Virus record (IMG/VR): IMGVR_UViG_3300035698_018106
Coordinates: 294,717-322,902 of that record
Strand: one strand, 5' to 3'
Source of the DNA: a virus
Length of the DNA: 28,186 nucleotides
Shown here: positions 1 to 28,186 of the stretch, piece by piece
Numbering within the stretch: the stretch's first letter is position 1
Layout of the letters: every line of letters starts with the position of its first letter
Notes under the pieces: generated by a model
Databases searched by the model: none
The model's input: the letters and a program-made list of their open reading frames with translations, nothing else
What the model was told of the DNA's origin: nothing
Program-made: the position numbers and the translations under genes

Positions 1-61
1 CTTTAAAAGTTTTCTTAGCCTTACCGGTCACTGTCATACACTGTCTTAAAGGCTTTGCCAT
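1..61 (-). CDS. 5' end (about 20 codons) of a gene that continues beyond the window start
   Basis: ATG (cat 59-61) directly follows the TAA stop of the HD gene; frame MAKPLRQCMTVTGKAKKTFK stays open to position 1. Confidence 0.3.
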   Translation of the reverse strand, partial: MAKPLRQCMTVTGKAKKTFK

Positions 62-700
62 TTATATAGTATTTAATTCATCCTCTATGTTATGTTTAGC
101 ATGATCACTCTGTGTATTCTGATATAGGTTGGTATGATATATATGTTCTTTATTATTCATAAATTGTAAAAATTTCTTTCTACCATCATAAAAATCTTTA
201 TCAGATTGCATATGAAATTCTTTTCTAATTAATCTAGTAATTTCTGATTGATCATTTATAAATAATCTTAAGTCTAAATCACATATGATATCTTCTATAT
301 AAGTTTGAGGTTCTCCTTTATGAGATGTAACTAATATTAACCATTTGCTTATATTAATATCAGATTCTTTAAAATCTAAAGCAATCATAAAATCTTCTAA
401 TTTTTGAGCAGATTTAGCTTCATTATCAGATTTAGATGGATCATATATAATATCATGAAACCAAACAGCCCATTTCAATAATATTCGATCTTTATGAGAC
501 TTAAATTTAAAATCCCTGACATGTATTAACATGTCTTCTATATGTACCAAAGTGTGATAATATCTATCTTTTGTATAAGATGTATATATTATCTCATCAT
601 AATAATAATCAGTAAAATTAGTATCAATATCTAAACCGAAAATTTTAGAAGTAGTTTTAATTAATTCATTCCATCTCCATCTAGGAGGAGCACTTTGCAT
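62..700 (-). CDS. HD-domain metal-dependent phosphohydrolase
   Basis: H..H (YHTLVHIEDMLIH) and HD (WFHDIIYDP) motifs spaced as in the HD superfamily; 212 aa. Confidence 0.6.
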   Translation of the reverse strand: MQSAPPRWRWNELIKTTSKIFGLDIDTNFTDYYYDEIIYTSYTKDRYYHTLVHIEDMLIHVRDFKFKSHKDRILLKWAVWFHDIIYDPSKSDNEAKSAQKLEDFMIALDFKESDINISKWLILVTSHKGEPQTYIEDIICDLDLRLFINDQSEITRLIRKEFHMQSDKDFYDGRKKFLQFMNNKEHIYHTNLYQNTQSDHAKHNIEDELNTI

Positions 701-981
701 TATTTTTTTATATAAACTGTATCACCTACTACTATACCCTCGTCTAAATATATCATATTTACAGATTTATCATCTATAAATTTTACTTTATGAGACTTAT
801 GTTTTTCGGGTAAAATTGAAACAACTACAGCAGGAACTTTAGGTGCTTTAGCTATTGGATCACTTGTAATTTCGCTTATTCCACCTAAAAATACAGAAAT
901 TACTACCACAATCCAAAACCATGGTAATTCCTCCCAATCAATTCGTGCTTTAACATCCGGAATCACTTTTTTACTCGCCAT
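700..981 (-). CDS. small membrane-anchored protein (one TM helix)
   Basis: 93 aa ORF with hydrophobic stretch WFWIVVVISVFLGGI; start overlaps the upstream stop. Confidence 0.45.
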   Translation of the reverse strand: MASKKVIPDVKARIDWEELPWFWIVVVISVFLGGISEITSDPIAKAPKVPAVVVSILPEKHKSHKVKFIDDKSVNMIYLDEGIVVGDTVYIKK

Positions 982-1267
982 ATGTTTTCTTTTTATATGT
1001 GTTATTTTTATATGTTAAATATACAAACTTTTTATTAGCCTCCATTATGATTTCGTTTGGGACTTTTCTTATTAATAAACTATCCCATTTAACAAATGAT
1101 TCATATCTTGGCCGGCCGCAATATTTACATTCACTTTGCACTTCAAAATAATTAGTATTTACAGAATACATAAATTTTCCAATGCTTATTATTTTGAAAG
1201 AACATTTAGGATCGTATGTGTATAAATTCCAAAATCCTTTAACTTTTTCTTGTTTTGGACAAGTCAT
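971..1267 (-). CDS. Cys-rich hypothetical protein
   Basis: 98 aa ORF with CP..C ... C..C pairs; 11-nt overlap with the downstream gene. Confidence 0.45.
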   Translation of the reverse strand: MTCPKQEKVKGFWNLYTYDPKCSFKIISIGKFMYSVNTNYFEVQSECKYCGRPRYESFVKWDSLLIRKVPNEIIMEANKKFVYLTYKNNTYKKKTYGE

Positions 1268-1270
1268 ATT

Positions 1271-1972
1271 TTAAATTTTAGTCTTTGGTATAAAATCTAA
1301 GATTAATCCAATATTAGCCATATTTGTTATATTCATATTTAATTCTCCTTCTTTAAGAATTTTTCTTAAATGTGTCACAAATACATCTAATGATCTACTT
1401 ACAAAATAATTAGATGTTTGCCACACTTTTTCTAATATGATATCTTTTTTAACTACTGTTGAGAAATTAGCAGCTAATAATTCAAATACACTAGCTTGTT
1501 TAGGCGATAATTGTTTAATAAGTATACCATTTTTAGATATAAGTCGTTTTGTTGGATCATATGTACAATCTCCAAATTCTATAATATCTCCCATCTTCGC
1601 TGTTAATCTAGCAAGTATTTCGAAATTATTATGATACATATATACATTATGTAACATAACACTTGCTAAATAATCTGTATCTGTTTCTTTAGTATAAGGA
1701 ATAATCATATCTGCAGATGATTTCTCATATTTTTCTAATCTAGATATTACAATTACTGGTATATAGTTGTAATATTTTTTTATAAATTCTATAACTTTAG
1801 GCGCATATTCTAAATCTCCATTTATTATATAGGCATCTGCTTTTTCATTGTCAATGGTATCCAATAAGGTTTTTTCAAATTTAACTATAGATATAGTATG
1901 ATTATCCTTTTTGGCTCCTCTAATGATAGAATTAAGAATTTTGTAATTTCCAGAGTTAACGGCTATTTTCAT
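1271..1972 (-). CDS. atypical OmpR/PhoB-family response-regulator-like transcription factor (winged-helix trans_reg_C domain plus a degenerate receiver-like N-domain)
   Basis: C-terminal 100 aa align position-by-position with the OmpR DNA-binding domain (FG...L..LSPKQASVFELLAAN....V.KD.ILEKVW.....S.RSLDVFVTHLRKIL.....I.....GL.LDF). The N-domain keeps the receiver S/T and K but replaces the acidic pocket (KILVVDDD becomes KIAVNSGN). Confidence 0.8.
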   Translation of the reverse strand: MKIAVNSGNYKILNSIIRGAKKDNHTISIVKFEKTLLDTIDNEKADAYIINGDLEYAPKVIEFIKKYYNYIPVIVISRLEKYEKSSADMIIPYTKETDTDYLASVMLHNVYMYHNNFEILARLTAKMGDIIEFGDCTYDPTKRLISKNGILIKQLSPKQASVFELLAANFSTVVKKDIILEKVWQTSNYFVSRSLDVFVTHLRKILKEGELNMNITNMANIGLILDFIPKTKI

Positions 1973-1989
1973 AAGGGTAATATTATATT

Positions 1990-2066
1990 AAGAATTGGTT
2001 AAATTAACCAATTAAATCATCAATTAAAAGCTTTTCAATAAAATAATTGTTAAGATTTTGTTAAAA
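1990..2066 (-). promoter_or_regulatory. promoter/operator of the OmpR-like regulator gene: 21-bp perfect palindrome AATTGGTTAAATTAACCAATT plus TGTTAA-N5-TGTTAA
   Basis: palindrome at 1993-2013 holds the cassette core element AACCAA(T/A) in both orientations; TGTTAA copies at 2048 and 2059. Confidence 0.4.
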
Positions 2067-2078
2067 ACTATTTATTCA

Positions 2079-2690
2079 TTAAGTTTTGCCCTCTAGTTCC
2101 ATCTTCTTTTTTAATTCTTGTAATATATTTAGGTCTCCAAATGTAGATGATTTCTTTTTATCTACTCTCTTTTTTATTTCTTTTACTTTTTGTTTATCAT
2201 TATTATCTAATGCAGAATTCTCAGTAAAATGAGAAAAAACAGTATCTCGTTTCATTTGATTTAATTGATAATTGATATTTTTATCACCATTTAATAATCC
2301 TGATGATGTTAAGTCTAATATATCTGTTGTACATTGAAAGCATAAGCATGTATCTGTTTTTTCACCTGTAAATGCCTGTACTTTATCAACACCTATAGCT
2401 TTAACAAATGGATTTTCTTCTCTTGTAGTAGTCTCTCCATTAATATTTTTACGTAAGTTTGCTATGAAATCTTTAGAAATAGAACCTTGATTATTTTGAA
2501 TAGAAGCAAACGCCCCTTCGATATCGAATAATTTCTGGCCACATATATTACATATATGTTTCTGGTCTTTTTTAAATTCCCATAATTTTTGTGTTTTATT
2601 TACAGGCAAGTATGCTTTTATTAAATGATTAACAAATCCTCTTGATTTAGGATCATCATACAATTCTTGTATTTTTGTCATTTTTGTCAT
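2079..2690 (-). CDS. hypothetical protein; start probably at the second Met (2681)
   Basis: 203 aa ORF; N-terminus is MTKMTK created by a 9-bp tandem duplication; overlaps the upstream gene. Confidence 0.5.
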   Translation of the reverse strand: MTKMTKIQELYDDPKSRGFVNHLIKAYLPVNKTQKLWEFKKDQKHICNICGQKLFDIEGAFASIQNNQGSISKDFIANLRKNINGETTTREENPFVKAIGVDKVQAFTGEKTDTCLCFQCTTDILDLTSSGLLNGDKNINYQLNQMKRDTVFSHFTENSALDNNDKQKVKEIKKRVDKKKSSTFGDLNILQELKKKMELEGKT

Positions 2691-3135
2691 TTTTAAATAG
2701 TTTAATAAAAAAATCTCTAGTTTTATACATTATAAATAAAAGTAATGAAATTTTCTTTTCTGGCTCAGTATGATTAATAATTTTATGTACAAGACATCTA
2801 CTATCTATGTGTCGGTATTTAGTGCCGTAAGAATCCATATTATCCATTCCACCACATGTACATTTAGGAACCTTCCACCAATAATGATAATTACTATTTT
2901 TCTTATAACCCCATAATTCTTGTTGAAAATATTCAATTTTTTCAACTTGTCTGGCTAATTTCTTTAACTCGATTGTATCATCGGTTTTTGACATTTCTTC
3001 TTTAACTGTATAAAGAGAAACATGTGATAACCTAAGAGCTTCAATATTATCTTTTGATACTTTTTTAATCTTAATTAATTTTTTATTAAGGGTGCATATA
3101 AGCTTCCCATTAGGTAATTTTACGTCTAAATTCAT
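2656..3135 (-). CDS. hypothetical Cys/His-containing protein
   Basis: 159 aa ORF with CTCGG...H..CLVH cluster; perfect 8-bp hairpin 4 nt upstream of its ATG. Confidence 0.5.
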   Translation of the reverse strand: MNLDVKLPNGKLICTLNKKLIKIKKVSKDNIEALRLSHVSLYTVKEEMSKTDDTIELKKLARQVEKIEYFQQELWGYKKNSNYHYWWKVPKCTCGGMDNMDSYGTKYRHIDSRCLVHKIINHTEPEKKISLLLFIMYKTRDFFIKLFKNDKNDKNTRIV

Positions 3136-3372
3136 AATCTATTTTTACTATATTATGAAAAATAGACGAATTAGTTTTAAATTTATTTTAATTCCTTTAG
3201 TGTATTAAATGCGTAATCTATTATATTCTTTAGCAATACTAAGTTCAACTACATAATTGTCTTTATACGTTTTAACTGCGTCTAATATTGTTACAAAGCT
3301 TAAAGCAATATCTATAATAGCACTTACATGGTCTTCATCAAATCCATCATTAATAAAATCATCAAATATTTT

Positions 3373-3675
3373 TTATTTTGGTGTTATTTTAGATTCAATA
3401 GATGTTTTAAGTTTTAAATTAATACGATTATTAATTTCATCTAATAAAACTGCATCATATAGTTCTAATGTATTTAATATAGTGGTTTTAAATTTTACAT
3501 CATTAATTGCATTAATATGTTTTGCTGTTCGGACAAATTTTCTTTTTTGAATATTGTTTAAATTGTTATTTGCGCTTTGTAACTCAATAGAAACATATTT
3601 TATAGACTTATTGTTTTCTAAACATCTTGCATTTAATATCTCTTTTGATATCTCTTTTAAATCACTATTTTTCAT
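3373..3675 (-). CDS. hypothetical protein
   Basis: 100 aa ORF, ATG start, unidirectional array. Confidence 0.5.
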   Translation of the reverse strand: MKNSDLKEISKEILNARCLENNKSIKYVSIELQSANNNLNNIQKRKFVRTAKHINAINDVKFKTTILNTLELYDAVLLDEINNRINLKLKTSIESKITPK

Positions 3676-3680
3676 AATTA

Positions 3681-3947
3681 TTATTTCTTAAGTTTGGAAA
3701 TATCTACAGGAAATAATTTCATGGGCTTTACCGAAACACTTTTTGTATGTTCCTTAAATGTTGGATTATGCAGCCATAAACCACTTGATACAGAATACAC
3801 TTTTAATGATACTTTTCCTGTTGGAGTTGTTTTGATTGATTTACCTATAGTAACAGTTGTCACACCATTATTATCAGTTGAATATCCATAATAGTTATCC
3901 ATTTGAATAAGATTTCCTAAACCATCATTTTTGTTAATATCACTCAT
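3681..3947 (-). CDS. hypothetical protein
   Basis: 88 aa ORF, ATG start, 5-nt gap to the upstream gene. Confidence 0.45.
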   Translation of the reverse strand: MSDINKNDGLGNLIQMDNYYGYSTDNNGVTTVTIGKSIKTTPTGKVSLKVYSVSSGLWLHNPTFKEHTKSVSVKPMKLFPVDISKLKK

Positions 3948-3949
3948 AA

Positions 3950-4270
3950 TTAAAGTTGTTTTGTTTTTACTTCTGTAACATGTCTACATTTTTTTCTAAA
4001 TCCAAAACCTGCACAATCACAATTCCAATATATACCATCAAATGTAACATTATATGAAGATTTTCCATTAGAAGAACTAATAATAGTAGAAATAAGGTGT
4101 GCAGGTTCTTTTTCTCTAATAGGAAGATCTCTAGTCCAATGATTATAAACATCATTTAATGTTGTCATTGATGGCACAACATGCCATCCAGGCATAATAT
4201 ATTTTATACCAGAGATCACAACTAATCCTGGTGGTAAAAAAGATGATATTTTAAAATCTTTAGCTAACAT
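3950..4270 (-). CDS. SWIM-type zinc-finger protein
   Basis: C-terminal WNCDCAGFGFRKKCRHV fits the SWIM CxCxnCxH signature; 106 aa. Confidence 0.5.
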   Translation of the reverse strand: MLAKDFKISSFLPPGLVVISGIKYIMPGWHVVPSMTTLNDVYNHWTRDLPIREKEPAHLISTIISSSNGKSSYNVTFDGIYWNCDCAGFGFRKKCRHVTEVKTKQL

Positions 4271-4527
4271 TATAATGTGTGAACTATTAATTTAAATTCT
4301 TCTCCTTTAATACTTCTATATTCACAATGACAAACTACATCATCAGTGTTTTTATATGCTTTATAGAAATCAAATTTAGTTCTATCTTTTTCTAAGCCAT
4401 TTATAATAATAGTAGGAGGATATAATTTTCCCCACTGCAAATCGCTATAGTGTATAAGAAGTGTTTTTGAATTCTCTAGTAACGTTATATTACCACCTTT
4501 TTTATATCCTAAGGTTTGTGGTTTCAT
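4270..4527 (-). CDS. hypothetical protein
   Basis: 85 aa ORF; a degenerate promoter cassette lies upstream (4555-4618). Confidence 0.45.
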   Translation of the reverse strand: MKPQTLGYKKGGNITLLENSKTLLIHYSDLQWGKLYPPTIIINGLEKDRTKFDFYKAYKNTDDVVCHCEYRSIKGEEFKLIVHTL

Positions 4528-4554
4528 TTAAATATAGTTTTATTTTAAATTAAA

Positions 4555-4618
4555 GATTAAATATATCCAATTTAATTGAAACAGAAAAATAATTCTTAAT
4601 ATATTTTAACATTATTTA
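4555..4618 (-). promoter_or_regulatory. degenerate copy of the promoter cassette
   Basis: TAAATATATCCAATTTAATTGAAACAGAAAAATAATTCTTAATATATTTTAACATTATTT upstream of 4270-4527. Confidence 0.3.
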
Positions 4619-4664
4619 AGGGAGCAGGGGTACTTTAGCATCATAGATGTATAAACTCCCTTAA
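4616..4664 (-). terminator. hairpin (TTAAGGGAG ... CTCCCTTAA, 9-bp stem, long loop) 6 nt after a gene stop
   Basis: perfect 9-bp inverted repeat; no T-run. Confidence 0.25.
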
Positions 4665-4669
4665 ATATG

Positions 4670-4882
4670 TTATCTAGTTTGGAATAATTTTTCTGTTAGC
4701 CAGATATGTTTAAAATCTGTAAATTGTTTATGTGCCCCAGATACATTAAAAAGAATGAATCGTTGTTCGATTTCATCAATTTTTAGTACTTTCACTATAT
4801 CTTGTACAGCATTTCTATATACTCCACCTACCATGATATCTTCTTTAGGTATTCTATTTACGGTTTCCTTCTTTTTTGCCAT
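4670..4882 (-). CDS. hypothetical protein
   Basis: 70 aa ORF followed 6 nt downstream by a 9-bp-stem hairpin. Confidence 0.45.
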   Translation of the reverse strand: MAKKKETVNRIPKEDIMVGGVYRNAVQDIVKVLKIDEIEQRFILFNVSGAHKQFTDFKHIWLTEKLFQTR

Positions 4883-5049
4883 CTTTTATTATTTTATAAT
4901 TAGTTTTACATTCTATTAAAGCATATGATAACAGTGTCACACTAGGATTAATAATGTGAGTATTACCATACAAAAATTGAAGAGTATATTGATCTTTTAA
5001 TGCTCCTTGTGTATTATATGAAAAAGAGAATATACAAGTTTCATCTTTA

Positions 5050-5247
5050 TCAGATTTTTTTTGGAAAAGCTTTAATAATTACATCTAACATACCTTCTCC
5101 ATCTTCCCTTCCACCAAAATCTATTTCAGAGAATTGGATACCACCTATAGTTGATAAATCTAAACTATTTCTATACGTTTCAAAATTTTCATCCTCTATA
5201 TAGTCTTCAATAATCTGAAGACTTAAATCAAAATCTTTTTTATTCAT
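5050..5247 (-). CDS. small acidic hypothetical protein
   Basis: 65 aa ORF, ATG start. Confidence 0.4.
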   Translation of the reverse strand: MNKKDFDLSLQIIEDYIEDENFETYRNSLDLSTIGGIQFSEIDFGGREDGEGMLDVIIKAFPKKI

Positions 5248-5351
5248 ATTGTTAATTTATTTAAACCAATAAATTTTATTATCTACTTTTAAATCATTAA
5301 TAAATTCTAAATATGTTCGGGATATGGGTTCGTTTTTCATATTTTAAATAT

Positions 5352-5385
5352 AACTAAAAAAGTCGAGACTAAAAAATCTCGGCTT
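5352..5385 (-). terminator. intrinsic-terminator-like hairpin + T-run (minus sense AAGCCGAGA-loop-TCTCGACTT then TTTTTTAGTTA)
   Basis: 9-bp stem with one mismatch, 9 nt after the NTase gene stop; run of 6 T in the gene sense. Confidence 0.5.
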
Positions 5386-5393
5386 GAATTAAA

Positions 5394-6017
5394 TTATCTT
5401 TTTAACATTTCAATATAATTATCTCGTAGATATAAAAAATTACTAGGCTTAAAATTTATATCATCAACAATTTCTTTAAACAAATGATTTGCCTCATCAA
5501 ACACCATTATTTTTTGATATTTTTTCATTTGTATACCAAATATTAATATTCTAATAGCATGCCAAATACCCTTCTTAACAACTAAACTTATTTCTTCACT
5601 ATCTTTTTCAATTACCCATCTTTTATCAGCTATATGCCAACTATTAGATGATTGTGTGATAACTTTTTTAATAAGTTCTTTCTCGTAAAATTTGTTTATC
5701 TTAAAATTGAATTTTTTCTTTATAATTTGATCATCATCCAAAGATATTGCTTCTAATGCTGGCATCATATAATTATTAATAGCATCAATAAACCCACCTT
5801 TACTATAAGGTGTGCCTTGGATTGATTTACTATGGTTGCTTACTGCATTATCTTTAAATGAACCGCTACGTAATAAAGATGTTTTGAAAACTATTATATA
5901 ATCATCATCAGAATCTTCTCTATTAGTTCCATATACTTTAGAACCATACGGATATATATTCCATATGTCATCTATATCAAAATTTAATTCCTTACAAATA
6001 TATTCTGGTGTATACAT
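5394..6017 (-). CDS. nucleotidyltransferase-fold protein (NTP_transf_2 / Pol-beta superfamily)
   Basis: N-terminal YGSKVYGTNREDSDDDYIIVF matches the GS-x9-13-DxD signature (consensus FGSYARG....SDIDLLV). Confidence 0.6.
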   Translation of the reverse strand: MYTPEYICKELNFDIDDIWNIYPYGSKVYGTNREDSDDDYIIVFKTSLLRSGSFKDNAVSNHSKSIQGTPYSKGGFIDAINNYMMPALEAISLDDDQIIKKKFNFKINKFYEKELIKKVITQSSNSWHIADKRWVIEKDSEEISLVVKKGIWHAIRILIFGIQMKKYQKIMVFDEANHLFKEIVDDINFKPSNFLYLRDNYIEMLKR

Positions 6018-6019
6018 TA

Positions 6020-6445
6020 TTAGCTTTGTTTAATTAGATATCCTTTAGAAGCTTTAAATATAGTATACCATATATCTTGATATTTAAAAGTAACTTTATC
6101 TAATGAAAATTCAGATACTTCTACATAATCACAATATAATAATTTTACTTCGCCAGCGCCATAAACGCCTGGAGGAATATGTCCCTCAAAATCTTTATAT
6201 TCCCATGGGTGGTCTTCGGTTTGTATTACCATTCTGACCTTCCCTCTTTTACTTGGAAATTCATGTTTAGGTATAACATAAGAACGAAGTACTTTGCCTT
6301 CTGTGGTCACTACTGGTTCACTAGTAGTATCTAAACGTTTCGTTAAATATGTTTCTATATCCCCACCATCTTCAAACCGGACATCCCAATGAAGTCCGGC
6401 TTTAAAAGCATGATGTTCTTGTATAACTAATAGACGTTTATCCAT
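6020..6445 (-). CDS. LigD-type 3'-phosphoesterase domain protein (polynucleotide 3'-phosphatase/3'-ribonuclease, stand-alone)
   Basis: VIQEHHA..LHWDVRFE ... RSYVIPK ... VIQTEDHPWEYKDFEGHIPPGVYGAGEV matches the LigD PE-domain hallmarks (QKH.A..LHYD.RLE, W.VPKGP, VEDHPLDY.DFEG.IP...YGAG). Confidence 0.75.
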   Translation of the reverse strand: MDKRLLVIQEHHAFKAGLHWDVRFEDGGDIETYLTKRLDTTSEPVVTTEGKVLRSYVIPKHEFPSKRGKVRMVIQTEDHPWEYKDFEGHIPPGVYGAGEVKLLYCDYVEVSEFSLDKVTFKYQDIWYTIFKASKGYLIKQS

Positions 6446-6639
6446 TATGTATAATGTCTTTGATTAAAATCTCCACCAGGTTCTAATATATTATAGCCAT
6501 CATATGAATTACCAGCTTGGAGAATTAATTCAGCAAATGTAGCAACAGCTTCTTTTTCTTCATCAGTTAAATCTTTTCTCATTGACTTATTCAATTGAGC
6601 GATAATAACATCTCTTCTAATAGTTTTTCTTAATGCCAT
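6445..6639 (-). CDS. small hypothetical protein (64 aa from the first ATG; the track's 6654 start is a TTG)
   Basis: the track ORF begins at TTG (caa 6652-6654); the first in-frame ATG is cat 6637-6639. Confidence 0.4.
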   Translation of the reverse strand: MALRKTIRRDVIIAQLNKSMRKDLTDEEKEAVATFAELILQAGNSYDGYNILEPGGDFNQRHYT

Positions 6640-6641
6640 TC

Positions 6642-6911
6642 TTAATTCTCCCAATTACTTGTACGTAAAAAAGCATTTAATGCTTTATTTTCTTCTCTGA
6701 AAAATCCAACTTTTCTACCTGATTCTTCTTCATACCAAATAGGCTTTCCGGATAATTCAAACACATCACCAGTATGTCTAAATAATTCTTTAACAGGCTT
6801 ACTACCAAAAAACTTTGCAAAATTACTTGGATGGCGTTTTACTGTTATAACAGTATGTTTACCTATTTCTTCTTTATATACAAATTCAAGACTTCCTATT
6901 TTACGTTCCAT
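6642..6911 (-). CDS. hypothetical protein (89 aa from the first ATG; the track's 6950 start is a TTG)
   Basis: an ATG at 6909-6911 gives an 11-nt overlap with the upstream stop; a TTG at 6950 would overlap by 50 nt. Confidence 0.45.
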   Translation of the reverse strand: MERKIGSLEFVYKEEIGKHTVITVKRHPSNFAKFFGSKPVKELFRHTGDVFELSGKPIWYEEESGRKVGFFREENKALNAFLRTSNWEN

Positions 6912-7104
6912 TATAAATCCCTTCTTTTTTATTTTTTTTAATTTGTTCAATAGCTGATAACGAAAATGTCGACATTCTTTTCCAAAAATCTAAAGATTGA
7001 TTTCCGGTTAATACTCGAACAGCATTTCCAGCATCTTTTTCAACTATTAAATCTATACCACCAATACCATTTTTAGTTGTATCAATTACTTTTTTTCTTG
7101 CCAT
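6901..7104 (-). CDS. small hypothetical protein
   Basis: 67 aa ORF, ATG start. Confidence 0.4.
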   Translation of the reverse strand: MARKKVIDTTKNGIGGIDLIVEKDAGNAVRVLTGNQSLDFWKRMSTFSLSAIEQIKKNKKEGIYNGT

Positions 7105-7106
7105 GA

Positions 7107-7472
7107 TTATTGAATGTTATGTTTTAATAATAATTCTTTTGCTTCTTTTAGTCTTTTTTGTAATCCCGGATCGTTTATAACAGGAGCCGCTTTTTTCTTC
7201 ATACTAGCTATAGTTTTTCTTCCAAGTTGTTCAAGTTCTTTAGCATCTTGCTTTAAAACTCCTTTAACATCTACACCTTCAAAAGAAGAAGCATATGTGT
7301 GTGATACATCAATAGAAGCATCTGTAAGTGCTTCACTAAATTTAGTACCATCTTCCATTTCAGCATCCATTAATGCAGAAGCCATGGCTCCACCAACAAC
7401 TACAACTAGTCCAACTATTATAAAGAAAATAGTTCCTTTTAAAACGAATCCAATAAGTTTAATTAAAAACAT
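7107..7472 (-). CDS. membrane-anchored protein (N-terminal TM helix)
   Basis: 121 aa; IFFIIVGLVVVVGGAMASAL hydrophobic segment; first gene after cassette copy a. Confidence 0.5.
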   Translation of the reverse strand: MFLIKLIGFVLKGTIFFIIVGLVVVVGGAMASALMDAEMEDGTKFSEALTDASIDVSHTYASSFEGVDVKGVLKQDAKELEQLGRKTIASMKKKAAPVINDPGLQKRLKEAKELLLKHNIQ

Positions 7473-7490
7473 AATTTTTTAATTTTGATT

Positions 7491-7552
7491 TAAGTAAATA
7501 TAACCATTTACATCAACAGTAAAAAATTTTAAATGTTAAAAAATGTTAATTA
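7491..7552 (-). promoter_or_regulatory. promoter cassette copy a (core + TGTTAA direct repeat)
   Basis: TAAATATAACCATTTAC...AAATGTTAAAAAATGTTAA; about 20 nt upstream of ATG 7472. Confidence 0.5.
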
Positions 7553-7894
7553 ATCTTTAGATGTATTAAATAGTTGTCTTAATTCCTTTGCTTTGATAAA
7601 CAAATATTTAATCATTTCATCATAAAAATCAGGGACGGATTTCATCTTCGAAATCATTTTATCATTATAAGGATTTAATTCAACAACTGTATTACCCGCA
7701 TGTACATAAATAGTCCAATCATCAGCATGTCTTTGTTTTTGAACTTTGGCGACATTACATGAAGAACCTATACCGATTTCACCACCATTACCGTTCAAAA
7801 TAGTTTTGACTAGTTCATCTATAAATTCTTCTTTATTATCTTCTATATCATGTAGATTATCATGATATATGGTTACAGTTGTTAAATATCCCAT
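7550..7894 (-). CDS. hypothetical protein
   Basis: 114 aa ORF; last gene of the ABC-ATPase/kinase block. Confidence 0.5.
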   Translation of the reverse strand: MGYLTTVTIYHDNLHDIEDNKEEFIDELVKTILNGNGGEIGIGSSCNVAKVQKQRHADDWTIYVHAGNTVVELNPYNDKMISKMKSVPDFYDEMIKYLFIKAKELRQLFNTSKD

Positions 7895-7900
7895 AATATA

Positions 7901-8158
7901 TTATTTTACATCATTAAAATTTAGTGTATCAGATTTAACTTCTGACCTTCCGGCGTTAAAATCTTTTTGAAAAGATTCAAATACTTTTCCAGTATCCTTT
8001 ATCAAATTATTCTCTTCAGTAGAATAATATTTAAACACATATACTACACTCCAAATAAAAGCGGCTAATAAACTTAGTTGTATTAATACCATTACCAAAC
8101 CTCCTATTATACTTGTTTTAATTATGCTTTTATTAAACGTTTTGTGAAAATTTTTCAT
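7901..8158 (-). CDS. small membrane protein
   Basis: 85 aa; TM segment IIGGLVMVLIQLSLLAAFIWSVVYVF; ATG 1 nt after the kinase stop. Confidence 0.45.
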   Translation of the reverse strand: MKNFHKTFNKSIIKTSIIGGLVMVLIQLSLLAAFIWSVVYVFKYYSTEENNLIKDTGKVFESFQKDFNAGRSEVKSDTLNFNDVK

Positions 8159-8159
8159 T

Positions 8160-8561
8160 TTATCTTAATTTAATATTAAATCGTTTCTCCATTTTTTCTA
8201 ATGTTTCTATAGGCACATTATGTATGTCAACACCATTATGTCTATTTTCAACAACTATAGAATATACTTTATATCCATATTTCTTTGCTAAATCATAATA
8301 AGGTTTCAATTCTCTTTCAGTTGTAGAAGTATTAGCTACACATATTTTTGGTAAACCATGCTCCATAGCTCTTTTTGTTTCAGCTTGACACCATGCATGG
8401 GCTTCACCTATCTTATCAAGAGACCAATTATAATTACCATCTTTATCAGTAAAATAATCATCAGCAGATAACACCTGTTGAGATATTAAATTAGCAAATG
8501 AGGTTTTACCACATCCAGGCACGCCCCGGACCATTATAAGATCCTTAATTTCTTCTTTCAT
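8160..8561 (-). CDS. polynucleotide 5'-kinase (kinase domain only), T4 Pnk-like P-loop kinase
   Basis: IMVRGVPGCGKTSF (Walker A), LSADDYF and CVANTSTTERELKPYYDLAKKYGYKV...NRHNGVDIHNVPIETLEKM parallel the T4 Pnk kinase domain (TIGCPGSGKST / NRDDYR / SDTNLNPERR...EYGWKV); no phosphatase domain, 133 aa. Confidence 0.8.
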   Translation of the reverse strand: MKEEIKDLIMVRGVPGCGKTSFANLISQQVLSADDYFTDKDGNYNWSLDKIGEAHAWCQAETKRAMEHGLPKICVANTSTTERELKPYYDLAKKYGYKVYSIVVENRHNGVDIHNVPIETLEKMEKRFNIKLR

Positions 8562-8573
8562 TATATAATATTA

Positions 8574-9293
8574 TTAAATATTTTCTAAATAATCCTTTGA
8601 TTGTATCCATTCCATAATTTCGATATCGAAAATTAAATCTATATTTTCGATAAATACTTTTGAATGGGTAATAATTATGATATCCTTTTTTAAAGATACT
8701 AATTCATTTAAATATTTTTTTTGATTCTTAAGAGATAATCCTTGTTCAGGTTCATCTAATATTAGCAAATCAAAATCTAAAGATATTATACTTTTTAAAA
8801 CACCTTCCCTTGTTTCTCCATGACTTTCTGCAACCCACATAAATTGATTTAATATTTCAGGAGCTGAATAAGTAATACCTTTTTGAGGATCGGGTTTTGA
8901 CACAGCTGGATTTATTTTTTCCATATCAACTAATAAAACTTCTTTATTTTGCAAAGAAGTTTTATTATTTTCAATTAATAAACGAATTAAAGTAGATTTA
9001 CCTACTCCATTATCGCCCACTATAATATTAACACCTTTTTTTAATTCAAAGGTATCCCCTTTATTAAAAAGCTTTTTATAATCAAATGTTTGTGTAACTG
9101 TTCTTTCTTTTTTTGTTAAAATAGGTCTTCTACCATTTCCTAATTTTAATTTCTTTACTTTTACATCAATAGCTTGAGATAATTCTCTTCCTTCAAGTTC
9201 AACTTTTTTTGTTTTTGAAAAGATATCCTTCCTCATAGGAGAGTAATCTTCTGTTACATCAATTATATAATCTTTTTTAAACGTAATCTTCAT
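8574..9293 (-). CDS. ABC-type (SMC/AAA_21-like) ATPase
   Basis: Walker A GDNGVGKST, degenerate signature ESHGE, Walker B/D-loop LLILDEPEQGLS, H-loop IIITHS; about 80-aa N-terminal extension. Confidence 0.65.
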   Translation of the reverse strand: MKITFKKDYIIDVTEDYSPMRKDIFSKTKKVELEGRELSQAIDVKVKKLKLGNGRRPILTKKERTVTQTFDYKKLFNKGDTFELKKGVNIIVGDNGVGKSTLIRLLIENNKTSLQNKEVLLVDMEKINPAVSKPDPQKGITYSAPEILNQFMWVAESHGETREGVLKSIISLDFDLLILDEPEQGLSLKNQKKYLNELVSLKKDIIIITHSKVFIENIDLIFDIEIMEWIQSKDYLENI

Positions 9294-9463
9294 TATTCTA
9301 GAATTTGTATACCATTAATATTAAGTGAGTAATTTTCAGCAATACACCAGGATATGATCTCCTGATCATTTGCATTATCAAAGAAACAATCTCTAAATTG
9401 ATCTCTTGTCCCGAGGAAAATATAACCCTCTTCTACTTTTATACAACATTCAGAATATTCCAT
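9293..9463 (-). CDS. small protein (56 aa, MEYSECCIKVEEGYIFLG...) translationally coupled to the ABC ATPase
   Basis: hand-translated ORF below the track's length cutoff; its TAA overlaps the ATPase ATG (TAATG). Confidence 0.35.
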   Translation of the reverse strand: MEYSECCIKVEEGYIFLGTRDQFRDCFFDNANDQEIISWCIAENYSLNINGIQILE

Positions 9464-9603
9464 TAAACTAATTTAAATGATTCATTTTTAATTTCTTCTA
9501 CATCTACCTTTATTAACTAAAGATGTTTTAAAATCTCCTTTTTGTCCTATAGGTAAATAAGCTGAATTTTTCATATTTTGATATATGTGGCATAATGTAT
9601 TAT

Positions 9604-10104
9604 TTAAAATGAATAATCATAATATTCTTGTTTAACACCAAATATGATATTTACTGTTGTCCATTCAATTTTAAGTTTTGTTAAACCTTCAATTAAAGAA
9701 TTAATAAATACCCCATTATATACTCCTCCTGCCTTACTGAATGCTTCATTTAGTAATTTACCATGATTTCCATATTTTTTATGAGCTTCATCAGTGAATG
9801 TAAATCCTACATGTTTCTTTTTCCACGAACCCCATTTATAATAAAGTGTAATTGTTCCTTCAATAAGTTCATTATATTCATAAGACTGTTGATCACTCAT
9901 ACCTAATTTGTCAACTCTTTTTGGGTGGTATCGTTGAATAACAACAGATTTTGATTTTTCATTTACATCAATAACTTCATATGCATGTCTATCAGAATGA
10001 AACAACATAGTAGCTCCTTTACCAATTTCTGGAATGGTTTGATTATTGCCCATCATCCAATTAACTAAAGAACCTGTTGTATTAAAAGTTAATGATTGCT
10101 TCAT
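9604..10104 (-). CDS. hypothetical protein (166 aa from Met-14; the track ATG at 10143 lies inside the promoter core)
   Basis: the 10143 ATG is the ATGG of the conserved core ATTTGGTTATATTTA; the next ATG (10102-10104) restores the usual core-to-ATG spacing. Confidence 0.45.
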   Translation of the reverse strand: MKQSLTFNTTGSLVNWMMGNNQTIPEIGKGATMLFHSDRHAYEVIDVNEKSKSVVIQRYHPKRVDKLGMSDQQSYEYNELIEGTITLYYKWGSWKKKHVGFTFTDEAHKKYGNHGKLLNEAFSKAGGVYNGVFINSLIEGLTKLKIEWTTVNIIFGVKQEYYDYSF

Positions 10105-10120
10105 ATTTTTATTTTTAAAT

Positions 10121-10190
10121 TTATAATAGTTAAATATAACCATTTACTATAAGAGTAAAAAATCTGAAATGTTAATAAATGTTAAAATTA
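10121..10190 (-). promoter_or_regulatory. promoter cassette copy b
   Basis: TAAATATAACCATTTACTATAAGAGTAAAAAATCTGAAATGTTAATAAATGTTAAAA. Confidence 0.5.
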
Positions 10191-10196
10191 ATTTAA

Positions 10197-10228
10197 CTAA
10201 AAAATCGACTATCTCTAGAGATAGTCGA
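10197..10228 (-). terminator. intrinsic-terminator-like hairpin + T-run (24-nt perfect palindrome TCGACTATCTCTAGAGATAGTCGA then TTTTTTAGTTA)
   Basis: 11-bp perfect stem; identical TTTTTTAGTTA tail as the 5352-5385 hairpin; just upstream of cassette b. Confidence 0.5.
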
Positions 10229-10339
10229 ATAAAATGTAATAGAAACCTGACTCCTGTAGTTTAAACAGGTTCTTTGTTTCATGATCAATAAAACAACACA
10301 TTGTATTTATATGCTAACATCAGTATTAAATATATCCTA

Positions 10340-10393
10340 TGAACCACTTTAGGATGAGCCGGTTGCCCATCATAAGGACTCGAACCTTCTATA
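10340..10393 (-). other. tRNA-like 3'-half fragment (T-arm GAAGG-TTCGAGT-CCTTA followed by an acceptor-like strand); not a complete tRNA
   Basis: minus-sense GGTTCGAGTCC T-loop consensus; no 5' acceptor/D/anticodon arms could be folded. Confidence 0.25.
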
Positions 10394-10435
10394 AATAACA
10401 AACTTACACTTTTATGGTATGCGCAACCAATATTT

Positions 10436-10606
10436 TTATTCGAAAACATTTAAAATTTTATCCCAAAATGTTTCTTCTGCTTTTAATTCAGCATCTATTT
10501 CTCTATTCATTTCTCCAGATTCAATAGATTCTGAAATTTCATTATGAATATTTTGTGCTATAATTAATCCTTCTTTTGCTTCTTCTAATGAATTAAATGT
10601 AATCAT
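10436..10606 (-). CDS. small acidic helical protein (56 aa, MITFNSLEEAKEGLIIAQNIHNEISES...)
   Basis: hand-translated, below track cutoff; sits in the otherwise empty 10144-10852 gap downstream of cassette c. Confidence 0.35.
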   Translation of the reverse strand: MITFNSLEEAKEGLIIAQNIHNEISESIESGEMNREIDAELKAEETFWDKILNVFE

Positions 10607-10614
10607 AATAATAT

Positions 10615-10764
10615 TTAATTTAATTGTTTAACATCTAATTCATACATTTTTGTATAAAAAATAATTTTATCTTCCTTAGACAATGCATCAATTGCATCTT
10701 TCATAAAATCCATTAAATTTTGACAAGATTTAACTGTCGCGCTTTTAAAATTTCCTAGTTCCAT
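10615..10764 (-). CDS. small protein (49 aa, MELGNFKSATVKSCQNLMDFMKDAIDALSKEDKIIFYTKMYELDVKQLN)
   Basis: hand-translated; the only gene here with a strong SD-like GGAGGAGGAGAT before its ATG. Confidence 0.35.
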   Translation of the reverse strand: MELGNFKSATVKSCQNLMDFMKDAIDALSKEDKIIFYTKMYELDVKQLN

Positions 10765-10790
10765 ATCTCCTCCTCCAATTATTAATAAAT

Positions 10791-10860
10791 TAATTATAGT
10801 ATAAATATAACCATTTACTTTAAGAGTAGAAAATATTAAATGTTAAAAAATGTTAAAATT
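10791..10860 (-). promoter_or_regulatory. promoter cassette copy c
   Basis: ATAAATATAACCATTTACTTTAAGAGTAGAAAATATTAAATGTTAAAAAATGTTAAAA; the stop of 10853-11794 sits inside the second TGTTAA. Confidence 0.5.
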
Positions 10861-11794
10861 CAATTTCTCCTACAATCGTTTTATTGCTCCATCCTCCAAT
10901 ATTAACAATTGAAGTTTCTAACTTACATCTAAAGTTTTCGTTTACAAACTCATATGCCTTGGAATTAATATTTTCTTTTGTATTTGCTAAGTATATACCA
11001 GTATGACTATCTTTTTGTATTATAATATCAGTTTCAACTGGATGAACATAGTGGAATGATAATTCAGGGGATGTTACAGGTATTTGATTGTTTTTATAGT
11101 AAGAAGAATTATAATTGCGATGATTTTTAGATTTATAAATCATTTCTTTAATTATTTCTTTATTATTAAATAGATTTGAATCATCATATAAATCTATTAA
11201 ATCTTTAATTCTTTTATTAGAAATAGGGAAAGATAAAATATCCCATAATTTACCTTCTTTACAAGCAAAAAAAGCACGCCGAGGTGTTTCTAATGTTAGA
11301 TGATAAGTATAATCATGATTGTATTTAACTATAATATTTTTTTGATACCAATTACCAAGATAAACCATTTCTAATCCATCTTTACATTGAGCACCTTTAT
11401 ACCAATGGCCAACTATGGCTTTAGAAATAGGAATAATATCACCCTTTTTATTTTCTAATTCTTCTTCTTTATAAAGAAGATCAATATATTCTGTATCTAA
11501 CGTCCTAATCAATTGCATTTGATGGTCAACAATATTTTCAACAAATGTAATTTCATCTTCAATTACACCATGTGTAATTGATAATCTAGTAAGTGGTAAT
11601 TGATCAAAATCTACCCAAATTTGTCTTGGTAAATATTCATGATCTATTAGAAATCCTAATTTACTATAATCAATAATTTTTAAACCTGCCATTGGTTCAT
11701 TATTAAAAGGTATTGTACCTTTACCACCAGACATTCTAATTCCGCTGCCAATGTAAGCTTTTTTAAGTAATTTTATACTACATGTATTTTCCAT
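10853..11794 (-). CDS. hypothetical protein (313 aa)
   Basis: longest ORF in the window, ATG start, preceded by a type-2 cassette (11798-11835). Confidence 0.55.
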   Translation of the reverse strand: MENTCSIKLLKKAYIGSGIRMSGGKGTIPFNNEPMAGLKIIDYSKLGFLIDHEYLPRQIWVDFDQLPLTRLSITHGVIEDEITFVENIVDHQMQLIRTLDTEYIDLLYKEEELENKKGDIIPISKAIVGHWYKGAQCKDGLEMVYLGNWYQKNIIVKYNHDYTYHLTLETPRRAFFACKEGKLWDILSFPISNKRIKDLIDLYDDSNLFNNKEIIKEMIYKSKNHRNYNSSYYKNNQIPVTSPELSFHYVHPVETDIIIQKDSHTGIYLANTKENINSKAYEFVNENFRCKLETSIVNIGGWSNKTIVGEIEF

Positions 11795-11797
11795 AAT

Positions 11798-11835
11798 TCA
11801 AATATAACCAAAATAAGTGGGATAAAAAATAATTA
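11798..11835 (-). promoter_or_regulatory. type-2 cassette (core + GGGATAAAAAA)
   Basis: AAATATAACCAAAATAAGTGGGATAAAAAATAAT upstream of ATG 11794; related copies at 26856-26890 and partly 22455-22490. Confidence 0.4.
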
Positions 11836-12270
11836 TTGTATAATTAAAGAATCTGTAAAAATATTATTATCTCCTGATGATGTTGTAATGGTTACATCAT
11901 CAGATTTTTTTATTTTAATTCTCTGTTTTTCTATTTCTTTAATACGTAATTTATATTTTAATATATTTGGAGTAAGACCTCCATATAATGTTAGTTCTAT
12001 AGGAACAAATCTTAATGAATCCCATATATGTTTAGTTGGTACTATATATTCTAAATATAAATCTGGATAATTTACTTTAAAATTAGCCAAACCATCAGGA
12101 ATTCTAGTATAATCACTGGAATAATACTTCCCATCATATTTATTAGCTAAAAATAAAGCAAAGGCTTTATTATATTTATCAACATACCTATAGCCTTGGT
12201 TATATTGTGTATTGTGTTCACATGAAACTAATAATAACAATGCTACAATAAAAATAATTAATTTTTTCAT
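11833..12270 (-). CDS. putative lipoprotein
   Basis: MKKLIIFIVALLLLVSC: n-region, h-region, lipobox LVSC; 4-nt overlap with the upstream gene. Confidence 0.5.
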   Translation of the reverse strand: MKKLIIFIVALLLLVSCEHNTQYNQGYRYVDKYNKAFALFLANKYDGKYYSSDYTRIPDGLANFKVNYPDLYLEYIVPTKHIWDSLRFVPIELTLYGGLTPNILKYKLRIKEIEKQRIKIKKSDDVTITTSSGDNNIFTDSLIIQ

Positions 12271-12872
12271 ATTTTATTTTTTTTAATGTCAAAATATTCT
12301 TCTGATAATACTTTTACTGGTTCGGTCACACCCATTACCCAAACTCCTGGTAATACATTTTCATCATATTTAAACCATTCTGGAGTTTCAATAACATCAT
12401 GAATAGTACCTTTAATTAAATTTTTAAATTCCAGAGAAAACCCTGTAAAATTTCCAATCATTATTTGATGACCGGTTTTTAAAGGGATATATGTTTTTCT
12501 ACATATAATATTAATGTCTTTATTTTCTAATTCCCCTTCATGTAGAAATATAATGTCATTTTCTGGATATTTATCTGAAACAATCTTCCTTATTTCTTTA
12601 TCATCATCATTAAAACGAGTTGTACTATCACCTATTTTATAAGGATTTGGACATTTTCCATCCTTATTATTAAGCATTCTAACTTCCTTTTTATTAGTTA
12701 AAATACGTTCAAGATCTTCGCCTTCAATAAGATTAGGTAAATCATTTTTAACTAGATCATACACACTTAGAGATGTTTCAATCTCAAATAATTTTACATA
12801 TACATGCATGGCATCGCTAGAATAACCAATCCATGATGTTAAATTTGCAATAATTTTTTTGGTATTATCCAT
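12267..12872 (-). CDS. hypothetical protein (201 aa)
   Basis: ATG start, unidirectional array. Confidence 0.5.
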   Translation of the reverse strand: MDNTKKIIANLTSWIGYSSDAMHVYVKLFEIETSLSVYDLVKNDLPNLIEGEDLERILTNKKEVRMLNNKDGKCPNPYKIGDSTTRFNDDDKEIRKIVSDKYPENDIIFLHEGELENKDINIICRKTYIPLKTGHQIMIGNFTGFSLEFKNLIKGTIHDVIETPEWFKYDENVLPGVWVMGVTEPVKVLSEEYFDIKKNKI

Positions 12873-12881
12873 GGATATTAT

Positions 12882-13310
12882 TTAAATATGAATATTTCCT
12901 ATTGGCTTACACGCGGAATATTCAGGATTAGCTATCTTAAAACATTCAAGATTTGAATTTGCATATAAAGTATTTTCTCCTCTCCAATCGCGTTTGTTAG
13001 TAGAGTTAACAAAGATTGCCTTTTCTACATTATTATTTTTAGCAATTACATCTTTAGACCTTTTAATAAGTCTTGTATATGTTGCTAATTCCTTTCGTTT
13101 TGTTGGTCCATGATTAGGAAATACTTCATTCATACCATATAACCATTCATCATTTGCCATTACTTCGGCTCTTGGATATTCTCCATCACTGATATCCATC
13201 GCATCTGATAATATCTTTCCATCTGGACAATTACCAACTTGAACATAAACGGCTATTTCTTCTCCTTTAAATGATTGTATTGCATATAATCTATATAAAT
13301 AAGCGCCCAT
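12882..13310 (-). CDS. hypothetical protein (142 aa)
   Basis: ATG start. Confidence 0.5.
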   Translation of the reverse strand: MGAYLYRLYAIQSFKGEEIAVYVQVGNCPDGKILSDAMDISDGEYPRAEVMANDEWLYGMNEVFPNHGPTKRKELATYTRLIKRSKDVIAKNNNVEKAIFVNSTNKRDWRGENTLYANSNLECFKIANPEYSACKPIGNIHI

Positions 13311-13314
13311 ATCT

Positions 13315-13656
13315 CTATTGTATTTTAATTAGTTTATAAATTAACATATCTTCTTTGATCATTTTATGTATTCTGTTTGTATCAGATAAAGGGATTGATA
13401 TATTATACCACACCTTCATAAATTTACCACTATCGTTAAAAAACATAATATCTACAGATTCTTTTATAATATTTTCTGTATCTGATATAATATTTACAGA
13501 TATATCGTCGTATAAATTAATACTTTGTATTTTATTATATGTATTTTCATTTTTATAAATATCATTAGTATACGCCGGAAATACAATAAGTATAAACAAA
13601 CTAATGGCTATTATAAGACTAAATACTGCTATAAAAAATTCTATTCTTCTATTCAT
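13315..13656 (-). CDS. membrane-anchored protein
   Basis: N-terminal FFIAVFSLIIAISLFILIVF hydrophobic anchor; 113 aa. Confidence 0.45.
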   Translation of the reverse strand: MNRRIEFFIAVFSLIIAISLFILIVFPAYTNDIYKNENTYNKIQSINLYDDISVNIISDTENIIKESVDIMFFNDSGKFMKVWYNISIPLSDTNRIHKMIKEDMLIYKLIKIQ

Positions 13657-13673
13657 TATTATATAATATGAAA

Positions 13674-14036
13674 TTATTTATGAATGTCAAACTTAATAGA
13701 CTGAATTTCGTTTAATTCTGTTTGCATATTATTTGTCTTAATATATAATGCTTTTTCATAGTGATGTGCTATATCAATAAAATATCTGCTTTCCATAAAT
13801 TCATTTAAATCAAATCTATATTCCAAACAACCAACTGCCTCATCAGATGTATTAGTATTAATAAAGTTACCAATACCGCCAACCCAAATACATGAATCTC
13901 CTGCCACCATACAAAATTCATTTTCAATTAATTTTGTAGCAATTGTTTCCCAACCTGGATATTCATCATTCTTAAAAAATTGGCTTAAAATGAAGCTTTT
14001 TTGATATTGTGTCAAAATATTTGTTTTAGTTTTCAT
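13674..14036 (-). CDS. hypothetical protein (120 aa)
   Basis: ATG start; 4-nt overlap with the upstream gene. Confidence 0.45.
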   Translation of the reverse strand: MKTKTNILTQYQKSFILSQFFKNDEYPGWETIATKLIENEFCMVAGDSCIWVGGIGNFINTNTSDEAVGCLEYRFDLNEFMESRYFIDIAHHYEKALYIKTNNMQTELNEIQSIKFDIHK

Positions 14037-14581
14037 GACTTATGATTTATAAATTTTTCTCCGTGATAATTAGTTACATAAATTTCTGGTATATAAGGTT
14101 TTCTCATTAAAAATGCTCCTGGCATTATTAAGTTCTTACTATCTACAAAATAATAAGAAGATGTTCTTTCATATACCATTGTAACTCCACCAAAATGATA
14201 ATTAAATGATCTATATTTTATTGATATGTTAAATTTATTATCAATCTCTACAAAAAATATCGGATACTTTTTGGTTCCGGCTTCATATACAAAGTTACCA
14301 TTTGAATCTTTACCTCTCCATGGAGATATCAGAAATGGTCTGATTGTACCATCTATATTAGGATAATGATACTTATTAAAAAAGAATTCATATGAATCAG
14401 AGTCACTAGAAAGATTAACAGCTATTTCTTGGTCAAGAAAATATTGTAATACTTCTTTTCTTAAAGGTTGATCTTTTTTCTCATGACTTAAGACTCCATA
14501 AAGCCATATAAGATATTCCATTGGAAGCGTATCCAATCTATCCCCTTTATATGTTCCCCATTTCATCTTATGATATTCCAT
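14033..14581 (-). CDS. hypothetical protein (182 aa)
   Basis: first gene after cassette copy d; ATG about 10 nt past the cassette. Confidence 0.5.
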   Translation of the reverse strand: MEYHKMKWGTYKGDRLDTLPMEYLIWLYGVLSHEKKDQPLRKEVLQYFLDQEIAVNLSSDSDSYEFFFNKYHYPNIDGTIRPFLISPWRGKDSNGNFVYEAGTKKYPIFFVEIDNKFNISIKYRSFNYHFGGVTMVYERTSSYYFVDSKNLIMPGAFLMRKPYIPEIYVTNYHGEKFINHKS

Positions 14582-14589
14582 ATATTTTT

Positions 14590-14658
14590 TAATTATAGTT
14601 AAATATAACCAAATTTACATTAAGAGAACAATTGCAAATGTTAATAAATGTTAATTGT
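14590..14658 (-). promoter_or_regulatory. promoter cassette copy d
   Basis: TAAATATAACCAAATTTACATTAAGAGAACAATTGCAAATGTTAATAAATGTTAA. Confidence 0.5.
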
Positions 14659-14686
14659 ATCACCTTTATTATATTTTCCTATAGAA

Positions 14687-14893
14687 TCAACAAACCATAT
14701 TGCATTTCCCCCCAATCCCATTTGTCTGTATATAATACCAACATAAGCCATCAGGTGTCCCATCTTTATTATTAATATTTTGAATGGTTATCATATCCGG
14801 TTTATTATTTACAGCATTATCACCAGAATTTCCTGGACCATAACAACTTGATAATAAAATCAATATTATGCTAATAGTTAATAATTTTTTCAT
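14687..14893 (-). CDS. putative small lipoprotein (68 aa from MKKLLTISIILILLSSC; the track starts 10 codons earlier at 14923)
   Basis: lipobox LSSC after an h-region; the 14893 ATG removes the 20-nt overlap with the upstream gene. Confidence 0.4.
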   Translation of the reverse strand: MKKLLTISIILILLSSCYGPGNSGDNAVNNKPDMITIQNINNKDGTPDGLCWYYIQTNGIGGKCNMVC

Positions 14894-14903
14894 AAGATTT
14901 GTT

Positions 14904-15236
14904 TTAAATTTGACTTCCATCATTAAATTCTTTTATTGCTTGATAGCTTATATCTTTTAATCTTTTTAGTAAATCTCCTTCAGGATTATCTATTTCATAT
15001 TCAACACCGCCTTTAATTAATGAAAAATATTTAACATCTCCACCTTGTATACACCATTGAATAATTGGATAATTATTATCTATACATTGATAATGTCCTT
15101 TCCCTTCCGGAACAGAAGAACACCAGATAAATCCGATTGAATCTTCTTCATCATAAGTATACTTTAAATTAAAAACATTTACTAAATGTTTAGATAATAT
15201 TACAGCAATTTGTGCATCAGTAGCTTTTGATTTCAT
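14904..15236 (-). CDS. hypothetical protein (110 aa)
   Basis: ATG start. Confidence 0.45.
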   Translation of the reverse strand: MKSKATDAQIAVILSKHLVNVFNLKYTYDEEDSIGFIWCSSVPEGKGHYQCIDNNYPIIQWCIQGGDVKYFSLIKGGVEYEIDNPEGDLLKRLKDISYQAIKEFNDGSQI

Positions 15237-15242
15237 AGTGGT

Positions 15243-15524
15243 TTATTTAATATTCATTCCTGTTATACAATCAGCCTCGCCAATCATAGAATATTTATCA
15301 TCCGCCCCTTGTAAGCTAATAATAAAATTATCTTTGGTATAAGTAGAGATTTTAAGAATCTCATAAGATTCTTCTTTTAATTGTTTAACTTTAAATACCT
15401 TTTGTGGCATAGCATAAGCATAATTATTTTTAATAGGTACTAATTTCTTACCTATGTAATTACCTTCAAATAATTCACCAATTGTAATTCCTGATGTAGC
15501 CCACTGTTTATTTTTCTTTGCCAT
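15243..15524 (-). CDS. hypothetical protein (93 aa)
   Basis: ATG start. Confidence 0.45.
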   Translation of the reverse strand: MAKKNKQWATSGITIGELFEGNYIGKKLVPIKNNYAYAMPQKVFKVKQLKEESYEILKISTYTKDNFIISLQGADDKYSMIGEADCITGMNIK

Positions 15525-15528
15525 AATA

Positions 15529-15693
15529 TTATGCTTTTCTAATTGCGTTTACTTTAGTATTTTCAAACTTTAATCCAAGTGGCGGGTGTATATATTCTTT
15601 AAACATTTTATTAACTATTCTTTCAATTTCTTCTGGGGGATAATTAATAAAAGCACTTACTGTTTCTATTTCTATTTTATAAACTGTTGCCAT
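15529..15693 (-). CDS. small protein (54 aa, MATVYKIEIETVSAFINYPPEEIERIVNKMFKEY...)
   Basis: hand-translated, below track cutoff; first ORF downstream of cassette copy e. Confidence 0.3.
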   Translation of the reverse strand: MATVYKIEIETVSAFINYPPEEIERIVNKMFKEYIHPPLGLKFENTKVNAIRKA

Positions 15694-15759
15694 AATAAAA
15701 TTTAATTTGAATACATATTATTAAATTGAATATTTCCATTAACAAATCTTTTTATTTAA

Positions 15760-15830
15760 ATTTGTAATAGTTAAATATAACCAAATTTACAATACTAGAA
15801 CAATTCTAAATGTTAAAAAATGTTAAACAT
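15760..15830 (-). promoter_or_regulatory. promoter cassette copy e
   Basis: TTAAATATAACCAAATTTACAATACTAGAACAATTCTAAATGTTAAAAAATGTTAAA. Confidence 0.5.
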
Positions 15831-16035
15831 CTTTCCATCGTATTCCGGATACTTCACCGAATATTAAATATTCTTTCTTTTTTTCACATACAACTTCGGC
15901 ACTATCTCTTCTGATATTTTGTATATCACCGTTGGGATGTGTTAACCATGTTTTATAATTAACACCTTCTGAACTTTGAAGTTTAGATCCTAATTTCAAA
16001 GCATTAGCTATCGATATTTGATAAGTTGTCATCAT
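15823..16035 (-). CDS. small hypothetical protein (70 aa)
   Basis: its TAA stop is supplied by the second TGTTAA of cassette e. Confidence 0.4.
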   Translation of the reverse strand: MMTTYQISIANALKLGSKLQSSEGVNYKTWLTHPNGDIQNIRRDSAEVVCEKKKEYLIFGEVSGIRWKDV

Positions 16036-16469
16036 GAAATATTTAGGTGGTTTTTATGACGTTTAATAAAAAGTGGGGTTAATGTTTCCATCATTTTTAA
16101 AGAAAGCTTATTCTTTGCATATAATAATTCAATTATATGCAATGGTATATCTCCGGCAGTAACAGATATTTGCCTATTTATCTCATCTTCAAACTTTTTT
16201 GCTTCTTTATTTTTAACTTTACTATTTTTGTGATTTTCTACTGCTACTCTTCCAGGTATTGATTCAACTATAGTCTGTTCAATTATATGAATATCATAAT
16301 CTGAAACAGTTGGTTGGTTTTTCAAATAAGATGGGGAATCATTAATAATGTTATCCAAGGCATTAGATGCCCAACTTAATGATTTCCAAATAGATTTTTT
16401 ACCAGTAGAATAATATTTATTATAACGAATATCCCATATTCTATATAATTTTTGTGTTTTGGTATTCAT
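16032..16469 (-). CDS. hypothetical protein (145 aa)
   Basis: ATG start. Confidence 0.45.
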   Translation of the reverse strand: MNTKTQKLYRIWDIRYNKYYSTGKKSIWKSLSWASNALDNIINDSPSYLKNQPTVSDYDIHIIEQTIVESIPGRVAVENHKNSKVKNKEAKKFEDEINRQISVTAGDIPLHIIELLYAKNKLSLKMMETLTPLFIKRHKNHLNIS

Positions 16470-16481
16470 TATATCGAATGT

Positions 16482-16760
16482 TTATTGTGTTAGTTTTTTT
16501 GGTCTTGTAACTAAAACCGTACCAAATTTCTTAATTAGAGTCATTTGAGTTTCAACCCATTTATTTGCGTTTTCCCAATCTAATTGAGTTGGCTCATTAT
16601 TACGATTTTTACCAAATGATTTCTCCATTACATTAAGCCATAATTCTGGAGATTGTCTGGATTGACTATATTTTTTACTTAAAATTTCTGCATGGACTTG
16701 CCCATGGTAAGGAGAAATTTGAGCAGTATACTCTTCGTTTTCTTTATTTCCTGTCCACAT
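16482..16760 (-). CDS. hypothetical protein (92 aa)
   Basis: ATG start. Confidence 0.45.
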   Translation of the reverse strand: MWTGNKENEEYTAQISPYHGQVHAEILSKKYSQSRQSPELWLNVMEKSFGKNRNNEPTQLDWENANKWVETQMTLIKKFGTVLVTRPKKLTQ

Positions 16761-16764
16761 ATTA

Positions 16765-16950
16765 TTATGATTTAATTATTTCTTCAGAAGATATTAGTTT
16801 CTCTAACAAATATCCTAATTTACCAAATGCTTGTTGAGCTTCAACAAGAGCCTCAACTTCATTGTTACAACCTTCAATTGTCACTGTATGATATAAACCG
16901 GTTTTATTTCCAAATTCTTCTTTAACTCTATGTGTTATTTTAAAATCCAT
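16765..16950 (-). CDS. small hypothetical protein (61 aa)
   Basis: ATG start; abuts the downstream gene. Confidence 0.4.
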   Translation of the reverse strand: MDFKITHRVKEEFGNKTGLYHTVTIEGCNNEVEALVEAQQAFGKLGYLLEKLISSEEIIKS

Positions 16951-17438
16951 TATATTCTTATTGAATTAATTCTGGGTAAACAACATTTTTTATATTTAAG
17001 GTTCGAACCACAAATACATTTATCATTTCGACCTATATCACGATATTTATCTAATTCGATTTTATCTTCTTCCCTCTTTTTTCTTGCTTCGTTACAACGT
17101 TTCTCTCTTTCGAGACGTTTTTCAGCTTCAATACTAATCATTCCAGCATCACTTTCAATTATCTCATCATTATATCCAGGAGGATTTGACATATCATCCA
17201 TTAATTCTTGAAGAGGATTTCTAGCTGTCATTTGTATAAAAGCATCTAATACATTAGTTTGTTTTGATTTCCACCTCTTTTGTTGAGCTTCTAATTTATC
17301 TATAGGTATATCCTTAAGAAATATTTTAGTGTAATTAGTGTCACAAGATAAACATTTTAAATTAGGTTTTGATCCGTCATGTAATTCAAAATCATTACAT
17401 GTTTTACACCATACTCTTCTTAATGTCCTTGTTGGCAT
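16950..17438 (-). CDS. zinc-ribbon / SEC-C-motif protein
   Basis: N-terminal CKTC...CLSC ribbon; C-terminal RNDKCICGSNLKYKKCC matches the SEC-C metal-binding motif (CxCGSGKKYKxCC). Confidence 0.55.
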   Translation of the reverse strand: MPTRTLRRVWCKTCNDFELHDGSKPNLKCLSCDTNYTKIFLKDIPIDKLEAQQKRWKSKQTNVLDAFIQMTARNPLQELMDDMSNPPGYNDEIIESDAGMISIEAEKRLEREKRCNEARKKREEDKIELDKYRDIGRNDKCICGSNLKYKKCCLPRINSIRI

Positions 17439-17442
17439 ATTT

Positions 17443-17616
17443 TTAATTATTTTGTTTTAAAATTGCAACTTCTTCACTTAAATCTTGCATTTCACGAGCC
17501 ATAGACTTTTCTTCAATATTTGATAGAATATAACCATCTCTATTTCCATTCAATACTTTATTAAGTCTGGATATTGTAGCTTCTTTTTCTATAATATTTT
17601 TATCTAAAGATGTCAT
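17443..17616 (-). CDS. small coiled-coil protein (57 aa, MTSLDKNIIEKEATISRLNKVLNGNRDGYILSNIEEKSMAREMQDLSEEVAILKQNN)
   Basis: hand-translated, below track cutoff; first ORF after cassette copy f. Confidence 0.3.
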   Translation of the reverse strand: MTSLDKNIIEKEATISRLNKVLNGNRDGYILSNIEEKSMAREMQDLSEEVAILKQNN

Positions 17617-17625
17617 ATTGTATAA

Positions 17626-17697
17626 TTTTTAATTTAGATAAAAATAACCAATTTTACTTATTAAGAACAATATTAAATGTTAATAAATGTTAAAATG
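17626..17697 (-). promoter_or_regulatory. promoter cassette copy f (core variant AAAAATAACCAATTTTAC)
   Basis: ...TTAAGAACAATATTAAATGTTAATAAATGTTAAAA. Confidence 0.45.
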
Positions 17698-17704
17698 ACT
17701 TAAT

Positions 17705-18010
17705 TTAATCGATAAAATCTTCAACATTTTTAAGTTGGTATTCAAGATCTTCAATTTTTTCTAATAATTCTTTTTTCTCTTTTTCTAAATCATCACGCTC
17801 ATCTTCCATTTCACTGGCTCTAACTGCTTCTTCATTTCCAAATGTTCGCAAATCACTATTAGCTTGTCTAATTTCTTCTAATTTTTTTTCTATACTATCT
17901 TCATCATAATAAGCAATTCTATCCCAATCAGCACAACGTATAGCATCTATAACATAGTTTATTAATGGACAGGTATTACTTACGTTTGTATGGTCTATAT
18001 CTCTTGACAT
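17705..18010 (-). CDS. acidic coiled-coil protein (101 aa)
   Basis: ATG start; EE/KK-rich heptad-like sequence. Confidence 0.45.
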   Translation of the reverse strand: MSRDIDHTNVSNTCPLINYVIDAIRCADWDRIAYYDEDSIEKKLEEIRQANSDLRTFGNEEAVRASEMEDERDDLEKEKKELLEKIEDLEYQLKNVEDFID

Positions 18011-18021
18011 AAATCTATTTA

Positions 18022-18408
18022 TTATAAATAAGTATCATCAATATATTTCTTTTTTAATCTAATCCAATCCAACCGATCTTTTTCTTCTTTTTCAGTTTTT
18101 CTTTCTTCTTTTTTCTTTTCTTCTGCACGAATTAATTCAGCTTTTCGTTTTAATATTATATCACCAAAATACTTTTCAAAAAACTCAATAGGCTCATTGA
18201 TATCAGTTTTAACGATATCAAATCCTCCAAAATTTTCTCCACAACCAGTTAAATTATTTGATGTTGATACATAAATCAGATTGTTATCAATCTCATAATT
18301 ATCCATTGTCATACCCGTTCGGTTAATACTGGCATGAATTTCAGAAATTGACCATAGCTTTTCATGCAATTCAATATCGATTTTTTCGTATAATGCAATG
18401 TTTATCAT
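18022..18408 (-). CDS. hypothetical protein (128 aa from the first ATG; the track's 18483 start is a TTG inside cassette g)
   Basis: the track N-terminus translates the promoter cassette; ATG 18406-18408 lies about 45 nt past the core. Confidence 0.45.
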   Translation of the reverse strand: MINIALYEKIDIELHEKLWSISEIHASINRTGMTMDNYEIDNNLIYVSTSNNLTGCGENFGGFDIVKTDINEPIEFFEKYFGDIILKRKAELIRAEEKKKEERKTEKEEKDRLDWIRLKKKYIDDTYL

Positions 18409-18444
18409 ATTAATATATTTTAAATGGTTTTGCAAATATTTTTT

Positions 18445-18508
18445 AGTTAAGTAAATATATCCAATTTTACTTAATAAGAACAATATTAAATGTTAAAAAA
18501 TGTTAATT
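18445..18508 (-). promoter_or_regulatory. promoter cassette copy g (core variant TAAATATATCCAATTTTAC)
   Basis: ...TAATAAGAACAATATTAAATGTTAAAAAATGTTAA. Confidence 0.45.
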
Positions 18509-18733
18509 ATAAAATTGTTTTTGCATATGGACATGTCCTCTTCCAATACCAACAAGAAATTTCATATGTTTAGAAGACACTGAGCCATACTCTTGTCCAT
18601 CTATTAACATTGTTAATATACCAATCCCATCTAAAAAATTAATGATATCTTGTTTCAAATTACATCTTATCTCTTTTTTACCAAGAGAAAACGAACCATT
18701 ATTTTTATTAAAGAAACCAATTTTCTTCCCCAT
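18503..18733 (-). CDS. hypothetical protein (76 aa from MGKKIGFF; the track's 18760 start is a TTG)
   Basis: its TAA stop is supplied by the second TGTTAA of cassette g. Confidence 0.4.
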   Translation of the reverse strand: MGKKIGFFNKNNGSFSLGKKEIRCNLKQDIINFLDGIGILTMLIDGQEYGSVSSKHMKFLVGIGRGHVHMQKQFYN

Positions 18734-18806
18734 TATAGTGTGGTTTAAGGTATTAATCAATATAAATTTTCAAAACGTTTAAGAATTGGTGCATTCTATC
18801 ATTATA

Positions 18807-19055
18807 TTAAACTACTTTAATACGTTTGCCACAACTACATATCAATTCTTGCTTCACTTCATTAAAAACATAATTACCCTTCCCGCAGTCACATAATGAT
18901 ACTTCACCATTCTCATTATCTCCTTTTATAATTGCGTTGGATATCTTATAATAATCATCTCTATCTAAATATTCTATTATCTCTCCATCTGATAATGTAC
19001 CAAATTTAGAAAAGATTCCAAAAATTTCATGAATATCAACATCGTCTAATTTCAT
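18807..19055 (-). CDS. small zinc-ribbon-like protein
   Basis: C-terminal CDCGKG...CSCGKR pairs; 82 aa. Confidence 0.4.
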   Translation of the reverse strand: MKLDDVDIHEIFGIFSKFGTLSDGEIIEYLDRDDYYKISNAIIKGDNENGEVSLCDCGKGNYVFNEVKQELICSCGKRIKVV

Positions 19056-19378
19056 ACTTTATTTTTTAATATAGTTATTCCCCATTCTTCATCTTCATAA
19101 AGAAAATTAAACTTATCTGTTATAGAATGAGTACACATAAAATTAGTATACACTTTACCTTCATTTATACACTTTTGAATATCCTCTAATTCCGACTTTC
19201 CAAAATCTTCAGATTCTCCATAAAATGTAAAAGTATCAATATATTTGTCAAATATAAACCATCCACCTCCAGATACTTTCTCTTTATCAAAAGCTAATTC
19301 TTTATGATAATTACACTTGCCTATAATCAAATTTCCATCCTCTATAATAAACTTTGAAAATAATTCTGTTATGTCCAT
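19052..19378 (-). CDS. hypothetical protein (108 aa)
   Basis: first gene after cassette copy h. Confidence 0.45.
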   Translation of the reverse strand: MDITELFSKFIIEDGNLIIGKCNYHKELAFDKEKVSGGGWFIFDKYIDTFTFYGESEDFGKSELEDIQKCINEGKVYTNFMCTHSITDKFNFLYEDEEWGITILKNKV

Positions 19379-19391
19379 ATATTTTTTTATT

Positions 19392-19455
19392 TAGTTAAAT
19401 ATAACCAAATTTACTATAAGAGAACAATTTTAAATGTTAAAAAATGTTAAAAATT
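19392..19455 (-). promoter_or_regulatory. promoter cassette copy h
   Basis: TTAAATATAACCAAATTTACTATAAGAGAACAATTTTAAATGTTAAAAAATGTTAAAA. Confidence 0.5.
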
Positions 19456-20271
19456 AGTATATTGTTTAAGGGCAGCTTTAATAGTATCCATTGAAAAAGA
19501 CTTTCCATCAATCTCAATACTTGTATCACTTCTATTAACAACTTCTTCTGATGTTATTTTCTTAAATAAACTATTATTAACATAACATATTGTATTTTCA
19601 TTATAATGAAGTGCTAATGCGCAAATATTGTTAGTTTGATTCTTAACATACTTAATTGATGTAGGTGATTGAGTAATAGCTGCCATACAAATTTCTTCAG
19701 ATTGTTGTTTAACATATTGTAACATCTGTCCATTTATCTTTACTGCTACTAAACAAACTTTATCAAAATGTATATGAATATACTTTAATGCCGTAGGTGA
19801 TTGAGTAACTGCAACCATACAAATTCTAAGTGATTGATTTCTAACATATTGTACTGCATTCCCATTTTGTTCAACTGCTGCTAAACATATCTCCTCAGTT
19901 TGCTGATGTACTAAACATAATAGTAATCCATCTTGTTTAACGGCGGCCAAACAATTATCAAGTGTTTGTATAATAACATACTTAAAAGCATTACTATTTT
20001 GTTTAATAGCTTCTAAACAAATCTCTTCAGTTTGTTTCTTTACATATTGTAAAGCATTTGTATCTTTTCTAACAGCTGCTAAACAAATCTCTTCAGTTTG
20101 CTCATCTACAAACGTCAATGCTCCGCTATTCGTCAGAACAGCCATCATAGCCTCTCCACCAGTCAAATCACATTTTGGACCAGCATATATATAATGCTTA
20201 TCTCTATAATTTTTTAAGTGCTTAGGGCAATTTCTATTAAAAGTATCTTGCAAATGAGTTTGTTTTAACAT
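19447..20271 (-). CDS. 22-aa tandem-repeat protein (DUF4116-like), paralog 1
   Basis: about 9 repeats of EQTEEICLAAV[KR]QNG.ALQYVK plus the conserved tail IEIDGKSFSMDTIKAALKQYTNF; its stop lies inside cassette h. Confidence 0.6.
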   Translation of the reverse strand: MLKQTHLQDTFNRNCPKHLKNYRDKHYIYAGPKCDLTGGEAMMAVLTNSGALTFVDEQTEEICLAAVRKDTNALQYVKKQTEEICLEAIKQNSNAFKYVIIQTLDNCLAAVKQDGLLLCLVHQQTEEICLAAVEQNGNAVQYVRNQSLRICMVAVTQSPTALKYIHIHFDKVCLVAVKINGQMLQYVKQQSEEICMAAITQSPTSIKYVKNQTNNICALALHYNENTICYVNNSLFKKITSEEVVNRSDTSIEIDGKSFSMDTIKAALKQYTNF

Positions 20272-20288
20272 ATCTTTTTATTTAATTT

Positions 20289-20618
20289 TTAAATTAACAC
20301 AAAAGCTAAACATTTTTCAGCTAATGGTAAAAGCTCTTCTAAATGTGGTAATCTATATGAATAATAATTACATTCGTTACCATTAAATTTCTTTATTTCG
20401 TTCTTATATGTATTAAGCAATGTCTCTATATTTTCAATATAAGTTGTTAATGCATCTATTACAGCATCAATATGACTATCACATTTAAATTTTTGATTTG
20501 TTGATGATGTTAAAAAATCAATACTAACTTTTGCCCCATACCTACTAAAGGTAGATTTTATAACAATACTATCTTTAGAAGAATGCTTACTCAAAATTTC
20601 AACTATTTTTTCTATCAT
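20289..20618 (-). CDS. hypothetical protein (109 aa)
   Basis: first gene after cassette copy i. Confidence 0.45.
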   Translation of the reverse strand: MIEKIVEILSKHSSKDSIVIKSTFSRYGAKVSIDFLTSSTNQKFKCDSHIDAVIDALTTYIENIETLLNTYKNEIKKFNGNECNYYSYRLPHLEELLPLAEKCLAFVLI

Positions 20619-20627
20619 AATTTTATA

Positions 20628-20698
20628 ATTTTATAATAGTTAAATATAACCAAATTTACTATAAGAGAACAATATTAAATGTTAAAAAATGTTAAAAA
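20628..20698 (-). promoter_or_regulatory. promoter cassette copy i
   Basis: TTAAATATAACCAAATTTACTATAAGAGAACAATATTAAATGTTAAAAAATGTTAAAA (near-identical to h). Confidence 0.5.
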
Positions 20699-21309
20699 CT
20701 AATATATTGCTTAAGTGCAGCTTTAATAGTATCCTTTGAAAAAGTCTTACCATCAATCTCAATCTCATTATTTTCTTCTTTAAACATATCTTCCTTTACA
20801 TATTGTAATGCACGCACATCTTGTTTAACAGCTTCTAAACATATCTCTTCAGTTTGCTCATTAACATAACGTAAAGCATGACCATTTTGTCTAACAGCTT
20901 TTAAACATATCTCTGGAGTTTGTTCTAATACATATTGTAATACAAATCCATTTTGTTTAATTGCTACTAAACACATCTCTTCAGTTTGCTCTTTTACATA
21001 TTGTAATGCATCCCCATCTTGTTTAACTGCTTCTAAACATATCGCTTCAGTTTGCTCTTTAACATAACGTAATGCATGACCATTTTGTTTAACTCCTGCT
21101 AAACATATCTCTGGTGTTTGCACCCTTACATACTGTAATGCATGACCTTTTTGTCTAACTGCTTCTAAACATATCTTTTCAGTTTGCTCATTAACATAAT
21201 GTAATACATAACCATCTTCTCTAACAGCTTCTAACGCTGCATCACCAGTTAAATTACATTTATCTTCTAACTTATCATAATCACTTTTATAATCTTTCAA
21301 ATCTTTCAT
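20692..21309 (-). CDS. 22-aa tandem-repeat protein (DUF4116-like), paralog 2 (start at MKDLKDYKSDYDKL; the track's 21333 start is a TTG)
   Basis: about 8 repeats and the tail IEIDGKTFSKDTIKAALKQYISF; the N-terminus matches paralog 3; its stop lies inside cassette i. Confidence 0.6.
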   Translation of the reverse strand: MKDLKDYKSDYDKLEDKCNLTGDAALEAVREDGYVLHYVNEQTEKICLEAVRQKGHALQYVRVQTPEICLAGVKQNGHALRYVKEQTEAICLEAVKQDGDALQYVKEQTEEMCLVAIKQNGFVLQYVLEQTPEICLKAVRQNGHALRYVNEQTEEICLEAVKQDVRALQYVKEDMFKEENNEIEIDGKTFSKDTIKAALKQYISF

Positions 21310-21360
21310 TATCCTTTTTTTCATTATATTCAAATATATCTATAATCTATCACAATATAA

Positions 21361-21387
21361 AATCTAAAATGTTAAAAGATGTTATAG
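21361..21387 (-). promoter_or_regulatory. partial cassette (direct repeat only, core replaced)
   Basis: AAAATGTTAAAAGATGTTATAG upstream of paralog 2; abuts the G-free island arm. Confidence 0.3.
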
Positions 21388-21603
21388 ATATCTCTTTACT
21401 CATCTCGTACACCCACTCTAACACCCTCTCAATCTCTCACTCTTCTACTTATATTACTACATCTCACTCTATATCATTCACTGTATTTCACTAAACTAAC
21501 TCTTCTAACTCCCTTACCCTCTCTCACATATTCCCTAACCTCGCGAGCTTCCCTACATTATCACAATAATTATTTTTATAATATAACATATAATATAAAC
21601 TAT

Positions 21604-21825
21604 CTAATAAATCTCTTCAAACTTACACTCTAATACAACATCAGAACTCTTTAAAAACTCTCTCATCTTATCATAACTATAAGATATCTTATATACAACT
21701 CTATTCATACCCTTACTTGCAATAAACCCTATAGTACACATCTTCTCAGGATCCCAATCATAATATCTCTCTATCAAACATCCATCTATCACTAACATAC
21801 TATCATTATACTCTATTATCTTCAT
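21604..21825 (-). CDS. small hypothetical protein in the G-depleted island arm
   Basis: 73 aa ORF with ATG start; its coding strand is C-poor. Confidence 0.35.
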   Translation of the reverse strand: MKIIEYNDSMLVIDGCLIERYYDWDPEKMCTIGFIASKGMNRVVYKISYSYDKMREFLKSSDVVLECKFEEIY

Positions 21826-22056
21826 AACCTTAAATTTTTTTATATTTTCTATATCTCTTTAATATTAATAATATATACAAATCACAAATAAATTCTAAAC
21901 AAATCACAAACAAATCCCTACAAAGTAATCCTGTCAGGGCTCAAACCTAATCAATCAAAACGGCGCGCCTCTATCTCGAAACTGCTGTCACCTTGAGATA
22001 GTTACAGATATATAATTTCGAGTATAAGATTCTCCCTGTTTCGCCCTGAGACATAT

Positions 22057-22077
22057 AATGTAACATATGTTACAAAA
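22057..22077. repeat. 21-bp element AATGTAACATATGTTACAAAA containing a 16-bp perfect palindrome, copy 1
   Basis: exact repeat of 22112-22132. Confidence 0.6.
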
Positions 22078-22111
22078 TTTACCTTATACGAACTGTGGGA
22101 ATGGTATTAAG

Positions 22112-22132
22112 AATGTAACATATGTTACAAAA
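22112..22132. repeat. 21-bp element AATGTAACATATGTTACAAAA, copy 2 (overlaps the stop codon of 22125-22379)
   Basis: exact repeat of 22057-22077, 55 bp apart. Confidence 0.6.
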
Positions 22133-22379
22133 AGTTGATAAGAACCATATTATCTTTAGGAACTGAGTAGATTTCAATTGTATTAGAAAGAAGTTTGCAA
22201 TCAAGGATTCGGTATATGAGAGTAAAGTATTTTTGAGGGACTGTTATTTCCATTGTAGAGTAAGTAGTCCAGCATATATCGATATCTGATTTGTTTATGA
22301 ACTCGTTAGTATTTTGATATACCAGATTAATGAGTTCATTTTGCAAGTTCATTATATTATTGATATCTTTGTAGTCCAT
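22125..22379 (-). CDS. hypothetical protein in the C-depleted island arm (84 aa from MDYKD; the track's 22469 start is a TTG inside the promoter core)
   Basis: the track start is the TTG of ATTTGGTTATATTT; the first ATG is 22377-22379; the stop overlaps a 16-bp perfect palindrome. Confidence 0.35.
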   Translation of the reverse strand: MDYKDINNIMNLQNELINLVYQNTNEFINKSDIDICWTTYSTMEITVPQKYFTLIYRILDCKLLSNTIEIYSVPKDNMVLINFL

Positions 22380-22454
22380 TAGTTGGTGGATTATTTTTTC
22401 ATTTTGATTATTTAGATTAATACTGAGATTAAATGTTTTATTTTTATTAGTCAG

Positions 22455-22490
22455 TATAAATATAACCAAAATAATATAGTTAGGGCAATT
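22455..22490 (-). promoter_or_regulatory. core-only cassette variant (type-2-like)
   Basis: AAATATAACCAAAATAATATAGTTAGGGCAA upstream of 22125-22379. Confidence 0.3.
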
Positions 22491-23094
22491 AATGTGTGAT
22501 TAAATTAGATTTAATTTTATTTAGTTGTTTTAAAGTTATAGTTTTTGCGTTAGCTGTATATTCTTTGCGTATTAATATTTTTTGAGATTCTGGAAGTGTG
22601 TGATATGTTTCGCGTACACCGTGGTGGTATTTAACTATAGTAGATTCTTTCCACATAGTAGCTTTGAGGATATTATAGTATAGAGTTGAGATTATTTTCT
22701 TTTCAATTTTTGATAGGTTATATATTTGGTGTGTATTGCTCCATTTAACTAGTTTTTTATATGATAGAGGGAATTTATATTTTTCAAGTAGGTAGTTGAT
22801 AGTATGTGTGTGTGTAGTAAAGAAAGATATAGTATTGAGTTTTCTTGATTTGTTTCTTTGATTGTTGTATTTAGATTGGAGTTGTATATATTTTTCTTTA
22901 TTATTTTTTATATAGGTTTTAGTATAAGCTGCATCTTTAGCTTTATTGAGAGGGTTTGTTCTTCTTTTTTTAGTTTGTTCTTTGCTACAAAGTGAGCATC
23001 GAATTATATCTTTTTTTCCATAGTTGTAGATGTTATGGATAGTAATTACATTATGTTCAGAACAAAATTTAGATATTGTATTTATTTTAGCCAC
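22489..23094 (-). CDS. hypothetical Cys-cluster protein (N-terminal CSEHN...RCSLC), GTG start
   Basis: 201 aa ORF with GTG start (cac 23092-23094) and no in-frame ATG for about 150 codons; plus strand is almost C-free here. Confidence 0.4.
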   Translation of the reverse strand: MAKINTISKFCSEHNVITIHNIYNYGKKDIIRCSLCSKEQTKKRRTNPLNKAKDAAYTKTYIKNNKEKYIQLQSKYNNQRNKSRKLNTISFFTTHTHTINYLLEKYKFPLSYKKLVKWSNTHQIYNLSKIEKKIISTLYYNILKATMWKESTIVKYHHGVRETYHTLPESQKILIRKEYTANAKTITLKQLNKIKSNLITH

Positions 23095-23210
23095 AATTAA
23101 TTATTTAGAGGGTGCACGACTGATTAAATTTAGTATTAAAGATATAAGATAATATGTATATGATATATGAGTTGAAGAGATGATTGATAGAGTGATTGAG
23201 AGATATGATA

Positions 23211-23420
23211 TTAGTTAGTAGGTTGTTCCCAATCGATAGTACCTGTGATTACGAATTCTGTTTGGCAGTTATCGCAAGTCATTTCGGCGTAAGTTGTAGT
23301 ATCAAGAGAGTACATTGATTTGGTATCTTGTATAGATTTGTTTGTATTAGGGTTAGGTAGATAGATTGATGGGTTACCTGTTGCTCTTGTTTTGGTTGAA
23401 TTACAGTTTGGACATTTCAT
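23211..23420 (-). CDS. small zinc-ribbon protein
   Basis: CPNC...CDNC pairs; 69 aa. Confidence 0.4.
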   Translation of the reverse strand: MKCPNCNSTKTRATGNPSIYLPNPNTNKSIQDTKSMYSLDTTTYAEMTCDNCQTEFVITGTIDWEQPTN

Positions 23421-23532
23421 AGTAGTTTATAATATATATTTATAATTTAAGTGACACTGAGTTGAGTGTTAAATGAATGTTATAGTAATATACATAAAAC
23501 ATTGGAATAACACTCAGATAACATTCGAGTGA

Positions 23533-23718
23533 TTAGTCGATGTAGTAAGTAACTGTTGTTTCAGAGATAACATTGAAATGTTTTCTACAATGAGGGCATT
23601 GAACTAGTTCAGTAAAATCTTTGATGTTATCTTGTTTGATAGTTATGCCGCCTTGACAGTGTTTGCAATAGAGGTCAAGAGTTTCATCAGATTTAGATTT
23701 AGAAAGGATGAGGTTCAT
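23533..23718 (-). CDS. small zinc-ribbon protein
   Basis: CKHC...CPHC pairs; 61 aa. Confidence 0.4.
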   Translation of the reverse strand: MNLILSKSKSDETLDLYCKHCQGGITIKQDNIKDFTELVQCPHCRKHFNVISETTVTYYID

Positions 23719-23723
23719 ATATT

Positions 23724-24248
23724 TTAGTTTTTAAGTTTAAATATTGTTTCATCGATATCAACAGATACAACTTCAAGACCTAGCATATTGACAATACATG
23801 AGTAGTATTTAGGTCTTCTAACAAAATCAACAAGAGCTTCATTATGTTCAGAACAGAATCCATGGAATATATTAACGAATCCTAGGAAGATATCATGATG
23901 AGGATCGAGTTGATGATCATTTCTGATATCAGAAAGCATGTTTAATACTTTAGTTTCTATATTAATTTTGCGTTCCGGATTAATATTGTTTAATGTAAAT
24001 ACATGTGATATAGTAATATGATTATAGTTAACATTGGCCATAGAATAAGACTCTATATTTTCAAGAGATTCTCCGTTATAGAGTTTAAAGTAAGCTCTAC
24101 AGTAGAGGTTATCTTCTAATTTATAGATTTTATGAGATACCCCATTATAGTGTGCAGTGCAATTAGGGTATAGATGTTTAAGATATCTAACAGTTTTACA
24201 ATCTCTTAATTCTTTAGAGATAATTATATTGATTTCTATTTCTTTCAT
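23724..24248 (-). CDS. hypothetical protein (174 aa)
   Basis: first gene after degenerate cassette k (AGTTAA-N4-AGTTAA). Confidence 0.45.
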   Translation of the reverse strand: MKEIEINIIISKELRDCKTVRYLKHLYPNCTAHYNGVSHKIYKLEDNLYCRAYFKLYNGESLENIESYSMANVNYNHITISHVFTLNNINPERKINIETKVLNMLSDIRNDHQLDPHHDIFLGFVNIFHGFCSEHNEALVDFVRRPKYYSCIVNMLGLEVVSVDIDETIFKLKN

Positions 24249-24267
24249 ATTTTTGAATTTGTATATT

Positions 24268-24326
24268 GTAAATATAATTAATATTACTATAACAGAAAAA
24301 TATTAAAAGTTAAATAAAGTTAAAAT
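24268..24326 (-). promoter_or_regulatory. degenerate cassette k (AGTTAA-N4-AGTTAA)
   Basis: AAATATAATTAATATTACTATAACAGAAAAATATTAAAAGTTAAATAAAGTTAAAA. Confidence 0.35.
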
Positions 24327-25294
24327 GATTTATTTACATCTATTTTTCTTTCAAAAGATAGTAAAGCGTTTTTAATATATTCATGAGGATATTCATTACC
24401 TTCGAAAATAATAGCAGATTGTTTTGGGAACATGTAATTATTAACATACATTAATGCTTTTATGTTTTGTTTAACAGCTCCTAAACATATCTCTTCAGTT
24501 TGTTCTTTAACATAACGTAATGTTTCTCCATCTTGTTTAACAGCAGCTAAACATATCTCTTCAGTTTGCTCTAATATATATTGTAATGTATTACCATTTT
24601 GTTTAACAGCTCTTAAACACATCTCTTCAGTTTGCTCATTAACAAATTGAAATGCATTACCATTTTGTTTAACTGCTTCTAAACATATTTCTTCAGTTTG
24701 CTTCTTAACATAACGTAATGCATAACCATTCTTTCTAACAGCAGCTAAACATATCTCTGGAGTTTGCTCATTTACAAAACGTAATGCATAACCATTCTTT
24801 CTAACAGCTTCCATACACATCTCCTCAGTTTGCTCAATTTGCTCATTAACATATTTTAATGCATAACCATTCTTTCTAACAGCTTCTAAACAAATCTCCT
24901 CAGTTTGCTCTTTAACATAGTATAATACAAATCCATGTTGTCTAACTACTTCTAAACATATCTTTTCAGTTTGTTCTTTAACAAATTGAAATGCATTACC
25001 AATTTCTTTAACTGCTTCTAAACATATCTCTTCAGTTTGTTCTTTAACATATTGTAATGCTAAACCATTCTTTCTAACAGCTTCCATACACATCTCCTCA
25101 GTTTGCTCATTTACAAAACGTAATGCTTCATTATGTTGTTTAACAGCTGCTAAACAAATCTCTGGAGTTTGTTCCTTAACAAATTGTAATGCGTTACCAT
25201 CTTGTTTAACAGCTTCTAACGCTTCTTCACCAGTTAAATTACACTTGTTCTTTAACTTATCATACTTACATTTATAATCTTTCAAATCTTTCAT
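24320..25294 (-). CDS. 22-aa tandem-repeat protein (DUF4116-like), paralog 3, longest (324 aa)
   Basis: about 12 repeats; divergent C-terminal tail; its stop lies inside cassette k; preceded by cassette l. Confidence 0.6.
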   Translation of the reverse strand: MKDLKDYKCKYDKLKNKCNLTGEEALEAVKQDGNALQFVKEQTPEICLAAVKQHNEALRFVNEQTEEMCMEAVRKNGLALQYVKEQTEEICLEAVKEIGNAFQFVKEQTEKICLEVVRQHGFVLYYVKEQTEEICLEAVRKNGYALKYVNEQIEQTEEMCMEAVRKNGYALRFVNEQTPEICLAAVRKNGYALRYVKKQTEEICLEAVKQNGNAFQFVNEQTEEMCLRAVKQNGNTLQYILEQTEEICLAAVKQDGETLRYVKEQTEEICLGAVKQNIKALMYVNNYMFPKQSAIIFEGNEYPHEYIKNALLSFERKIDVNKSF

Positions 25295-25310
25295 TATGTT
25301 TTTGTTTTAA

Positions 25311-25380
25311 ATTTATAATAGTTAAATATAACCAAATAGGTTGATAATAAAAAATATTAAATGTTAAAAGATGTTAAAAA
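25311..25380 (-). promoter_or_regulatory. promoter cassette copy l
   Basis: TTAAATATAACCAAATAGG...AAAAAATATTAAATGTTAAAAGATGTTAAAA. Confidence 0.45.
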
Positions 25381-25489
25381 ATTAATATTTTAGAATGAGG
25401 CAAGTTGGAGTATACTCTCTAAGAAGTGTGTGAAATAAAAAAGCTTCTAACCCTTTTGCTTAATAAGCTATTACGTATTTATAAACGTC

Positions 25490-25516
25490 TTAAGAGCTTC
25501 GTAATAAGGCTCTTAA
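25490..25516 (-). terminator. hairpin (TTAAGAGC-loop-GCTCTTAA) 17 nt after a gene stop
   Basis: 8-bp perfect stem; no T-run. Confidence 0.25.
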
Positions 25517-25532
25517 AACTGGATGTATATAA

Positions 25533-25802
25533 TTAAAACCTTTCTTTTCTGATAATATTGATTCCATTGGGTTGAAAGTTACTACATATGAGAATAGATT
25601 GTACTTCAAATGTAGACCAATTTAAATCAAAAGCAGTATCCATTATGGAAGGTACCCATGATTCTGGATAATCAGATTTTAGTATAATTATTATAGGAGC
25701 CTTTTTAGATTCCGATAACAAAATGAAACCTTTTGGTTTAGATTCTACTTTATTAAGCGCATTAAGTAGATCATCGAATTTTTTTTCGTTAGTGTTTACC
25801 AT
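25533..25802 (-). CDS. hypothetical protein (89 aa)
   Basis: ATG start; hairpin 17 nt downstream. Confidence 0.45.
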   Translation of the reverse strand: MVNTNEKKFDDLLNALNKVESKPKGFILLSESKKAPIIIILKSDYPESWVPSIMDTAFDLNWSTFEVQSILICSNFQPNGINIIRKERF

Positions 25803-25810
25803 AATAATTT

Positions 25811-26080
25811 TTATTGTTTGTTAAAGAATTCAACAAGTTCTTCAGTATCCATTAAGTAATCTCCTTCACATATATAGATAGATTTAATATCATTTACATG
25901 AATGATAAATTCTCCACCGTACCACCACATTGTAATAGTGTGTGTATTTCTAGATCTTATTTTAGAGTTAATTGTTACTCTGCTTTCATTAGGATAAGCA
26001 TCAACAGCTATATTATCTCCAACTTTGATATCATTAAAATCAATTTTTTCCATAGTGTGTGATTTAGTCTTCGTTATCAT
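25811..26080 (-). CDS. hypothetical protein (89 aa)
   Basis: ATG start; 17-nt overlap with the upstream gene. Confidence 0.45.
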   Translation of the reverse strand: MITKTKSHTMEKIDFNDIKVGDNIAVDAYPNESRVTINSKIRSRNTHTITMWWYGGEFIIHVNDIKSIYICEGDYLMDTEELVEFFNKQ

Positions 26081-26318
26081 TGTTAATCCATTCCATAATA
26101 ATTTCTACATTCTCATCTCCAACAAAATCATGATTGATTTGGAAATTACCTGGACCTGAGACATCTATTAAAACGATACCATAAGGATCGCCAAAGGAGT
26201 TTTCCTTTTCATCTTCAACTAGTTGATTGAATTCTTCAATTGCAGATTCCTTGTAAGAATTGTCACCATAGAACTTAATGTTCGTATAATCCGCTGTATT
26301 AACTACGATTGCTAACAT
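26064..26318 (-). CDS. small acidic protein (84 aa)
   Basis: first gene after cassette copy m. Confidence 0.45.
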   Translation of the reverse strand: MLAIVVNTADYTNIKFYGDNSYKESAIEEFNQLVEDEKENSFGDPYGIVLIDVSGPGNFQINHDFVGDENVEIIMEWINNDNED

Positions 26319-26334
26319 AATGTTTTTGTTTTAA

Positions 26335-26403
26335 ATTTATAATAGTTAAATATAACTAATTTTACTATAAGAGAGCAATGTTAAATGTTAAAAGTTGTTA
26401 AAT
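26335..26403 (-). promoter_or_regulatory. promoter cassette copy m
   Basis: TTAAATATAACTAATTTTACTATAAGAGAGCAATGTTAAATGTTAAAAGTTGTTAAA. Confidence 0.45.
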
Positions 26404-26469
26404 GTATATAGTGACATTTAGTGATATGTATTTAAAGAGATGTATATACATATTAACCAGACTGTAGTG

Positions 26470-26506
26470 ATAAAAAAATCCTATCTAGAGTTACCCAGAT
26501 AGGATT
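26470..26506 (-). terminator. intrinsic-terminator-like hairpin + T-run (AATCCTATCT-loop-AGATAGGATT then TTTTTTT)
   Basis: 10-bp perfect stem 20 nt after the membrane-protein gene stop; 7 T in the gene sense. Confidence 0.5.
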
Positions 26507-26526
26507 TTGAATTTTTTCTTATAATA

Positions 26527-26820
26527 TTATTTCTTTGGTTTTGTTATAGATTGTCTACTTAGTATACCAATGAGCCATATTAATCCAATACAGACTAAAT
26601 AAGGCAGACTTGATGGTAGAGTACCATTAGAGACTAAAGTTGGTAACACAGTAGGTATTACAAATGGCCATAGAAAGAATAGAATAATTCCTGAAATAAT
26701 AGATTTGAATAAAATACCGAAAATGGATAAACATACTCCCCAAATAATACCTAGTCCTATTGCCAATGTCCCCCAAATAAAACTAAAAAACATGCCTAAA
26801 AGTCCTACAATTGTTCTCAT
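26527..26820 (-). CDS. small polytopic membrane protein (3-4 TM helices)
   Basis: 97 aa, almost entirely hydrophobic helices with a KPKK tail; preceded by a type-2 cassette; terminator hairpin 20 nt downstream. Confidence 0.5.
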   Translation of the reverse strand: MRTIVGLLGMFFSFIWGTLAIGLGIIWGVCLSIFGILFKSIISGIILFFLWPFVIPTVLPTLVSNGTLPSSLPYLVCIGLIWLIGILSRQSITKPKK

Positions 26821-26855
26821 ATACGTTTGTTTTAATTATTAATTATAAATAGAGA

Positions 26856-26890
26856 TTAAAAATAACCAAAAAGATTGGGATAAAAAAGTT
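26856..26890 (-). promoter_or_regulatory. type-2 cassette (core + GGGATAAAAAA)
   Basis: AAAAATAACCAAAAAGATTGGGATAAAAAAGTTT about 40 nt upstream of ATG 26820. Confidence 0.4.
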
Positions 26891-27182
26891 TAATTTAAGT
26901 TTTAATAAGTTATTTTTAAGTGCCGGAGAATTCAATAGAGTAGAAATGATATAGTAATATAAGTAGAAAATTGCCCATTCATCCCTTAGGGGGATATATC
27001 ACATTCAGTTTTTAGTTGATTGGTATTATGTATTTTAGAAAAAGACATAAAAAAACTCCTACTAATCTATATAAAGATTAATAGGAGAAAAAACTAGGTA
27101 AATATTGCAACGATTAATTTTATTTTTGTCCACCTTTTAATAGAGCATCGAATCGAACGATATTTGGTGATAGTTGTTAACC

Positions 27183-27204
27183 AGGGGAATTACGCCCCAC
27201 CCCT
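27183..27204 (-). terminator. GC-rich hairpin (AGGGG-loop-CCCCT) about 8 nt after a gene stop
   Basis: the only G/C-only stem in the window; no T-run. Confidence 0.2.
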
Positions 27205-27211
27205 ATATCTT

Positions 27212-27580
27212 TTATACTTTGAAAGATGTTCTTTGTTTATATTTAGAAATATGTTCTGTTGCAATTATTAAAGCTATATCTAAATTATTAGGAATTGCAG
27301 TTTTCTTTGGATTGCCTTTATGAAAAGCAAATGAGGTTGATCTTACTTCTTGTCTTGCCCATAAATCTCCTTTACCTCTTGATAAGTTACCTTTGGTAAT
27401 ATTATAAACATATACCATTGGGTAGGGATTAGTAGTTATTTGGATAAAAGTATAGATTAAACCAAATCTAGCATCTGATCTTTCATATATTTTAAAAGTA
27501 GAAGTTTTCATAATAAATGTTCCTACCTTAGTATAATCTTCATATTGTTGTAAAGACTTTTTTACTTTAATTTTTTCCAT
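27212..27580 (-). CDS. hypothetical protein (122 aa)
   Basis: first gene after cassette copy n. Confidence 0.45.
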   Translation of the reverse strand: MEKIKVKKSLQQYEDYTKVGTFIMKTSTFKIYERSDARFGLIYTFIQITTNPYPMVYVYNITKGNLSRGKGDLWARQEVRSTSFAFHKGNPKKTAIPNNLDIALIIATEHISKYKQRTSFKV

Positions 27581-27604
27581 GATGTATATTGTTTAAATTT
27601 GTAT

Positions 27605-27668
27605 AAGATAAATATAACCATTTGCTTTAACAGTAAAAAATATTAAATGTTAAAATATGTTAAATGTT
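27605..27668 (-). promoter_or_regulatory. promoter cassette copy n
   Basis: ATAAATATAACCATTTGCTTTAACAGTAAAAAATATTAAATGTTAAAATATGTTAAA. Confidence 0.45.
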
Positions 27669-27733
27669 TTTAGTGATATTTAGTGCATTATAATAGTATT
27701 CTTTGAAAAAGTCTTACCATCAATCTCTACTTT

Positions 27734-28186
27734 TTATAAAAATAGATCCTCTTTAACATACTTTAATGCTTTTATGTTTTGTTTAATAGCAGCTAAACAG
27801 ATTTCTTCAGTTTGTTCTAATACATATTGTAATGCATAACCATTTTGTCTAACTGCTTCTAAACATATCGCTTCAGTTTGTTCTTTAACATATTGTAATG
27901 CAGAAGCATGTTGTTTAACAGCTTCCATACACATCTCCTCAGTTTGCTCATTTACATAACGTAACGCTTCTCCATTTTGTCTAACAGCAGCTAAACATAT
28001 CTCTTCAGTTTGCTTTTTAATAAATTGTAATGTATGACCGCTATGTTTAACAGCTTCCATACACATCTCCTCAGTTTGCTCAGTTTGCTCATTAACATAT
28101 TTTAATGCATAACCATTTTGTTTAACTGCTTCTAAACAAATCTCCTCAGTTTGTTCTAATACATATTGTAATGCTAAACCATTTTG
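27734..28186 (-). CDS. 22-aa tandem-repeat protein (DUF4116-like), paralog 4; 5' end lies beyond the window; C-terminus cut short by an in-frame TAA
   Basis: the frame stays open from 28066 to the window end (..QNGLALQYVLEQTEEICLEAVKQNGYALKYVNEQTEQTEEMCMEAV..); the conserved tail KVEIDGKTFSKNTII is in frame but 3' of the TAA at 27734. Confidence 0.5.
   Translation of the reverse strand, partial: QNGLALQYVLEQTEEICLEAVKQNGYALKYVNEQTEQTEEMCMEAVKHSGHTLQFIKKQTEEICLAAVRQNGEALRYVNEQTEEMCMEAVKQHASALQYVKEQTEAICLEAVRQNGYALQYVLEQTEEICLAAIKQNIKALKYVKEDLFL

Follow-up and report, generated by a model that had tools for sequence, protein, structure and literature searches.

The window, meaning the whole 28,186-nt stretch of viral DNA that was analysed, carries every ORF of at least 70 aa on its minus strand. 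Among them is the gene for a predicted regulator, which is preceded by two repeated elements:

1271-1972, minus strand: regulator gene, 233 aa, ATG start; pseudo-receiver followed by an OmpR-type winged helix (ORF listing, Pfam, AF2 model)
1601-1972, minus strand: degenerate receiver-like N-domain, aa 1-124 (AF2 secondary structure, alignment)
1274-1600, minus strand: winged-helix (wHTH) DNA-binding C-domain, aa 125-233 (Pfam, PDB profile search, alignment)
1993-2013, no strand: perfect 21-bp dyad AATTGGTTAA-A-TTAACCAATT, candidate operator (palindrome search)
2048-2064, minus strand: N5 pair TTAACA-AAATC-TTAACA upstream of the regulator gene (motif scan)

An earlier note, made from the sequence alone, had recognized an unambiguous OmpR/PhoB DNA-binding domain in the 233-aa protein, and database searches agree. 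Pfam places Trans_reg_C (PF00486) at aa 154-222 (E=1.7e-11), and the same domain scores above its gathering score in 27 of the 27 family members tested. Full-length OmpR/PhoB regulators were matched both by PDB profile search (ArlR, CovR, RstA, KdpE and PhoB) and by Foldseek with the AF2 model (pLDDT 84.6), the latter returning PrrA, KdpE, CosR and HP1043 among its matches and aligning full-length regulators over about 237 columns. The recognition helix, RSLDVFVTHLR, is nearly invariant within the family.

The N-domain is modelled as b1-a1-b2-a2-b3-a3-b4-b5-a5; alpha4 is missing, which makes the usual dimer interface doubtful for this protein. The phospho-acceptor position is occupied by N51, within 'DAYIINGD', and beta1 ends in 'VNSGN', with the acidic pair absent. 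Relatives have S, T, R, G, V or A at the acceptor position, and D or E occurs in none of the 27 family members. The claim that the acidic pocket has been lost is thus borne out by N51 and SGN, whereas the accompanying claim that the conserved S/T and K are retained describes no feature of the family: S77 is present in the regulator, yet is not conserved among its relatives, and the structural K-P position reads (I/V)-P. An alternative hhalign register places K in most family members, but not in the regulator of the window. No family member matches Pfam Response_reg, and the Pfam matches of the N-domain are weak pseudo-receiver ones only (OKR_DC_1_N, KaiA_N and FleQ). Neither HisKA nor HATPase_c domains were found in the ten largest ORFs of the window, and the gene lists of the related loci L001-L004 and L277-L280 contain no histidine kinase. 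Judged by its sequence, the ORF at 1271-1972 is a phage-borne DNA-binding protein of the OmpR/PhoB class with a receiver predicted to be non-phosphorylatable, and because such a receiver cannot be phosphorylated, the regulator would work without a kinase.

The same layout of a receiver-like domain and an OmpR wHTH is found in HP1043 (HsrA) of Helicobacter pylori, Campylobacter CosR, Streptococcus RitR and actinobacterial GlnR, all of which were matched by Foldseek (HP1043, 2hqr, E=1.8e-9; CosR, 8uvx; RitR, 5u8k; GlnR, 8hih). The resemblance to phosphorylation-independent orphans such as HP1043 that had been proposed earlier therefore stands: these orphans and the regulator alike combine an intact wHTH with a degenerate, non-phosphorylatable receiver and have no partner kinase (in our case, none seen nearby). 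However, the regulator is phage-encoded, whereas the orphans are cellular; the receiver of its family, with no Response_reg match, is far more degenerate than theirs; its AF2 model lacks alpha4, which is part of their alpha4-beta5-alpha5 dimer face; and its identity to them is only 13-20%.

The regulator has 55 metagenomic homologs. Its family is small (about 50 clusters), known from metagenomes only, and found in large phages of Bacteroidota. Full-length matches are confined to a small family, and no host homolog with a matching pseudo-receiver was found among the closest 150 cluster representatives. When two family members were searched by tblastn against 50,697 phage records, no homolog appeared in records named for a Bacteroidota host; the matches fall in unannotated human-faecal 'Bacteriophage sp.' records, of unknown host. 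When 25 kb of the window were compared for near-identity with 50,697 phage records, none matched.

The second component of the locus is a repeated promoter-like element. TGTTAA-N4-TGTTAA occurs in 12 exact copies, all on the plus strand (0.07 expected in the 28,186-nt window), and a PWM scan added two degenerate copies, at 24308 and 21370. The resulting total of 14 cassettes agrees with the earlier count of at least 14, which had overlooked that the genes are on the minus strand; because they all are, the element reads TTAACA-N4-TTAACA along transcription. The cassettes are listed below, the degenerate ones from the PWM scan and the others from the exact motif and the PWM scan:

7495-7549, minus strand: promoter cassette TTAACA-N4-TTAACA-N31-TATATTTA
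10131-10185, minus strand: promoter cassette
10802-10856, minus strand: promoter cassette
14600-14654, minus strand: promoter cassette
15772-15826, minus strand: promoter cassette
17639-17693, minus strand: promoter cassette
18452-18506, minus strand: promoter cassette
19396-19450, minus strand: promoter cassette
20641-20695, minus strand: promoter cassette
21331-21385, minus strand: degenerate cassette, ATAACA-N4-TTAACA
24269-24323, minus strand: degenerate cassette, TTAACT-N4-TTAACT
25323-25377, minus strand: promoter cassette
26347-26401, minus strand: promoter cassette
27609-27663, minus strand: promoter cassette

All 14 cassettes are on the coding strand, 20-45 nt before an ATG; along transcription they lie upstream of the regulator gene and drive many small ORFs. 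The sigma-A promoter consensus of Bacteroidota is -33 TTTG / -7 TAnnTTTG (PMC7366714), and the cassette core GGTTATATTTA is a variant of this -7 box, with TATATTTA fitting TAnnTTTG at seven of eight positions. A TTG near -33 is found in about half of the cassettes and is missing in about half; in seven of them the sequence ATTG(T/C)TCT puts it 21 nt upstream of the -7 box, within the expected 19-21 nt. At 4558, 10327, 22457 and 26857 the core GG(T/A)TAT(A/T)TTTA stands alone, with no repeat, which indicates that the repeat is modular. Searches of the window for tRNAs (ARAGORN) and Rfam families at gathering thresholds returned nothing, as did relaxed Rfam scans of 10100-10900 and 21300-23750.

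The same arrangement recurs in relatives. Across the window and 23 non-redundant related loci, TAnnTTT[GA] lies exactly 31 nt downstream of 24 of the 37 N4 pairs. Within 455 kb, TTAACA pairs are separated by four (n=37) or five (n=38) nucleotides, whereas the counts for the other spacers between 0 and 30 range from 0 to 7 (about 0.5 expected). N5 pairs occur commonly in phage DNA, yet the sampled host loci have just 1 in 859 kb. Relatives, like the matches from the database scans described below, show canonical TAnnTTTG and TTTG, and in the scan matches the repeat is 7 nt from the -33 TTTG. TTAACA itself was considered as a sigma-factor -35 and ruled out, the second hexamer, at 31 nt from the -7 box, being too far away.

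This architecture extends well beyond carriers of the regulator. Scanning IMG/VR with TTAACA-N4-TTAACA-N31-TAnnTTT gave at least 120 matches, on contigs of 24-50% GC, in which the -33 TTTG appears although it was not part of the query. A scan of bacterial genomes with 22 fixed bases also gave at least 120 matches, of which at most about 2 are expected by chance; nearly all of those listed are in Bacteroidota. Roughly 40 of the listed genome matches represent a single chromosomal locus, syntenic across Prolixibacteraceae; others lie in front of Sel1, PAD_porph, TonB_C and NusG-like genes. The possibility that all of the bacterial matches are prophage or mis-binned phage DNA was rejected, because the contigs with the syntenic Prolixibacteraceae locus are 0.6-6.5 Mb long; some matches, on small contigs labelled Methanosphaera, Patescibacteria and Bacilli, probably do have such an origin. 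As an unbiased promoter sample, the host loci comprise too few independent promoters. RNA-like sequences downstream of some TTAACA promoters were not identified by Rfam in 18 host and 7 related phage loci; elsewhere in these 25 loci, Rfam returned only tRNAs and one cobalamin riboswitch.

A family HMM was then run over the six-frame ORFs of all 270 loci. Apart from three pieces of known carrier contigs, the added loci contain no regulator homolog. In two loci from Alistipes/Rikenellaceae, L181 and L227, the search met an ordinary OmpR-type gene some 1.8 kb away from the site. The complete 218.5-kb genome of the cultured Chryseobacterium phage MA9V-2 has five such promoters and no match to an OmpR-like gene even at E<=10. 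In the complete genome of the cultured Bacteroides phage B124-14, which has neither a regulator homolog nor an OmpR-like ORF, the repeat is inverted at the best promoters; inverted TTAACA is also found in L105. The architecture is thus present without a regulator homolog in at least 116 viral loci, at least 120 bacterial loci, MA9V-2 and B124-14. We found no description of the TTAACA upstream element in the literature searched; by its sequence distribution, the putative element is phylum-wide in Bacteroidota and their phages.

Because the architecture occurs where the regulator does not, a host component most likely reads the TTAACA repeat, as an UP-like element. The cassettes would most likely be promoters for host RNAP, of the Bacteroidota sigma-A type, with a modular upstream TTAACA-N4-TTAACA at about -59 to -44, and the simplest candidate for the reader would be two alpha-CTDs of host RNA polymerase, as at an UP element. 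UP elements (E. coli rrnB P1 and the early promoters of lytic phages) are likewise A/T-rich, bipartite and located at about -40 to -60; both they and the TTAACA tandem consist of two subsites one helical turn apart, are modular and are enriched in phage promoters. A Bacteroides phage promoter, P_BfP1E6, which comes from Whitaker et al. 2017, is reported to contain UP elements and to be strongly constitutive in uninfected B. thetaiotaomicron (bioRxiv 10.1101/2025.03.18.644028). On the host-read view, the 14 cassettes would be strong promoters that need no phage protein, and they would probably serve early genes.

Several observations bear on the identity of the reader. In the classical UP consensus, the A- and T-tracts include no conserved C, whereas the TTAACA tandem is a defined hexamer, sometimes inverted. 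The C1 OmpR site of E. coli ompC, TTTACATTTTGAAACATCTA (PMC2586830), belongs to the tandem 10-bp half-sites of OmpR; the cassette tandem TTAACATTTTTTAACATTTA agrees with it at 16 of 20 positions and shares its 10-bp period. This likeness and the conserved C/G pair are easier to reconcile with a wHTH reader than with an alpha-CTD in the minor groove. The host matches listed include no rRNA or ribosomal-protein promoters, which is unexpected for a classical UP element. At ompC and ompF, as in the cassettes, the repeat is just upstream of the -35/-33 region. However, E. coli OmpR needs phosphorylation by EnvZ, whereas the receiver of the regulator appears non-phosphorylatable, and, in contrast to an OmpR regulon, the cassette element is phylum-wide and at a fixed distance from the core, as one would sooner expect of a basal promoter element. 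The argument that a direct repeat with a 10-11-bp period is the geometry of OmpR/PhoB binding is valid for these proteins, but the same geometry fits two alpha-CTDs equally well.

The promoter of the regulator gene itself differs from the cassettes. The TGTTAA-N5-TGTTAA noted previously was located at 2048-2064, one helical turn farther from the GGTTA core than the cassette repeats are from theirs, and an N5 pair precedes the regulator gene in most relatives, although the neighbouring genes upstream differ. A TTAACA repeat is found at the regulator gene in 15 of 24 loci, compared with 2-3 sites per 20 kb generally, and the distances from repeat to -7 box at regulator promoters are helically phased (31, 41-42 and 52-53 nt). 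The 21-bp palindrome AATTGGTTAAATTAACCAATT reported at 1993-2013 is also real, a perfect 10+1+10 that overlies the -7-box-like part of the regulator promoter. Palindromes with arms of at least 10 are present in 39% of Markov shuffles, so the one at 1993-2013 is not significant alone; it is meaningful because it is conserved in sister phages. A homologous dyad, TTGGT-N6/7-ACCAA, is at the equivalent place in L003, L277 and L280, and with one mismatch in L278, and within 564 kb this dyad is found at the regulator gene only. The combinations TTAACA-N5-TTAACA-N6-TGTTAA and TTGGTTAA/TTAACCAA are likewise restricted to the regulator promoter in 564 kb. The suggestion of autoregulation thus holds in part, supported by the conserved N5 repeat and, in the closest clade, by the gene-unique dyad over the -7 box. 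The dyad at 1993-2013 is a candidate operator. The regulator would have a promoter of its own, broadly of the cassette type but with an N5 repeat, and the dyad over the -7 box would most likely serve repression of the regulator gene, probably autorepression.

Taken together, these observations favour, with a probability of roughly 0.55, a two-part reading in which the cassettes are promoters read by the host, separate from a pseudo-receiver regulator that probably represses its own gene. Weighing against it are the OmpR-site-like hexamers, the absence of any other non-trivial direct repeat of that period, the far higher frequency of the repeat at the regulator gene than at an average gene and its phased distances there, the scarcity of N5 pairs in the sampled host loci, and the lack of rRNA or ribosomal-protein promoters among the host matches listed.

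A tentative alternative, which we consider possible though doubtful, is that a host factor reads the tandem while the regulator binds the same hexamers, modulating these promoters later and repressing its own gene; N5 spacing and inverted arrangements would perhaps be preferred, and the outcome could be, for example, the shut-off of early promoters. Every special element at the regulator promoter is composed of TTAAC-type half-sites, in combinations unique to that promoter in 564 kb, and the phased distances to the -7 box and the enrichment of N5 pairs in phage relative to host DNA point the same way. Moreover, apart from TTAACA, neither the window nor its relatives have a non-trivial direct repeat that recurs every 10-11 bp; if the regulator has tandem sites on phage DNA, no other candidates are visible. 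However, this evidence is purely circumstantial: N5 pairs are also used by phages without the regulator (L057, L070, L103, MA9V-2 and B124-14), OmpR-type proteins rarely bind inverted repeats, and shared descent could partly explain the conservation of the regulator's own promoter within the closest clade. A fuller version, in which a previously undescribed phylum-wide promoter element is paired with a kinase-independent phage pseudo-receiver protein that reads the same hexamers, direct and inverted, to seize or shut UP-type promoters in the course of infection and to autoregulate, seems to us rather unlikely.

The earlier note had gone further and cast the regulator as candidate master regulator of the cassettes. 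Spelled out as a model, the regulator would bind TTAACA-N4-TTAACA head-to-tail as the required class-I activator of all 14, defining a middle-gene regulon like that of MotA. Tandem hexamers repeating every 10-11 bp are indeed what OmpR/PhoB proteins bind, and HP1043, whose target is TTTAAG-N5-TTTAAG, recognizes direct hexamer repeats spaced by 11 bp (PMC5253667). The match to ompC C1, the position of the repeat at about -59 to -44, which suits an upstream activator, and the -33 TTG missing from about half of the cassettes can all be read in its favour, as can the different promoter of the regulator itself, with its N5 spacing and extra 10 bp. The logic is that of T4 MotA/AsiA, in which a phage protein made early turns on a class of phage genes by reading a box located ahead of a host-type -10. 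MotA, however, has a fold unrelated to the regulator; only phages that encode MotA have its box, which stands in place of the -35, whereas the TTAACA repeat also occurs in hosts and in phages without the regulator. The identical architecture without the protein, in chromosomal loci, more than 100 other viral contigs, MA9V-2 and B124-14, argues against the master-regulator role. The cassettes also precede the regulator gene and drive many small ORFs; early genes usually look like this, and they must be switched on before phage proteins are present. Across the family, TTAACA and the recognition helix RS(L/M)DV(F/Y)(V/I)T(H/Y)LR are both invariant; no covariation links them, and covariation consequently gives no signal in either direction. 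We regard such an activator as improbable.

Least probable of the readings considered is that the regulator mimics a host OmpR-type response regulator in a constitutively active state and reprograms host genes rather than phage promoters: a pseudo-receiver would free it from host kinases, and OmpR-type recognition helices of Bacteroidota are similar (RSMNVFISKLR in Alistipes L181, compared with RSLDVFVTHLR), but the host target motif is not known and the closest 150 cluster representatives include no host protein with its pseudo-receiver.

These findings correct a plausible but wrong inference: that a motif is abundant beside a candidate regulator is not enough to establish a regulon. The TTAACA-N4/5-TTAACA element, at a fixed distance from -33/-7 and used by many Bacteroidota phages and host genes, may matter more than the regulator. 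Should it serve Bacteroidota as their counterpart of an UP element, it would be useful for promoter prediction and as a source of strong expression parts in Bacteroides and Flavobacteria. Once its targets are mapped, the regulator would be the first characterised phage-encoded, phosphorylation-independent OmpR-type regulator, and those targets would help to explain the timing of transcription in large Bacteroidota phages. If it does read TTAACA hexamers, it would be a phage transcription factor aimed at a basal promoter element of its host.

The window has a GC content of 26%, and all its ORFs of at least 70 aa lie on the minus strand. Two features concern the OmpR/PhoB-type protein (the regulator) that the earlier note had proposed to govern the TTAACA cassettes:

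1271–1972, minus strand: regulator ORF, 233 aa
1993–2013: perfect 21-bp version of a dyad upstream of the regulator gene; the window also has an N5 pair (two TTAACA hexamers with a 5-nt spacer)

The claimed OmpR-type DNA-binding domain was recovered. Pfam placed Trans_reg_C at aa 154–222 (E=1.7e-11), and the PDB matches of a 27-member family profile were OmpR/PhoB regulators, some extending into the receiver region. The AlphaFold2 model (pLDDT 84.6) exhibits a beta-alpha N-domain (aa 1–124) followed by a winged helix, and Foldseek aligned ~237 columns to full-length PrrA, KdpE, CosR, VanR, HP1043, RitR and GlnR. Aligning the family and inspecting the model put N51 at the phospho-acceptor position, where no family member has an acidic residue, and SGN stands at the site of the acidic pair after beta1, as expected from the claimed loss of the acidic pocket. 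The receiver T/S and K, said to be retained, vary across the family. Pfam Response_reg was not matched by any family member; weak pseudo-receiver matches were to OKR_DC_1_N, KaiA_N and FleQ. Moreover, alpha4 is absent from the model. By these features, the receiver of this OmpR-class DNA-binding protein is dead. Sequence and model thus confirm the prediction of an atypical OmpR-type protein, which should act independently of a kinase.

An exhaustive search returned 56 family clusters (50% identity) at E≤1e-10 and 23 at E≤1e-30. The 55 homologs (identity 39–63%) are all metagenomic, on contigs of up to 140–405 kb that encode phage-type proteins (RNA ligase, RNase H, RlaP, NUDIX, Thg1 and 5′-3′ exonuclease) as well as CHU_C and PorP_SprF, type-IX-secretion markers of Bacteroidota. 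Promoters on these contigs contain TAnnTTTG, which PMC7366714 quotes as the consensus of the Bacteroidota −7 box. In a set of 50,697 phage records, those naming a Bacteroidota host gave no homolog; homologs in records of unknown host came only from unannotated human-faecal 'Bacteriophage sp.' entries. A stand-alone wHTH homolog without the receiver-like domain was observed at L029 9917–10294 (= L126; contig IMGVR_UViG_3300009784_000001, 360 kb), in a 123-codon stop-to-stop frame (~105 aa from the first ATG). TTAACA-N5-TTAACA lies upstream of it, and five TTAACAATTATTAACA cassettes lie within 7 kb on the opposite strand.

The count of at least 14 cassettes in the window held: TGTTAA-N4-TGTTAA occurs in 12 copies, all on the plus strand, versus 0.07 expected, and two degenerate copies raise the total to 14. 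In gene direction the cassette reads TTAACA-N4-TTAACA-N28-GGTTATATTTA, followed by ATG 20–45 nt further on. The GGTTATATTTA core, a variant of TAnnTTTG, is found at four further places that lack the repeat, which makes the repeat a modular upstream addition; its spacing to the −7 box would place it at about −59 to −44. Across 455 kb (the window plus 23 related, non-redundant loci), TTAACA pairs have a spacer of 4 (N4 pairs) in 37 cases and of 5 in 38, whereas every other spacer from 0 to 30 occurs 0–7 times, against about 0.5 expected. TAnnTTT[GA] lies exactly 31 nt downstream of 24 of the 37 N4 pairs. The 10–11-bp direct-repeat geometry does suit OmpR/PhoB binding, as had been argued: HP1043 binds TTTAAG-N5-TTTAAG (PMC5253667), and the cassette repeat is identical at 16 of 20 positions to the E. 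coli OmpR C1 site (sequence in PMC2586830).

Several further arrangements accompany the cassettes. In one subclass, ATTTT(T/C)TAC(T) replaces ATTGTTCT in the −33 region with overall length exactly equal (window 7519–7527, 10155–10163 and 27633–27641, minus strand; L003 1970; L026 8527); the motif is shared by MA9V-2, a cultured, distantly related phage (record 162714 and 177993). A perfect 24-bp palindrome, TCGACTATCTCTAGAGATAGTCGA (10205–10228), is found directly upstream of the cassette at 10131–10185, with a T-run after it on the coding (minus) strand. It is probably an intrinsic terminator that insulates the promoter behind it; hairpins similarly precede promoters at about 5355–5385 and 26470–26500. 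Three paralogous DUF4116-repeat proteins are encoded at 24320–25294, 20692–21333 and 19447–20271 (minus strand; Pfam E 9e-78 to 3e-29). The near-identical 3′ coding ends of the last two, and the cassettes after them, suggest recent duplication of gene-plus-promoter units.

The promoter extends well beyond carriers of the regulator. A scan of IMG/VR for TTAACA-N4-TTAACA-N31-TAnnTTT gave at least 120 matches; among those listed, the contigs span 5–412 kb and 24–50% GC, and the canonical −33 TTTG, which was not in the query, lies 7 nt past the second hexamer. A 22-base version gave at least 120 matches in 185,579 bacterial genomes, versus a chance expectation of at most about 2, almost all of those listed being in Bacteroidota. 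De-duplication left at least 103 viral and 65 bacterial promoters. TTAACA-N4-TTAACA-N7-TTTG-N20-TAnnTTTG is thus a very widespread architecture in Bacteroidota and their phages (viral loci L030–L149, bacterial loci L150–L269 and the window's cassettes); we found no description of the hexamer repeat in the literature. Roughly 40 of the bacterial matches listed fall at a single chromosomal locus that is syntenic among Prolixibacteraceae, Draconibacterium and Maribellus, on contigs as long as 6.5 Mb. An ECF-sigma-like gene flanks it on one side and a conserved gene on the other, and the promoter there precedes a predicted ~85-nt transcript ending in a terminator. Other sites stand before genes of the Sel1-repeat, PAD_porph, TonB_C and NusG-like types.

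The conserved ~85-nt, transcript-like sequence with its terminator hairpin, ACGTTTATTTTCATAAGTTTAGGTTTAGTTAGGTTAGTTAGTTTAATGAGAAAAGGATGGGTTGTTGAACCCGTCCTTTTT, lies upstream of the ECF-sigma-like gene and is carried by L156, L158, L164, L168, L176, L203, L205 and about 30 more bacterial loci; in L164 (minus strand) it starts 55 nt past the site. Rfam gave no match to this candidate small RNA or leader. A ~70-nt cassette, ttcgaatcctTTAACAtcTTTTAACAaattccgTTTGgcggtctcaaaaggaccgcTATCTTTG, nearly identical in rumen Bacteroidales MAGs (L150, L153, L160, L177, L182, L199, L245, L254 and others), stands before unrelated genes (Sel1-repeat, PAD_porph-like, unknown) and looks like a portable promoter module.

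When six-frame ORFs of all 270 loci were searched with the family profile, the added loci contained no regulator homologs, with two exceptions: three of them were pieces of contigs on which a homolog had been identified before, and in L181 and L227 (Alistipes/Rikenellaceae) an ordinary OmpR-type gene lies at a distance of about 1.8 kb. The complete genome of the cultured Chryseobacterium jumbo phage MA9V-2 contains five TTAAC(A/G)-N5-TTAACA-N31-TAnnTTT promoters; a search relaxed to E≤10 still gave no OmpR-like ORF. In the complete genome of the cultured Bacteroides phage B124-14, which has no regulator homolog, the repeat at the best promoters is inverted and ends 15 nt before the −33 TTG. 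Because the architecture occurs without the regulator, the element is most likely read by something that the host provides, and the cassettes most likely need no polymerase other than that of the host. The pair of subsites at −45 to −60, separated by one helical turn, would be accounted for by two alpha-CTDs on a UP-like element. The phage promoter P_BfP1E6 is reported, in a paper on Bacteroides expression tools, to have 'UP elements' and to be strongly constitutive in uninfected cells (bioRxiv 10.1101/2025.03.18.644028). We therefore favour, at a probability of roughly 55%, a two-part reading: the cassettes would be host-polymerase promoters bearing a phylum-wide TTAACA tandem upstream element, and the regulator would be a phage transcription factor under separate control, probably autorepressed.

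The regulator's own promoter bears on that second part. Both the N5 pair and the palindrome reported upstream of the gene are present. Of 24 loci, 15 have the pair upstream of the regulator gene, with differing upstream neighbours and helically phased distances to the −7 box (31, 41–42 and 52–53 nt). The closest clade (L003, L277, L278 and L280; 58–63% identity) has the promoter TTAACA-N5-TTAACA-N6-TGTTAA ... TTGGT-N6/7-ACCAA, in which the dyad covers the −7 box; neither triple nor dyad occurs at any other gene in 564 kb. Taken alone, the palindrome at 1993–2013 is not significant; because the dyad is conserved and exclusive to this gene, it is a credible operator, in support of the one originally proposed. 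A second promoter class, TTTTTTATCCCAA-N8-GGTTAT(A/T)TTT, combines the cassette core box with another upstream element (window 26857–26887, minus strand; L003 about 3438) and replaces the TTAACA pair before the regulator genes of L005 and L279.

A co-option model, in which the regulator binds the TTAACA tandem as well, is a less probable, tentative alternative. The N5 pair and the clade-specific triple and dyad at its gene speak for it, as does TTAACA being the only non-trivial direct repeat of 10–11-bp period in the window and relatives. N5 pairs are, moreover, frequent in phage DNA (37 in 426 kb, 34 in 1,025 kb) and almost absent from sampled host loci (1 in 859 kb). However, phages without the regulator also use N5 pairs, and the link to TTAAC-type sites is circumstantial; these observations are compatible with the regulator binding such half-sites at its own promoter, and perhaps elsewhere. 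The original model, in which the regulator drives the cassettes as their master regulator, fits the repeat geometry but failed the distribution test; it is not supported, and we regard it as improbable and probably wrong.

Two other non-coding regions were noted. A 16-bp palindrome, TGTAACATATGTTACA, occurs twice, 55 bp apart (22059–22074 and 22114–22129), within a 299-nt non-coding gap adjoined by a 270-nt purine-rich non-coding stretch (21334–21603); GC skew reverses sign at 22000–24000 (+0.33 versus negative elsewhere). An operator pair, an origin or a regulatory hub could lie here; Rfam gave no match. In several loci (L006 18838, L008 minus 3624, L009 7277, L011 minus 3706, L023 minus 6657, L027 7285), an N5 pair is followed ~25 nt on by conserved CATA(A/T)AAT(A/T)AGTAC(C/T)TAAG and then by G+C-rich, structured-looking sequence. 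This arrangement, without Rfam matches at gathering thresholds, may mark a gene for a phage non-coding RNA whose −10-type box differs.

The regulator is a new, phage-borne variant within the known class of atypical OmpR-type regulators, and a by-product of its study, the finding that the TTAACA element is so widely used, is of greater interest.

Follow-up and report, generated by a model that had tools for sequence, protein, structure and literature searches.

A predicted ~65-bp promoter cassette with tandem TTAACA repeats ahead of at least 14 gene blocks in a large uncultured Bacteroidota phage

The window analyzed here is a stretch of 28,186 nucleotides from a large uncultured Bacteroidota phage (IMG/VR record IMGVR_UViG_3300035698_018106, positions 294,717 to 322,902), in which a ~65-bp promoter cassette is repeated ahead of at least 14 gene blocks (Table 1). 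Within every cassette, TTAACA-N4-TTAACA is accompanied by a -7-like box of the Bacteroidota type, TATATTTA, whose start lies 48 nt from the first T. All 14 are intergenic and oriented with the genes, and an additional variant lies ahead of a candidate regulator gene, where the core is one helical turn further from the tandem than in the other cassettes. The span of a cassette is p-64 to p, where p is the plus-strand coordinate at which the distal TTAACA, read in gene sense on the minus strand, begins with its first T, and index numbers run from that T. A separate hairpin is present upstream of a few cassette copies only.

Table 1. Cassettes and associated features in the window (p is the upper coordinate of each cassette)
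Feature	Coordinates	Strand	-7-like box	Remarks
Cassette 1	27599..27663	-	TATATTTA, 27609-27616	TTAACA-N4-TTAACA; ahead of ORF 27212-27580
Cassette 2	26337..26401	-	26347-26354	ahead of ORF 26064-26318; hairpin then T-run ~60 nt upstream
Cassette 3	25313..25377	-	25323-25330	ahead of DUF4116 gene 24320-25294
Cassette 4	24259..24323	-	24269-24276	degenerate half-sites TTAACT-N4-TTAACT; ahead of ORF 23724-24248
Cassette 5	21321..21385	-	canonical, TATATTTG, 21331-21338	degenerate ATAACA-N4-TTAACA; ahead of DUF4116 gene 20692-21324
Cassette 6	20631..20695	-	20641-20648	ahead of ORF 20289-20618; first TTAACA overlaps upstream gene's stop codon
Cassette 7	19386..19450	-	19396-19403	ahead of ORF 19052-19378; upstream stop codon overlapped
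Cassette 8	18442..18506	-	18452-18459	ahead of ORF 18022-18408
Cassette 9	17629..17693	-	TATTTTTA, 17639-17646	ahead of ORF 17443-17616
Cassette 10	15762..15826	-	15772-15779	followed by 12-codon ORF, then ORF 15529-15693
Cassette 11	14590..14654	-	14600-14607	ahead of ORF 14033-14581
Cassette 12	10792..10856	-	10802-10809	ahead of 49-aa ORF 10615-10764, with Shine-Dalgarno-like run GGAGGAGGAG
Hairpin, intrinsic-terminator-like	10205..10228			directly upstream of cassette 13
Cassette 13	10121..10185	-	10131-10138	ahead of ORF 9604-10104
Cassette 14	7485..7549	-	7495-7502	ahead of ORF 7107-7472
Regulator's own promoter	1973..2064	-		TTAACA-N5-TTAACA, 11-bp phase; degenerate core GGTTAATTTAAC at index 59 (counted by hand)
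Candidate regulator, 233 aa	1271..1972	-		pseudo-receiver and OmpR/PhoB winged-helix domain; closest curated family RprY

The 12 copies listed in a preliminary description of this DNA are all present where that description places them (cassettes 1-3 and 6-14, first T at p). Among its four degenerate copies, cassettes 4 and 5 and the 11-bp-phased copy of the regulator (2064) stand, while the fourth, at ~4558, has the core and one half-site only. In the 14/14 copies with 10-bp phasing, a TA[ACT][ACT]TTT[GA] box starts at index 48 exactly, none of these copies (0/14) lies inside a coding sequence, and the TAA of the first TTAACA doubles as the stop codon of the upstream gene in 5 copies. The distance from the first T to the ATG is 62-99 nt in 13 of the 14 cassettes and 134 nt in cassette 10 (15826), and the earlier placement of every copy 10-60 nt before an ATG thus holds for most copies but not for all. 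Likewise, the reported lack of a Shine-Dalgarno sequence applies everywhere except after cassette 12 (10856). The motifs are ~13-16 times commoner than in shuffled sequence, in line with the reuse first described: the core 15-mer with up to 2 mismatches has 19 matches (17 of them on a single strand) against 1.2 expected, with 0 of 100 shuffles reaching 19, and TGTTAA-N4-TGTTAA with up to 1 mismatch has 16 against 1.24. The mimivirus motif AAAATTGA, already described as not enriched, was found 9 times against 9.0 expected.

Four DUF4116 paralogues are flanked by cassettes, and the homology runs into their 3′ ends, as would be seen if the cassettes were mainly recombination modules or dispersed repeats that shuffle genes, with promoter activity being secondary. 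A precedent is given by the PeSLs of T4-type phages, in which a long conserved regulatory cassette is likewise reused between small genes of a variable early region, with paralogous gene-plus-cassette modules (PMC2839356, PMC4122927). Such a role is highly improbable, as the cassette, in contrast to PeSLs, contains no stem-loop (0 consensus pairs), and the cassette alignment shows neither terminal inverted repeats nor target-site duplications. Furthermore, 100% of the copies are co-oriented with the genes, the geometry is held in distant phages with diverged sequence, and a relative (L005) has a cassette at the same place as cassette 14, between the AAA_33 and LigD_N genes. The strictly intergenic location, co-orientation, and fixed box distance agree with the reused promoter that had been proposed.

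Regarding the host, related contigs carry PorP_SprF, CHU_C, and SprB genes, indicating that the host of the phage is a member of Bacteroidota; the DNA is that of a Bacteroidota phage and not of a giant virus. The -7 box of Bacteroidetes, TAnnTTTG, covers -12 to -5 and is paired with a weak or variable -33 element (PMC6847099, PMC9723704). In the cassettes, TATATTTA at index 48-55 would represent the -7 box, covering -12 to -5, so that transcription would be expected to start near index 60, and the A-rich 13-40 nt beyond would form a leader that lacks a Shine-Dalgarno sequence. ATTG or TTTT, found at about -36 to -33, would serve as a weak -33 element. The fixed box upstream of genes and the A-rich leaders without Shine-Dalgarno sequences resemble those of Bacteroidota sigma-A promoters, whose elements are TTTG at -33 and TAnnTTTG at -7. 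The cassettes differ from these promoters in having A at -5 in 12 of 14 copies, instead of a nearly invariant G, a weak -33, a conserved TTTGG directly upstream of the box, and an obligatory tandem TTAACA at -59 to -44. At this index, relatives have TATATTTG or TAYCTTTG, both canonical host boxes, and in a set of 72 independent phage promoters with the cassette architecture, TTTG(G), which was no part of the search pattern, emerges at index 24-28. These features support the view that the cassettes are promoters that would be read by the Bacteroidota host RNA polymerase with its primary sigma factor. Judged from its sequence, the core is a host sigma-A-type promoter (-7 TAnnTTTG and weak -33), not a private polymerase site.

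The core TTGGTTATATTTAAC reaches past the host box (TTTGGT upstream and AAC downstream) and is shared by a second promoter class, TTTTTTATCCCA; together with the A at -5, this would fit a private promoter class for which the phage itself encodes the sigma factor or RNA polymerase. This is very unlikely in view of the canonical boxes at that position in relatives, and neither the window nor the examined loci, which are partial genomes, yielded a gene for a sigma factor or an RNA polymerase. Several copies score 10/12 in a consensus scan for a sigma-70-type promoter, in which the proximal TTAACA would be the -35 element and TATAGT, 16-18 nt downstream, the -10 element. That assignment is extremely improbable because sigma-70-like sites overall are not enriched (163 against 165 expected), TATAGT is absent from the subtype-2 copies and all distant relatives, and the Bacteroidota sigma-A does not use -35/-10 elements (PMC6847099).

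The preliminary description took the phased direct repeat to be the site of a regulator whose own promoter has an 11-bp variant, and this proposal is strengthened by the co-occurrence of the repeats with an OmpR/PhoB-type regulator and their retention upstream of its homologues. Across 27 regulator-bearing phage loci, 76 exact tandems were found against 1.0 expected (76-fold enrichment), and at least two TTAACA repeats are present upstream of most of ~25 homologues of the regulator. These homologues extend to 30% identity, and among them is a stand-alone 105-aa wHTH protein on a 360-kb contig. The regulator gene of L011, the closest relative in IMG/VR, is preceded by a promoter of the other type, TTTTTTATCCCA, and the tandem is absent there. 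The -7 box is found at index 48 in 28 of 44 N4 tandems, including those of a locus with unrelated spacers (L035), and at 49, 59-61, and 70-71, corresponding to helical-turn steps, in N5 tandems. The tandem-to-box distance is thus held in related phages despite diverged spacer sequence, which supports the combination of promoter and regulator site in the preliminary description. Both the half-site and the recognition helix are nearly invariant across the family.

The E. coli UP element consists of two subsites, to which the -59 to -40 region with its T-tracts bears a likeness. T4 early promoters are conserved over about 60 bp, and together with the PeSLs they are a precedent for long conservation of phage promoters. 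It is nevertheless rather improbable that the cassettes are constitutive strong early promoters in which the TTAACATTTT repeats form an UP-like element for the RNA polymerase alpha subunits with no transcription factor. The cross-lineage constant is TTAACA with an invariant C, whereas the T-tracts vary (TTAACAGAATTTTAACAG, TTAACAATTATTAACA); no TTAACA tandem occurs in 200 kb from four cultured Bacteroidota phages, none of which has a detected regulator; and the tandem is specifically tied to wHTH regulator genes in phages and hosts alike.

The protein encoded by ORF 1271-1972 matches Pfam Trans_reg_C (E = 1.7e-11), and its AF2 model (pLDDT 83) matches full-length PrrA, KdpE, DrrB, VanR, and HP1043; as modeled, it is a whole OmpR/PhoB response-regulator fold with a degenerate receiver. 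At the receiver active-site positions, there is no conserved Asp, Thr, or Lys, and this loss of the phospho-acceptor residues suggests that the regulator should act without a kinase. RprY is the best NCBIfam match for 23 of 23 family members (best E-value 1e-17; next family 6e-12), and the DNA-recognition helix of the phage regulator is most like that of RprY. With 55 bits, the phage regulator stays below the RprY cut-off of 370, and by sequence comparison RprY is its nearest curated family, yet it is not RprY itself.

We consider it probable that the host sigma-A cassettes are bound and activated by this phosphorylation-independent, RprY-like phage protein. A head-to-tail dimer would bind the two TTAACA half-sites, which lie at about -59 to -54 and -49 to -44 and are 10 bp apart. 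From about -59 to -40, immediately upstream of the weak -33, the bound protein would recruit the host RNA polymerase, whereby at least 14 transcription units would be switched on together. The 11-bp-phased tandem of the regulator promoter, one helical turn further upstream, suggests autoregulation. In OmpR F/C sites and Pho boxes, direct repeats recur every 10-11 bp and are occupied by winged-helix dimers arranged head to tail, and OmpR/PhoB activator sites lie just upstream of the -35 region or in its place. The cassette tandem shares this repeat phasing and placement; the putative binder differs in being phage-encoded, in lacking phospho-acceptor residues, and in that it would work with the Bacteroidota sigma-A. 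Binding, activation over repression, and the transcription start position are what we infer here, and a tandem at -59 to -40 could also serve repression or anti-activation. Activator-type features are the abutment of the tandem on the core promoter elements without overlap, the weak -33, and A in place of G at -5. If this reading is true, the cassettes fall among activator-dependent phage promoters. At T4 MotA middle promoters, a phage activator similarly redirects the host polymerase, the host downstream element being kept and the upstream element poor (PMC2988021); however, MotA has a different fold, its box is at -30, and AsiA is needed to remodel sigma, whereas the cassette site is at about -50 and no AsiA-like factor is known in this phage.

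A single copy of TTAACA-N4-TTAACA also lies directly upstream of rprX in 7/7 bacterial rprXY operons examined, 4 of which were sampled blind to the motif, and in 3/7 the same tandem is at the putative promoter of the divergent gene with the index 48/49 geometry. This host parallel is an addition to the preliminary description. Binding of RprY to the promoter of its own gene has been reported (PMC5706477); groES, a known RprY target, lacks the tandem in the three loci checked, and no RprY recognition sequence was found in the literature searched. More than 100 further IMG/VR stretches contain the pattern TTAACA-N4-TTAACA-N31/32-TAHHTTTG, some with 5-9 tandems; with base composition and collection size assumed, tens of these matches are estimated to be expected by chance. 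The contigs of these stretches gave no detected regulator homologue, suggesting that the element can exist without the phage protein, perhaps served there by the host RprY. The tandems may accordingly be host RprY boxes that plug the phage promoters into the host RprX/RprY stress pathway, with the phage protein being a competitor, antagonist, or shut-off factor. We regard this as unlikely, since the repeats ahead of most homologues' own genes look like a dedicated circuit, and a pseudo-receiver with an intact wHTH is typical of constitutively active atypical regulators such as the fold match HP1043. In contrast to RprX/RprY, the phage protein has a pseudo-receiver and no kinase partner. Host RprY binding and activation by the phage protein are mutually compatible. 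A precedent for host binding is provided by cyanophage Pho boxes, through which PhoB, a host response regulator of the OmpR/PhoB family, finds its cis-element in phage promoters (PMC10976474); there, the regulator is that of the host and a few auxiliary genes are involved, whereas this phage encodes its own regulator and bears the site at at least 14 promoters.

All twelve cassette copies, the ~65-bp units reused upstream of at least 14 gene blocks, that the preliminary description had listed were found in the window, together with three of its four degenerate copies; the fourth has the core and a single half-site. The comparison of motif frequencies with expectation that it had proposed gave 19 occurrences of the core 15-mer against 1.2 expected and 16 occurrences of the TTAACA tandem against 1.24 expected. 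Every copy is intergenic and has the same orientation as the genes, and in five copies the TAA of the first half-site doubles as stop codon for the gene upstream. The layout in gene sense is TTAACA-N4-TTAACATTT-N(~24)-(T)TTGGT-TATATTTA-AC, and alignment of the cassettes revealed two spacer subtypes, ATTGTTCTCTTATAGTAAATTTGG (subtype 1) and ATTTTTTACTCTTAAAGTAAATGG (subtype 2). The direct repeats lie one helical turn apart, as TTAACA-N4-TTAACA at 14 promoters and with N5 at the promoter of the regulator gene itself. Such an arrangement, with at least two direct-repeat half-sites at helical-turn spacing, is the one expected of an OmpR/PhoB-type response-regulator binding site. The reuse of a cassette is confirmed as an observation, and its interpretation as a promoter with a regulator site is supported.

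The window has a G+C content of 27% and is densely filled with small minus-strand ORFs. Megablast of 25 kb of it against cultured phages gave no match, and among its proteins are several with matches to phage families (AAA_33/PHROG ATPase, nucleotidyltransferase and HD phosphohydrolase). Homologous metagenomic and IMG/VR contigs, up to 130-405 kb in length, encode RNA ligase, RNase H and 5'-3' exonuclease as well as PorP_SprF, CHU_C and SprB. On this combination of genes, the source is a large uncultured phage with a Bacteroidota host rather than a giant eukaryotic virus. A mimivirus-type promoter was rejected, as AAAATTGA is not enriched in the window, in agreement with the preliminary description.

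Primary-sigma promoters of Bacteroidota contain a -7 box, TAnnTTTG, at -12 to -5 and a weaker -33 element, TTTG (PMC6847099, PMC9723704), for which a distance of ~19-21 nt to the -7 box is expected. TATATTTA matches the -7 box at 7/8 positions, and counting from the first T of the distal TTAACA in gene sense (the index), a TA[ACT][ACT]TTT[GA] box, corresponding to the sigma-A form TAHHTTTG, begins at index 48 in 14/14 copies with 10-bp phasing. Its last base is G in only one copy (cassette 21385, named by its plus-strand coordinate) and A in the others, and the box of relatives at the same index, TATATTTG or TAYCTTTG, ends in G. In the -33 position, 21 nt upstream of the box, subtype 1 has ATTG and subtype 2 has TTTT; 72 other phage promoters of like architecture show a clear TTTG(G) at index 24-28. 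Transcription is predicted to start near index 60, ~5 nt past the box, and the predicted leaders of ~13-40 nt would be A-rich and free of a Shine-Dalgarno (SD) sequence, as is typical of the phylum (PMC6847099). The absence of SD sequences noted earlier applies to the region except after cassette 10856, where a 49-aa ORF follows with a strong SD-like run, GGAGGAGGAG. A 12-codon ORF precedes the next gene at cassette 15826.

Other readings of the cassette were examined. With TTAACA as -35 and TATAGT as -10, a sigma-70 promoter scored high in a few copies, with neither overall enrichment nor conservation; instead of TTGACA-N16-18-TATAAT, there is a TATAGT-like hexamer in a subset of copies, and it is missing in relatives. 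TAAATTTG at index 38 was considered as the -7 box instead; it is present in subtype-1 copies only and is also missing in relatives. An RNA element was rejected on the finding that an alignment of 12 cassettes has 0 consensus base pairs, and searches with Rfam at the gathering threshold and with ARAGORN yielded no match, tRNAs included. The same lack of consensus pairs speaks against a PeSL cassette (promoter plus conserved stem-loop/terminator), and the hairpins upstream of a few copies are separate elements. Such intrinsic-terminator-like hairpins with T-runs lie directly upstream of some promoters, forming terminator-promoter pairs, and are absent at most cassettes. BLAST of the consensus cassette against phages matched part of the core once, in Chryseobacterium phage MA9V-1, of which 50 kb contained no tandems. 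A second promoter class, TTTTTTTATCCCA-N10-TTTTGGTTATATTTR, has the core TTTTGGTTATATTTR in common with the cassettes, and TTTTTTTATCCCA, ~11 nt upstream of the -7 box, replaces the TTAACA tandem; in the related locus L011, a promoter of this class precedes the regulator gene.

Locations of features in the window and in compared loci (L-numbers: phage relatives, metagenome contigs and bacterial contigs)
Feature	Location	Strand
Regulator ORF	window 1271-1972	
49-aa ORF after cassette 10856	window 10615-10764	
12-codon ORF after cassette 15826	window 15700-15762	
Intrinsic-terminator-like hairpins with T-runs	window 5364-5381, 10205-10228, ~26450-26490, 27056-27087	
Second promoter class	window 11790-11840, 26830-26890	minus
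Second promoter class, other loci	L005 3422, 16837; L011 8119, 12290	
TTAACA-N5-TTAACA/CCATATAAT element	L015 7277, L019 5615, L028 6433, L031 7714, L033 7285, L034 5586, L012 18838, L014 3624(-), L029 6657(-)	
Full cassette before CCTTAAGAAAATGGCCTAGCTCC-type sequence	L014 11680, L017 11937, L021 11941, L002 2324(-)	
DUF4116-repeat paralogues	window 19447-20271, 20692-21333, 24320-25294, 27734-28066	
Purine-rich (GA/GT) and pyrimidine-rich non-coding stretches, gene sense	window ~21390-21600, 23090-23215	
300-bp non-coding stretch	window 21826-22124	
Palindrome TGTAACATATGTTACA	window 22059-22074, 22114-22129	

The proposed binder of the tandem is a 233-aa protein with a C-terminal Trans_reg_C winged-helix domain (Pfam E = 1.7e-11, passing the curated cut-off). 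PDB profile matches and fold matches are concordant with an OmpR/PhoB assignment, and the AF2 model (pLDDT 83) fits full-length OmpR/PhoB regulators, including atypical phosphorylation-independent ones. The N-terminal fold is receiver-like. The regulator gave no match to Pfam Response_reg, and 23 homologues show no conservation of D, D, T and K at the positions that follow beta1, beta3, beta4 and beta5. Judged from the alignment, the acidic pocket, phospho-Asp, Thr/Ser and Lys that define an OmpR/PhoB receiver are not retained, and the recognition-helix segment RS[LM]DV[FY][VI]T[HY]LR is nearly invariant. The family comprises ~55 proteins, from metagenomes only. RprY (NCBIfam NF051850, an equivalog family), of the host two-component system RprX/RprY, is the best curated family for 23/23 aligned members; RprY proper was rejected, as the regulator scores 55 bits against a curated cut-off of 370 bits. 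The phage protein is an RprY-like regulator in which receiver function has probably been lost. A tblastn search of cultured phages with the regulator gave no match, and a distant homologue gave weak, generic matches only; GTDB representative genomes contained generic Arsenicibacter regulators and no close bacterial homologue. A single-protein scan of IMG/VR retrieved no homologues, and an alignment query was needed.

In most homologous loci, TTAACA repeats precede the regulator gene, mostly with 11-bp phasing and sometimes as three or four repeats. These are found upstream of homologues with identity down to 30%, including a stand-alone 105-aa wHTH protein on a 360-kb contig, and as a rule a canonical TATATTTG box comes after them. 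In 520 kb from 27 regulator-bearing loci, there are 76 exact tandems where 1.0 would be expected. None is present in 50-kb stretches of each of four cultured Bacteroidota phages, for which the search for such a regulator was negative. This co-occurrence, coupled with phylogenetic footprinting, points to an OmpR/PhoB-family winged-helix protein as the putative binder of the cassette site. The 3' ends of three DUF4116 paralogues and the next cassette are mutually homologous, which suggests PeSL-like duplication of gene-plus-cassette modules, as has precedent (PMC2839356, PMC4122927). There are four such DUF4116-repeat paralogues in the window, each flanked by cassettes. In the relative L005, a cassette is kept at the equivalent site between the AAA_33 and LigD_N genes, and cassettes are therefore stable regulatory features. 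Among N4 tandems, the -7 box lies at index 48 in 28/44 and at 49 in three more, and the index-48 set includes nine promoters of locus L035 whose spacers have no sequence likeness to those of the window. For N5 tandems, the box clusters at 49, 59-61 and 70-71, which are helical-turn steps, and the regulator's own promoter belongs to the 59 class. The pattern is what face-of-helix dependent activation would predict, and is hard to explain by duplication alone.

A metagenome pattern scan revealed, among the matches listed, three bacterial loci with the tandem between divergent genes, upstream of an operon for a histidine kinase and RprY. Four further rprY loci, chosen without regard to the motif, each have exactly one TTAACA-N4-TTAACA within 8.7 kb, located just upstream of rprX; this position is thus occupied by one tandem in 7/7 rprX-rprY operons (L302-L305, L209, L230 and L275). 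Because of this and the reported binding of RprY to its own promoter (PMC5706477), TTAACA-N4-TTAACA is a strong candidate for the RprY box. No published RprY recognition sequence was found in the literature searched, and the groES promoters, a published RprY target, have no tandem in three loci. At three rprXY loci, a small divergent gene lies on the other side of the tandem and encodes a hydrophobic N-terminus (the L275 product is Lys/Asp-rich), and groES-groEL lies immediately downstream of rprY in L302-L304. The same architecture occurs in >100 other IMG/VR stretches among the matches listed, some with 5-9 tandems, and part of these must be due to chance. Their contigs yielded no homologue of the regulator; such promoters may therefore be served by host RprY, which could act on this phage as well.

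The phage protein would most likely bind the cassette as a head-to-tail dimer at ~-59 to -40 and activate the host polymerase where the core promoter elements are suboptimal. Activation is favoured over repression because the site adjoins the core elements without overlap, and because host promoters of the same architecture have no -33 element. It is conceivable, though we would put it somewhat short of probable, that the tandem, placed with 31 nt between it and the -7 box, serves the RprX/RprY system, widespread in Bacteroidota, as its cis-element, that many Bacteroidota phages joined this regulon, and that one large-phage lineage captured and "unplugged" the regulator. Having lost the phospho-acceptor or kept only a stand-alone wHTH domain, such a regulator would fire regulon-type promoters independently of host signalling. 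The literature searched contained no description of TTAACA-N4-TTAACA as an RprX/RprY element or of an activator-dependent promoter class for Bacteroidota phages, and nothing relevant on TTAACA with Bacteroides promoters, a Bacteroidetes UP element or phage-encoded OmpR-type regulators. The proposed working resembles that of T4 MotA-type middle promoters and PhoB-box phage promoters, from which it would differ in the predicted use of a response-regulator-derived, kinase-independent factor with Bacteroidota sigma-A. Scarcely anything is known so far about the transcriptional programmes of Bacteroidota phages. If the model is true, it would provide a defined phage promoter and activator pair suited to the unusual sigma factor of Bacteroidota. 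Such a pair could be useful as an orthogonal expression switch when Bacteroides and Flavobacterium are engineered. The model would also be an example of a host two-component regulator turned by a phage into a kinase-independent transcription factor. For RprY, which is conserved and regulates stress responses and virulence, it supplies a recognition sequence that can be tested, and the tandem and -7 box at fixed spacing could serve as a sequence signature to delimit transcription units when large uncultured phages are annotated.

Several variants accompany this architecture. Distant relatives have an element consisting of TTAACA-N5-TTAACA, AAAAC.TTT and then CCATATAAT(T/A)AGTAC.TAAG with GC-rich sequence, without the usual -7 box. 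At four sites in relatives, the sequence after a full cassette is not an ORF but GC-rich and structured-looking (CCTTAAGAAAATGGCCTAGCTCC), and these cassettes may drive a non-coding RNA. L194 and L218 (JACCDH011219844.1 and JACCDW010762921.1) contain an unrelated phage-like array of ~4.5 kb of small ORFs with 4-6 TTAACA-N4-TTAACA promoters, which have canonical boxes at -33 (TTTGG) and -7 (TATATTTG); the stretch examined includes no regulator gene. Five metagenome contigs (L185, L201, L240, L273 and L280) contain two to three tandem copies of TTTTTAACAC, after which come a T-rich stretch and a -7 box; this motif may represent another regulon using TTAAC-type half-sites. Within the window, a strongly purine-rich and a pyrimidine-rich non-coding stretch are present, and the GC skew changes sign, from -0.46 at 20-22 kb to +0.33 at 22-24 kb. 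RNA folding of the 300-bp non-coding stretch gave nothing significant (z = -0.9) and no Rfam match. Where this stretch starts, the 16-bp palindrome TGTAACATATGTTACA occurs in two exact copies 55 bp apart (0 expected), and could be the operator of some different regulator.

Follow-up and report, generated by a model that had tools for sequence, protein, structure and literature searches.

Three genes in the stretch of DNA analyzed here (the window; 28,186 nucleotides of an accessory, early-type region from a large uncultured low-GC phage) appear to be a novel version of the toolkit with which phages mend broken RNA. They encode a 133-aa Pnk-type kinase (8160-8561), a 141-aa LigD-PE-type 3'-phosphoesterase (PE, 6020-6445) and a 207-aa RlaP-like nucleotidyltransferase (NTase, 5394-6017). 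The sequence-only reading of this DNA had proposed a toolkit for healing nucleic-acid ends made of these three enzymes and a 212-aa HD-superfamily phosphohydrolase (62-700), which the analysis bears out in part; we confirmed all four ORFs at these coordinates, on the minus strand. That reading had seen no ligase in the window, and we found none either in Pfam scans of 50 ORFs and with custom ligase HMMs. Most of the window consists of ORFans, and it contains no tRNA genes or Rfam matches.

The explanation that we favor, with about even confidence, is that the window carries a dispersed gene set for mending broken polynucleotide ends, formed by the kinase, PE and the NTase. The kinase would phosphorylate 5'-OH ends. 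PE would heal the 3' end, removing a 3'-phosphate and/or clipping the 3'-terminal ribonucleoside to leave a 3'-phosphate and then a 3'-OH, to which the NTase, translationally adjacent to PE, would add one or two nucleotides. A ligase presumably encoded elsewhere in the genome would then seal the break. We infer this order of steps, the cooperation of PE with its two partners, and that the most likely substrate is RNA, for example host or phage tRNA cut by defense ribonucleases.

The kinase scored 40.1 bits against Pfam AAA_33 (curated cut-off 27) and matched PHROG 2071 'ATPase' (2e-42) and PHROG 505 'polynucleotide kinase' (2e-6). When compared with solved structures, its family profile matched T4 Pnk (1ltq; 1.5e-5) along residues 1-141, a region confined to the kinase domain, and also Pnkp1 (1.3e-4), the kinase of CthPnkp (6.5e-4) and PSTK. 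Congruently, CthPnkp and T4 Pnk occupied Foldseek ranks 1-20 for its AF2 model (pLDDT 90.5). G16, G18 and K19 of the P-loop G13-x-x-G16-x-G18-K19-T20 are invariant in the family, as is D34, which aligns with the general base D35 of T4 Pnk; R107 of the lid motif ENRH, aligned with T4 R122, is nearly invariant. T4 R38, D85 and lid R126 align with F37, N77 (itself invariant) and V111, and judging from this alignment the family may differ from T4 Pnk in substrate binding. Thus, by Pfam, structure-profile search and fold, the assignment of a stand-alone Pnk-type polynucleotide kinase with predicted 5'-OH activity holds, as does the earlier observation that it corresponds to the kinase domain alone, with no phosphatase domain.

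The tRNA repair pathway of T4, with Pnkp (PseT) and Rnl1, shares with the window a phage Pnk-type P-loop kinase with a catalytic Asp and the principle that 5'-OH and 3'-P ends are healed first and ligated afterwards. An NTase of the RlaP family, NrdC.11, is present in T4 as well (PMC12776372). Unlike T4 Pnkp, the window kinase stands alone, does not conserve R38 and D85 and lacks the HAD phosphatase domain; for the 3' end the candidate enzyme is a LigD-PE β-barrel instead of a HAD one, and there is no Rnl1 in the window. The T4 HAD domain had been taken as the comparator for the 3' step, a role for which two other systems are better suited. The first, present in Phapecoctavirus and many uncultured phages, is a split CthPnkp-like cassette composed of a metallophosphoesterase (MPE), an RNA ligase and a small kinase annotated 'ATPase' that belongs to the same family as the window kinase (PHROG 2071; phage ukendt gp193). 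In the cultured Escherichia phage ukendt a phosphoesterase gene comes first, followed by an RNA ligase and then the kinase homologue. These phages likewise have a stand-alone kinase and a separate 3'-phosphoesterase gene, but in the window neither an MPE nor a ligase adjoins the kinase. The second is the phage counterpart of the fungal and plant Trl1-type healing module (kinase plus 2H CPD), a Pnk-CPD fusion protein whose kinase domain is homologous to the window kinase (1e-24 against an HMM of the fusions) and whose gene lies directly upstream of members of the window's NTase family; the window kinase differs in having no CPD domain.

To place the kinase in its genomic context we sampled 80 IMG/VR loci, which represent 54 families at 80% identity, and counted partner genes within 10 kb. 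An Rnl1- or Rnl2-type RNA ligase was present in 36 of the 54 families, against 1 of 24 families in a control set of RlaP loci. The usual neighbor was the MPE (29/54 families; in 37 of the 80 loci no more than 600 nt separated it from the kinase), and an MPE, cRec or HAD-SAK gene was found in 37 families. The same kinase family occurs in other phages beside an MPE, near cRec or HAD-SAK, or fused to a 2H cyclic phosphodiesterase.

The NTase had been assigned to PF01909. The window protein falls under the cut-off of that family (16.7 bits against 21), but 24 of 28 members of its own family match PF01909 and 25 match PF18765, and the GS...DxD motif (G25-S26, D37, D39) is invariant in the family. 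Against PF10127 (RlaP) the window protein gave no match at E<=1, and 5 of the 28 family members matched weakly (best E 0.019). The family HMM, however, found RlaP proteins with a best value of 1.6e-12 over HMM positions 22-130 and 138-181, a homology that reaches past the generic GS/DxD core. Both have in common the NTase core, the helix region 'F..ai..n...lE.iF.P' that comes after it and a C-terminal region 'K..fHalRil.fG'. The PF01909 label was broadly right but too generic: this Pol-beta-fold enzyme is better described as a short, RlaP-like protein, about half as long as RlaP (~370-430 aa) and missing the middle ~190 residues. RlaP adds one or two NMPs to RNA 3'-OH ends, an activity known for PfRlaP and PaRlaP only (PMC12776372).

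Like RlaP, the NTase family neighbors RNA ligases and end-healing enzymes. Of 57 NTase families at 80% identity, 13 had an RNA ligase at 10 kb or less, compared with 1 of 24 in the RlaP control set. In 69 distinct viral loci the neighbors included Rnl1, Pnk-CPD, the CCA enzyme, HAD-SAK and SmpB. These genes and cRec recur beside the NTase family, Rnl1 in 11 loci and Pnk-CPD in 8. Guilt by association thus supports an RNA-repair setting for both the kinase and the NTase.

PE was readily recognized as a member of the LigD_N family (PF13298), with 50.8 bits against a gathering cut-off of 31.1; it also matched the NCBIfam LigD_PE_dom model (1.3e-16), yet under its equivalog cut-off. Its phmmer matches were CkoPE (3p4h, 1.2e-17), MbaPE and PaeLigD PE. 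The AF2 model (pLDDT 94.5) superposed on 3p4h with a TM of 0.83 (normalized to that structure), and at E<=1e-3 Foldseek returned PE structures exclusively (3p4h, 3p43 and 5dmp, with 2lj6 at 1.0e-3). In PaePE the essential active-site residues are H42, H48, D50, R52, H84 and Y88 (PMC3082917, PMC8656161). All six catalytic residues are present in the window protein as H11, H19, D21, R23, H79 and Y83; in an alignment of 26 sequences the first five are invariant, together with Q9 and S55, and Y83 is kept in at least 90%. By sequence and model, then, 6020-6445 encodes a genuine stand-alone LigD-PE-type enzyme, a predicted 3'-phosphoesterase, as had been proposed; the activities that characterize its superfamily are Mn-dependent, namely 3'-phosphomonoesterase and the resection of 3'-ribonucleosides.

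The window PE shares its fold and catalytic residues with the LigD PE domain and the stand-alone archaeal PEs (CkoPE 3p4h, MbaPE 3p43, PaeLigD PE 3n9b). Compact like CkoPE, it has no counterpart of the N-terminal peptide that is disordered in PaeLigD PE. It differs from them in being virus-encoded and in a clade-specific insertion of ~25 aa at about residues 27-50, after the HxDxR strand, which is conserved by most of the clade. The clade is composed of viruses and metagenomes only. It had no match among 50,697 GenBank phages or in the PHROGs, and a LigD-type 3'-phosphoesterase of this clade was thus not seen in sequenced phage isolates. The best match in 185,579 cellular species genomes was 40% identical to the window PE, and no segment exceeded 43%.

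The position of PE relative to its neighbors is what connects it to the other two enzymes. In the window 2 nt separate the PE stop codon from the start of the NTase, and PE and NTase overlap by 4 nt in L025/L026. In the relative L039, PE follows the kinase after 3 nt, that is, in the phosphoesterase position, and in the T4-like contigs L006 and L028/L029 it overlaps a gene of the kinase-associated MPE family (E 1e-29). Across three lineages PE is therefore found 0-4 nt from genes of three different partner families, a spacing of the coupling type that is hard to explain by chance because all three partners have links of their own to RNA-end processing. Among the close relatives of the window, RlaP is carried by L033, L039, L048 and L054, and also by L027, where Thg1 and RlaP are encoded downstream of the HD gene at a distance of a few kb. 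These comparative data fit the earlier proposal that a non-orthologous replacement does the 3' healing in trans: PE is probably the 3'-end healer here, and would take the place held elsewhere by the calcineurin-type MPE, the fused 2H cyclic phosphodiesterase, the HAD phosphatase or cRec. Overall, the genomic context argues for a role in repair.

The characterized PEs are all DNA end-healing enzymes, with DNA or DNA carrying terminal ribonucleotides as substrates (PMC3082917, PMC3258152, PMC8656161), and the accessible literature on them documents no PE activity on all-RNA or 2',3'-cyclic phosphate ends. It is conceivable, though rather unlikely, that the window PE acts in the same way on DNA ends of the phage genome, cleaning 3'-phosphate or ribonucleotide-terminated ends (primer remnants, embedded rNMPs, or ends damaged by nucleases or radicals) before the DNA ligase or polymerase of the phage acts on them; in that case the kinase might phosphorylate DNA 5'-OH ends, and the nearness to RNA-repair-type genes would be incidental. 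Congruently with this possibility, PE lies in L006 and L028/L029 within a DNA replication/recombination module, with DNA polymerase B on one side and UvsX/gp41/gp46-47-like genes on the other, and three distant viral PE loci (L016, L020 and L022), the only ones to do so, carry an ATP-dependent DNA ligase. Moreover, RNA ligases were missing from the 10 kb around PE in all 31 PE loci, which makes the link of PE to RNA repair a second-order one, and an RNA substrate for it something that we infer. Against a role on DNA, the three families that PE abuts (kinase, RlaP-like NTase and MPE) are those enriched beside RNA ligases, and CkoPE, its closest solved relative, prefers single strands and mainly clips the 3' ribonucleoside. 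Nor did we find the co-occurrence with Ku, an ATP-dependent ligase and POL expected of a member of the NHEJ (Ku + LigD) pathway: Ku, ligase (that of LigD included) and the POL domain are absent from the window and from its close relatives L025, L027, L039 and L277, and the neighbors of the window PE are instead RNA-repair-type genes. Of the end-healing kit first proposed, it is the kinase and NTase families, and not PE, that occur near RNA ligases.

A joint function of kinase, PE and NTase has also to be weighed against the variable setting of these genes. In the window PE lies 1.7 kb downstream of the kinase, which has an ABC-type ATPase upstream of it, and the interval between them holds seven small ORFs and a putative promoter/operator repeat; this counts against a joint kit, as does the finding that PE was never within 10 kb of the NTase among the 82 NTase loci. 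The close relatives of the window are syntenic, but gene content around PE is highly variable: L027 and L277 have no NTase beside PE, and L048 and L054 have no PE. About half of the distinct PE lineages have none of these partner genes, which are likewise missing from L275, L276 and most IMG/VR PE loci. Together with the abundance of ORFans, this would suit a hypervariable accessory region with shuffled small genes and no joint function, in which the kinase may pair with a ligase and a phosphoesterase encoded elsewhere and PE, the NTase and the HD protein have separate roles, such as the breakdown or modification of nucleotide second messengers used in host defense; jumbo-phage phosphodiesterases have often been proposed as counter-signaling enzymes (PMC7824862). 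We consider this unlikely, given the tight spacing of PE to its three partner families and an active site shaped for the 3' ends of polynucleotides.

The dispersed set of kinase, PE and NTase that we propose does not include the HD protein. This protein scored 17.3 bits against Pfam HD (PF01966), under the cut-off of 22, and matched PHROG 19425 'phosphohydrolase' (6e-31); all 25 sequences compared keep its H...HD...D residues H49, H53, H82, D83, D141 and D143. The earlier proposal of a four-enzyme kit, in which HD would open 2',3'-cyclic phosphates, PE remove the phosphate, the kinase phosphorylate the 5' end and the NTase extend the 3' end, now seems very unlikely. The HD gene is syntenic in close relatives, and in L027 and L033 it occurs with the kinase, PE and a wHTH gene. 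HD-Pnk end-healing fusions occur in bacteria (Runella HD-Pnk). HD-like phosphatases also appear in a few RNA-repair sets in a survey of jumbo phages (PMC7824862). However, the family is very large and generic (7,739 cluster representatives), and some of its members are fused to PPAT-like domains or to other domains. The nearest solved structures, YedJ (E ~0.004) and BH2835 (~0.008), are both uncharacterized. Furthermore, a family member was near the kinase in 1 of 80 loci and near the NTase in 0 of 82 (1/162 together), with no recurrent RNA-repair context, and in the window the HD gene is 5.3 kb from PE, with 11 genes in between. The protein is best described as a generic HD hydrolase, and its end-healing role is not supported.

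Finally, two putative regulatory elements flank the PE and NTase genes. A terminator-like hairpin on the minus strand (5364-5381) lies just after the NTase stop codon and probably marks the end of a PE/NTase transcription unit; it comes from a consensus scan alone, in which 2 sites were found against 1.1 expected. A tandem direct repeat, AAATGTTAA-W-AAATGTTAA, occurs 13 times in the window in a single orientation, compared with 0.09 copies expected, and is a candidate promoter or operator. One of its copies (7531-7549) separates the sub-block of the kinase from that of PE and the NTase.

There is about an even chance that the window holds members of a dispersed set of enzymes that repair polynucleotide ends, probably those of RNA, made up of a Pnk-type kinase, a LigD-type 3'-phosphoesterase (PE), a short RlaP-like nucleotidyltransferase (NTase) and a ligase encoded elsewhere. 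The kinase would heal the 5' end of a broken strand, the PE would heal the 3' end, the NTase would rebuild that end and the distant ligase would seal the break. RNA repair by T4 Pnkp and Rnl1 is the textbook way in which a phage counters host anticodon nucleases. The 3'-end healers known so far are HAD, calcineurin-type, 2H, HD or cRec enzymes. If our reading is right, a LigD-PE-type enzyme in the 3'-healer slot would be a sixth, structurally unrelated solution, and stand-alone PE proteins would gain a testable role.

The PE (6020-6445, minus strand, 141 aa), already named as such in the sequence-only reading, scored 50.8 bits against LigD_N (cut-off 31.1) and matched CkoPE at 1.2e-17. Its model (pLDDT 94.5) is a PE barrel that matched only PE structures, and the six catalytic residues, whose roles have been described (PMC3082917), are kept over 26 homologues (H11, H19, D21, R23, H79 and Y83). 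An insertion of ~25 aa follows the HxDxR strand and is common to most of the PE clade. We found no PE homologue by tblastn in 50,697 GenBank phage records and no PHROG match; a large protein database held 89 homologues, nearly all metagenomic stand-alone proteins of ~140 aa, and the best cellular match, in a search of 185,579 bacterial and archaeal species with a single genome per species, was 40% identical (at most 43% over any segment). Because of this distribution the clade looks virus-specific; IMG/VR holds 17 PE loci, and an exact 41-mer from the PE gene had no hit in it. A part in NHEJ was ruled out here, because neither Ku nor LigD was found in the window or its close relatives. Stand-alone PE proteins are widespread.

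The kinase (8160-8561, minus strand, 133 aa) had been read as Pnk-like and equivalent to the T4 kinase domain only, and this was borne out. It scored 40.1 bits against Pfam AAA_33 (cut-off 27), and a 30-sequence profile of its family (A2) matched T4 Pnk at 1.5e-5 in the kinase domain only (residues 1-141), as well as Capnocytophaga Pnkp1, the CthPnkp kinase domain and PSTK. CthPnkp and T4 Pnk occupied Foldseek ranks 1-20 for the AF2 model (pLDDT 90.5). The invariant D34 aligns with the T4 Pnk general base D35, whereas T4 R38 and D85 are not conserved in the window kinase. The uridine or dNMP kinase of the JGI names was ruled out by the fold, the profile matches and the neighbours, all of which point to Pnk.

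Relatives of the kinase occur at more than 503 IMG/VR loci, the best 80 of which we analysed as 54 families at 80% identity. Among these best 80, an Rnl1- or Rnl2-type RNA ligase lies within 10 kb of the kinase in 36 of the 54 families, a calcineurin-type metallophosphoesterase (MPE) of ~217 aa in 29, and an MPE, cRec or HAD-SAK protein in 37; at 37 of the 80 loci the MPE is no more than 600 nt away. As a rough background, 1 of 24 RlaP-locus families and 0 of 31 PE loci had an RNA ligase no more than 10 kb away. The cultured Escherichia phage ukendt has the order phosphoesterase (gp195), RNA ligase (gp194) and 'ATPase' (gp193), the last being the kinase homologue. Because of this RNA ligase and MPE neighbourhood, we predict that the kinase family heals the 5' end in an RNA repair cassette of the split, CthPnkp-like kind. 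The window kinase also matches, at 1e-24, kinase fusions to a 2H cyclic phosphodiesterase (CPD) that lie beside members of the NTase family. The ~130-aa 'ATPase' of Phapecoctavirus and many other cultured phages (PHROG 2071) is a homologue too; together with a phosphoesterase and an RNA ligase it makes up a three-gene cassette, as in L274 (NC_052661.1 87233-89123). The annotation of PHROG 2071 could be changed to probable polynucleotide kinase of this cassette.

The NTase (5394-6017, minus strand, 207 aa) had been assigned to PF01909. The signature behind that call stood, with an invariant GS...DxD and PF01909 matches in 24 of 28 family members (PF18765 in 25 of 28), but the window protein itself falls under the PF01909 threshold and is RlaP-like instead. 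The family HMM matched RlaP (PF10127) proteins in most of 80 RlaP loci (best 1.6e-12). Since the alignment takes in the core as well as the helical region after it and the C-terminal 'FHalRil' region, we classify the NTase as a short RlaP relative. RlaP, a family to which T4 NrdC.11 belongs, extends RNA 3'-OH ends by one or two NMPs (PMC12776372). Within 4 kb of the NTase in 69 distinct IMG/VR loci, we found an Rnl1 ligase in 11, a kinase-CPD fusion in eight (median distance 300 nt) and, as further recurrent neighbours, a CCA-type enzyme, NUDIX, DNA ligase, SmpB and HAD-SAK; in two further contigs cRec adjoins the NTase or lies three genes off. An MntA-type antitoxin was rejected because of the weak match (E 0.03), the missing HEPN partner and the RNA-repair context of the family. 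The PE occurs in none of 82 NTase loci.

The arrangement of the PE genes varies among relatives. In the window, the PE start overlaps the preceding ORF and the NTase starts 2 nt past the PE stop. PE and NTase overlap by 4 nt in two relatives (L025/L026, ~65% identity) with the kinase 2 kb upstream, while in a third (L039) the PE starts 3 nt past the kinase stop and RlaP lies 5.5 kb downstream. In T4-like loci (L006, L028/L029) the PE overlaps a gene of the MPE family found beside the kinase (E 1e-29), with a NUDIX gene next, between DNA polymerase and UvsX. The PE therefore adjoins three different partners, all of which have independent links to RNA-end processing, and its position is the usual one of the kinase's phosphoesterase partner. 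The main rival is that the PE processes DNA ends: known PE biochemistry is on DNA, or DNA with ribonucleotide ends. Set beside the RNA-linked partners, we regard a DNA role as rather unlikely. Our literature search found no paper joining LigD PE to cyclic phosphate or phage RNA repair. An RNA ligase within 10 kb is absent at every PE locus, partner genes are missing from about half of the PE lineages, and the NUDIX genes by PE-MPE and near the kinase share generic similarity only. No ligase was found among the scanned window ORFs either, as the sequence-only reading had remarked, or downstream of RlaP in L039, where we saw TnpB, an AAA protein, a 5'-3' exonuclease, a glucosaminidase and another HD protein.

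Seven small ORFs and one copy of a 13-fold repeat separate the kinase from PE/NTase in the window, a terminator-like hairpin probably ends the PE/NTase unit, and the two may be separate transcription units. The syntenic relative L027 lacks the NTase and carries Thg1 and RlaP a few kb beyond HD, past the point where the window ends (Thg1-like gene at 12816-13538, full-length RlaP gene at 14539-15508 of L027); the Thg1 family of 3'-5' polymerases has enzymes of tRNA 5'-end repair among its members. The ~210-aa genes after the PE in L005 and L006 were rejected as the same NTase; in L006 a metallophosphoesterase gene immediately follows the PE. Mobile endonucleases may be what shuffles the genes of this region. 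A TnpB/IS605 OrfB-type gene (Cas12f-like TNB domain) is inserted between the PE and a wHTH gene in L039 (5380-6600), the kinase of L027 has a TnsA-like/NUMOD3 gene upstream of it, and several IMG/VR loci have GIY-YIG endonuclease genes close to the NTase.

By analogy with LigD POL and PE on DNA, the PE and the short RlaP-like NTase could form an 'add-and-trim' pair for RNA 3' ends, a proposal we hold to be unlikely. The NTase would restore nucleotides removed by nucleotide-excising anticodon nucleases (RloC-type), and the PE would trim off the extra 3' nucleoside. The trimmed end would be a 3'-phosphate, suited to an RtcB-type ligase, or, once the phosphate is removed, a 3'-OH for Rnl-type ligases. 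The RlaP authors postulate a missing trimming step (PMC12776372). If true, the pair would supply it and would carry the LigD-PE superfamily from DNA repair into phage RNA repair and counter-defence; the close pairing of the PE with an RlaP-like nucleotide adder bears on how excised nucleotides return to damaged tRNAs.

The HD hydrolase (62-700, minus strand, 212 aa) had been counted as a fourth member of the kit, which was not supported. It falls below the Pfam threshold, matches a PHROG phosphohydrolase at 6e-31, retains the H...HD...D residues and belongs to a huge generic family (7,739 cluster representatives), some members of which are fused to PPAT-like nucleotidyltransferases or unrelated domains. 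Among solved structures, the uncharacterised YedJ and BH2835 come nearest, and the family is present at 1 of 162 kinase and NTase loci.

We read the window as part of a large uncultured phage genome, an accessory region of early type. Its G+C content is ~27%, the minus strand carries almost all ORFs of at least 50 aa, and no tRNA genes or Rfam matches were found in it. By megablast and blastn, GenBank phages held no DNA relative of 5000-9500, except for patches of ~115-165 nt in kinase homologues. ORFans made up the bulk of 50 window ORFs scanned with Pfam and PHROG; the recognisable genes are the kinase, PE, NTase and HD, an ABC-type ATPase, an OmpR-like winged-helix protein and four DUF4116 repeat proteins. 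Contigs with an exact copy of the PE or HD protein were no longer than 7.7 kb, and the ~1.1 kb by which the window could be extended past HD holds no informative genes. The single-domain ABC-type ATPase (8574-9293, minus strand), with ABC-F ribosomal-protection-like models as best NCBIfam matches, all far below cut-offs, ends 12 nt upstream of the kinase start, a position not conserved in L025 and L027. The four paralogous DUF4116 proteins (19447-20271, 20692-21333, 24320-25294 and 27734-28066, all minus strand) have up to 9 repeats, and their genes show a 66-nt tandem periodicity. GC skew falls to -0.8 at 21.3-21.9 kb, which is almost ORF-free, and turns to +0.2 to +0.6 over 22.1-23.7 kb despite minus-strand ORFs (range noted, 21300-24000). 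The 313-aa ORFan at 10853-11794 (minus strand) matched neither Pfam nor PHROG; its homologue in the syntenic relative L277, 38% identical, lies close to the PE.

Finally, the window contains 13 copies, in one orientation, of a tandem direct repeat, AAATGTTAA-W-AAATGTTAA, with a 10-bp period, where 0.09 were expected. The copies, of ~19 nt each, lie at 7531, 10167, 10838, 14636, 15808, 17675, 18488, 19432, 20677, 21367, 25359, 26383 and 27645. Those checked against the ORF table are all intergenic or over a stop codon, with the following minus-strand start a few tens of nt downstream, and the sequence is a candidate phage promoter or operator. OmpR/PhoB-type proteins bind direct repeats of 10-bp period, and the phage encodes one such winged-helix protein at 1271-1972 (minus strand; Trans_reg_C 1.7e-11), with the Bacteroidota-type RprY and PhoB as best NCBIfam matches. 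Its N-terminal receiver-like half is divergent. The gene is the most consistently conserved one between the kinase/PE genes and RlaP in relatives (L027, L033, L039, L041, L043, L045, L048 and L054).

What the first reader, a model, noticed from the sequence alone, without database searches (positions are those of the whole stretch)
7550..9463. Translationally coupled block: 56-aa protein - ABC ATPase - Pnk kinase - membrane protein
A small 56-aa ORF (9293-9463, missed by the ORF track) ends in TAATG with the ABC ATPase (8574-9293). The kinase follows after 12 nt and a small TM protein after 1 nt. The whole block lacks an internal cassette, so it is probably one transcript from cassette b.

Small stand-alone ABC/AAA_21 ATPases are hallmark components of conflict systems such as PARIS AriA, Septu PtuA, Gabija and OLD-family enzymes. 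Pairing one with a polynucleotide kinase in a virus-like genome could represent a counter-defence module, a hijacked defence module, or a repair module.
Basis: partly seen in the sequence, partly recalled or inferred. Interest (0 to 1): 0.5.

Follow-up and report, generated by a model that had tools for sequence, protein, structure and literature searches.

The report
Phage gene block: mini-ABC ATPase, RNA-repair kinase
The block is a real but ordinary run of tightly packed accessory genes in a large phage, in which a well-supported RNA-repair kinase happens to sit beside an uncharacterised, phage-only miniature ABC ATPase that relatives usually place next to other genes.

Summary
All coordinates and junctions check out: TAATG overlap, then gaps of 12, 1 and 6 nt. 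This packing is normal here, since 30 of 58 junctions are 12 nt or less. The block and the upstream gene p166 lie between two copies of a promoter-like cassette that occurs 14 times, with none inside.

The 133-aa protein is a stand-alone T4-Pnk-type 5'-kinase (top fold hits, TM 0.72-0.77). Its homologues occur in 616 cultured phage records. In all four I opened, across different genera, an RNA ligase and a phosphoesterase lie within about 2.5 kb. A LigD-type 3'-phosphoesterase and a Pol-beta nucleotidyltransferase lie 1-2 kb downstream in the window. Probable role: RNA or tRNA end-healing.

The 239-aa ATPase has an intact single ABC domain of the AAA_15/AAA_21 class. It lacks that class's central insert, has no nuclease or permease partner, and was not found in cellular genomes. 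It is an N-terminally extended branch of a 'mini-ABC' family so far seen on large-phage and huge-phage contigs. The kinase is adjacent in only 2 of 12 contexts, and those two are collinear relatives. RtcB lies within two genes in two other lineages.

The 56-aa ORF looks coding but has no relatives. The 'dedicated ATPase-kinase conflict module' reading is only partly supported. Interest is modest.

The parts
10205..10228 (-). Terminator-like hairpin with a T run. It closes the upstream unit.
   Evidence: 10-bp stem, 4 G-C pairs, T-rich tail
10107..10187 (-). Promoter-like cassette. Layout: two TTAACATTT 9-mers with a 10-nt period, about 29 nt, GGTTATATTTA, then about 25 nt to the ATG. It bounds the unit upstream.
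   Evidence: family D2, 14 copies; 17 matches against 0.9 expected
9604..10104 (-). p166, a conserved hypothetical protein listed as a 179-aa ORF starting at 10143. It is the first gene of the unit.
   Evidence: The 57%-identical homologue in L007 aligns from residue 16. The cassette overlaps the longer start. No Pfam or PHROG hit.
9293..9463 (-). orf56, a 56-aa orphan ORF that is probably coding. Its stop overlaps the ATPase start (TAATG).
   Evidence: codon score, chance 0.001; only an identical copy in 5.8 billion proteins
8574..9293 (-). 239-aa single-domain ABC ATPase: a basic 68-residue N-terminal extension plus a 'mini-ABC' core of the AAA_15/21 class.
   Evidence: invariant Walker A, ESHGETR, DEPEQGLSL, THS; hhalign to the mini-ABC family, E 1e-48
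8160..8561 (-). 133-aa stand-alone polynucleotide 5'-kinase of the T4 Pnk type (phrog_2071, AAA_33)
   Evidence: Synteny with RNA ligase and phosphoesterase in relatives.
7901..8158 (-). 85-aa protein with one predicted N-terminal membrane helix
   Evidence: hydropathy 2.56. Weak homologue at L007 7466-7708, placed after p114 there (score 50 against 26 +/- 4.7 for shuffles, 0 of 2000 reach it).
7550..7894 (-). p114, a 114-aa protein of unknown function (phrog_7147). It is the last gene of the unit.
   Evidence: E 1.8e-8. A 50%-identical homologue directly follows the kinase in L007. No match in cultured phages.
7471..7551 (-). Next copy of the promoter-like cassette. It bounds the unit downstream and precedes the p121 gene.
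6020..6445 (-). 141-aa LigD-type 3'-phosphoesterase in the next unit, a candidate 3'-end-healing partner of the kinase
   Evidence: LigD_N 50.8 bits against a cut-off of 31.1; LigD_PE_dom 1.3e-16. A 71%-identical copy lies at the same relative place in L007.
5394..6017 (-). 207-aa Pol-beta superfamily nucleotidyltransferase, 2 nt after the phosphoesterase
   Evidence: phrog_388, 2.1e-8; NTP_transf_2, weak. The GS...DxD motif is visible in the sequence.

Best explanation
The region is one co-directional transcription unit, p166-orf56-ATPase-kinase-TM85-p114. It lies in the accessory-gene region of a large, AT-rich phage, probably one that infects Bacteroidota. Two copies of a repeated promoter-like cassette bound it. 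It is not a dedicated ATPase-kinase system.

Kinase (shown by fold, profile and synteny; activity inferred). It is a stand-alone T4-Pnk-type 5'-OH polynucleotide kinase. Together with the LigD-type 3'-phosphoesterase and the Pol-beta nucleotidyltransferase 1-2 kb downstream, it would heal broken RNA ends, most likely tRNA cut by host anticodon nucleases. A ligase encoded outside the window would then seal them.

ATPase (class and motifs shown; role inferred). It belongs to an uncharacterised family of miniature AAA_15/21-class ABC ATPases, not found in cellular genomes, that keep every catalytic motif. It most likely works as an ATP-sandwich homodimer that clamps or senses a nucleic-acid or ribonucleoprotein substrate through its basic N-terminal extension. 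Its target is unknown. A link to RNA repair is hinted at but not established.

orf56 and TM85 are lineage-specific small proteins with no assignable role.
For: Structure of the unit:
- Junctions and ORFs.
- Cassettes at both ends and none inside.
- A terminator-like hairpin lies just upstream.

Kinase:
- Its profile matches the T4 Pnk kinase domain over its full length (E 4e-5), and invariant D34 aligns with T4 D35.
- The AF2 model (pLDDT 88) has T4 Pnk and C. thermocellum Pnkp kinase as its top 20 PDB hits, TM 0.71-0.77.
- In four cultured phage groups the homologue lies next to an RNA ligase, with a phosphoesterase adjacent or within 2.5 kb. In the metagenomic locus L039 it overlaps an Rnl1-type ligase gene.
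- The window carries LigD_N and a nucleotidyltransferase downstream.

ATPase:
- Walker A, SHGE, Walker B with its Glu, and the H-loop are invariant in 36 homologues.
- The AF2 model (pLDDT 82) matches generic ABC nucleotide-binding domains.
- hhalign to the 175-200-aa mini-ABC family gives E 1e-48. Those proteins pass the AAA_15 and AAA_21 cut-offs in two end pieces only.
- Family members seen so far lie on phage contigs of 40 to 735 kb. A scan of 185,579 cellular genomes gave no family member, only one weak 49-residue partial match in a Butyrivibrio MAG contig.
- Neighbours vary across 12 contexts.
- The N-terminal 68 residues carry a net charge of +8.

Background on RNA-repair gene sets in jumbo phages: PMC7824862.
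Against: - No ligase is present in the 28-kb window, so the repair pathway is incomplete here.
- The LigD_N match covers only profile positions 18-68 of 107.
- Phosphoesterase and kinase are in different cassette-bounded units.
- Transcript boundaries are inferred from motifs only. The 140-nt gap at 9464-9603 could hold another promoter type.
- The ATPase's dimerisation and substrate are pure inference.
- RtcB lies within two genes of the ATPase in two other lineages, and the kinase in a third. That count is somewhat more than random placement predicts: roughly P 0.001-0.05 for 3 of 11. A real functional link with RNA repair therefore cannot be dismissed.
Confidence: 0.6

Rival explanations
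1. Dedicated RNA-repair module. The mini-ABC ATPase is an accessory factor of the repair pathway. For example, it could recognise or hold broken tRNA, or damaged ribosomes, for the kinase, phosphoesterase, and ligase or RtcB. In that case its position beside the kinase is functional.
For: - RNA-repair enzymes lie within two genes of the ATPase in 4 of 12 contexts, representing 3 lineages: the kinase in the window and L007, and RtcB in L009/L013 and L020.
- Rough binomial P is 0.001-0.05.
- A metallophosphoesterase like the one in the cultured-phage repair triad directly follows a remote mini-ABC in L034.
- Three remote mini-ABCs carry an N-terminal domain like GatB/YqeY, which is tRNA-binding in GatB.
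- The N-terminal extension is basic.
- The best solved-structure and NCBIfam matches are ribosome-binding ABC-F proteins.
Against: - Eight of 12 contexts have no repair gene nearby.
- Kinase homologues occur in 616 cultured phage records, while the ATPase matched only 3 other records there.
- The window and L007 are collinear over more than 5 kb, so their shared adjacency is one event.
- The ABC-F ranking comes from summing two domains. Single-domain scores equal those of SufC-like and ECF proteins.
- The GatB_Yqey hits are below Pfam's cut-off and occur in 3 of 143 representatives.
- Accessory genes cluster in islands, which inflates chance adjacency.
Confidence: 0.2
2. Counter-defence decoy. 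The miniature AAA_15/21 ATPase forms dead-end ATP-sandwich heterodimers with host defence ATPases of the same class, such as PARIS AriA, Septu PtuA or the PrrC/RloC N-domains. That would block tRNA-cleaving immunity, and the neighbouring repair enzymes would mend residual damage.
For: - The class is shared with those defence ATPases.
- All dimer-interface motifs are kept although the insert is lost.
- The family was found on phage contigs and not in cellular genomes.
- PARIS and Septu cleave tRNA (PMC11464382; abstract of PMC13096335 as listed).
- The location is an accessory region next to tRNA-repair enzymes.
Against: - There is no direct evidence.
- PADLOC matches are limited to the P-loop or Walker B stretches.
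- There is no precedent that I know of.
- Conservation of the catalytic Glu and the H-loop points to real ATP turnover, not a passive mimic.
Confidence: 0.1
3. Phage-borne defence or exclusion system of the PARIS, Gabija, Septu or OLD type. The ATPase would be the sensor and a neighbour (kinase, TM85 or p114) the effector.
For: - AAA_21 passes Pfam's cut-off.
- PADLOC lists mad3 (3e-14), AriA (2.5e-10) and PtuA (3e-9).
- Some phages do carry PARIS (PMC11464382).
Against: - No TOPRIM, HNH or other nuclease is in the unit.
- Only 59 residues separate Walker A from the signature motif, so the family's central insert is absent.
- No neighbour is kept across the 12 contexts.
- The kinase belongs to a repair triad elsewhere.
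Confidence: 0.04
4. Transport or membrane-linked ATPase. The ABC protein would energise a membrane partner (TM85) for import, export, lysis timing or superinfection exclusion.
For: - ABC_tran passes its cut-off (30 bits against 25).
- The best Foldseek hits include transporter nucleotide-binding domains.
- A one-helix membrane protein is in the unit, and a weak homologue is kept in L007.
- A 64-aa hydrophobic protein follows the ATPase in L015.
Against: - No multi-pass permease occurs in any of 12 contexts.
- TM85 is separated from the ATPase by the kinase, and by the kinase plus p114 in L007.
- The small proteins downstream in 7 other contexts are not hydrophobic.
- The helical subdomain that contacts permease coupling helices is reduced and modelled with low confidence, residues 127-160.
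Confidence: 0.04

Closest known systems
T4 polynucleotide kinase-phosphatase (Pnkp) kinase domain, and the split kinase / RNA ligase / phosphoesterase sets of rV5-like, phAPEC8-like and Pseudomonas phages (phrog_2071)
   Same: The 133-aa protein has the same fold (TM 0.72-0.77), P-loop and aligned catalytic Asp. It is 40-50% identical to the 'ATPase' or 'polynucleotide kinase' genes that lie next to an RNA ligase in cultured phages, with a phosphoesterase adjacent or within 2.5 kb.
   Different: It is a kinase only, with no fused HAD phosphatase. The neighbouring 3'-end enzyme here is a LigD-type phosphoesterase, not the metallophosphoesterase of the cultured phages. It lies in the next unit, and no ligase is in the window.
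AAA_15/AAA_21 ABC ATPases of conflict systems (OLD, Gabija GajA, PARIS AriA, Septu PtuA, PrrC/RloC N-domains)
   Same: It shares the ABC-ATPase class: an N-terminal beta-strand plus Walker A of the RecF/SMC/OLD type, an SxGE signature, DE Walker B and an H-loop. It passes Pfam's AAA_21 cut-off.
   Different: - It has 239 aa, against roughly 370-700 profile positions in the defence models.
- The central helical insert is missing: 59 residues separate Walker A from the signature.
- There is no nuclease partner or fusion.
- It is phage-encoded, and PADLOC models match only short stretches.
Soluble ABC proteins (ABC-F translation factors, SufC/SmsC, ECF EcfA)
   Same: These are the best sequence-profile and fold matches. 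Like them, the protein is soluble with no permease and probably acts as an ATP-sandwich dimer.
   Different: - It has a single domain, where ABC-F has two joined by a linker.
- Scores are far below family cut-offs (54 against 380 bits for ribo_prot_ABC_F).
- No SufB/D-like or ECF T/S partner is present.
- The helical subdomain is reduced.
Uncharacterised 'mini-ABC' proteins of large phages (e.g. Bacteroides phage DAC19 gene DAC19_53, uncultured huge phages LR756501, LR756503 and LR756504)
   Same: They share a homologous core (hhalign E 1e-48, 33% identity over 167 columns). They share the motifs GDxGxGKS, D.EKDNPR, SHGE, DEPExGLS, THS and a C-terminal W..S..Y/F. All are annotated as hypothetical.
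   Different: The window's subfamily adds a conserved, basic 68-residue N-terminal extension. About 55 database clusters are known, all metagenomic.

Membership tests
T4-Pnk-type polynucleotide 5'-kinase | P-loop kinase fold of the Pnk type | tested here: met
   AF2 model with pLDDT 88. The top 20 PDB hits are T4 Pnk and C. thermocellum Pnkp kinase, TM 0.71-0.77.
T4-Pnk-type polynucleotide 5'-kinase | Walker A Lys/Ser(Thr) and the catalytic Asp (T4 Asp35) in the xDDY segment | tested here: met
   GxxGxGK is invariant (G13, G16, G18, K19), with S or T at position 20. D34 is invariant in 29 homologues and aligns with T4 'NRDDY'.
T4-Pnk-type polynucleotide 5'-kinase | Genomic association with an RNA ligase and a 3'-end phosphoesterase | tested here: met
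   In relatives. In the window only a LigD-type phosphoesterase lies 1.7 kb away, and no ligase is present.
T4-Pnk-type polynucleotide 5'-kinase | 5'-OH polynucleotide kinase activity | not testable with these tools
   Needs a biochemical assay.
Pfam AAA_21 / AAA_15 (OLD/RecF-like ABC ATPases) | Score at or above the curated cut-off | tested here: met
   AAA_21 scores 34.8 bits against 27. AAA_15 scores 23.7 against 32.1, which is not met for the window protein but is met by its mini-ABC relatives at 36-60 bits.
Pfam AAA_21 / AAA_15 (OLD/RecF-like ABC ATPases) | Full-length architecture including the central helical insert | tested here: not met
   Matches cover only profile ends, about 1-62 and about 250-304. 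Walker A to signature is 59 residues.
PARIS AriA / Septu PtuA / Gabija GajA / OLD defence systems | Adjacent or fused nuclease effector (TOPRIM, HNH) | tested here: not met
   No such domain was found in any protein scanned between 3950 and 13656 of the window. None appears in the precomputed Pfam lists of the gene calls around 11 related contexts.
PARIS AriA / Septu PtuA / Gabija GajA / OLD defence systems | Full-length match to the system's own profile | tested here: not met
   The best PADLOC stretches are 20-55 residues long.
ABC transporter nucleotide-binding domain | Cognate permease encoded nearby | tested here: not met
   None in the window or in the 11 other contexts. Only one-helix small proteins occur, and inconsistently.
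ABC transporter nucleotide-binding domain | Canonical LSGGQ signature and Q-loop Gln | tested here: not met
   The signature is ESHGE. The Q-loop position seems to be taken by an invariant Glu in D-x-E-K-x-N-P; that assignment is inferred.
ABC-F translation factors | Two tandem ABC domains joined by a linker of about 80 residues | tested here: not met
   Single domain. The NCBIfam ABC-F model scores 54 bits against a cut-off of 380.
LigD 3'-phosphoesterase (for 6020-6445) | Pfam LigD_N above the cut-off | tested here: met
   50.8 bits against 31.1, but only profile positions 18-68 of 107 are covered. TIGR02777 scores 60.7 bits, below its cut-off of 144.
Translationally coupled operon | Overlapping or abutting stop and start codons, one strand, no internal promoter or terminator | tested here: inconclusive
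   The geometry is met. The same geometry holds for half of all junctions in the window. Coupling itself needs experiments.

The most novel reading that the evidence does not exclude
The miniature AAA_15/21 ABC ATPases of large phages, including this 239-aa form with its basic N-terminal extension, are a new class of counter-defence factor aimed at tRNA-targeting immunity. They could act as ATP-driven chaperones that present broken tRNA or damaged ribosomes to Pnk, RtcB or Rnl repair enzymes. Alternatively they could act as dominant-negative partners that poison host ABC-type sensors such as AriA, PtuA or PrrC.
Probability: 0.15. Interest if true: 0.7.

Novelty: new variant of a known kind. 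Interest (0 to 1): 0.35.

Why it matters
The kinase, phosphoesterase and nucleotidyltransferase add one more split RNA end-healing set to the known repertoire of large phages, which is ordinary.

The ATPase is the more useful lead. It defines a family of stripped-down ABC ATPases of the same class as many bacterial defence sensors, found on phage contigs and not in cellular genomes. The family comprises hundreds of 50%-identity clusters, and none has a function or an informative name. If it acts on tRNA repair or on host ABC-type immunity, it would be a new player in the contest over the translation apparatus. It would also be a compact model ABC domain for biochemistry.

Tried and rejected
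- DNA-level search of the block in cultured phages: only the kinase matched, at 70-73% identity over about 150 nt.
- IMG/VR scan with the single ATPase protein: nothing. With the family alignment: only 2 loci.
- Metagenome scan: 8 loci, mostly short or already held.
- Cellular genome scan: no family member, only one weak 49-residue partial match in a Butyrivibrio MAG contig.
- orf56: no homologue beyond an identical copy. No similarity to the ORFs upstream of the ATPase in six relatives. The Pfam DUF3666 hit (18.7 bits against 25) was rejected as sub-threshold.
- BLASTP reported no alignment between TM85 and the L007 80-aa protein. A Smith-Waterman shuffle test did show similarity, so I treat them as weak homologues only.
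- ABC-F origin of the ATPase: considered because ABC-F proteins top the solved-structure and NCBIfam lists. Rejected as a membership claim because single-domain scores are no better than those of SufC-like or ECF proteins and the fold search is generic.
- Phage structure library: only generic ABC and AAA hits.
- PHROG scan of ten immediate neighbours of the ATPase in relatives: no hits.
- Pfam scan of neighbours of remote mini-ABCs: unrelated functions, including metallophosphoesterase, R2K ATP-grasp, DUF932, deaminase, UvrD, methyltransferase, glycosyltransferase and ThyX.
- Rfam scan of the window: nothing.
- p114 and the LigD-type phosphoesterase: no match in cultured phages.
- RlaP membership of the 207-aa nucleotidyltransferase: not supported by Pfam.
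Full report
**1. Observation**

The window is 25-31% G+C, and nearly all ORFs of 60 aa or more lie on the minus strand. The ORFs in the finding exist exactly as stated:

- orf56, 9293-9463(-)
- a 239-aa ATPase, 8574-9293(-)
- a 133-aa kinase, 8160-8561(-)
- an 85-aa protein, 7901-8158(-)

The stated range also holds a 114-aa gene not named in the title, p114 at 7550-7894(-). The junctions are a TAATG overlap, then gaps of 12, 1 and 6 nt.

orf56 has an in-frame codon-usage score of 0.20. The window's genes score 0.31 +/- 0.11, and all five other frames of orf56 are negative. A random ORF of that length abutting the ATPase start arises in 0.1% of simulations. It is therefore probably a gene.

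The tight spacing is a property of the whole window, not of this block. Thirty of 58 junctions are 12 nt or less, and 14 overlap.

**2. Transcription-unit boundaries**

A cassette of about 80 nt occurs 14 times on the minus strand. Its layout is TTAACATTT-W-TTAACATTT, about 29 nt, GGTTATATTTA, then 20-35 nt to an ATG. The double 9-mer gives 17 matches at up to 3 mismatches, against 0.9 expected.

Copies lie at 10107-10187 and 7471-7551, and none lies between them. A terminator-like hairpin at 10205-10228 sits just upstream of the first copy. No other minus-strand terminator-like site was found in 7000-10300.

The unit bounded this way also contains the upstream gene. Its likely start is ATG 10104, giving 166 aa, because the longer 179-aa reading starts inside the cassette.

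The unit is larger than stated, and the 140-nt gap at 9464-9603 remains unexplained.

**3. The kinase**

- Pfam AAA_33 gives E 5.9e-10 and phrog_2071 gives E 2e-42.
- A profile of 29 homologues matches the T4 Pnk kinase domain end to end (E 4e-5). It also matches the C. thermocellum and Capnocytophaga Pnkp kinases. Invariant D34 aligns with the T4 catalytic Asp35.
- The AF2 model (pLDDT 88) has polynucleotide kinases as its first 20 PDB hits, TM 0.71-0.77.
- Homologues of 36-50% identity occur in 616 cultured phage records. I opened four groups: Justusliebigvirus alia, Aeromonas phage PAc, Vequintavirus CarlMeissner and a Pseudomonas phage. In each the gene lies next to an RNA ligase. A phosphoesterase is adjacent in three and 1.9 kb away in the fourth.
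- In the metagenomic locus L039 the gene overlaps an Rnl1-type ligase gene, and in L038 such a ligase lies 3 kb away.

The 'Pnk kinase' label is therefore well supported, and its usual role is RNA end-healing. This matches what is described for jumbo phages in general (PMC7824862).

In the window, a LigD-type 3'-phosphoesterase lies in the next unit at 6020-6445 (LigD_N 50.8 bits against a cut-off of 31.1). A Pol-beta nucleotidyltransferase lies at 5394-6017 (phrog_388, 2e-8). No ligase is present in the 28 kb.

**4. The ATPase**

Thirty-six homologues of 50-66% identity keep these motifs invariant: Walker A (GDNGxGKS), an SHGE signature within ESHGETREG, Walker B with its Glu and the following segment (DEPEQGLSL), and the H-loop (THS).

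Pfam AAA_21 (34.8 bits against 27) and ABC_tran (30 against 25) both pass their cut-offs, but only through the two ends of the profiles. The AF2 model (pLDDT 82) shows an ABC nucleotide-binding domain with a reduced, low-confidence helical subdomain at residues 127-160. It matches only generic ABC domains, TM about 0.45.

ABC-F proteins top the solved-structure and NCBIfam lists. That ranking comes from adding two domains. Single-domain scores equal those of SufC-like and ECF proteins, and all are far below family cut-offs.

An exhaustive profile search of 1.84 billion representatives gave these results:

- Only 10 clusters reach E 1e-30 or better.
- The listed hits below these (E 1e-29 to 1e-18) are mostly 175-200-aa proteins that align over the whole core.
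- 889 clusters in all reach E 1e-10 or better.

hhalign between the two alignments gives E 1e-48. These 'mini-ABC' proteins pass the AAA_15 and AAA_21 cut-offs in two end pieces only. They are therefore OLD/RecF-class ATPases that lack the central insert.

The contigs I could place are Bacteroides phage DAC19-type genomes (179 kb), uncultured huge phages (636-735 kb) and IMG/VR contigs of 40 to 441 kb. All are unannotated or 'hypothetical'. A scan of 185,579 bacterial and archaeal genomes found no family member, only one weak 49-residue partial match in a Butyrivibrio MAG contig.

The window's subfamily adds a conserved 68-residue N-terminal extension with net charge +8.

**5. Is it an ATPase-kinase module?**

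I collected 12 distinct contexts of the 239-aa subfamily and clustered all neighbours. Only the ATPase itself recurs in all of them.

The kinase is adjacent only in the window and in L007/L008/L012. Those loci are collinear with the window over more than 5 kb (p179, ATPase, kinase, p114, p69, LigD_N), so they count as a single evolutionary event. L007 also has a weak homologue of TM85, but placed after p114. It has no homologue of orf56.

orf56 has no relative in 5.8 billion clustered proteins except an identical copy.

No permease, TOPRIM, HNH or other effector appears in any context. PADLOC matches cover only short stretches.

The two gene families are largely independent in cultured phages. 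Kinase homologues occur in 616 records, and the ATPase matched only 3 Bacteroides phage records.

**6. What remains suggestive**

- RtcB lies two genes downstream of the ATPase in L009/L013 and two genes upstream in L020. Together with the kinase lineage, that makes 3 of about 11 independent lineages with an RNA-repair enzyme within two genes. The rough binomial P is 0.001-0.05, depending on the assumed background. Accessory-gene islands inflate such chance adjacency.
- A metallophosphoesterase like that of the cultured-phage repair triad directly follows a remote mini-ABC in L034.
- Three remote representatives carry an N-terminal GatB/YqeY-like domain, below Pfam's cut-off.
- Defence systems built on ATPases of this class cleave tRNA: PARIS (PMC11464382) and Septu (abstract of PMC13096335 as listed).

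These hints motivate the novel reading but do not establish it.

**7. Verdict**

The kinase and its downstream partners are a new member of a known kind, the split RNA end-healing set.

The ATPase belongs to an uncharacterised miniature variant of a known ATPase class, found on phage contigs and not in cellular genomes. I rate the whole as a new variant of a known kind with modest interest.

Host inference is weak. It rests on three things: the absence of Shine-Dalgarno sequences in the block, a Por_Secre_tail neighbour in L041, and the Bacteroides phage relatives. Together they point to Bacteroidota.

Noticed in passing
window, 14 sites on the minus strand, e.g. 7471-7551, 10107-10187, 10778-10858, 14576-14656, 19372-19452, 20617-20697, 27585-27665; and 1271-1972(-): A repeated promoter-like cassette carries two TTAACATTT 9-mers in direct repeat with a 10-nt period, upstream of a conserved GGTTATATTTA element. 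That layout is typical of OmpR/PhoB-type winged-helix binding sites. The window encodes a 233-aa Trans_reg_C protein, also present in the related contig L038, which is a candidate phage activator for these promoters.
   Followed up: partly
window 19447-20271, 20692-21333, 24320-25294, 27734-28066 (all minus strand): Four paralogous genes are built of 66-nt (22-aa) tandem units, and three of them score as DUF4116 repeats (up to E 9e-78). Most are preceded by a copy of the promoter-like cassette.
   Followed up: no
window 9604-10143(-): The listed 179-aa ORF starts inside the promoter-like cassette. The real start is probably ATG 10104 (166 aa), which agrees with where the L007 homologue begins to align.
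   Followed up: partly
window 5394-6445(-): A LigD-type 3'-phosphoesterase is followed after 2 nt by a Pol-beta nucleotidyltransferase. This is a pairing of end-healing and end-rebuilding enzymes. The nucleotidyltransferase did not match Pfam's RlaP family.
   Followed up: partly
proteins P0148, P0152, P0106 (remote mini-ABC representatives): An N-terminal domain of about 90 residues resembling the tRNA-binding GatB/YqeY tail is fused to a mini-ABC core that carries an insert. Stand-alone YqeY genes lie about 5 kb from ATPase homologues in L004, L022 and L023.
   Followed up: partly
L009 4845-5735 and L029 2413-3390: A DUF932 protein lies just upstream of the ATPase homologue in L009 and 1.5 kb upstream of a remote mini-ABC in L029.
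   Followed up: no
L018 (Ga0222686_1018392, 1048 nt); proteins P0001, P0202, P0203: Fragments identical to the window, covering the ATPase 3' end, kinase, TM85 and the p114 5' end, occur in other public metagenome assemblies. The same phage has therefore been sampled more than once, but only as contigs under 2 kb.
   Followed up: no
window 7107-7472(-) and 7901-8158(-): Both TM85 and the first gene of the next unit (p121) have a single N-terminal hydrophobic helix. None of the genes in the block has a recognisable Shine-Dalgarno sequence.
   Followed up: no
L022, L023, L004 (contexts of ATPase homologues): NAD-salvage and ADP-ribose genes (NAMPT, PRPP synthetase, SIR2, NUDIX, AAA_28, DUF3307) cluster within a few kb of the ATPase in several relatives. 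This is typical of accessory islands in large T4-like phages.
   Followed up: no

Follow-up and report, generated by a model that had tools for sequence, protein, structure and literature searches.

Why should several unrelated genes of one phage end inside the same repeated DNA element, and does such an arrangement mean that genes and promoters were duplicated together? The question arises in a stretch of viral DNA of 28,186 nt (the window, by which we mean the whole stretch that was analysed) that carries 14 copies of a ~75-bp cassette, all co-oriented. Each cassette reads TTAACA-N4-TTAACA, usually TTG, the box TATATTTA and an A-rich leader of ~20-30 nt that lacks a Shine-Dalgarno motif and leads to an ATG (Table 1). 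The two hexamers have a period of 10 bp and lie at about -60 to -45, and the distance from the first hexamer to the -7 box is rigid, at 47 nt. Across the 14 window copies the columns TAAC, TTAAC, TTT, ATT and T..TAT.TTT are invariant, and conservation collapses upstream of the distal hexamer. A pattern like the 16-mer TGTTAANNNNTGTTAA occurs 23 times against 5.6 expected, with the strict copies all on one strand. One cassette stands in front of every one to seven genes in the window, and the cassettes always precede an ATG and are always co-directional.

The same anatomy holds in a family of 95 cassettes, in which the -7 box begins at index 47 in 81 and the ATG peaks 26-28 nt past the box. The hexamers, including their C, are invariant in this family and the spacers vary, and index 25, which corresponds to the -33 TTG, is divided between G (47/95) and T (48/95). 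TTG is present at the -33 position in 7 of the 14 window copies, and the final A of the -7 box replaces the G of TAnnTTTG in 13 of them. Core promoters of the same family that lack the TTAACA repeat also exist.

Table 1. Positions in the window of the cassettes and of the genes discussed in the text
Feature	Position	Strand	Remarks
Cassette a	7495..7549	-	Distal TTAACA begins at 7549; TATATTTA lies at the low-coordinate end; upstream gene 7550-7894
Cassette b	10131..10185	-	No gene stop in repeat; preceded by hairpin 10205-10228 and T-run
Cassette c	10802..10856	-	Distal TAA 10853-10855 is the stop of a 313-aa gene, 10853-11794
Cassette d	14600..14654	-	Lipoprotein-like gene 14687-14923 ends ~33 nt before repeat
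Cassette e	15772..15826	-	Distal TAA 15823-15825 is the stop of a 70-aa gene, 15823-16035
Cassette f	17639..17693	-	Upstream gene 17705-18010 ends 11 nt before repeat
Cassette g	18452..18506	-	Distal TAA 18503-18505 is the stop of an 85-aa gene, 18503-18760
Cassette h	19396..19450	-	Distal TAA 19447-19449 is the stop of a DUF4116 gene, 19447-20271, 274 aa
Cassette i	20641..20695	-	Distal TAA 20692-20694 is the stop of a DUF4116 gene, 20692-21333, 213 aa
Cassette j	21331..21385	-	Degenerate TATAACA-TCTT-TTAACA, -7 box TATATTTG; before DUF4116 gene i; homologous to cassette l
Cassette k	24269..24323	-	Degenerate hexamers TTAACT; distal TAA 24320-24322 is the stop of a DUF4116 gene, 24320-25294, 324 aa
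Cassette l	25323..25377	-	Before DUF4116 gene k; upstream gene ends ~155 nt earlier
Cassette m	26347..26401	-	Upstream gene ends ~125 nt earlier; 60 nt upstream weakly DUF4116-tail-like (40/60)
Cassette n	27609..27663	-	A decayed DUF4116 C-terminal tail fills the 60 nt upstream and matches the tail of gene i at 47/60 positions
Four DUF4116 genes	19447-20271, 20692-21333, 24320-25294, 27734-28186	-	
OmpR/PhoB-type winged-helix gene	1271..1972	-	Divergent receiver-like N-terminus; TTAACA-N5-TTAACA variant upstream at 2048-2064

The original prediction placed the stops of six upstream genes in the repeat, at 10853, 15823, 18503, 19447, 20692 and 24320, and all six are confirmed by the open reading frame listing and by a frame-by-frame script; a miscount that put them outside the repeat was checked for, and every position holds. 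In every case the stop is supplied by the distal hexamer, read T-TAA-CA on the minus (coding) strand; the plus strand shows this hexamer as the second TGTTAA. At a seventh copy, a, the stop (7550-7552) directly adjoins the hexamer (offset -3), and upstream of copies b, d, f, j, l, m and n the gene ends 11-160 nt before the repeat. The TAAs of the window cassettes, at +1, +11 and +18, lie in three different frames, and all six stops use the first, so that in the window +1 is used six times and -3 once, with +11 and +18 unused. In a set of 98 cassettes from the window and 55 related contigs, dereplicated at about 10% divergence so that some shared ancestry among junctions stays in the set, the distal TAA ends the upstream gene in 24, the proximal TAA (+11) in three and the third (+18) in none; in a further 24 the gene stops 3-10 nt upstream (-10 to -3). 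The use of +1 departs from one third with a binomial p of 3e-9. The junction had also been described as a phenylalanine codon followed by the stop, and this describes four of the six copies (c, h, i and k), with e ending in V and g in N. Upstream of the hexamer the cassettes have T at -1 in 82/95 and T or A at -2, and the frequent C-terminal Phe or Ile of the upstream genes arises because this T/A-T of the cassette dictates it; the recurrent residue is imposed by the promoter and not by protein function.

The stops had been taken to mean that genes and promoters were duplicated as units, a reading that stands for the DUF4116 paralogues and falls for unrelated genes. When the junctions are aligned by self-comparison, similarity reaches no further than the distal hexamer, the DUF4116 paralogues being the exception: it crosses into the upstream coding sequence only at h, i, k and n, and for c, e, g and every other pair it stops 0-3 nt from the distal TTAACA. 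The proteins encoded upstream of the cassettes are, with the DUF4116 set put aside, unrelated to each other. Along the DUF4116 genes similarity is unbroken: it leaves the coding sequence, crosses the downstream cassette and reaches the next ATG, and for genes i and k it also spans the upstream cassettes j and l. The near-identity of h and i over more than 100 bp was a roughly correct estimate, with 121/135 positions identical (90%) from -60 to +74 and 98/106 (92%) from -45 to +60. The present DUF4116 open reading frame (27734-28066+) stops ~70 nt before cassette n, and the decayed C-terminal tail remains between the two. These alignments support the view that the DUF4116 genes, and these only, were duplicated together with their promoters, for which unequal recombination between the flanking 75-bp cassettes would be a plausible route. 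Stops in the repeat are, as we read the alignments, no sign of a joint copying of unrelated genes with promoters.

Related phages, which were found in IMG/VR by DNA-pattern scans, do not keep the same junction in their orthologues, which stop at +1, -3 or +11 or have no cassette. The 10853 gene has its stop at +1 in the window and in the relative L143 and is followed by no cassette in L173, and the 7550 gene, which stops at -3 in the window, has its stop at +11 in L173 and lacks a following cassette in L178. Several relatives have a third TTAACA copy further upstream whose TAA serves as the stop, which gives offsets of -8/-7. Recombination breakpoints had been anticipated at the cassettes, and in relatives gene gains and losses also fall inside transcription units, away from cassettes. 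Taken together, the bias to the distal TAA, the limits of similarity and the differing orthologue junctions argue that the overlap is a product of genome compaction around a repeated host-type promoter from which coding sequence is kept out, an explanation that we consider likely. Many genes end in TTAACA because there is essentially no spacer DNA in the genome and the hexamer contains TAA. An upstream gene in frame with the first TAA would terminate on it, genes in either of the remaining frames would have their own stops 3-10 nt upstream and would almost never read further into the repeat, and the overlap of stop and promoter would be a by-product of compaction and of selection against coding sequence within the promoter. 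The +1 stops account for 24 of 51 tightly packed junctions, a share somewhat higher than the one third that compaction alone would give, and an extra force, for example the microhomology-mediated insertion of cassettes at TAA stops, may contribute to this excess.

Two other explanations of the stops were weighed. If each gene had spread with its downstream terminator/promoter cassette by recombination between cassettes, the stop in the repeat would be inherited and not convergent, and the continuous DUF4116 similarity across the junction (and across the upstream cassettes of genes i and k), the decayed tail before cassette n and the +1 junction that the 10853 gene keeps in L143, a distant relative, all agree with such a history. 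We nevertheless regard it as improbable for the stops in general, given the abrupt end of similarity in c, e, g and all other pairs, the unrelated upstream proteins, the variable offsets of the orthologues and the gene gains and losses within transcription units. The terminator that the original prediction included in the module is also missing, as a hairpin with a T-run occurs only just upstream of copy b. Still less probable, and in our view very unlikely, is that the three TAAs form a selected stop module, insertable behind any frame, that ensures termination before the promoter and makes the overlap functional. The TAAs do cover all frames in the window, and the stops on a third TTAACA in several relatives would suit such a module, but usage is 24:3:0, with the second and third TAAs hardly used; the third triplet varies across the family (index 19 is A in 53/95 only), its replacement by sense triplets in relatives being partly seen; and a 10-bp period by itself places two TAAs in different frames. 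Compaction around the promoter is the reading that we retain.

Further functions of the cassette were considered and rejected. A terminator is not what the cassette provides, the single terminator-like hairpin on the coding strand being the one before b; some relatives have a GC hairpin and T-run between the repeat and the -7 box, and the window copies have none. Neither an IHF site nor replication iterons agree with the sequence of the cassettes or with their distribution, in which each transcription unit has one copy in front of it, and both were rejected. Searches of the window for RNA genes gave no tRNAs, no tmRNAs and no Rfam matches.

We predict that the cassette is a complete host-type promoter with the -33/-7 architecture of Bacteroidota sigma-A. 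The invariant T..TAT.TTT of the 14 window copies has the -7 feature of this class, the TAnnTTTG box reported at -12 to -5 (PMC9723704), and other phages and host loci have TAnnTTTG itself at this index. Two features speak against the assignment: the final A of the -7 box in place of G, and the presence of TTG in only about half of the cassettes, where the class has TTTG or TTG some 19-21 nt before the -7 box. A sigma-70 reading, with the proximal TTAACA as -35, a spacing of 16 nt and TATAGT as -10, fits five window copies only, in a region that is not conserved in the family, and was rejected; the sigma-70 scan as a whole returned 156 sites vs 154.6 in shuffles, which is not above them, and the -33/-7 reading is preferred. 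A Shine-Dalgarno-like motif precedes just 2 of 65 genes and A is enriched at -3, which is evidence for a Bacteroidota host (PMC6847099), as are the PorP_SprF, CHU_C and SprB genes carried by relatives. The best matches among isolated phages are to phages of Chryseobacterium, Tenacibaculum, Riemerella and Cellulophaga. Initiation by host RNA polymerase at the cassettes is predicted from their position and orientation, and its timing would be early; the window is most likely part of an early-type small-gene region in a large lytic phage of a Bacteroidota host, with Flavobacteriia the most likely group.

Fifty-one related metagenomic contigs have the same architecture with the same 47-nt geometry, and so do unrelated Flavobacteriia phages and Bacteroidota chromosomes. 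When IMG/VR was scanned for the repeat alone, TAnnTTTG peaked at index 47 downstream (6 matches there) and occurred 30 times in the 140 nt downstream vs 6 times in the 140 nt upstream. Among genome matches to the repeat pattern, 11/16 are in Bacteroidota; at four orthologous loci in Bacteroidales of 56% GC the repeat is invariant, and the host genes with the architecture include those for a MoxR-type ATPase, dnaA, rnpA, pgi and transketolase. The Tenacibaculum phage Larrie has at least 13 predicted TTAACA-N5-TTAACA promoters, with an 11-bp period, and in its independent GenBank annotation two coding sequences have the distal TAA as their stop and one has the proximal TAA. Protein-seeded IMG/VR scans with the winged-helix protein and the 313-aa protein found no relatives, and neither megablast of 12 kb of the window nor tblastn of a LigD_N-like protein gave a match to isolated phages, among which the AAA protein has weak matches only, to the Bacteroides phages DAC19/20/22.

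What, then, reads the repeat? OmpR/PhoB effector domains bind direct repeats with a period of 10-11 bp, and the phage encodes a protein of this type, so the hexamers could be operator or activator sites by which it switches the cassette promoters on or off in infection. The gene has a Trans_reg_C domain, with PhoB, ArlR and KdpE among its closest solved relatives, and has 55 full-length homologues, several of them on cassette-bearing contigs; the gene itself is preceded by a TTAACA-N5-TTAACA variant, the repeat period fits the family, invariant hexamers with variable spacers are as expected of binding sites, and the core promoters that lack the repeat suggest a separable regulatory module. Against this, the same repeat occurs at the same distance from the -7 box in unrelated phages and on Bacteroidota chromosomes, Larrie is full of repeats and yet tblastn (E<=1e-5) detected no homologue of the protein in any isolated phage, and the more distant, homologue-encoding phages L199 and L201 have no strict N4 cassettes in the 20 kb examined, where N5 variants occur. 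We therefore think it unlikely that the phage protein is the reader, a matter that concerns the repeat and is compatible with compaction as the explanation of the stops.

The host provides the binder that we favor, which we infer to be the alpha-CTD of RNA polymerase or a conserved host factor. A UP element is A/T-rich, lies at -40 to -60 and has two subsites ~10 bp apart that are recognized through the minor groove without strict base identity; the repeat fits in its position and 10-bp phasing, and is atypical in its invariant hexamers with a C and its variable spacers. Our tentative proposal, which we put somewhat short of probable, is that TTAACA-N4/5-TTAACA, at exactly 47 (±2) nt before the -7 box, constitutes a so far undescribed upstream element of promoters on Flavobacteriia/Bacteroidota chromosomes and in many of their phages, read either by an alpha-CTD with lineage-specific preference or by a conserved PhoB-like factor that a ~140-kb phage family has copied as an orphan winged-helix regulator, its TAAs being routinely co-opted as stops. 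The idea that transcription-factor occupancy would overlap translation termination mixes two molecules, as a protein bound to the repeat sits on DNA and termination takes place on mRNA; a realistic consequence of the overlap is read-through transcription that crosses an occupied promoter.

The overlap illustrates how far phage genomes are compacted, and it is a warning for annotation that gene ends and promoter starts can share bases. The cassette is moreover a rigid, searchable promoter signature for uncultured Flavobacteriia phages, with which transcription units and early regions can be marked. It also directs attention to an upstream element of phased TTAACA copies in Bacteroidota, of which a literature search on TTAACA/TGTTAA direct repeats, Bacteroidetes UP elements and Cellulophaga phage promoter motifs found no description.

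Several known systems resemble the cassette in part. The Pho boxes of OmpR/PhoB regulators, of which the Bacillus subtilis PhoP repeats TT(A/T/C)ACA with a period of ~11 bp are an example, are direct repeats like TTAACA, which has a period of 10 bp here and of 11 bp in Larrie and upstream of the winged-helix gene of the window; they too precede a core promoter, and the phage has a PhoB-family gene whose product is a candidate binder. The cassette differs in that its repeats do not replace the -33 element, and the host genes with its architecture do not look like a phosphate regulon. Early promoter arrays of the T4 type likewise consist of many near-identical strong promoters in one orientation before small early genes, and in that compact genome they abut or overlap the 3' ends of preceding genes, while UP elements of the Escherichia coli rrnB P1 type share the A/T-rich -40 to -60 position and two subsites ~10 bp apart. 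Both belong to another host lineage with another core consensus, and the cassette has a sequence-specific hexamer with a conserved C and not a plain A/T tract.

The host RNA polymerase is used by Cellulophaga phage phi14:2, whose mapped middle promoters upstream of g070, g075 and g108 combine an A-tract, TTG and TAnnTTTG as the cassette does (bioRxiv 10.1101/2020.03.07.982082); the TTAACA repeats are absent there, and we rejected these promoters as the same element. Compared with the Bacteroidota sigma-A consensus (-33 TTTG and -7 TAnnTTTG; PMC9723704), the cassette has two further, invariant TTAACA hexamers at about -60 to -45 that lie outside what has been described, and its -7 box ends in A, not G, in the window; it shares with this class the -7 box before an A-rich leader without a Shine-Dalgarno motif and, in about half of the copies, a TTG ~21 nt upstream of that box.

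TTAACA-N4-TTAACA, which is the double TGTTAA of the original prediction as read on the minus strand, heads a conserved cassette of ~75 bp with the sequence T-TTAACA-TTTT-TTAACA-TTTAATATTGTTCTCTTATAGTAAATTTGG-TTATATTTAAC-TAT.ATAAATTTAAAA..ATG, and the window holds 12 strict and two degenerate copies (cassettes a to n), all on one strand and each followed by a start codon. Both hexamers, TTT, ATT and T..TAT.TTT are invariant in the 14-copy alignment, and no conservation was found in it upstream of the distal hexamer, the first in the direction of transcription. Within the cassette, TATATTTA is a match to TAnnTTTG, the -7 box of Bacteroidota sigma-A promoters with a reported position of -12 to -5 (PMC9723704), and half of the copies have a TTG ~21 nt upstream of it; with TATATTTA read as the -7 box and this TTG before it, the hexamers would hence be at about -60 to -45. 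Judged by its sequence, the cassette is a repeated phage early-type promoter, a known kind of element, its promoter role being predicted. A sigma-70 reading (proximal TTAACA, 16 nt, TATAGT) was rejected, as it fits only five copies and is without conservation in relatives.

The G+C content of the window is 26%, and its ORFs are nearly all small, closely packed and on the minus strand (ORF listing). Pfam matches are scarce, consisting of four DUF4116 repeat proteins, a SEC-C motif protein, AAA/kinase-like proteins, a LigD_N-like phosphoesterase and an OmpR/PhoB-type winged-helix protein, and nucleotide and protein searches against isolated phages found no close isolate. These features make the window look like early-region DNA from a large lytic phage, as yet uncultured. 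Several features point to a host within the Bacteroidota, since a Shine-Dalgarno-like motif precedes only 2 of 65 window genes and A is enriched at -3 and -11 to -13, a pattern that fits Bacteroidetes translation initiation (PMC6847099), PorP_SprF, CHU_C and SprB genes are present in the phage's relatives, and the isolates with the best cassette-length matches are phages of Chryseobacterium, Tenacibaculum, Riemerella and Cellulophaga.

The presence of stop codons in the repeat is correct as an observation and statistically real. ORF tables and a frame-by-frame script confirmed all six stops of the original prediction, and each is a TAA within the distal hexamer (offset +1, counted from the first T of that hexamer), the TAAs at +11 and +18 being unused by these genes. 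In a seventh copy the stop is the triplet directly before the hexamer, and the remaining seven window copies have 11-160 nt between the end of the upstream gene and the repeat. The three TAAs of the cassette each lie in a different reading frame, and in a set of 98 dereplicated cassettes, 84 of which follow an ORF of 50 or more codons lying no more than 400 nt upstream, their usage was 24:3:0 (+1:+11:+18) versus the equal use expected from random frames (p=3e-9, although dereplication at about 10% divergence leaves some shared ancestry among the junctions behind this value). The pattern recurs in phage Larrie, whose GenBank annotation was made independently: a CDS ends within the repeat at three cassettes, using the distal TAA in two of them and the proximal TAA in the third.

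Positions of features in the window, and stop-codon offsets (from the first T of the distal hexamer) in the dereplicated set
Feature	Position or offset	Strand	Cassettes
Stops at cassettes c, e, g, h, i and k	10853, 15823, 18503, 19447, 20692, 24320
Gene with stop directly before hexamer	7550-7894
Winged-helix gene, OmpR/PhoB type	1271-1972	minus
TTAACA-N5-TTAACA variant before winged-helix gene	2048-2064
Non-coding stretch, strongly G-rich on coding strand	~21390-22060	minus
GC-rich segment, possibly structured	~21960-22060
Palindrome TGTAACATATGTTACA, two copies	22059-22074, 22114-22129
Oddly composed ORFs without cassette	22125-23094
Second promoter class	22440-22475	minus
Overlap with related contig L174	27801-28186
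Stop on distal TAA	+1		23-24
Stop on proximal TAA	+11		3
Stop on third TAA	+18		0
Stop just ahead of repeat	-10 to -3		24
Stop further upstream			remaining

The original prediction also included a terminator in the duplicated module, but none was found within the window cassettes, and the one coding-strand terminator-like hairpin lies immediately upstream of cassette b. Transcripts starting at one cassette therefore probably run through the next. Nor would occupancy of the repeat be expected to interfere directly with translation termination of the upstream gene, as had been proposed, since the protein is bound on DNA and termination takes place on mRNA; the realistic interaction is upstream transcription crossing an occupied promoter. 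A perfect GC-rich hairpin with a T-run, such as GCCCAAGTTGGGC-TTTTTTT, separates the TTAACA repeat from the -7 box in five relatives (contigs L166, for example at minus-strand 2000-2053, L173, L174, L149 and L191) and is a predicted terminator-like element inside the promoter; it is absent from the window copies.

A second promoter class has the same GGTTATATTTA box and leader without the TTAACA repeat, and occurs in five related contigs (L149, L151, L170, L175 and L191); in relatives TTTTTTATCCCAA is often upstream, and the promoter is sometimes back-to-back with a TTAACA-type one. The 16-bp palindrome is present in two perfect copies, 55 bp apart in a non-coding stretch (chance expectation 0.04), which look like putative operators of a dimeric repressor. 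The G-rich stretch has a GC skew of -0.62 on the plus strand, the skew changes sign across 22-24 kb, and the GC-rich segment has no Rfam match. The cassette array goes on beyond the right end of the window in L174 (Ga0222688_1000827), which runs ~6 kb further with at least six more cassettes, so that the promoter-rich region exceeds 34 kb.

The architecture is widespread. A metagenome scan with the full cassette returned 51 contigs, many of them multi-copy and several sharing synteny with the window, with amino-acid identities of 40-70%; for the family, contigs of 70-140 kb are available. Of 95 cassettes left after dereplication, 81 have their -7 box beginning at index 47 (the distance in nt from the first hexamer), and the modal distance from box to ATG is 26-28 nt. 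In an IMG/VR scan, for which the pattern was the repeat alone without the -7 box, TAnnTTTG occurred 30 times in the 140 nt downstream of the repeat versus six times in the 140 nt upstream, and it peaked at the same index 47, with six matches at that one position. The isolate Tenacibaculum phage Larrie has at least 13 promoters of the same type, with TTAACA-N5-TTAACA. A scan of prokaryotes (one genome per species) gave 16 matches, 11 of them in Bacteroidota, including four orthologous loci before a MoxR-type AAA ATPase gene (L134, L140, L141 and L142, from Bacteroidales/Bacteroidaceae MAGs and one unclassified bacterial MAG, 56% G+C). In these loci TTAACATTTTTTAACATTT is invariant 47 nt upstream of TATATTTG and adjacent bases vary, and they are the clearest chromosomal example of the TTAACA-repeat element, in a GC-rich genome. 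Three short contigs with phage cassettes and orthologues of window genes (L137 and L143, JAHWHN01, 'Candidatus Woesearchaeota' MAG MP5_1_678; L146, 'Izemoplasmatales' MAG) are pieces of phage that binning wrongly assigned to archaeal or Mollicutes-like genomes.

The stop overlap is what compaction ordinarily produces when a promoter element contains TAA. The alternative, that genes and promoters were duplicated as units, holds only for the DUF4116 paralogues, in which similarity is unbroken across the coding sequence and the cassette as far as the next ATG: the junctions of genes h and i are identical at 121 of 135 positions, similarity of genes i and k extends through upstream cassettes j and l as well, and a decayed DUF4116 tail before cassette n, now out of frame, matches the tail of gene i at 47 of 60. 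Promoter, DUF4116 gene and next promoter were thus duplicated whole, for which unequal recombination between the flanking 75-bp repeats would be a reasonable route. Genes c, e and g have no such signal, and every cassette alignment in the window self-comparison, other than those among the DUF4116 genes, ends 0-3 nt from the distal hexamer. The comparative data likewise argue against inherited junctions for these unrelated genes: L143 has an orthologue of the 10853 gene that stops at +1, and the one in contig L173 is at a different location with another gene directly after it; the 7550 gene has orthologues in L173, where the stop is at +11, and in contig L178, where no cassette follows; and gene-content differences between relatives fall within transcription units as well as at cassettes. 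The supposedly conserved F-stop does end 10 of the 24 genes stopping at +1 (N in five, L in three), but its source is the cassette itself, with T at -1 in 82/95 cassettes and T or A at -2 in 85/95, which makes the last codon mostly TTT or ATT. The stop pattern fits a simple model of compaction and promoter exclusion, in which gene and promoter would have no spacer between them and coding sequence would be excluded from the promoter; upstream genes in the matching frame would take its first TAA as their stop, and genes in other frames would stop just ahead of it, often using the TAA in a third TTAACA copy that lies upstream (offsets -8/-7). Insertion of cassettes at TAA microhomology may contribute, as the +1 share of tight junctions (24/51) is slightly above one third.

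As to what reads the repeat, unrelated phages and host chromosomes share both the repeat and its geometry, and we therefore favor a host component, which could be a conserved host factor or the RNAP alpha-CTD recognizing a UP-like element. A candidate of the phage's own is the winged-helix protein, whose N-terminus is receiver-like but divergent. OmpR/PhoB-type proteins bind direct repeats with a period of 10-11 bp, which suits this assignment; the protein has 55 full-length homologues, several on contigs with cassettes, and its gene is itself preceded by a repeat variant. However, there are repeat-rich phages without a detectable homologue. The homologues (39-63% identity, on metagenomic phage contigs of up to 140 kb) are always encoded at the border of the small-gene region with a gene block that comprises NUDIX, AAA, 5'-3' exonuclease and RlaP.

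The TTAACA repeat is a separable upstream module, since core promoters of the family are also found without it. Literature searches found no published description of the repeat, which appears to be undescribed and merits attention of its own. In Cellulophaga phage phi14:2, the host-RNAP promoters mapped by experiment have the TTG and TAnnTTTG blocks in common with the cassette but no TTAACA.

Follow-up and report, generated by a model that had tools for sequence, protein, structure and literature searches.

The analyzed stretch of viral DNA (28,186 nt; hereafter the window) holds an island whose composition and codon usage are unlike the rest of the window. Two paralogous genes for DUF4116 repeat proteins and copies of a promoter-like module flank this island. 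All ORFs of at least 60 aa between 20.3 and 28.1 kb lie on the minus strand, in agreement with the first-pass annotation, which had described the genes of both arms as co-oriented. The features are listed in plus-strand order.

20692-21333, minus strand: left-flank DUF4116 repeat-protein gene (Pfam DUF4116, E=3.6e-49)
21312-21387, minus strand: degenerate promoter-like module of repeat family D2 (TTAACAT twice, then TTGGTTATATTTA; motif match with 2 mismatches)
21388-21603, minus strand: left non-coding spacer, sense strand almost without C and G-rich, with GGG, GAGAG and GTGAG words
21604-21825, minus strand: ORF73, a small, almost C-free gene (coding skew +0.82; C1 0.01, C3 0.00, G3 0.31)
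21797-21876, no strand: AT-rich low-stability tract, a candidate DNA-unwinding element, overlapping the ORF73 start and the region upstream of it
21877-21916, plus strand: 11-nt unit ACAAATCACAA in 3.6 tandem copies (Tandem Repeats Finder, period 11)
21925-22058, no strand: switch core, G/C balanced, with GGCGCGCC (21962-21969) and a hairpin with a 9-bp stem (about 21972-22002)
22057-22132, no strand: two identical 21-nt repeats AATGTAACATATGTTACAAAA, 55 nt apart, each including the perfect palindrome TGTAACATATGTTACA
22125-22379, minus strand: ORF84, first right-arm gene, 84 aa in public gene calls (coding skew -0.30, C3 0.21)
22489-23094, minus strand: ORF201, N-terminal zinc finger and helical domain
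23095-23210, minus strand: right non-coding spacer, sense strand almost without G and C-rich (A.34, C.22, G.03, T.41)
23211-23420, minus strand: ORF69, small zinc-ribbon protein (CxxC...CxxC motifs, weak zinc-ribbon Pfam matches; skew -0.37, C3 0.24)
23533-23718, minus strand: ORF61, small zinc-ribbon protein (weak zinc-ribbon Pfam matches; skew -0.33, C3 0.31, G3 0.02)
23724-24248, minus strand: ORF174, first gene of the right-arm transcription unit (skew -0.09, already weaker; C3 0.17)
24250-24325, minus strand: promoter-like module of family D2 that has lost G's, upstream of ORF174
24320-25294, minus strand: right-flank DUF4116 repeat-protein gene (Pfam DUF4116, E=9e-78; skew +0.36, C3 0.02)

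The left DUF4116 gene contains 66-nt internal repeats and likely starts at the ATG at 21309. For ORF84 the mechanical ORF extends to a TTG at 22469, and an exact promoter motif, TTTGGTTATATTTA, lies in this region at 22457-22470. An ORF of the length of ORF73 arises in 1 of 1000 shuffles, one of the length of ORF174 in 0 of 1000. A homolog search with ORF73 found none, a word-indexed search with ORF174 returned no homolog and, apart from ORF201, homologs of the island proteins were not detected. The left spacer holds a 24-nt internal direct repeat, the right one a 12-nt unit in 3.4 copies (23167-23209).

A local mirror-image switch in strand composition

Recounting the plus strand gave A152, C129, G12 and T173 for 21385-21850, which upholds the G depletion first reported for the left arm, with 12 G rather than about 9. 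At 22135-23215 we counted A316, C81, G203 and T481. This right arm is indeed C-poor, and the absence of C noted at 23125-23215 extends over 23121-23227, the longest C-free run (107 nt; the next are 61 and 58 nt). The longest G-free runs measure 174 nt (21751-21924) and 122 nt (21249-21370), followed by 96, 75 and 59 nt. Mean GC skew over 200-nt windows is -0.17 (sd 0.24); the 15 lowest values, down to -0.875, all fall within 21261-21721 and the 15 highest, up to +0.69, all within 22401-23301, so that the two arms are the extreme GC skews of the 28-kb window. The cumulative skew reaches its minimum at about 22.0 kb (21.5-22.0 kb) and the sign changes inside 21925-22130. The dipole is thus a genuine, local, mirror-image switch centred on the non-coding DNA at 21.85-22.13 kb. 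The independently assembled contigs that were fetched from ENA, JGI and Logan and overlap the island match the window with 100% identity, showing that the island is not an assembly artefact.

A contig reaching 10 kb beyond the window on the right shows synonymous and gene-level skews back at baseline by about 28.5 kb. The skew therefore does not persist as a step along replication arms but is a spike only; a genome-wide replication skew switch is not supported, and the anomaly is local. The share of C-ending NNY codons falls from 0.40 at 22.1-24.2 kb to 0.24 at 25.5-27.6 kb and 0.10-0.13 beyond 28.5 kb (0.11 on the left side). Going left, G-ending NNR codons fall from 0.67 in ORF73 to 0.21 at 17.7-20.6 kb and 0.13 further out; the decay with distance is far shorter on the left than on the right. 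In the fetched parts of three related contigs no dipole of a similar kind was found.

Intergenic DNA, synonymous sites and amino-acid content are all affected, the spacers more than the genes. Typical intergenic DNA has sense-strand contents of C.06-.13 and G.05-.16; the intergenic stretch 21310-21603 reads A.38, C.03, G.26 and T.33. Overall G+C is not lowered in the arms (0.26-0.30 vs 0.27), and in the island spacers it is 0.25-0.29 vs about 0.20 in typical intergenic DNA. The net change is an exchange of G for C in which transitions and transversions are mixed, with little change of A or T in spacers and at four-fold sites.

This balance bears on enzymatic hypermutation or editing, in which a strand-specific cytosine or adenine deaminase would have acted on single-stranded DNA in a single episode. 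Right-arm sense two-fold sites do shift from G to A (G-ending NNR 0.13 to 0.04) and from T to C (C-ending NNY 0.11 to 0.40). ORF73 mirrors these transitions, with NNR codons ending in G at 0.67 vs 0.13 genome-wide and 0 of 25 NNY codons ending in C, and among the changes inferred for ORF201 G>A leads, with 12 of about 60. However, two-fold sites register transitions only, so their pattern is not diagnostic. Against a deaminase, G+C is unchanged or higher, A and T in spacers and at four-fold sites barely move or go the wrong way, many ORF201 changes are inferred transversions (A>C 10, A>T 9, G>T 5) and the genes are still open with conserved residues intact. We consider such an episode highly improbable, since the balance of composition already refutes it in large part. 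Cytosine deamination in its plain form, and likewise editing or hypermutation, which the first-pass annotation had offered, are not supported either: G+C is not lowered, and in the spacers T is not raised on the depleted strand.

ORF201 and native sequences on either side

ORF201 has 28 homologs besides itself in an exhaustive search, at 26-38% identity, in a family of about 200 aa with ten invariant columns, including C11, H14, C33 and C36. The window copy retains all invariant residues. Its AlphaFold2 model has a pLDDT of 94 and is without a fold match. The coding skew is -0.42, compared with +0.14 to +0.38 for the homologous genes in seven distinct phage-like contigs, which share the normal skew of their neighbors; judged by these homologs, the reversed composition of ORF201 is a derived state. 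Amino acids with GNN codons make up 0.119 of the protein vs a family mean of 0.223. Positional strand bias can thus strongly reshape a real protein, here with the invariant residues kept and half of the GNN codons lost.

Native repeats allow a second comparison. The promoter-like module is about 76 nt long and occurs in about 15 copies or more in front of small early genes, some copies with an internal stem-loop. The module at 21312-21387, upstream of the left DUF4116 gene, carries 13 G and 4 C on its sense strand, where nine left-hand copies average 7.8 G and 6.8 C, and is the most G-skewed copy. At 24250-24325, where the strong right arm ends, the module reads TATTAATTATATTTA in place of TTTGGTTATATTTA, having lost the GG, and the counts are 5 G and 8 C. 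All four modules at 24.3-27.7 kb have more C than G; modules further right have mixed G-C balances. Aligning the DUF4116 paralogs, we found G at 28 differing sites in the left copy and at 15 in the right copy. On these comparisons, native promoter module and DUF4116 paralog alike shift according to the side they occupy, and the anomaly appears to have arisen in place. The right DUF4116 gene nevertheless has a normal composition despite its right-side position, which may reflect, for example, gene conversion among paralogs or recent arrival.

A foreign insert, also raised in the first-pass annotation, is a live rival, weakened by this side-dependent drift. In its mosaic form ORF174 to ORF84 on the right, and ORF73 with its spacer on the left, would be separate cassettes from donors that differ in strand composition, inserted between the DUF4116 paralogs by recombination at the repeated promoter modules; the mirror image would be a coincidence of two neighboring imports. 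PeSL promoter-terminator cassettes mediate modular gene shuffling in T4-type phages (PMC2839356, PMC4122927), and the 76-nt module, repeated at least 15 times before small early genes and flanking the island units together with the paralogs, resembles them, although the motif sequences differ and shuffling is conjectural here. The ORF201 gene itself moves, as its N-terminal domain is fused to an HNH nuclease motif in one related contig and family members elsewhere occupy a different genomic place, next to Thg1. A mosaic would also fit the lack of detectable homologs for the other island proteins, the fact that the strong right arm stops exactly where a promoter module lies, and the untouched composition of the embedded DUF4116 gene. 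Yet no donor with more C than G on the coding strand is known, and the seven distinct contigs with ORF201 homologs all have more G than C. Searches of phage records, IMG/VR and protein collections for the same block, or for a donor of matching composition, gave only identical copies of the island. Shuffling alone predicts no mirror-image composition, the intermediate values of the genes at 25.5-27.6 kb point to a gradient and not to a block, the non-coding spacers exceed the genes in bias and the abutting of opposite extremes at a palindrome-rich non-coding centre would be coincidental. Together with the drift of the native module and of the DUF4116 N-terminus, these points make acquisition from two donors unlikely in our view.

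The arms were also compared for traces of a mobile element. Words common to both, read earlier as a sign of diverged terminal inverted repeats, are no more frequent than composition predicts, and the alignment score of 30 was reached by 30 of 300 dinucleotide shuffles (24.9 +/- 4.1). A transposon or insertion element is not supported, as the left arm against the reverse complement of 23095-23230 stays within the shuffle range and none of the six island proteins matched a transposase or recombinase family.

The non-coding centre and possible causes of the switch

Among the 80-bp windows of the 28 kb, the AT tract at 21797-21876 ranks second from the bottom in duplex stability (-77.3 kcal/mol vs a mean of -91.9, sd 5.2), though not a unique one, as several promoter modules match it in instability. 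The adjoining 11-nt units, arranged in two 20-nt copies 22 nt apart and found nowhere else in the window, could be iterons or activator-binding sites. The switch core is the locally most stable duplex (-104 to -110 kcal/mol per 80 bp). GGCGCGCC lies within it as described, but is not the only GC-rich run of the window, and the arms of the reported hairpin are present but no more stable than in shuffled sequence; the core folds no better than shuffles and has neither an Rfam match nor a tRNA. The two perfect 16-bp palindromes TGTAACATATGTTACA are at 22059-22074 and 22114-22129, as first described, with 0.04 expected by chance. The 21-nt repeats around them, AATGTAACATATGTTACAAAA, are probably operator or protein-binding sites: the palindrome half-site, TAACAT, is the direct-repeat motif of the roughly 15 promoter modules, and the 21-mer also occurs upstream of portal genes in two unrelated viral contigs, paired in one (L011) and beside a near-copy in the other (L009).

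We scanned the window for stability of the RNA:DNA hybrid relative to the duplex. The best 200-nt stretch of the 28 kb is 21378-21577, in the left spacer, with a predicted -20.1 kcal/mol vs a mean of +5.0 (sd 6.8; z about -3.7), a thermodynamic prediction from nearest-neighbor hybrid energies; the promoter of such a transcript is putative. The right arm has no such propensity for a rightward RNA, and U-rich rightward RNA is predicted to form poor hybrids.

Since the genes are co-oriented, ordinary sense transcription cannot yield the signs of both arms, and the earlier view that transcription-coupled bias is insufficient thus holds. Of the alternatives first named, origin or terminus, the sign (a cumulative minimum with G-rich outward-reading strands) fits an origin and not a terminus. 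Our preferred reading, which we hold tentatively and at less than an even chance, is that 21.85-22.13 kb is a phage replication-initiation zone, possibly R-loop-primed, and that mutation and selection associated with it have shaped the two arms. A leftward transcript, started in the centre or at the ORF73 promoter, would be a C-free, G-rich RNA that forms a stable hybrid over 21.38-21.58 kb, beside the easily melted AT tract. DNA synthesis would begin there, run outward for only a few kilobases and then give way to normal replication, either coupled or recombination-dependent. The outward-reading strand (minus on the left, plus on the right) would repeatedly be displaced as single-stranded DNA and over time gain G and lose C, to a degree that decays with distance. 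This outward bias would add to the usual coding-strand excess of G over C on the left and subtract from it on the right; as a rough fit, a baseline of +0.2 plus or minus about 0.6 gives +0.8 and -0.4, matching the observed values.

Several lines of evidence support the initiation zone. The skew is antisymmetric about a 300-nt non-coding centre at the cumulative minimum, decays on both sides and has the same polarity in intergenic DNA. The derived state of ORF201 and the side-dependent drift of native sequences point the same way, as do origin-like furniture (the second least stable 80 bp, 11-nt repeats, palindromes) and a left spacer that is the best predicted R-loop-forming 200 nt of the 28 kb. 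On the other side, no initiator, helicase, primase or polymerase was recognized when 20 window proteins, every island protein among them, were scanned against Pfam and PHROG. The AT tract is matched by promoter modules, and the repeats and palindromes could equally be transcription-factor sites, given their half-site and the copies of the 21-mer by portal genes elsewhere. The change is not the C-to-T and A-to-G of single-strand deamination, the right arm is not R-loop-prone for rightward RNA and a normal DUF4116 gene sits inside the affected zone. The unequal decay on the two sides, the mixed modules further right and the lack of a dipole in the three related contigs also count against it. The dipole looks most like the trace that a local start of replication would leave, without proving one. 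The data show the dipole itself, its confinement and decay, its reach into neutral as well as coding sites and the derived state of ORF201 and of native paralogous sequences; replication as the cause, over another strand-asymmetric process, and the involvement of an R-loop are what we infer from it.

One such process is divergent transcription. A strong rightward central promoter would send a C-poor antisense RNA several kilobases over the right arm, a leftward promoter would serve ORF73, and either transcription-associated bias in the non-template strand or selection that favors outward RNAs resistant to Rho would leave G in excess of C on both sides, with the antisense RNA regulating island genes. 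The C-poor, G-rich outward-reading strands would then carry the same bias as sense strands elsewhere in the genome, the palindromes could serve as bidirectional operators and stochastic termination would fit the decay. A plus-strand sigma-70-like match, GTTACA-18-TATTAT (22124-22153), does overlap palindrome 2, but such sites are not in excess (35 vs 34.5 in shuffles), no native promoter module, of roughly 15, lies on the plus strand and the right arm has no plus-strand ORF. The transcript would moreover have to extend for about 5-6 kb into the path of several leftward promoters, and rightward U-rich RNA would make poor hybrids. We regard this as quite unlikely.

A further rival is selection on RNA composition. 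Rho-utilisation sites are C-rich, G-poor, unstructured RNA, and a G-poor, C-rich right-arm mRNA could be maintained for its lack of structure and its sensitivity to Rho, the 116-nt almost G-free spacer serving for Rho loading or as a translational leader. On the left, a C-free RNA could be maintained as a Rho-resistant transcript or a functional G-rich non-coding RNA. Together they would give temporal or conditional control of early genes. In accordance with this, the spacers are the most extreme and gain the favored base (their G+C being above that of typical intergenic DNA), the strong right arm is one promoter-to-centre transcription unit and the embedded DUF4116 gene, a separate unit, is exempt. 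Such selection leaves unexplained why opposite extremes abut, why neighboring units at 25.5-27.6 kb are partly shifted and why the promoter module and the DUF4116 N-terminus drift by position, and the RNA has no Rfam family and no significant structure, so we think it very unlikely. A regulatory cause, whether Rho-sensitive and Rho-proof transcripts or a long antisense RNA, would mean unusual gene control encoded in base composition.

Comparison with known origins and strand asymmetries

Returning to the initiation zone, the origin of replication cannot be pinpointed in most uncultured phages, since GC skew along the genome largely tracks transcription or is missing. Provided that it is confirmed to mark an initiation zone, an abrupt skew spike that is local, antisymmetric and set among co-oriented genes would offer a sequence-only handle. 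As at the origins of bacterial chromosomes and some phages, where leading strands are G-rich, the plus strand turns here from C-rich to G-rich at a non-coding segment with an AT tract and repeats, at the cumulative minimum. In bacterial chromosomes the switch is a persistent step along the replichore, whereas here it is a spike decaying within about 1-6 kb, with an amplitude far above that of a bacterial origin (-0.87 and +0.69 in 200-nt windows); unlike at bacterial-type origins, neither an initiator gene nor DnaA-type boxes were recognized.

In vertebrate mitochondrial DNA a strand-asymmetric gradient is attributed to the time spent single-stranded during strand-displacement replication. Both cases show strong synonymous-site G depletion of one strand, graded from the initiation region and dragging protein composition along, and abortive initiation of the D-loop kind would give the short range seen here. 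The mitochondrial pattern, however, is dominated by C>T and A>G transitions and is genome-wide, while the phage pattern is an antisymmetric exchange of G for C over a few kilobases with little A/T change. It is possible, if doubtful, that a short-range asymmetry field centred on an origin or R-loop is strong enough to rewrite functional co-oriented genes. Within a few hundred bases one coding strand would be left nearly devoid of G and the other nearly devoid of C, and a conserved protein would lose half of its GNN codons. Such a field would be a counterpart of the mitochondrial gradient on the kilobase scale and, if general, would let dipoles flag initiation zones, from sequence alone, in phages that show no genome-wide skew from bulk replication.

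GC-skewed, R-loop-forming promoter regions and herpesvirus lytic origins have been reviewed (PMC12599619). There, as in the left arm, a G-rich non-template strand past the start site favors a stable RNA:DNA hybrid and may link to the initiation of DNA synthesis. Those systems are eukaryotic or nuclear-virus and GC-rich; the present DNA has 27% G+C and only its left arm is hybrid-prone.

We know of no compositional dipole of this kind reported for the origins of phage T4, which are otherwise similar in several respects. The T4 origins oriF and oriG, a precedent for the zone proposed here, consist of a promoter and a downstream AT-rich unwinding element and are R-loop-primed, and oriE carries 12-nt iterons (PMC3016281). 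The centre described here likewise lies in an early/middle gene region with promoter-like elements, has a candidate unwinding tract, AT-rich and low in duplex stability, next to evenly spaced short repeats and would be followed by a transcript strongly predicted to stay hybridized. No sequence or protein homology to T4 origins or replication proteins emerged, and the R-loop is a thermodynamic prediction. Late T4 replication is recombination-dependent (PMC3016281), a mode that would leave no genome-wide skew step. Without helicase, leading-strand synthesis in T4 stops after about 2.5 kb (PMC3016281), and this uncoupled reach is of the same scale as the right arm.

Composition of the island

The window has a G+C content of 27% and is densely packed with short ORFs; those around the island all lie on the minus strand. 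Recognizable domains are few, namely DUF4116 repeat proteins, an OmpR-type winged helix, an HD domain, a P-loop ATPase and a SEC-C motif. A known phage or known RNA is excluded, as we found no DNA match to the window among 50,697 phage records, no tRNA in the window, and with Rfam no hit at gathering score and only two snoRNA matches at chance level. Because a promoter-like module and two homologous proteins are shared with the viral IMG/VR contig 3300001335_000384 (G+C 35%), the window looks like the early-gene region of an uncultured phage.

This region contains a compositional dipole centred at ~22.0 kb that is real, unusually strong and local. Assemblies of several samples in ENA, JGI and Logan carry the genome, and four independent contigs among them are 100% identical to the window over the island, which rules out an assembly artefact; the neighbouring genes are present in further samples. 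The first-pass annotation had described a G-depleted left and a C-depleted right arm on the plus strand, and recounting bears this out: 21385-21850 contains A 152, C 129, G 12 and T 173, and 22135-23215 contains A 316, C 81, G 203 and T 481. G-free runs of 174, 122, 96, 75 and 59 nt tile 21249-21924, and 23121-23227 has zero C. GC skew in 200-nt windows averages -0.17 (sd 0.24), and the 15 lowest (to -0.875) and 15 highest windows (to +0.69) all fall within the two arms. With a cumulative-skew minimum at ~22.0 kb and a return to baseline in the locus extending 10 kb rightward (L032), the proposed local switch stands and a global origin skew step is ruled out. Weaker positive plus-strand skew (> 0.15) occurs at 15921-16501, 10921-11241 and 26241-27701, the last of which we interpret as the dipole's tail. 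The coding skew of ORF 16032-16469 is 0.00, and C-ending codons are raised in the genes at 25.5-27.6 kb.

Third positions of typical genes contain ~0.10 G and ~0.05 C, compared with 0.02-0.10 G and 0.17-0.31 C in right-arm genes and 0.31 G and 0.00 C in the left-arm gene ORF73. Intergenic DNA has the same polarity as the genes and is the most extreme site class, the sense strand containing.03 C and.26 G in the left spacer and.22 C and.03 G in the right. These spacers could also be read as the product of selection on RNA composition, making the right-arm mRNA Rho-sensitive and the left-arm RNA either Rho-proof or a functional G-rich species; we consider this quite unlikely. No recognizable mobile element or RNA element was found in the island.

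Codon-ending shares along the genome (C-ending share of NNY codons; G-ending share of NNR codons)
Left of 17.4 kb: 0.11; 0.13
17.7-20.6 kb: 0.11; 0.21
ORF73: 0 (of 25); 0.67
Right arm, 22.1-24.2 kb: 0.40; 0.04
25.5-27.6 kb: 0.24; 0.12
Beyond 28.5 kb (L032): 0.10-0.13; 0.12-0.18

From this gradient and the intergenic composition it follows that the feature is an antisymmetric spike and not a genome-wide step. It decays over ~1-2 kb leftward and 5-6 kb rightward. Coding skews are +0.82 for ORF73, -0.30 for ORF84 and -0.42 for ORF201, and the two innermost units fit a baseline coding skew of +0.2 plus/minus ~0.6.

Strand-specific cytosine deamination, editing or hypermutation had been offered as an explanation. 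Simple forms of these are contradicted by the data: G+C of the arms is not reduced, A and T of the spacers are hardly altered, A and T at four-fold sites shift opposite to the deamination expectation, and of the changes inferred in ORF201 from the family consensus (G>A 12, A>C 10, A>T 9, G>T 5), many are transversions. Transitions dominate at two-fold sites only, where no other change is synonymous. Enzymatic hypermutation, to which the G>A changes might be ascribed, is very improbable.

Anatomy of the island and its regulatory sites

Features of the island in the direction of transcription (minus strand)
1. 24250-24325, minus: promoter module
2. ORF174, minus, downstream of the 24250-24325 module
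3. ORF61 and ORF69, minus: both CxxC zinc ribbons
4. Spacer of 116 nt, sense strand nearly G-free
5. ORF201, minus
6. 22457-22470: exact promoter motif
7. ORF84, minus
8. Non-coding centre: palindrome 2, then palindrome 1
9. GC-rich core containing GGCGCGCC (21962-21969)
10. 11-nt repeats: 3.6 copies of ACAAATCACAA
11. AT-rich tract
12. ORF73, minus
13. Spacer of 216 nt, sense strand nearly C-free and G-rich
14. Degenerate promoter module
15. DUF4116 gene on the left flank; a second DUF4116 paralog lies directly upstream of the island

The odd composition does not by chance produce ORFs like those of the island. The longest ORF was matched in 1/1000 shuffles for the left arm and 0/1000 for the right, and the plus strand contains stops of all three kinds and short ORFs only; together with 28 homologs of ORF201 this excludes spurious ORFs or plus-strand genes in an alternative code. 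The centre does hold the reported GC-rich tract and two perfect 16-bp palindromes (55 nt apart, compared with 0.04 expected by chance), but the tract is not the only one, GC-rich runs occurring elsewhere in the window, and CGCG and GC-rich palindromes have an ordinary frequency there. Likewise, the reported hairpin is present with a 9-bp stem, but neither it nor the centre as a whole folds convincingly better than shuffles (Z = -1.6 and -2.9 for 296 nt; sub-hairpins no better than shuffles), which argues against a structured RNA in the centre. The suggested diverged terminal inverted repeats were not upheld: the arm-similarity score was reached by 30/300 shuffles, as three-letter composition yields, and there is no transposase among the island proteins.

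The promoter-like module is conserved, ~76 nt long and on the minus strand, and stands before ~15 genes of the window; the following 10 kb holds at least 10 further genes preceded by it. It consists of TTTTAACATnTTTTAACAT, 24 nt and TTTGGTTATATTTA (also given as TTTGGTTATATTTAAC), ~35 nt upstream of the ATG. Copies include 20622-20697, 25304-25379, 19396-19452 and 10802-10858, others lie in L032 and in a viral contig (L013:741-795), and in some of the L032 copies a stem-loop, CCCAGACTTTTTTAGGTCTGGG, separates the two motifs. ORF-free (>= 60 aa) non-coding gaps of 270-710 nt also occur among the small genes (10144-10852, 9294-9603, 15525-15822, 17439-17704, 26821-27211); the RNA-gene screen of these gaps was Rfam at gathering score, and the 709-nt gap contains two modules (10169-10187 and 10840-10858).

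A 21-mer, AATGTAACATATGTTACAAAA, contains the palindrome TGTAACATATGTTACA of the form GTA-N8-TAC and is found in the window at 22057-22077 and 22112-22132. It also occurs in four unrelated viral contigs (L009:3666-3717, L011:6188-6236, L010:216-236, L012:7193-7213), which disqualifies it as a lineage marker: it is a common protein-binding site and does not signal homology. Portal genes lie directly downstream of it in L009 and L011, with two exact copies 28 nt apart in L011 and a near-copy ~30 nt away in L009; L010 contains a ThyX-like gene. This distribution suggests that the 21-mer is bound by a widespread regulator, possibly a host-encoded one of the CRP/NtcA type. The 11-nt repeat was not recovered as a shared iteron, as scanning viral contigs gave unrelated ACAAATC microsatellites only.

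Probable generation of the bias in place

An exhaustive profile-free search identified the 28 ORF201 homologs (26-38% identity, ~200 aa), with ten invariant columns including the zinc ligands C11, H14, C33 and C36. AlphaFold2 models the protein with high confidence (pLDDT 94). ORF201 matches no Pfam family and no PDB sequence, and its fold has no counterpart in the PDB and BFVD libraries. Across seven distinct phage-like contigs, the coding skews of homologous genes range from +0.14 to +0.38 and equal those of their neighbours, versus -0.42 in ORF201. Amino acids with GNN codons make up 0.119 of ORF201 compared with a family mean of 0.223 and minimum of 0.191, and threonine 0.104 compared with 0.041. 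By comparison with these relatives, the reversed composition of ORF201 appears as a derived, local state. The ORF201 cluster comprises two sequences, both from DNA identical to the window and probably differing only in the translation of the GTG start, and offers no polymorphic variants for a mutation spectrum.

In two phage-like contigs, an ORF201-type gene is immediately followed by a Thg1-like (tRNA-His guanylyltransferase) gene (L014:11133-11525 and 11529-12284; L018:10001-10597 and 10582-11334). Window ORF201 occupies a different genomic place and the fetched loci of relatives contain nothing similar to the other island proteins, so conserved synteny of the island was rejected. In one related contig the family's N-terminal zinc-finger domain occurs as a fusion with an HNH nuclease motif.

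The native modules shift with their side. No other copy is as rich in G and as poor in C as the one adjoining the left arm (13 G and 4 C compared with means of 7.8 and 6.8), and all four modules at 24.3-27.7 kb have C>G. Farther right the balance is mixed, partly since some copies carry the GC stem-loop, and it therefore failed as a long-range test. Aligned 5' regions of the flanking DUF4116 paralogs (promoter module and gene start) show G at 28 differing sites in the left copy and 15 in the right. The DUF4116 gene at 24320-25294 has an unshifted third-position composition, for which gene conversion among paralogs or recent arrival needs to be invoked. At least five such paralogs exist (19447-20271, 20692-21333, 24320-25294, 27734-28066 and the window's right end; also L032:6915-8039 and 9050-9847), built of 66-nt (22-aa) repeats with 61-83% identity and with third-position C near absent (0.00-0.03). 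Every public assembly of the genome is broken inside DUF4116 repeats, and the contigs give no readout of island presence/absence polymorphism.

The derived state of ORF201 and the side-dependent shifts of modules and DUF4116 5' regions point to a process acting in place, with the mixed modules farther right and the unshifted DUF4116 gene as caveats, and the dipole was very probably generated there. The repeated module does resemble the PeSL promoter-terminator cassettes of T4-type phages, and mosaic import at such modules in the manner of those cassettes (PMC2839356, PMC4122927) is a somewhat unlikely alternative given these shifts.

A candidate initiation zone

The sign change at one point, the kb-scale decay and the independence from the uniform direction of transcription require a strand-asymmetric process. 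The dipole is best read as an origin-type skew switch that takes the form of a short-range spike instead of a step. The best fit is given by DNA synthesis running outward from an initiation site, a reading we hold tentatively. Synthesis from the centre would displace the outward-reading strand on each side as the lagging-strand template, and on both sides this strand is the G-rich one. The AT tract of the centre is the second least stable 80 bp in the window, and beside it lie short evenly spaced repeats and two palindromic putative protein-binding sites. By predicted stability, the left spacer is the best 200 nt of the 28 kb for a hybrid of sense transcript and template (-20.1 vs +5.0 +/- 6.8 kcal/mol). 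Phage T4 offers a precedent for each element of the proposed origin (PMC3016281): origins primed by an R-loop combine a promoter with an unwinding element downstream of it, 12-nt iterons are present at one origin, and replication then switches to a recombination-dependent mode. Such a switch would erase genome-wide polarity.

Against outward synthesis, we saw no replication gene near the island, the right arm is not hybrid-prone for rightward RNA, and the substitution pattern differs from the signature classically left by single-stranded DNA. Both repeats and palindromes may instead be transcriptional sites, as the half-site TAACAT is also the direct-repeat motif of the promoter modules and as unrelated phages carry the 21-mer upstream of portal genes. 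An alternative cause, a long antisense transcript running rightward from the centre, is unlikely.

The C-free left spacer carries four GGG tracts within 43 nt of the minus strand (21511-21553; loops of 3, 13 and 15 nt), with extra tracts at ~21412 and ~21425. These could form a long-loop G-quadruplex or stabilize a displaced strand.

Follow-up and report, generated by a model that had tools for sequence, protein, structure and literature searches.

What can a pair of identical palindromic elements, placed 55 bp apart in the gene-free centre of an island of orphan genes, be doing in a phage genome? The question was addressed by in silico analysis of a viral DNA stretch of 28,186 nucleotides (the window), taken from IMG/VR record IMGVR_UViG_3300035698_018106. 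The initial annotation of this DNA had left several options side by side: binding sites of a dimeric, repressor-like protein, a twin terminator, or a site of origin, partition or resolution activity. The features on which the analysis is based are collected in Table 1.

Table 1. Features of the orphan-island centre and its surroundings (positions in the window)
Feature	Position	Strand	Remarks
Island left half	21307-21925		+ strand with 16 G versus 153 C in 619 nt
73-aa orphan ORF	21604-21825	-	Downstream of the boxes
Gene-free stretch	21826-22124		299 bp
11-bp periodic repeat	21877-21916		ACAAATCACAA, 3.6 copies; TTGTGATTTGT on the - strand
Core	21926-22056		42% G+C, with both G and C; flanked by G-free and C-poor (+ strand) segments
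CCTGTCAGG	21930-21938		Inside the core
GGCGCGCC	21962-21969		Inside the core
Hairpin CTATCTCGA-N13-TTGAGATAG	21971-22001		Arms CTATCTC/GAGATAG, recurring in the 10205-10228 terminator
Box copy 1	22057-22077	-	21-mer identical to copy 2 and in the same orientation; palindromic core 22059-22074
Box copy 2	22112-22132	-	21-mer reads TTTTGTAACATATGTTACATT on the - strand; palindromic core 22114-22129; perfect GTAACnnnnGTTAC
84-aa orphan ORF	22125-22379	-	Stop in box copy 2; last gene of the island's right half
Island right half	22133-24248		+ strand rich in G and T, poor in C
-7-like box TATCTTTA	22151-22158	+	Form TAnnTTTA; exactly 21 nt past the core of copy 2

The positions first reported for the twin 21-mers, their start-to-start distance of 55 bp and the perfect 16-bp palindrome inside each of them were all reproduced. 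The sequence AATGTAACATATGTTACAAAA occurs exactly twice in the window, and no further copy was found there with up to 3 mismatches allowed. Read on the gene (-) strand, both copies contain the oriented 20-mer TTTGTAACATATGTTACATT. Copy 2 encloses the TAA stop codon (22125-22127, - strand) of the upstream 84-aa ORF, as had been claimed, and the central CATATG of copy 1 offers an ATG on both strands, opening an ORF of 31 aa on the - strand (21971-22066) and one of 23 codons on the + strand. The non-coding centre, previously put at about 290 bp, measures 299 bp, and the GC-rich mini-core noted within it stands out against the 27% G+C of the window. Seven perfect palindromes of at least 16 bp were counted in the window versus 1.9 expected, and the palindrome pair exceeds chance expectation. 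The perfect matches to GTAACNNNNGTTAC in the window are the two copies only, and 1.1 Mb of unrelated AT-rich viral DNA, serving as a control, contained none. In all, about 38.6 kb of this phage were searched and no third copy of the palindrome element was found, which speaks against the earlier concern that the motif might be common at gene ends. A literature search found no mention of the exact palindrome sequence.

It is very unlikely that the pair arose by neutral local duplication of a palindrome formed by chance, or that it serves the leftward operon as twin intrinsic terminators. The two copies are indeed identical, copy 2 is situated exactly at a gene end, and the 16-mer, when provided with AGAGA/TCTCT arms and a T run, has a terminator-like appearance in other viral contigs such as L006 and L030. 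However, the palindromes of the window, taken as RNA hairpins, form 6-bp stems of -4.9 and -5.4 kcal/mol, which are followed by UUCUUAA or UUAUAUG and by no U tract, and the terminator scan reported nothing at these positions, whereas the real terminators of the phage genome possess 10-12-bp stems followed by T6; the genuine intrinsic terminator at 10205-10228, for instance, reaches -13.3 kcal/mol before its T6. The weakness of the hairpins and the lack of a U tract indicate that the palindromes are not intrinsic terminators, and the twin-terminator option was dropped. A duplication would be expected to include arbitrary flanks, yet the identity between the copies ends sharply at the edges of the 21-mer, with no relation in the 34-bp spacer or the outer flanks, and the double occurrence of a perfect match to a known 20-mer box is not accounted for by chance. 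A 55-bp tandem duplication was also rejected, as Tandem Repeats Finder reports no 55-bp repeat. The same applies to a mini-CRISPR (21-bp repeat, 34-bp spacer), given that there are only two repeats, which are palindromic, that no cas gene is present, and that the same pair is found in other phages with spacers of 7-9 bp (12-14 nt between the 16-mer cores). The Bacteroidota LexA-like motifs (GGA-N5-TCC, CTAA-N5-TTAG) do not fit the palindromes.

The other elements listed for the non-coding centre, CCTGTCAGG, GGCGCGCC and the hairpin, are present at their positions but proved statistically unremarkable. The hairpin segment folds no better than its shuffles (z = 0.13) and has no T run immediately after it; on the - strand its stem is 10 nt away from GTTTTGATTG, and it may act as a weak terminator or attenuator of the leftward operon. 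Folding of the core was compared with shuffled sequences as well, giving z = -0.05 for the - strand and z = -1.4, only weakly better than the shuffles, for the + strand. Rfam produced no match in the window at the gathering threshold and, at E < 5, a single chance snoRNA match in the region 21200-22300. No tRNA was called by ARAGORN.

The sequence of the palindromes, on the other hand, corresponds to a described regulatory site. The published HcpR2 box, GTAACnnnnGTTAC, is a 14-bp dyad, and HcpR2 boxes are present at hcp promoters of Bacteroides, Clostridium, Thermotogales and Treponema (Rodionov et al. 2005, PMC1274295). Binding of the hcp promoter by HcpR, a haem-based sensor of nitric oxide and nitrite, depends on haem, with activation upon NO or nitrite (PMC12750200; PMC13370916). 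Both copies are perfect matches to GTAACnnnnGTTAC; the window has no other perfect match, and none occurs in about 10.4 kb of additional genome of the same phage. The 20-mer is present in 59 of 185,579 species genomes (42 of the 59 being Bacteroidota), and at 36 of these 59 loci the first gene downstream belongs to the HcpR regulon: hcp in 11 cases, a 4Fe-4S protein of about 300 aa in 18, a CRP/FNR regulator in 4 and an MFS transporter in 3. Pfam analysis of those downstream genes confirmed the Prismane, Fer4, cNMP_binding together with HTH_Crp_2, and MFS_1 domains. At 22 of the 29 hcp and ferredoxin promoters the 20-mer is followed, after 19-20 nt, by a TAnnTTTG-like -7 box, which is a class-II-like geometry.

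The phage elements share with the HcpR2 boxes of hcp promoters the perfect match, including the 20-nt extended form of the 36 genomes, and the dyad-symmetric 16-mer typical of CRP/FNR dimers. The differences relate to location, which is phage here and chromosomal there, to copy number (two copies 55 bp apart versus a single one), to the lack of a nitrosative-stress gene downstream, and to the lack of TAnnTTTG at 19-20 nt on the phage gene strand. No hcp-type or nitrogen-oxide gene was found near the boxes, the flanking ORFs having no Pfam or PHROG family. A CRP/FNR protein was not recognised among those encoded in the window, and the scan, which covered 60 of the 65 predicted proteins, recognised a single HTH protein, of the OmpR type. 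No report of HcpR boxes on phages was retrieved by a literature search with noisy term matching. The perfect match to an HcpR-type box implies that the palindromes are most likely protein-binding switches, linking the orphan island to a stress regulator of the host, and not terminators. The suggestion of repressor-like binding sites for a dimeric protein is supported and becomes more specific, the predicted sites being perfect HcpR2 boxes of the CRP/FNR type.

Additional information is provided by the + strand. The -7-like box TATCTTTA lies 21 nt beyond the core of copy 2, which is the TAnnTTTG register (21 nt after the core, 19-20 nt after the 20-mer) of the Bacteroidota hcp/ferredoxin promoters. 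Its form is that of the phage's own promoter core, TATATTTA, and it has A where TAnnTTTG has a conserved G. An in-register -7-like box has a null frequency of 0.008 per position, or about 0.03 after the four box/strand combinations tested, which is of modest significance. On the gene (-) strand, neither copy has a -7 box at activator distance. The box TATCTTTA is a candidate rightward promoter, antisense to the ORF of 84 aa, with a predicted start near 22164-22166.

A Bacteroidota host is likely, judging from the near-absence of Shine-Dalgarno sites and from the TAnnTTT(A/G) promoter cores. The Shine-Dalgarno sequence is absent from 63 of the 65 genes; 15 promoter cassettes contain the invariant core TTATATTT, in the form TATATTTA, and in the IMG/VR relatives TTATATTTG, which fits TAnnTTTG, is located upstream of ORFs. 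The window is composed of 26-27% G+C. Bacterial traits of the phage include terminators built of a hairpin and a T run, an OmpR-type domain and a SEC-C motif, and its kinase-like ATPase is 46-50% identical to proteins of Proteobacteria phages. Stop-codon reassignment was considered as the cause of the “non-coding” gaps and rejected, since read-through adds almost nothing; the codons used are TAA (55), TGA (8) and TAG (2).

The proteins of 73, 84 and 201 aa have no relative among 5.8 billion proteins, none was found for the 84-aa and 73-aa proteins in IMG/VR, and INPHARED contains no related phage. Public contigs carrying the same DNA are all at least 99.9% identical to it, and all but one are 100% identical; there is no homologous locus. 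The phage is present in the samples ERZ27315765, ERZ27315796, ERZ27315830, ERZ27316032, SRR7528854 and JGI 3300023293 and 3300023294. A metagenome scan for paired 16-mers returned only two contigs, both unrelated, and the box itself is the sole similarity between the core and the fetched loci. Two IMG/VR phage contigs, both unrelated, carry twin 20-mers with a common orientation, 30 bp apart in L009 and 28 bp apart in L053. As in the window, these are two identical intergenic copies, placed in the same orientation to the downstream genes of a tailed phage. In contrast to the window, with its spacing of 55 bp, the pairs spaced by 28-30 bp are located directly upstream of the portal (late structural) gene, and their contigs have no proteins in common with the window.

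The identity of the 20-mer raises the question of which protein would bind it. It is unlikely that the boxes are operators of a repressor other than HcpR, encoded by the phage or another mobile element, with a short leaderless ORF beginning at the palindrome's central ATG, as in archaeal toxin-antitoxin cassettes. Such a repressor would shut off the micro-ORF of 31 aa (-) or those of 23 and 14 codons (+), or would keep two transcription units apart. The leaderless ATG (MLQK...) of a 169-179-aa wHTH-nucleotidyltransferase gene is overlapped by the identical 20-mer in 7 DPANN genomes, where a HEPN-like gene follows, as judged from sequence, and a TATA-like box is found about 23 nt upstream. Operators at such cassettes, or at Doc-like ones, were observed at the loci L186, L189, L199, L203, L210, L223, L226 and L240, and in L203 a second copy lies at a distance of 56 bp. 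The stop/start layout of metagenome contig L240 is the same as that of the window: the upstream gene stops in one palindrome and, after a gap of 35 nt, a Doc/Fic-like gene (MLHF...) starts in the other, while in the window the stop lies in copy 2 and the ATG (MLHY...) in copy 1, with a gap of 39 nt. A perfect TATAAT (22054-22059, + strand) also precedes the ATG of copy 1 by 7 nt. However, the window lacks a wHTH, HEPN or Doc homologue; only micro-ORFs, which are tiny and unsupported, start at its palindromes. An archaeal wHTH profile, built from 8 sequences (seven 169-179-aa proteins and one 25-residue fragment), found nothing in the six-frame translation of the window (hmmsearch E > 0.2, best E = 0.21). 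The one recognised HTH is of the OmpR type, which binds direct repeats, and the terminators, the OmpR-type and SEC-C features and the Proteobacteria-phage-like ATPase are bacterial. Boxes of host global regulators are known on phages, such as the NtcA and PhoB boxes of cyanophages and the LexA boxes of temperate phages. The pair described here is similar to them in consisting of intergenic consensus sites of a sensor-regulator of the host, by which phage expression would be tied to host physiology; the difference is that the regulator implied here senses NO or nitrite. That the boxes are themselves cyanophage NtcA boxes (TGTA-N8-TACA), linking expression to the nitrogen status of the host, is highly improbable. 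The 16-mer does fit this consensus and was found in promoter-like intergenic DNA of several T4-like cyanophage-type contigs with ThyX-like and SpeD-like genes, as far as their sequences allow one to judge; with regard to the NtcA layout (GTA-N8-TAC with a TAN3T -10 box about 22 nt downstream), copy 2 has TATTAT 19 nt after TAC on the + strand. Yet no protein of the window matches the cyanophage-like contigs, 1 of the 59 genome matches of the 20-mer is cyanobacterial, and the low G+C content, the near-total absence of Shine-Dalgarno sequences and the TAnnTTT(A/G) cores indicate Bacteroidota. The reuse of the 20-mer in DPANN and the fit of the 16-mer to the NtcA consensus mean that sequence identity does not fix the binding protein, and they show unrelated proteins of Bacteroidota, Clostridia and DPANN archaea reusing one exact 20-mer as a candidate operator.

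The composition of the island has to be considered with regard to replication. Its left half includes a 297-bp spacer (21307-21603) that is GA-rich on the - strand, and the sense strand of the 73-aa ORF is nearly C-free (C3 = 0.00, G3 = 0.31). In the right half the sense strand is C-rich and G-poor, with 203 G versus 81 C on the + strand at 22133-23210; its five orphan ORFs, all on the - strand, encode 84, 201, 69, 61 and 174 aa, and those of 61, 69, 201 and 84 aa are separated from one another by about 110 bp. A start of the upstream ORF at ATG 22379 (84 aa, as in public gene calls) is more likely than one at TTG (114 aa), and the zinc-ribbon matches of the neighbouring Zn-ribbon candidates are weak. 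The strand-composition switch centred on the palindrome site is extreme, and the island may be an insertion between DUF4116 paralogues. A replication origin or an R-loop initiation zone at the island centre, with its palindromes, 11-bp repeats and A+T-rich stretch acting as initiator sites and unwinding element, is quite unlikely. The G-rich strand switches exactly here, from - on the left to + on the right, as at bidirectional origins, the window's cumulative GC skew reaches its lowest value at about 22000, and the 11-bp repeats adjoin a nearly pure A+T stretch that extends up to the start of the 73-aa ORF. In known R-loop-primed origins, such as those of ColE1 and T4 ori(uvsY), R-loops are favoured where the non-template strand is G-rich to either side of a core with a promoter. 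However, the skew is limited to about 3 kb, the genome trend resuming on both sides, unlike replication skew; it shapes the amino acids and third codon positions of the orphan genes in a manner that would fit foreign DNA just as well. The window contains no recognised gene for an initiator, helicase or primase, and the boxes match a transcription-factor motif and no known initiator site. Beyond the local G/C-skew switch, nothing direct was found for an origin, partition or resolution site, nor was any replication, partition or recombinase gene recognised in the window.

The reading preferred here, to which we give a probability of about 0.45, is that the twin elements are predicted consensus-strength sites, identical and in the same orientation, for a dimeric HcpR2-type regulator belonging to the CRP/FNR family, and that they form a regulatory node at the centre of the orphan island and not terminators. 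The regulator would most likely be supplied by the Bacteroidota host. What we infer about host, actual binding, and the direction and sign of regulation is as follows. HcpR dimers would occupy both boxes, whose centres are 55 bp, or about 5 helical turns, apart. Copy 2, standing in class-II register with the + strand -7-like box, could activate rightward transcription antisense to the genes encoding 84 to 201 aa. The pair lies across the 3' end of the leftward operon and may act there as a roadblock or insulator, separating the right half of the island from the core, the 73-aa ORF and the C-free left spacer. As two perfect boxes on a genome that replicates to many copies, the pair may also draw HcpR away from host promoters.

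A broader and rather doubtful proposal is that phages of anaerobic Bacteroidota carry perfect HcpR box pairs to read or blunt the NO/nitrite alarm of the host. In the present phage the pair would flip expression of the orphan island through NO-induced antisense transcription and a roadblock or, alternatively, would sequester HcpR while the genome is amplified, leaving the host more sensitive to nitrosative stress; in L009 and L053 it would gate the portal and late genes. The flanks, G-rich on opposite strands, may also belong to a divergent transcription unit that is prone to R-loops and doubles as an origin. The host signals that phages read via host regulators form a short list, with SOS, nitrogen, phosphate and quorum as examples. 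If the boxes are HcpR-bound, part of the phage programme would be wired to the nitrosative-stress sensor of the host, and NO sensing would join the signals read in this manner. For Bacteroides, the NO/nitrite signal reports gut inflammation and nitrite exposure (PMC13370916). Paired GTAACATATGTTAC boxes would then provide a simple sequence handle for finding such phages, while the reuse of the 20-mer across unrelated proteins calls for caution in motif-based regulon prediction. The strand-composition island, for its part, may bear on the origin or maintenance of orphan genes in phages.

The twin 21-bp element AATGTAACATATGTTACAAAA described by the initial annotation was found at both expected positions, with the perfect palindrome TGTAACATATGTTACA inside each copy, the TAA stop codon of the upstream ORF inside copy 2, and the small motifs named with it in the surrounding gene-free stretch. 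On the gene strand both copies read TTTTGTAACATATGTTACATT. No further copies, with up to three mismatches allowed, occur in the window, nor are any present in about 10.4 kb more of the same phage covered by other assemblies, so the element is not a motif common at gene ends in this DNA.

Features of the window discussed in the text (window positions)
Feature	Position	Strand	Remark
Copy 1	22057-22077		box
Copy 2	22112-22132		box
Gene-free stretch	21826-22124		around the boxes
Small motifs	21930-38, 21962-69, 21971-22001		last one a hairpin
Core	21926-22056		42% G+C
84-aa ORF	22125-22379	minus	orphan, ends in copy 2
73-aa ORF	21604-21825	minus	orphan, downstream of boxes
-7-like box TATCTTTA	22151-22158	plus	exactly 21 nt past copy 2 core
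Orphan island	21307-24248		between two DUF4116 paralogues
GA-rich spacer	21307-21603	minus	297 bp, between 73-aa ORF and next DUF4116 gene
DUF4116 repeat genes	19447-20271, 20692-21306, 24320-25294, 27734-28066	minus	paralogue DNA identity 75-83%
Terminator	10205-10228	minus	10-bp stem, -13.3 kcal/mol, then T6
OmpR-type winged-helix protein	1271-1972	minus
Possible end-repair set	62-700, 5394-6017, 6020-6445, 8160-8561	minus	RNA or DNA
Promoter cassettes (examples)	20619-20700, 25295-25385, 15745-15830, 7473-7555, 10790-10860, 10118-10190, 19379-19455, 26319-26402, 27581-27665, 14582-14660, 17617-17700, 18445-18510	minus
Diverged cassettes	24249-24330, 21307-21395, 22380-22488	minus
Second motif	26403-26430, 27666-27690	minus	directly upstream of two cassettes
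CACTCAACTCAGTGTCACTTAAAT	in spacer 23421-23532		related to second motif

Both copies are perfect matches to the HcpR2 motif GTAACnnnnGTTAC, described upstream of hcp in Bacteroides, Clostridium, Thermotogales and Treponema (Rodionov et al. 2005, PMC1274295); HcpR is a haem-dependent NO/nitrite sensor and activator of hcp (PMC13370916, PMC12750200). The window contains no other perfect match, and 1.1 Mb of unrelated A+T-rich viral DNA contains none. A scan of one genome per prokaryotic species placed the oriented 20-mer common to both copies, TTTGTAACATATGTTACATT, at 59 loci: 42 in Bacteroidota, mostly Bacteroidales, eight in DPANN and related archaea, five in Clostridia and four in other groups. 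The first gene downstream belongs to the HcpR regulon at 36 of the 59, with families confirmed by Pfam: hcp (11 loci; Prismane), a 4Fe-4S protein of about 300 aa (18; Fer4), a CRP/FNR regulator (4; cNMP_binding and HTH_Crp_2) and an MFS transporter (3; MFS_1). A TAnnTTTG-like -7 box lies 19-20 nt past the 20-mer in 22 of 29 hcp and ferredoxin promoters, and the dyad is therefore centred near -41.5, the class-II activator position. The chromosomal regulon and motif are those described for HcpR2. A third, non-hcp context was seen in three Lachnospiraceae/Clostridium genomes (L196, L202, L209), where the 20-mer, flanked by the longer inverted repeat aaagttacaat...attgtaacttt, lies between iron-type alcohol dehydrogenase-like and TetR-like genes on one strand.

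By its contexts, the same 20-mer appears to serve other proteins too, and the HcpR assignment of the boxes therefore stays tentative. Seven DPANN genomes have it across the leaderless start (ATGTTACAAAA, MLQK...) of a gene for a wHTH-nucleotidyltransferase, after which comes a HEPN-like gene; a TATA-like box lies about 23 nt upstream, and one locus has a second copy 56 bp away. Its position is conserved among these diverged Woesearchaeota, Nanoarchaeota and related archaea (L186, L189, L199, L203, L210, L223, L226), and the archaeal 20-mer looks like an operator by which a mobile toxin-antitoxin cassette regulates itself. The 16-mer turns up in varied settings in 57 IMG/VR contigs; in T4-like cyanophage-type contigs it fits the NtcA consensus. 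Two unrelated phage contigs carry it twice, each time as part of the 20-mer, 30 bp apart in L009 (3668-3713) and 28 bp apart in L053 (6190-6233), in both cases intergenic, just upstream of portal genes, with identical flanks TTTG...CATT and the same orientation relative to the downstream genes. Metagenome contig L240 has a layout very like that of the window, a gene stop lying in one palindrome and the start of a Doc/Fic-like gene, at the 20-mer, in the second. The window encodes no homologue of the archaeal wHTH protein and, among the 60 of 65 predicted proteins scanned, no recognisable HTH protein except the OmpR-type one. For the 73-, 84- and 201-aa proteins of the island, a search of 5.8 billion proteins gave no relative, and public contigs with the window DNA are all at least 99.9% identical to it (100% in all but one).

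The window (27% G+C; 65 plausible genes, all on the minus strand) has the look of an early or accessory segment in the genome of a large tailed phage that has no close relative in INPHARED. Small ORFs are abundant, and the products include five DUF4116 repeat proteins, an AAA/ABC-like ATPase, a LigD-type 3'-phosphoesterase and a kinase-like ATPase with 46-50% identity to proteins of Proteobacteria phages. A further DUF4116 paralogue just past the right end has 265 aa in assembly L249 vs 312 aa in L250, which suggests repeat-number variation between strains. The possible end-repair set comprises a weak HD-domain match, a weak nucleotidyltransferase-like match, the LigD domain (E = 2e-13) and an AAA_33 kinase-like ATPase, whose homologues in many large phages adjoin RNA ligase genes.

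The Shine-Dalgarno sequence is absent in 63 of the 65 genes. In fifteen promoter cassettes of about 75 bp the core TTATATTT (as TATATTTA) is invariant and lies 18-29 nt ahead of the ATG; on the minus strand, upstream of many genes, the order is tandem TTAACA-N4-TTAACA (10-bp period), ATTGTTCTCTTATAGTAAA and this core. The phage's OmpR-type protein is an obvious candidate for binding these direct repeats, of which a contig extending the window rightward has 14 more tandem TTAACA pairs. The second motif reads CACTAAAT(G/A)TCACTA(T/A)A(T/A)ACATTTAACA. IMG/VR relatives, with four genes in common (36-62% identity), likewise lack Shine-Dalgarno sites and carry TTATATTTG, fitting the Bacteroidota -7 consensus TAnnTTTG. 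Hairpin and T-run terminators, like the domains of bacterial type, speak against a virus of archaea; together with the absent Shine-Dalgarno sites, the promoter cores and the TTATATTTG of the relatives, they make a Bacteroidota host probable.

Among the roles first proposed for the boxes, that of a dimeric protein-binding site is supported and can be narrowed to a pair of CRP/FNR (HcpR2-type) boxes, while that of a twin terminator fails on its hairpins: the RNA stems are of 6 bp (-4.9 and -5.4 kcal/mol) without a U tract, and a terminator scan reported nothing at the boxes. Clear intrinsic terminators do exist on the minus strand of this genome, such as the perfect 24-bp palindrome TCGACTATCTCTAGAGATAGTCGA, which shares the arms CTATCTC/GAGATAG with the core hairpin (chance expectation for the pattern, 0.01). 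There is no sign of structured RNA at the boxes or core. Folding of the core does not exceed that of shuffles (z = -0.05 on the minus and -1.4 on the plus strand), the hairpin segment does not stand out either (z = 0.13), and Rfam and ARAGORN gave no matches.

A replication origin, also proposed for this region, is unproven. The boxes and core sit exactly at the sign change of an extreme strand asymmetry: the plus strand has 16 G vs 153 C in 21307-21925, the window's four longest stretches without G all fall within 21249-21924, and 22133-23210 has 81 C vs 203 G with 44% T. Third-codon positions of the island genes are unlike those of all other genes, and the diverged cassettes at both island borders have lost the disfavoured base. 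Such asymmetry recalls the skew of a bidirectional origin, or a divergent promoter with a G-rich non-template strand on either side; it spans only about 3 kb, however, and two foreign pieces joined at the boxes and core could explain it just as well. The minus strand is almost C-free on the left; on the right it is poor in G, with C and A abundant, and three of the four intergenic spacers there are about 110 bp vs tight packing elsewhere. The GA-rich spacer, nearly C-free with many GGG, AGGGA and GAGAG motifs, contains the palindrome CTCGCGAG once, and no ORF or Rfam match was found in it.

As for the action of an HcpR2-type box pair, no -7 box in register follows either copy on the minus strand, and the pair does not resemble class-II activator sites acting on the core downstream or on the 73-aa ORF. 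On the plus strand TATCTTTA stands in the register of the chromosomal promoters and has the TAnnTTTA form of the phage's own cassettes, which suggests a putative rightward promoter that depends on HcpR and runs antisense to the 84-aa ORF and to the genes beyond; the background frequency of such -7-like boxes is 0.008 per position, with four box/strand combinations tested. The pair also straddles the leftward operon's 3' end; dimers bound to it could form a roadblock, and the boxes may possibly act as a decoy for the regulator. To our knowledge, an HcpR-type regulator has no previous link to phages; host-regulator boxes on a phage are of a kind already known, and a host HcpR2-type regulator, if present, would bind both of these consensus boxes.
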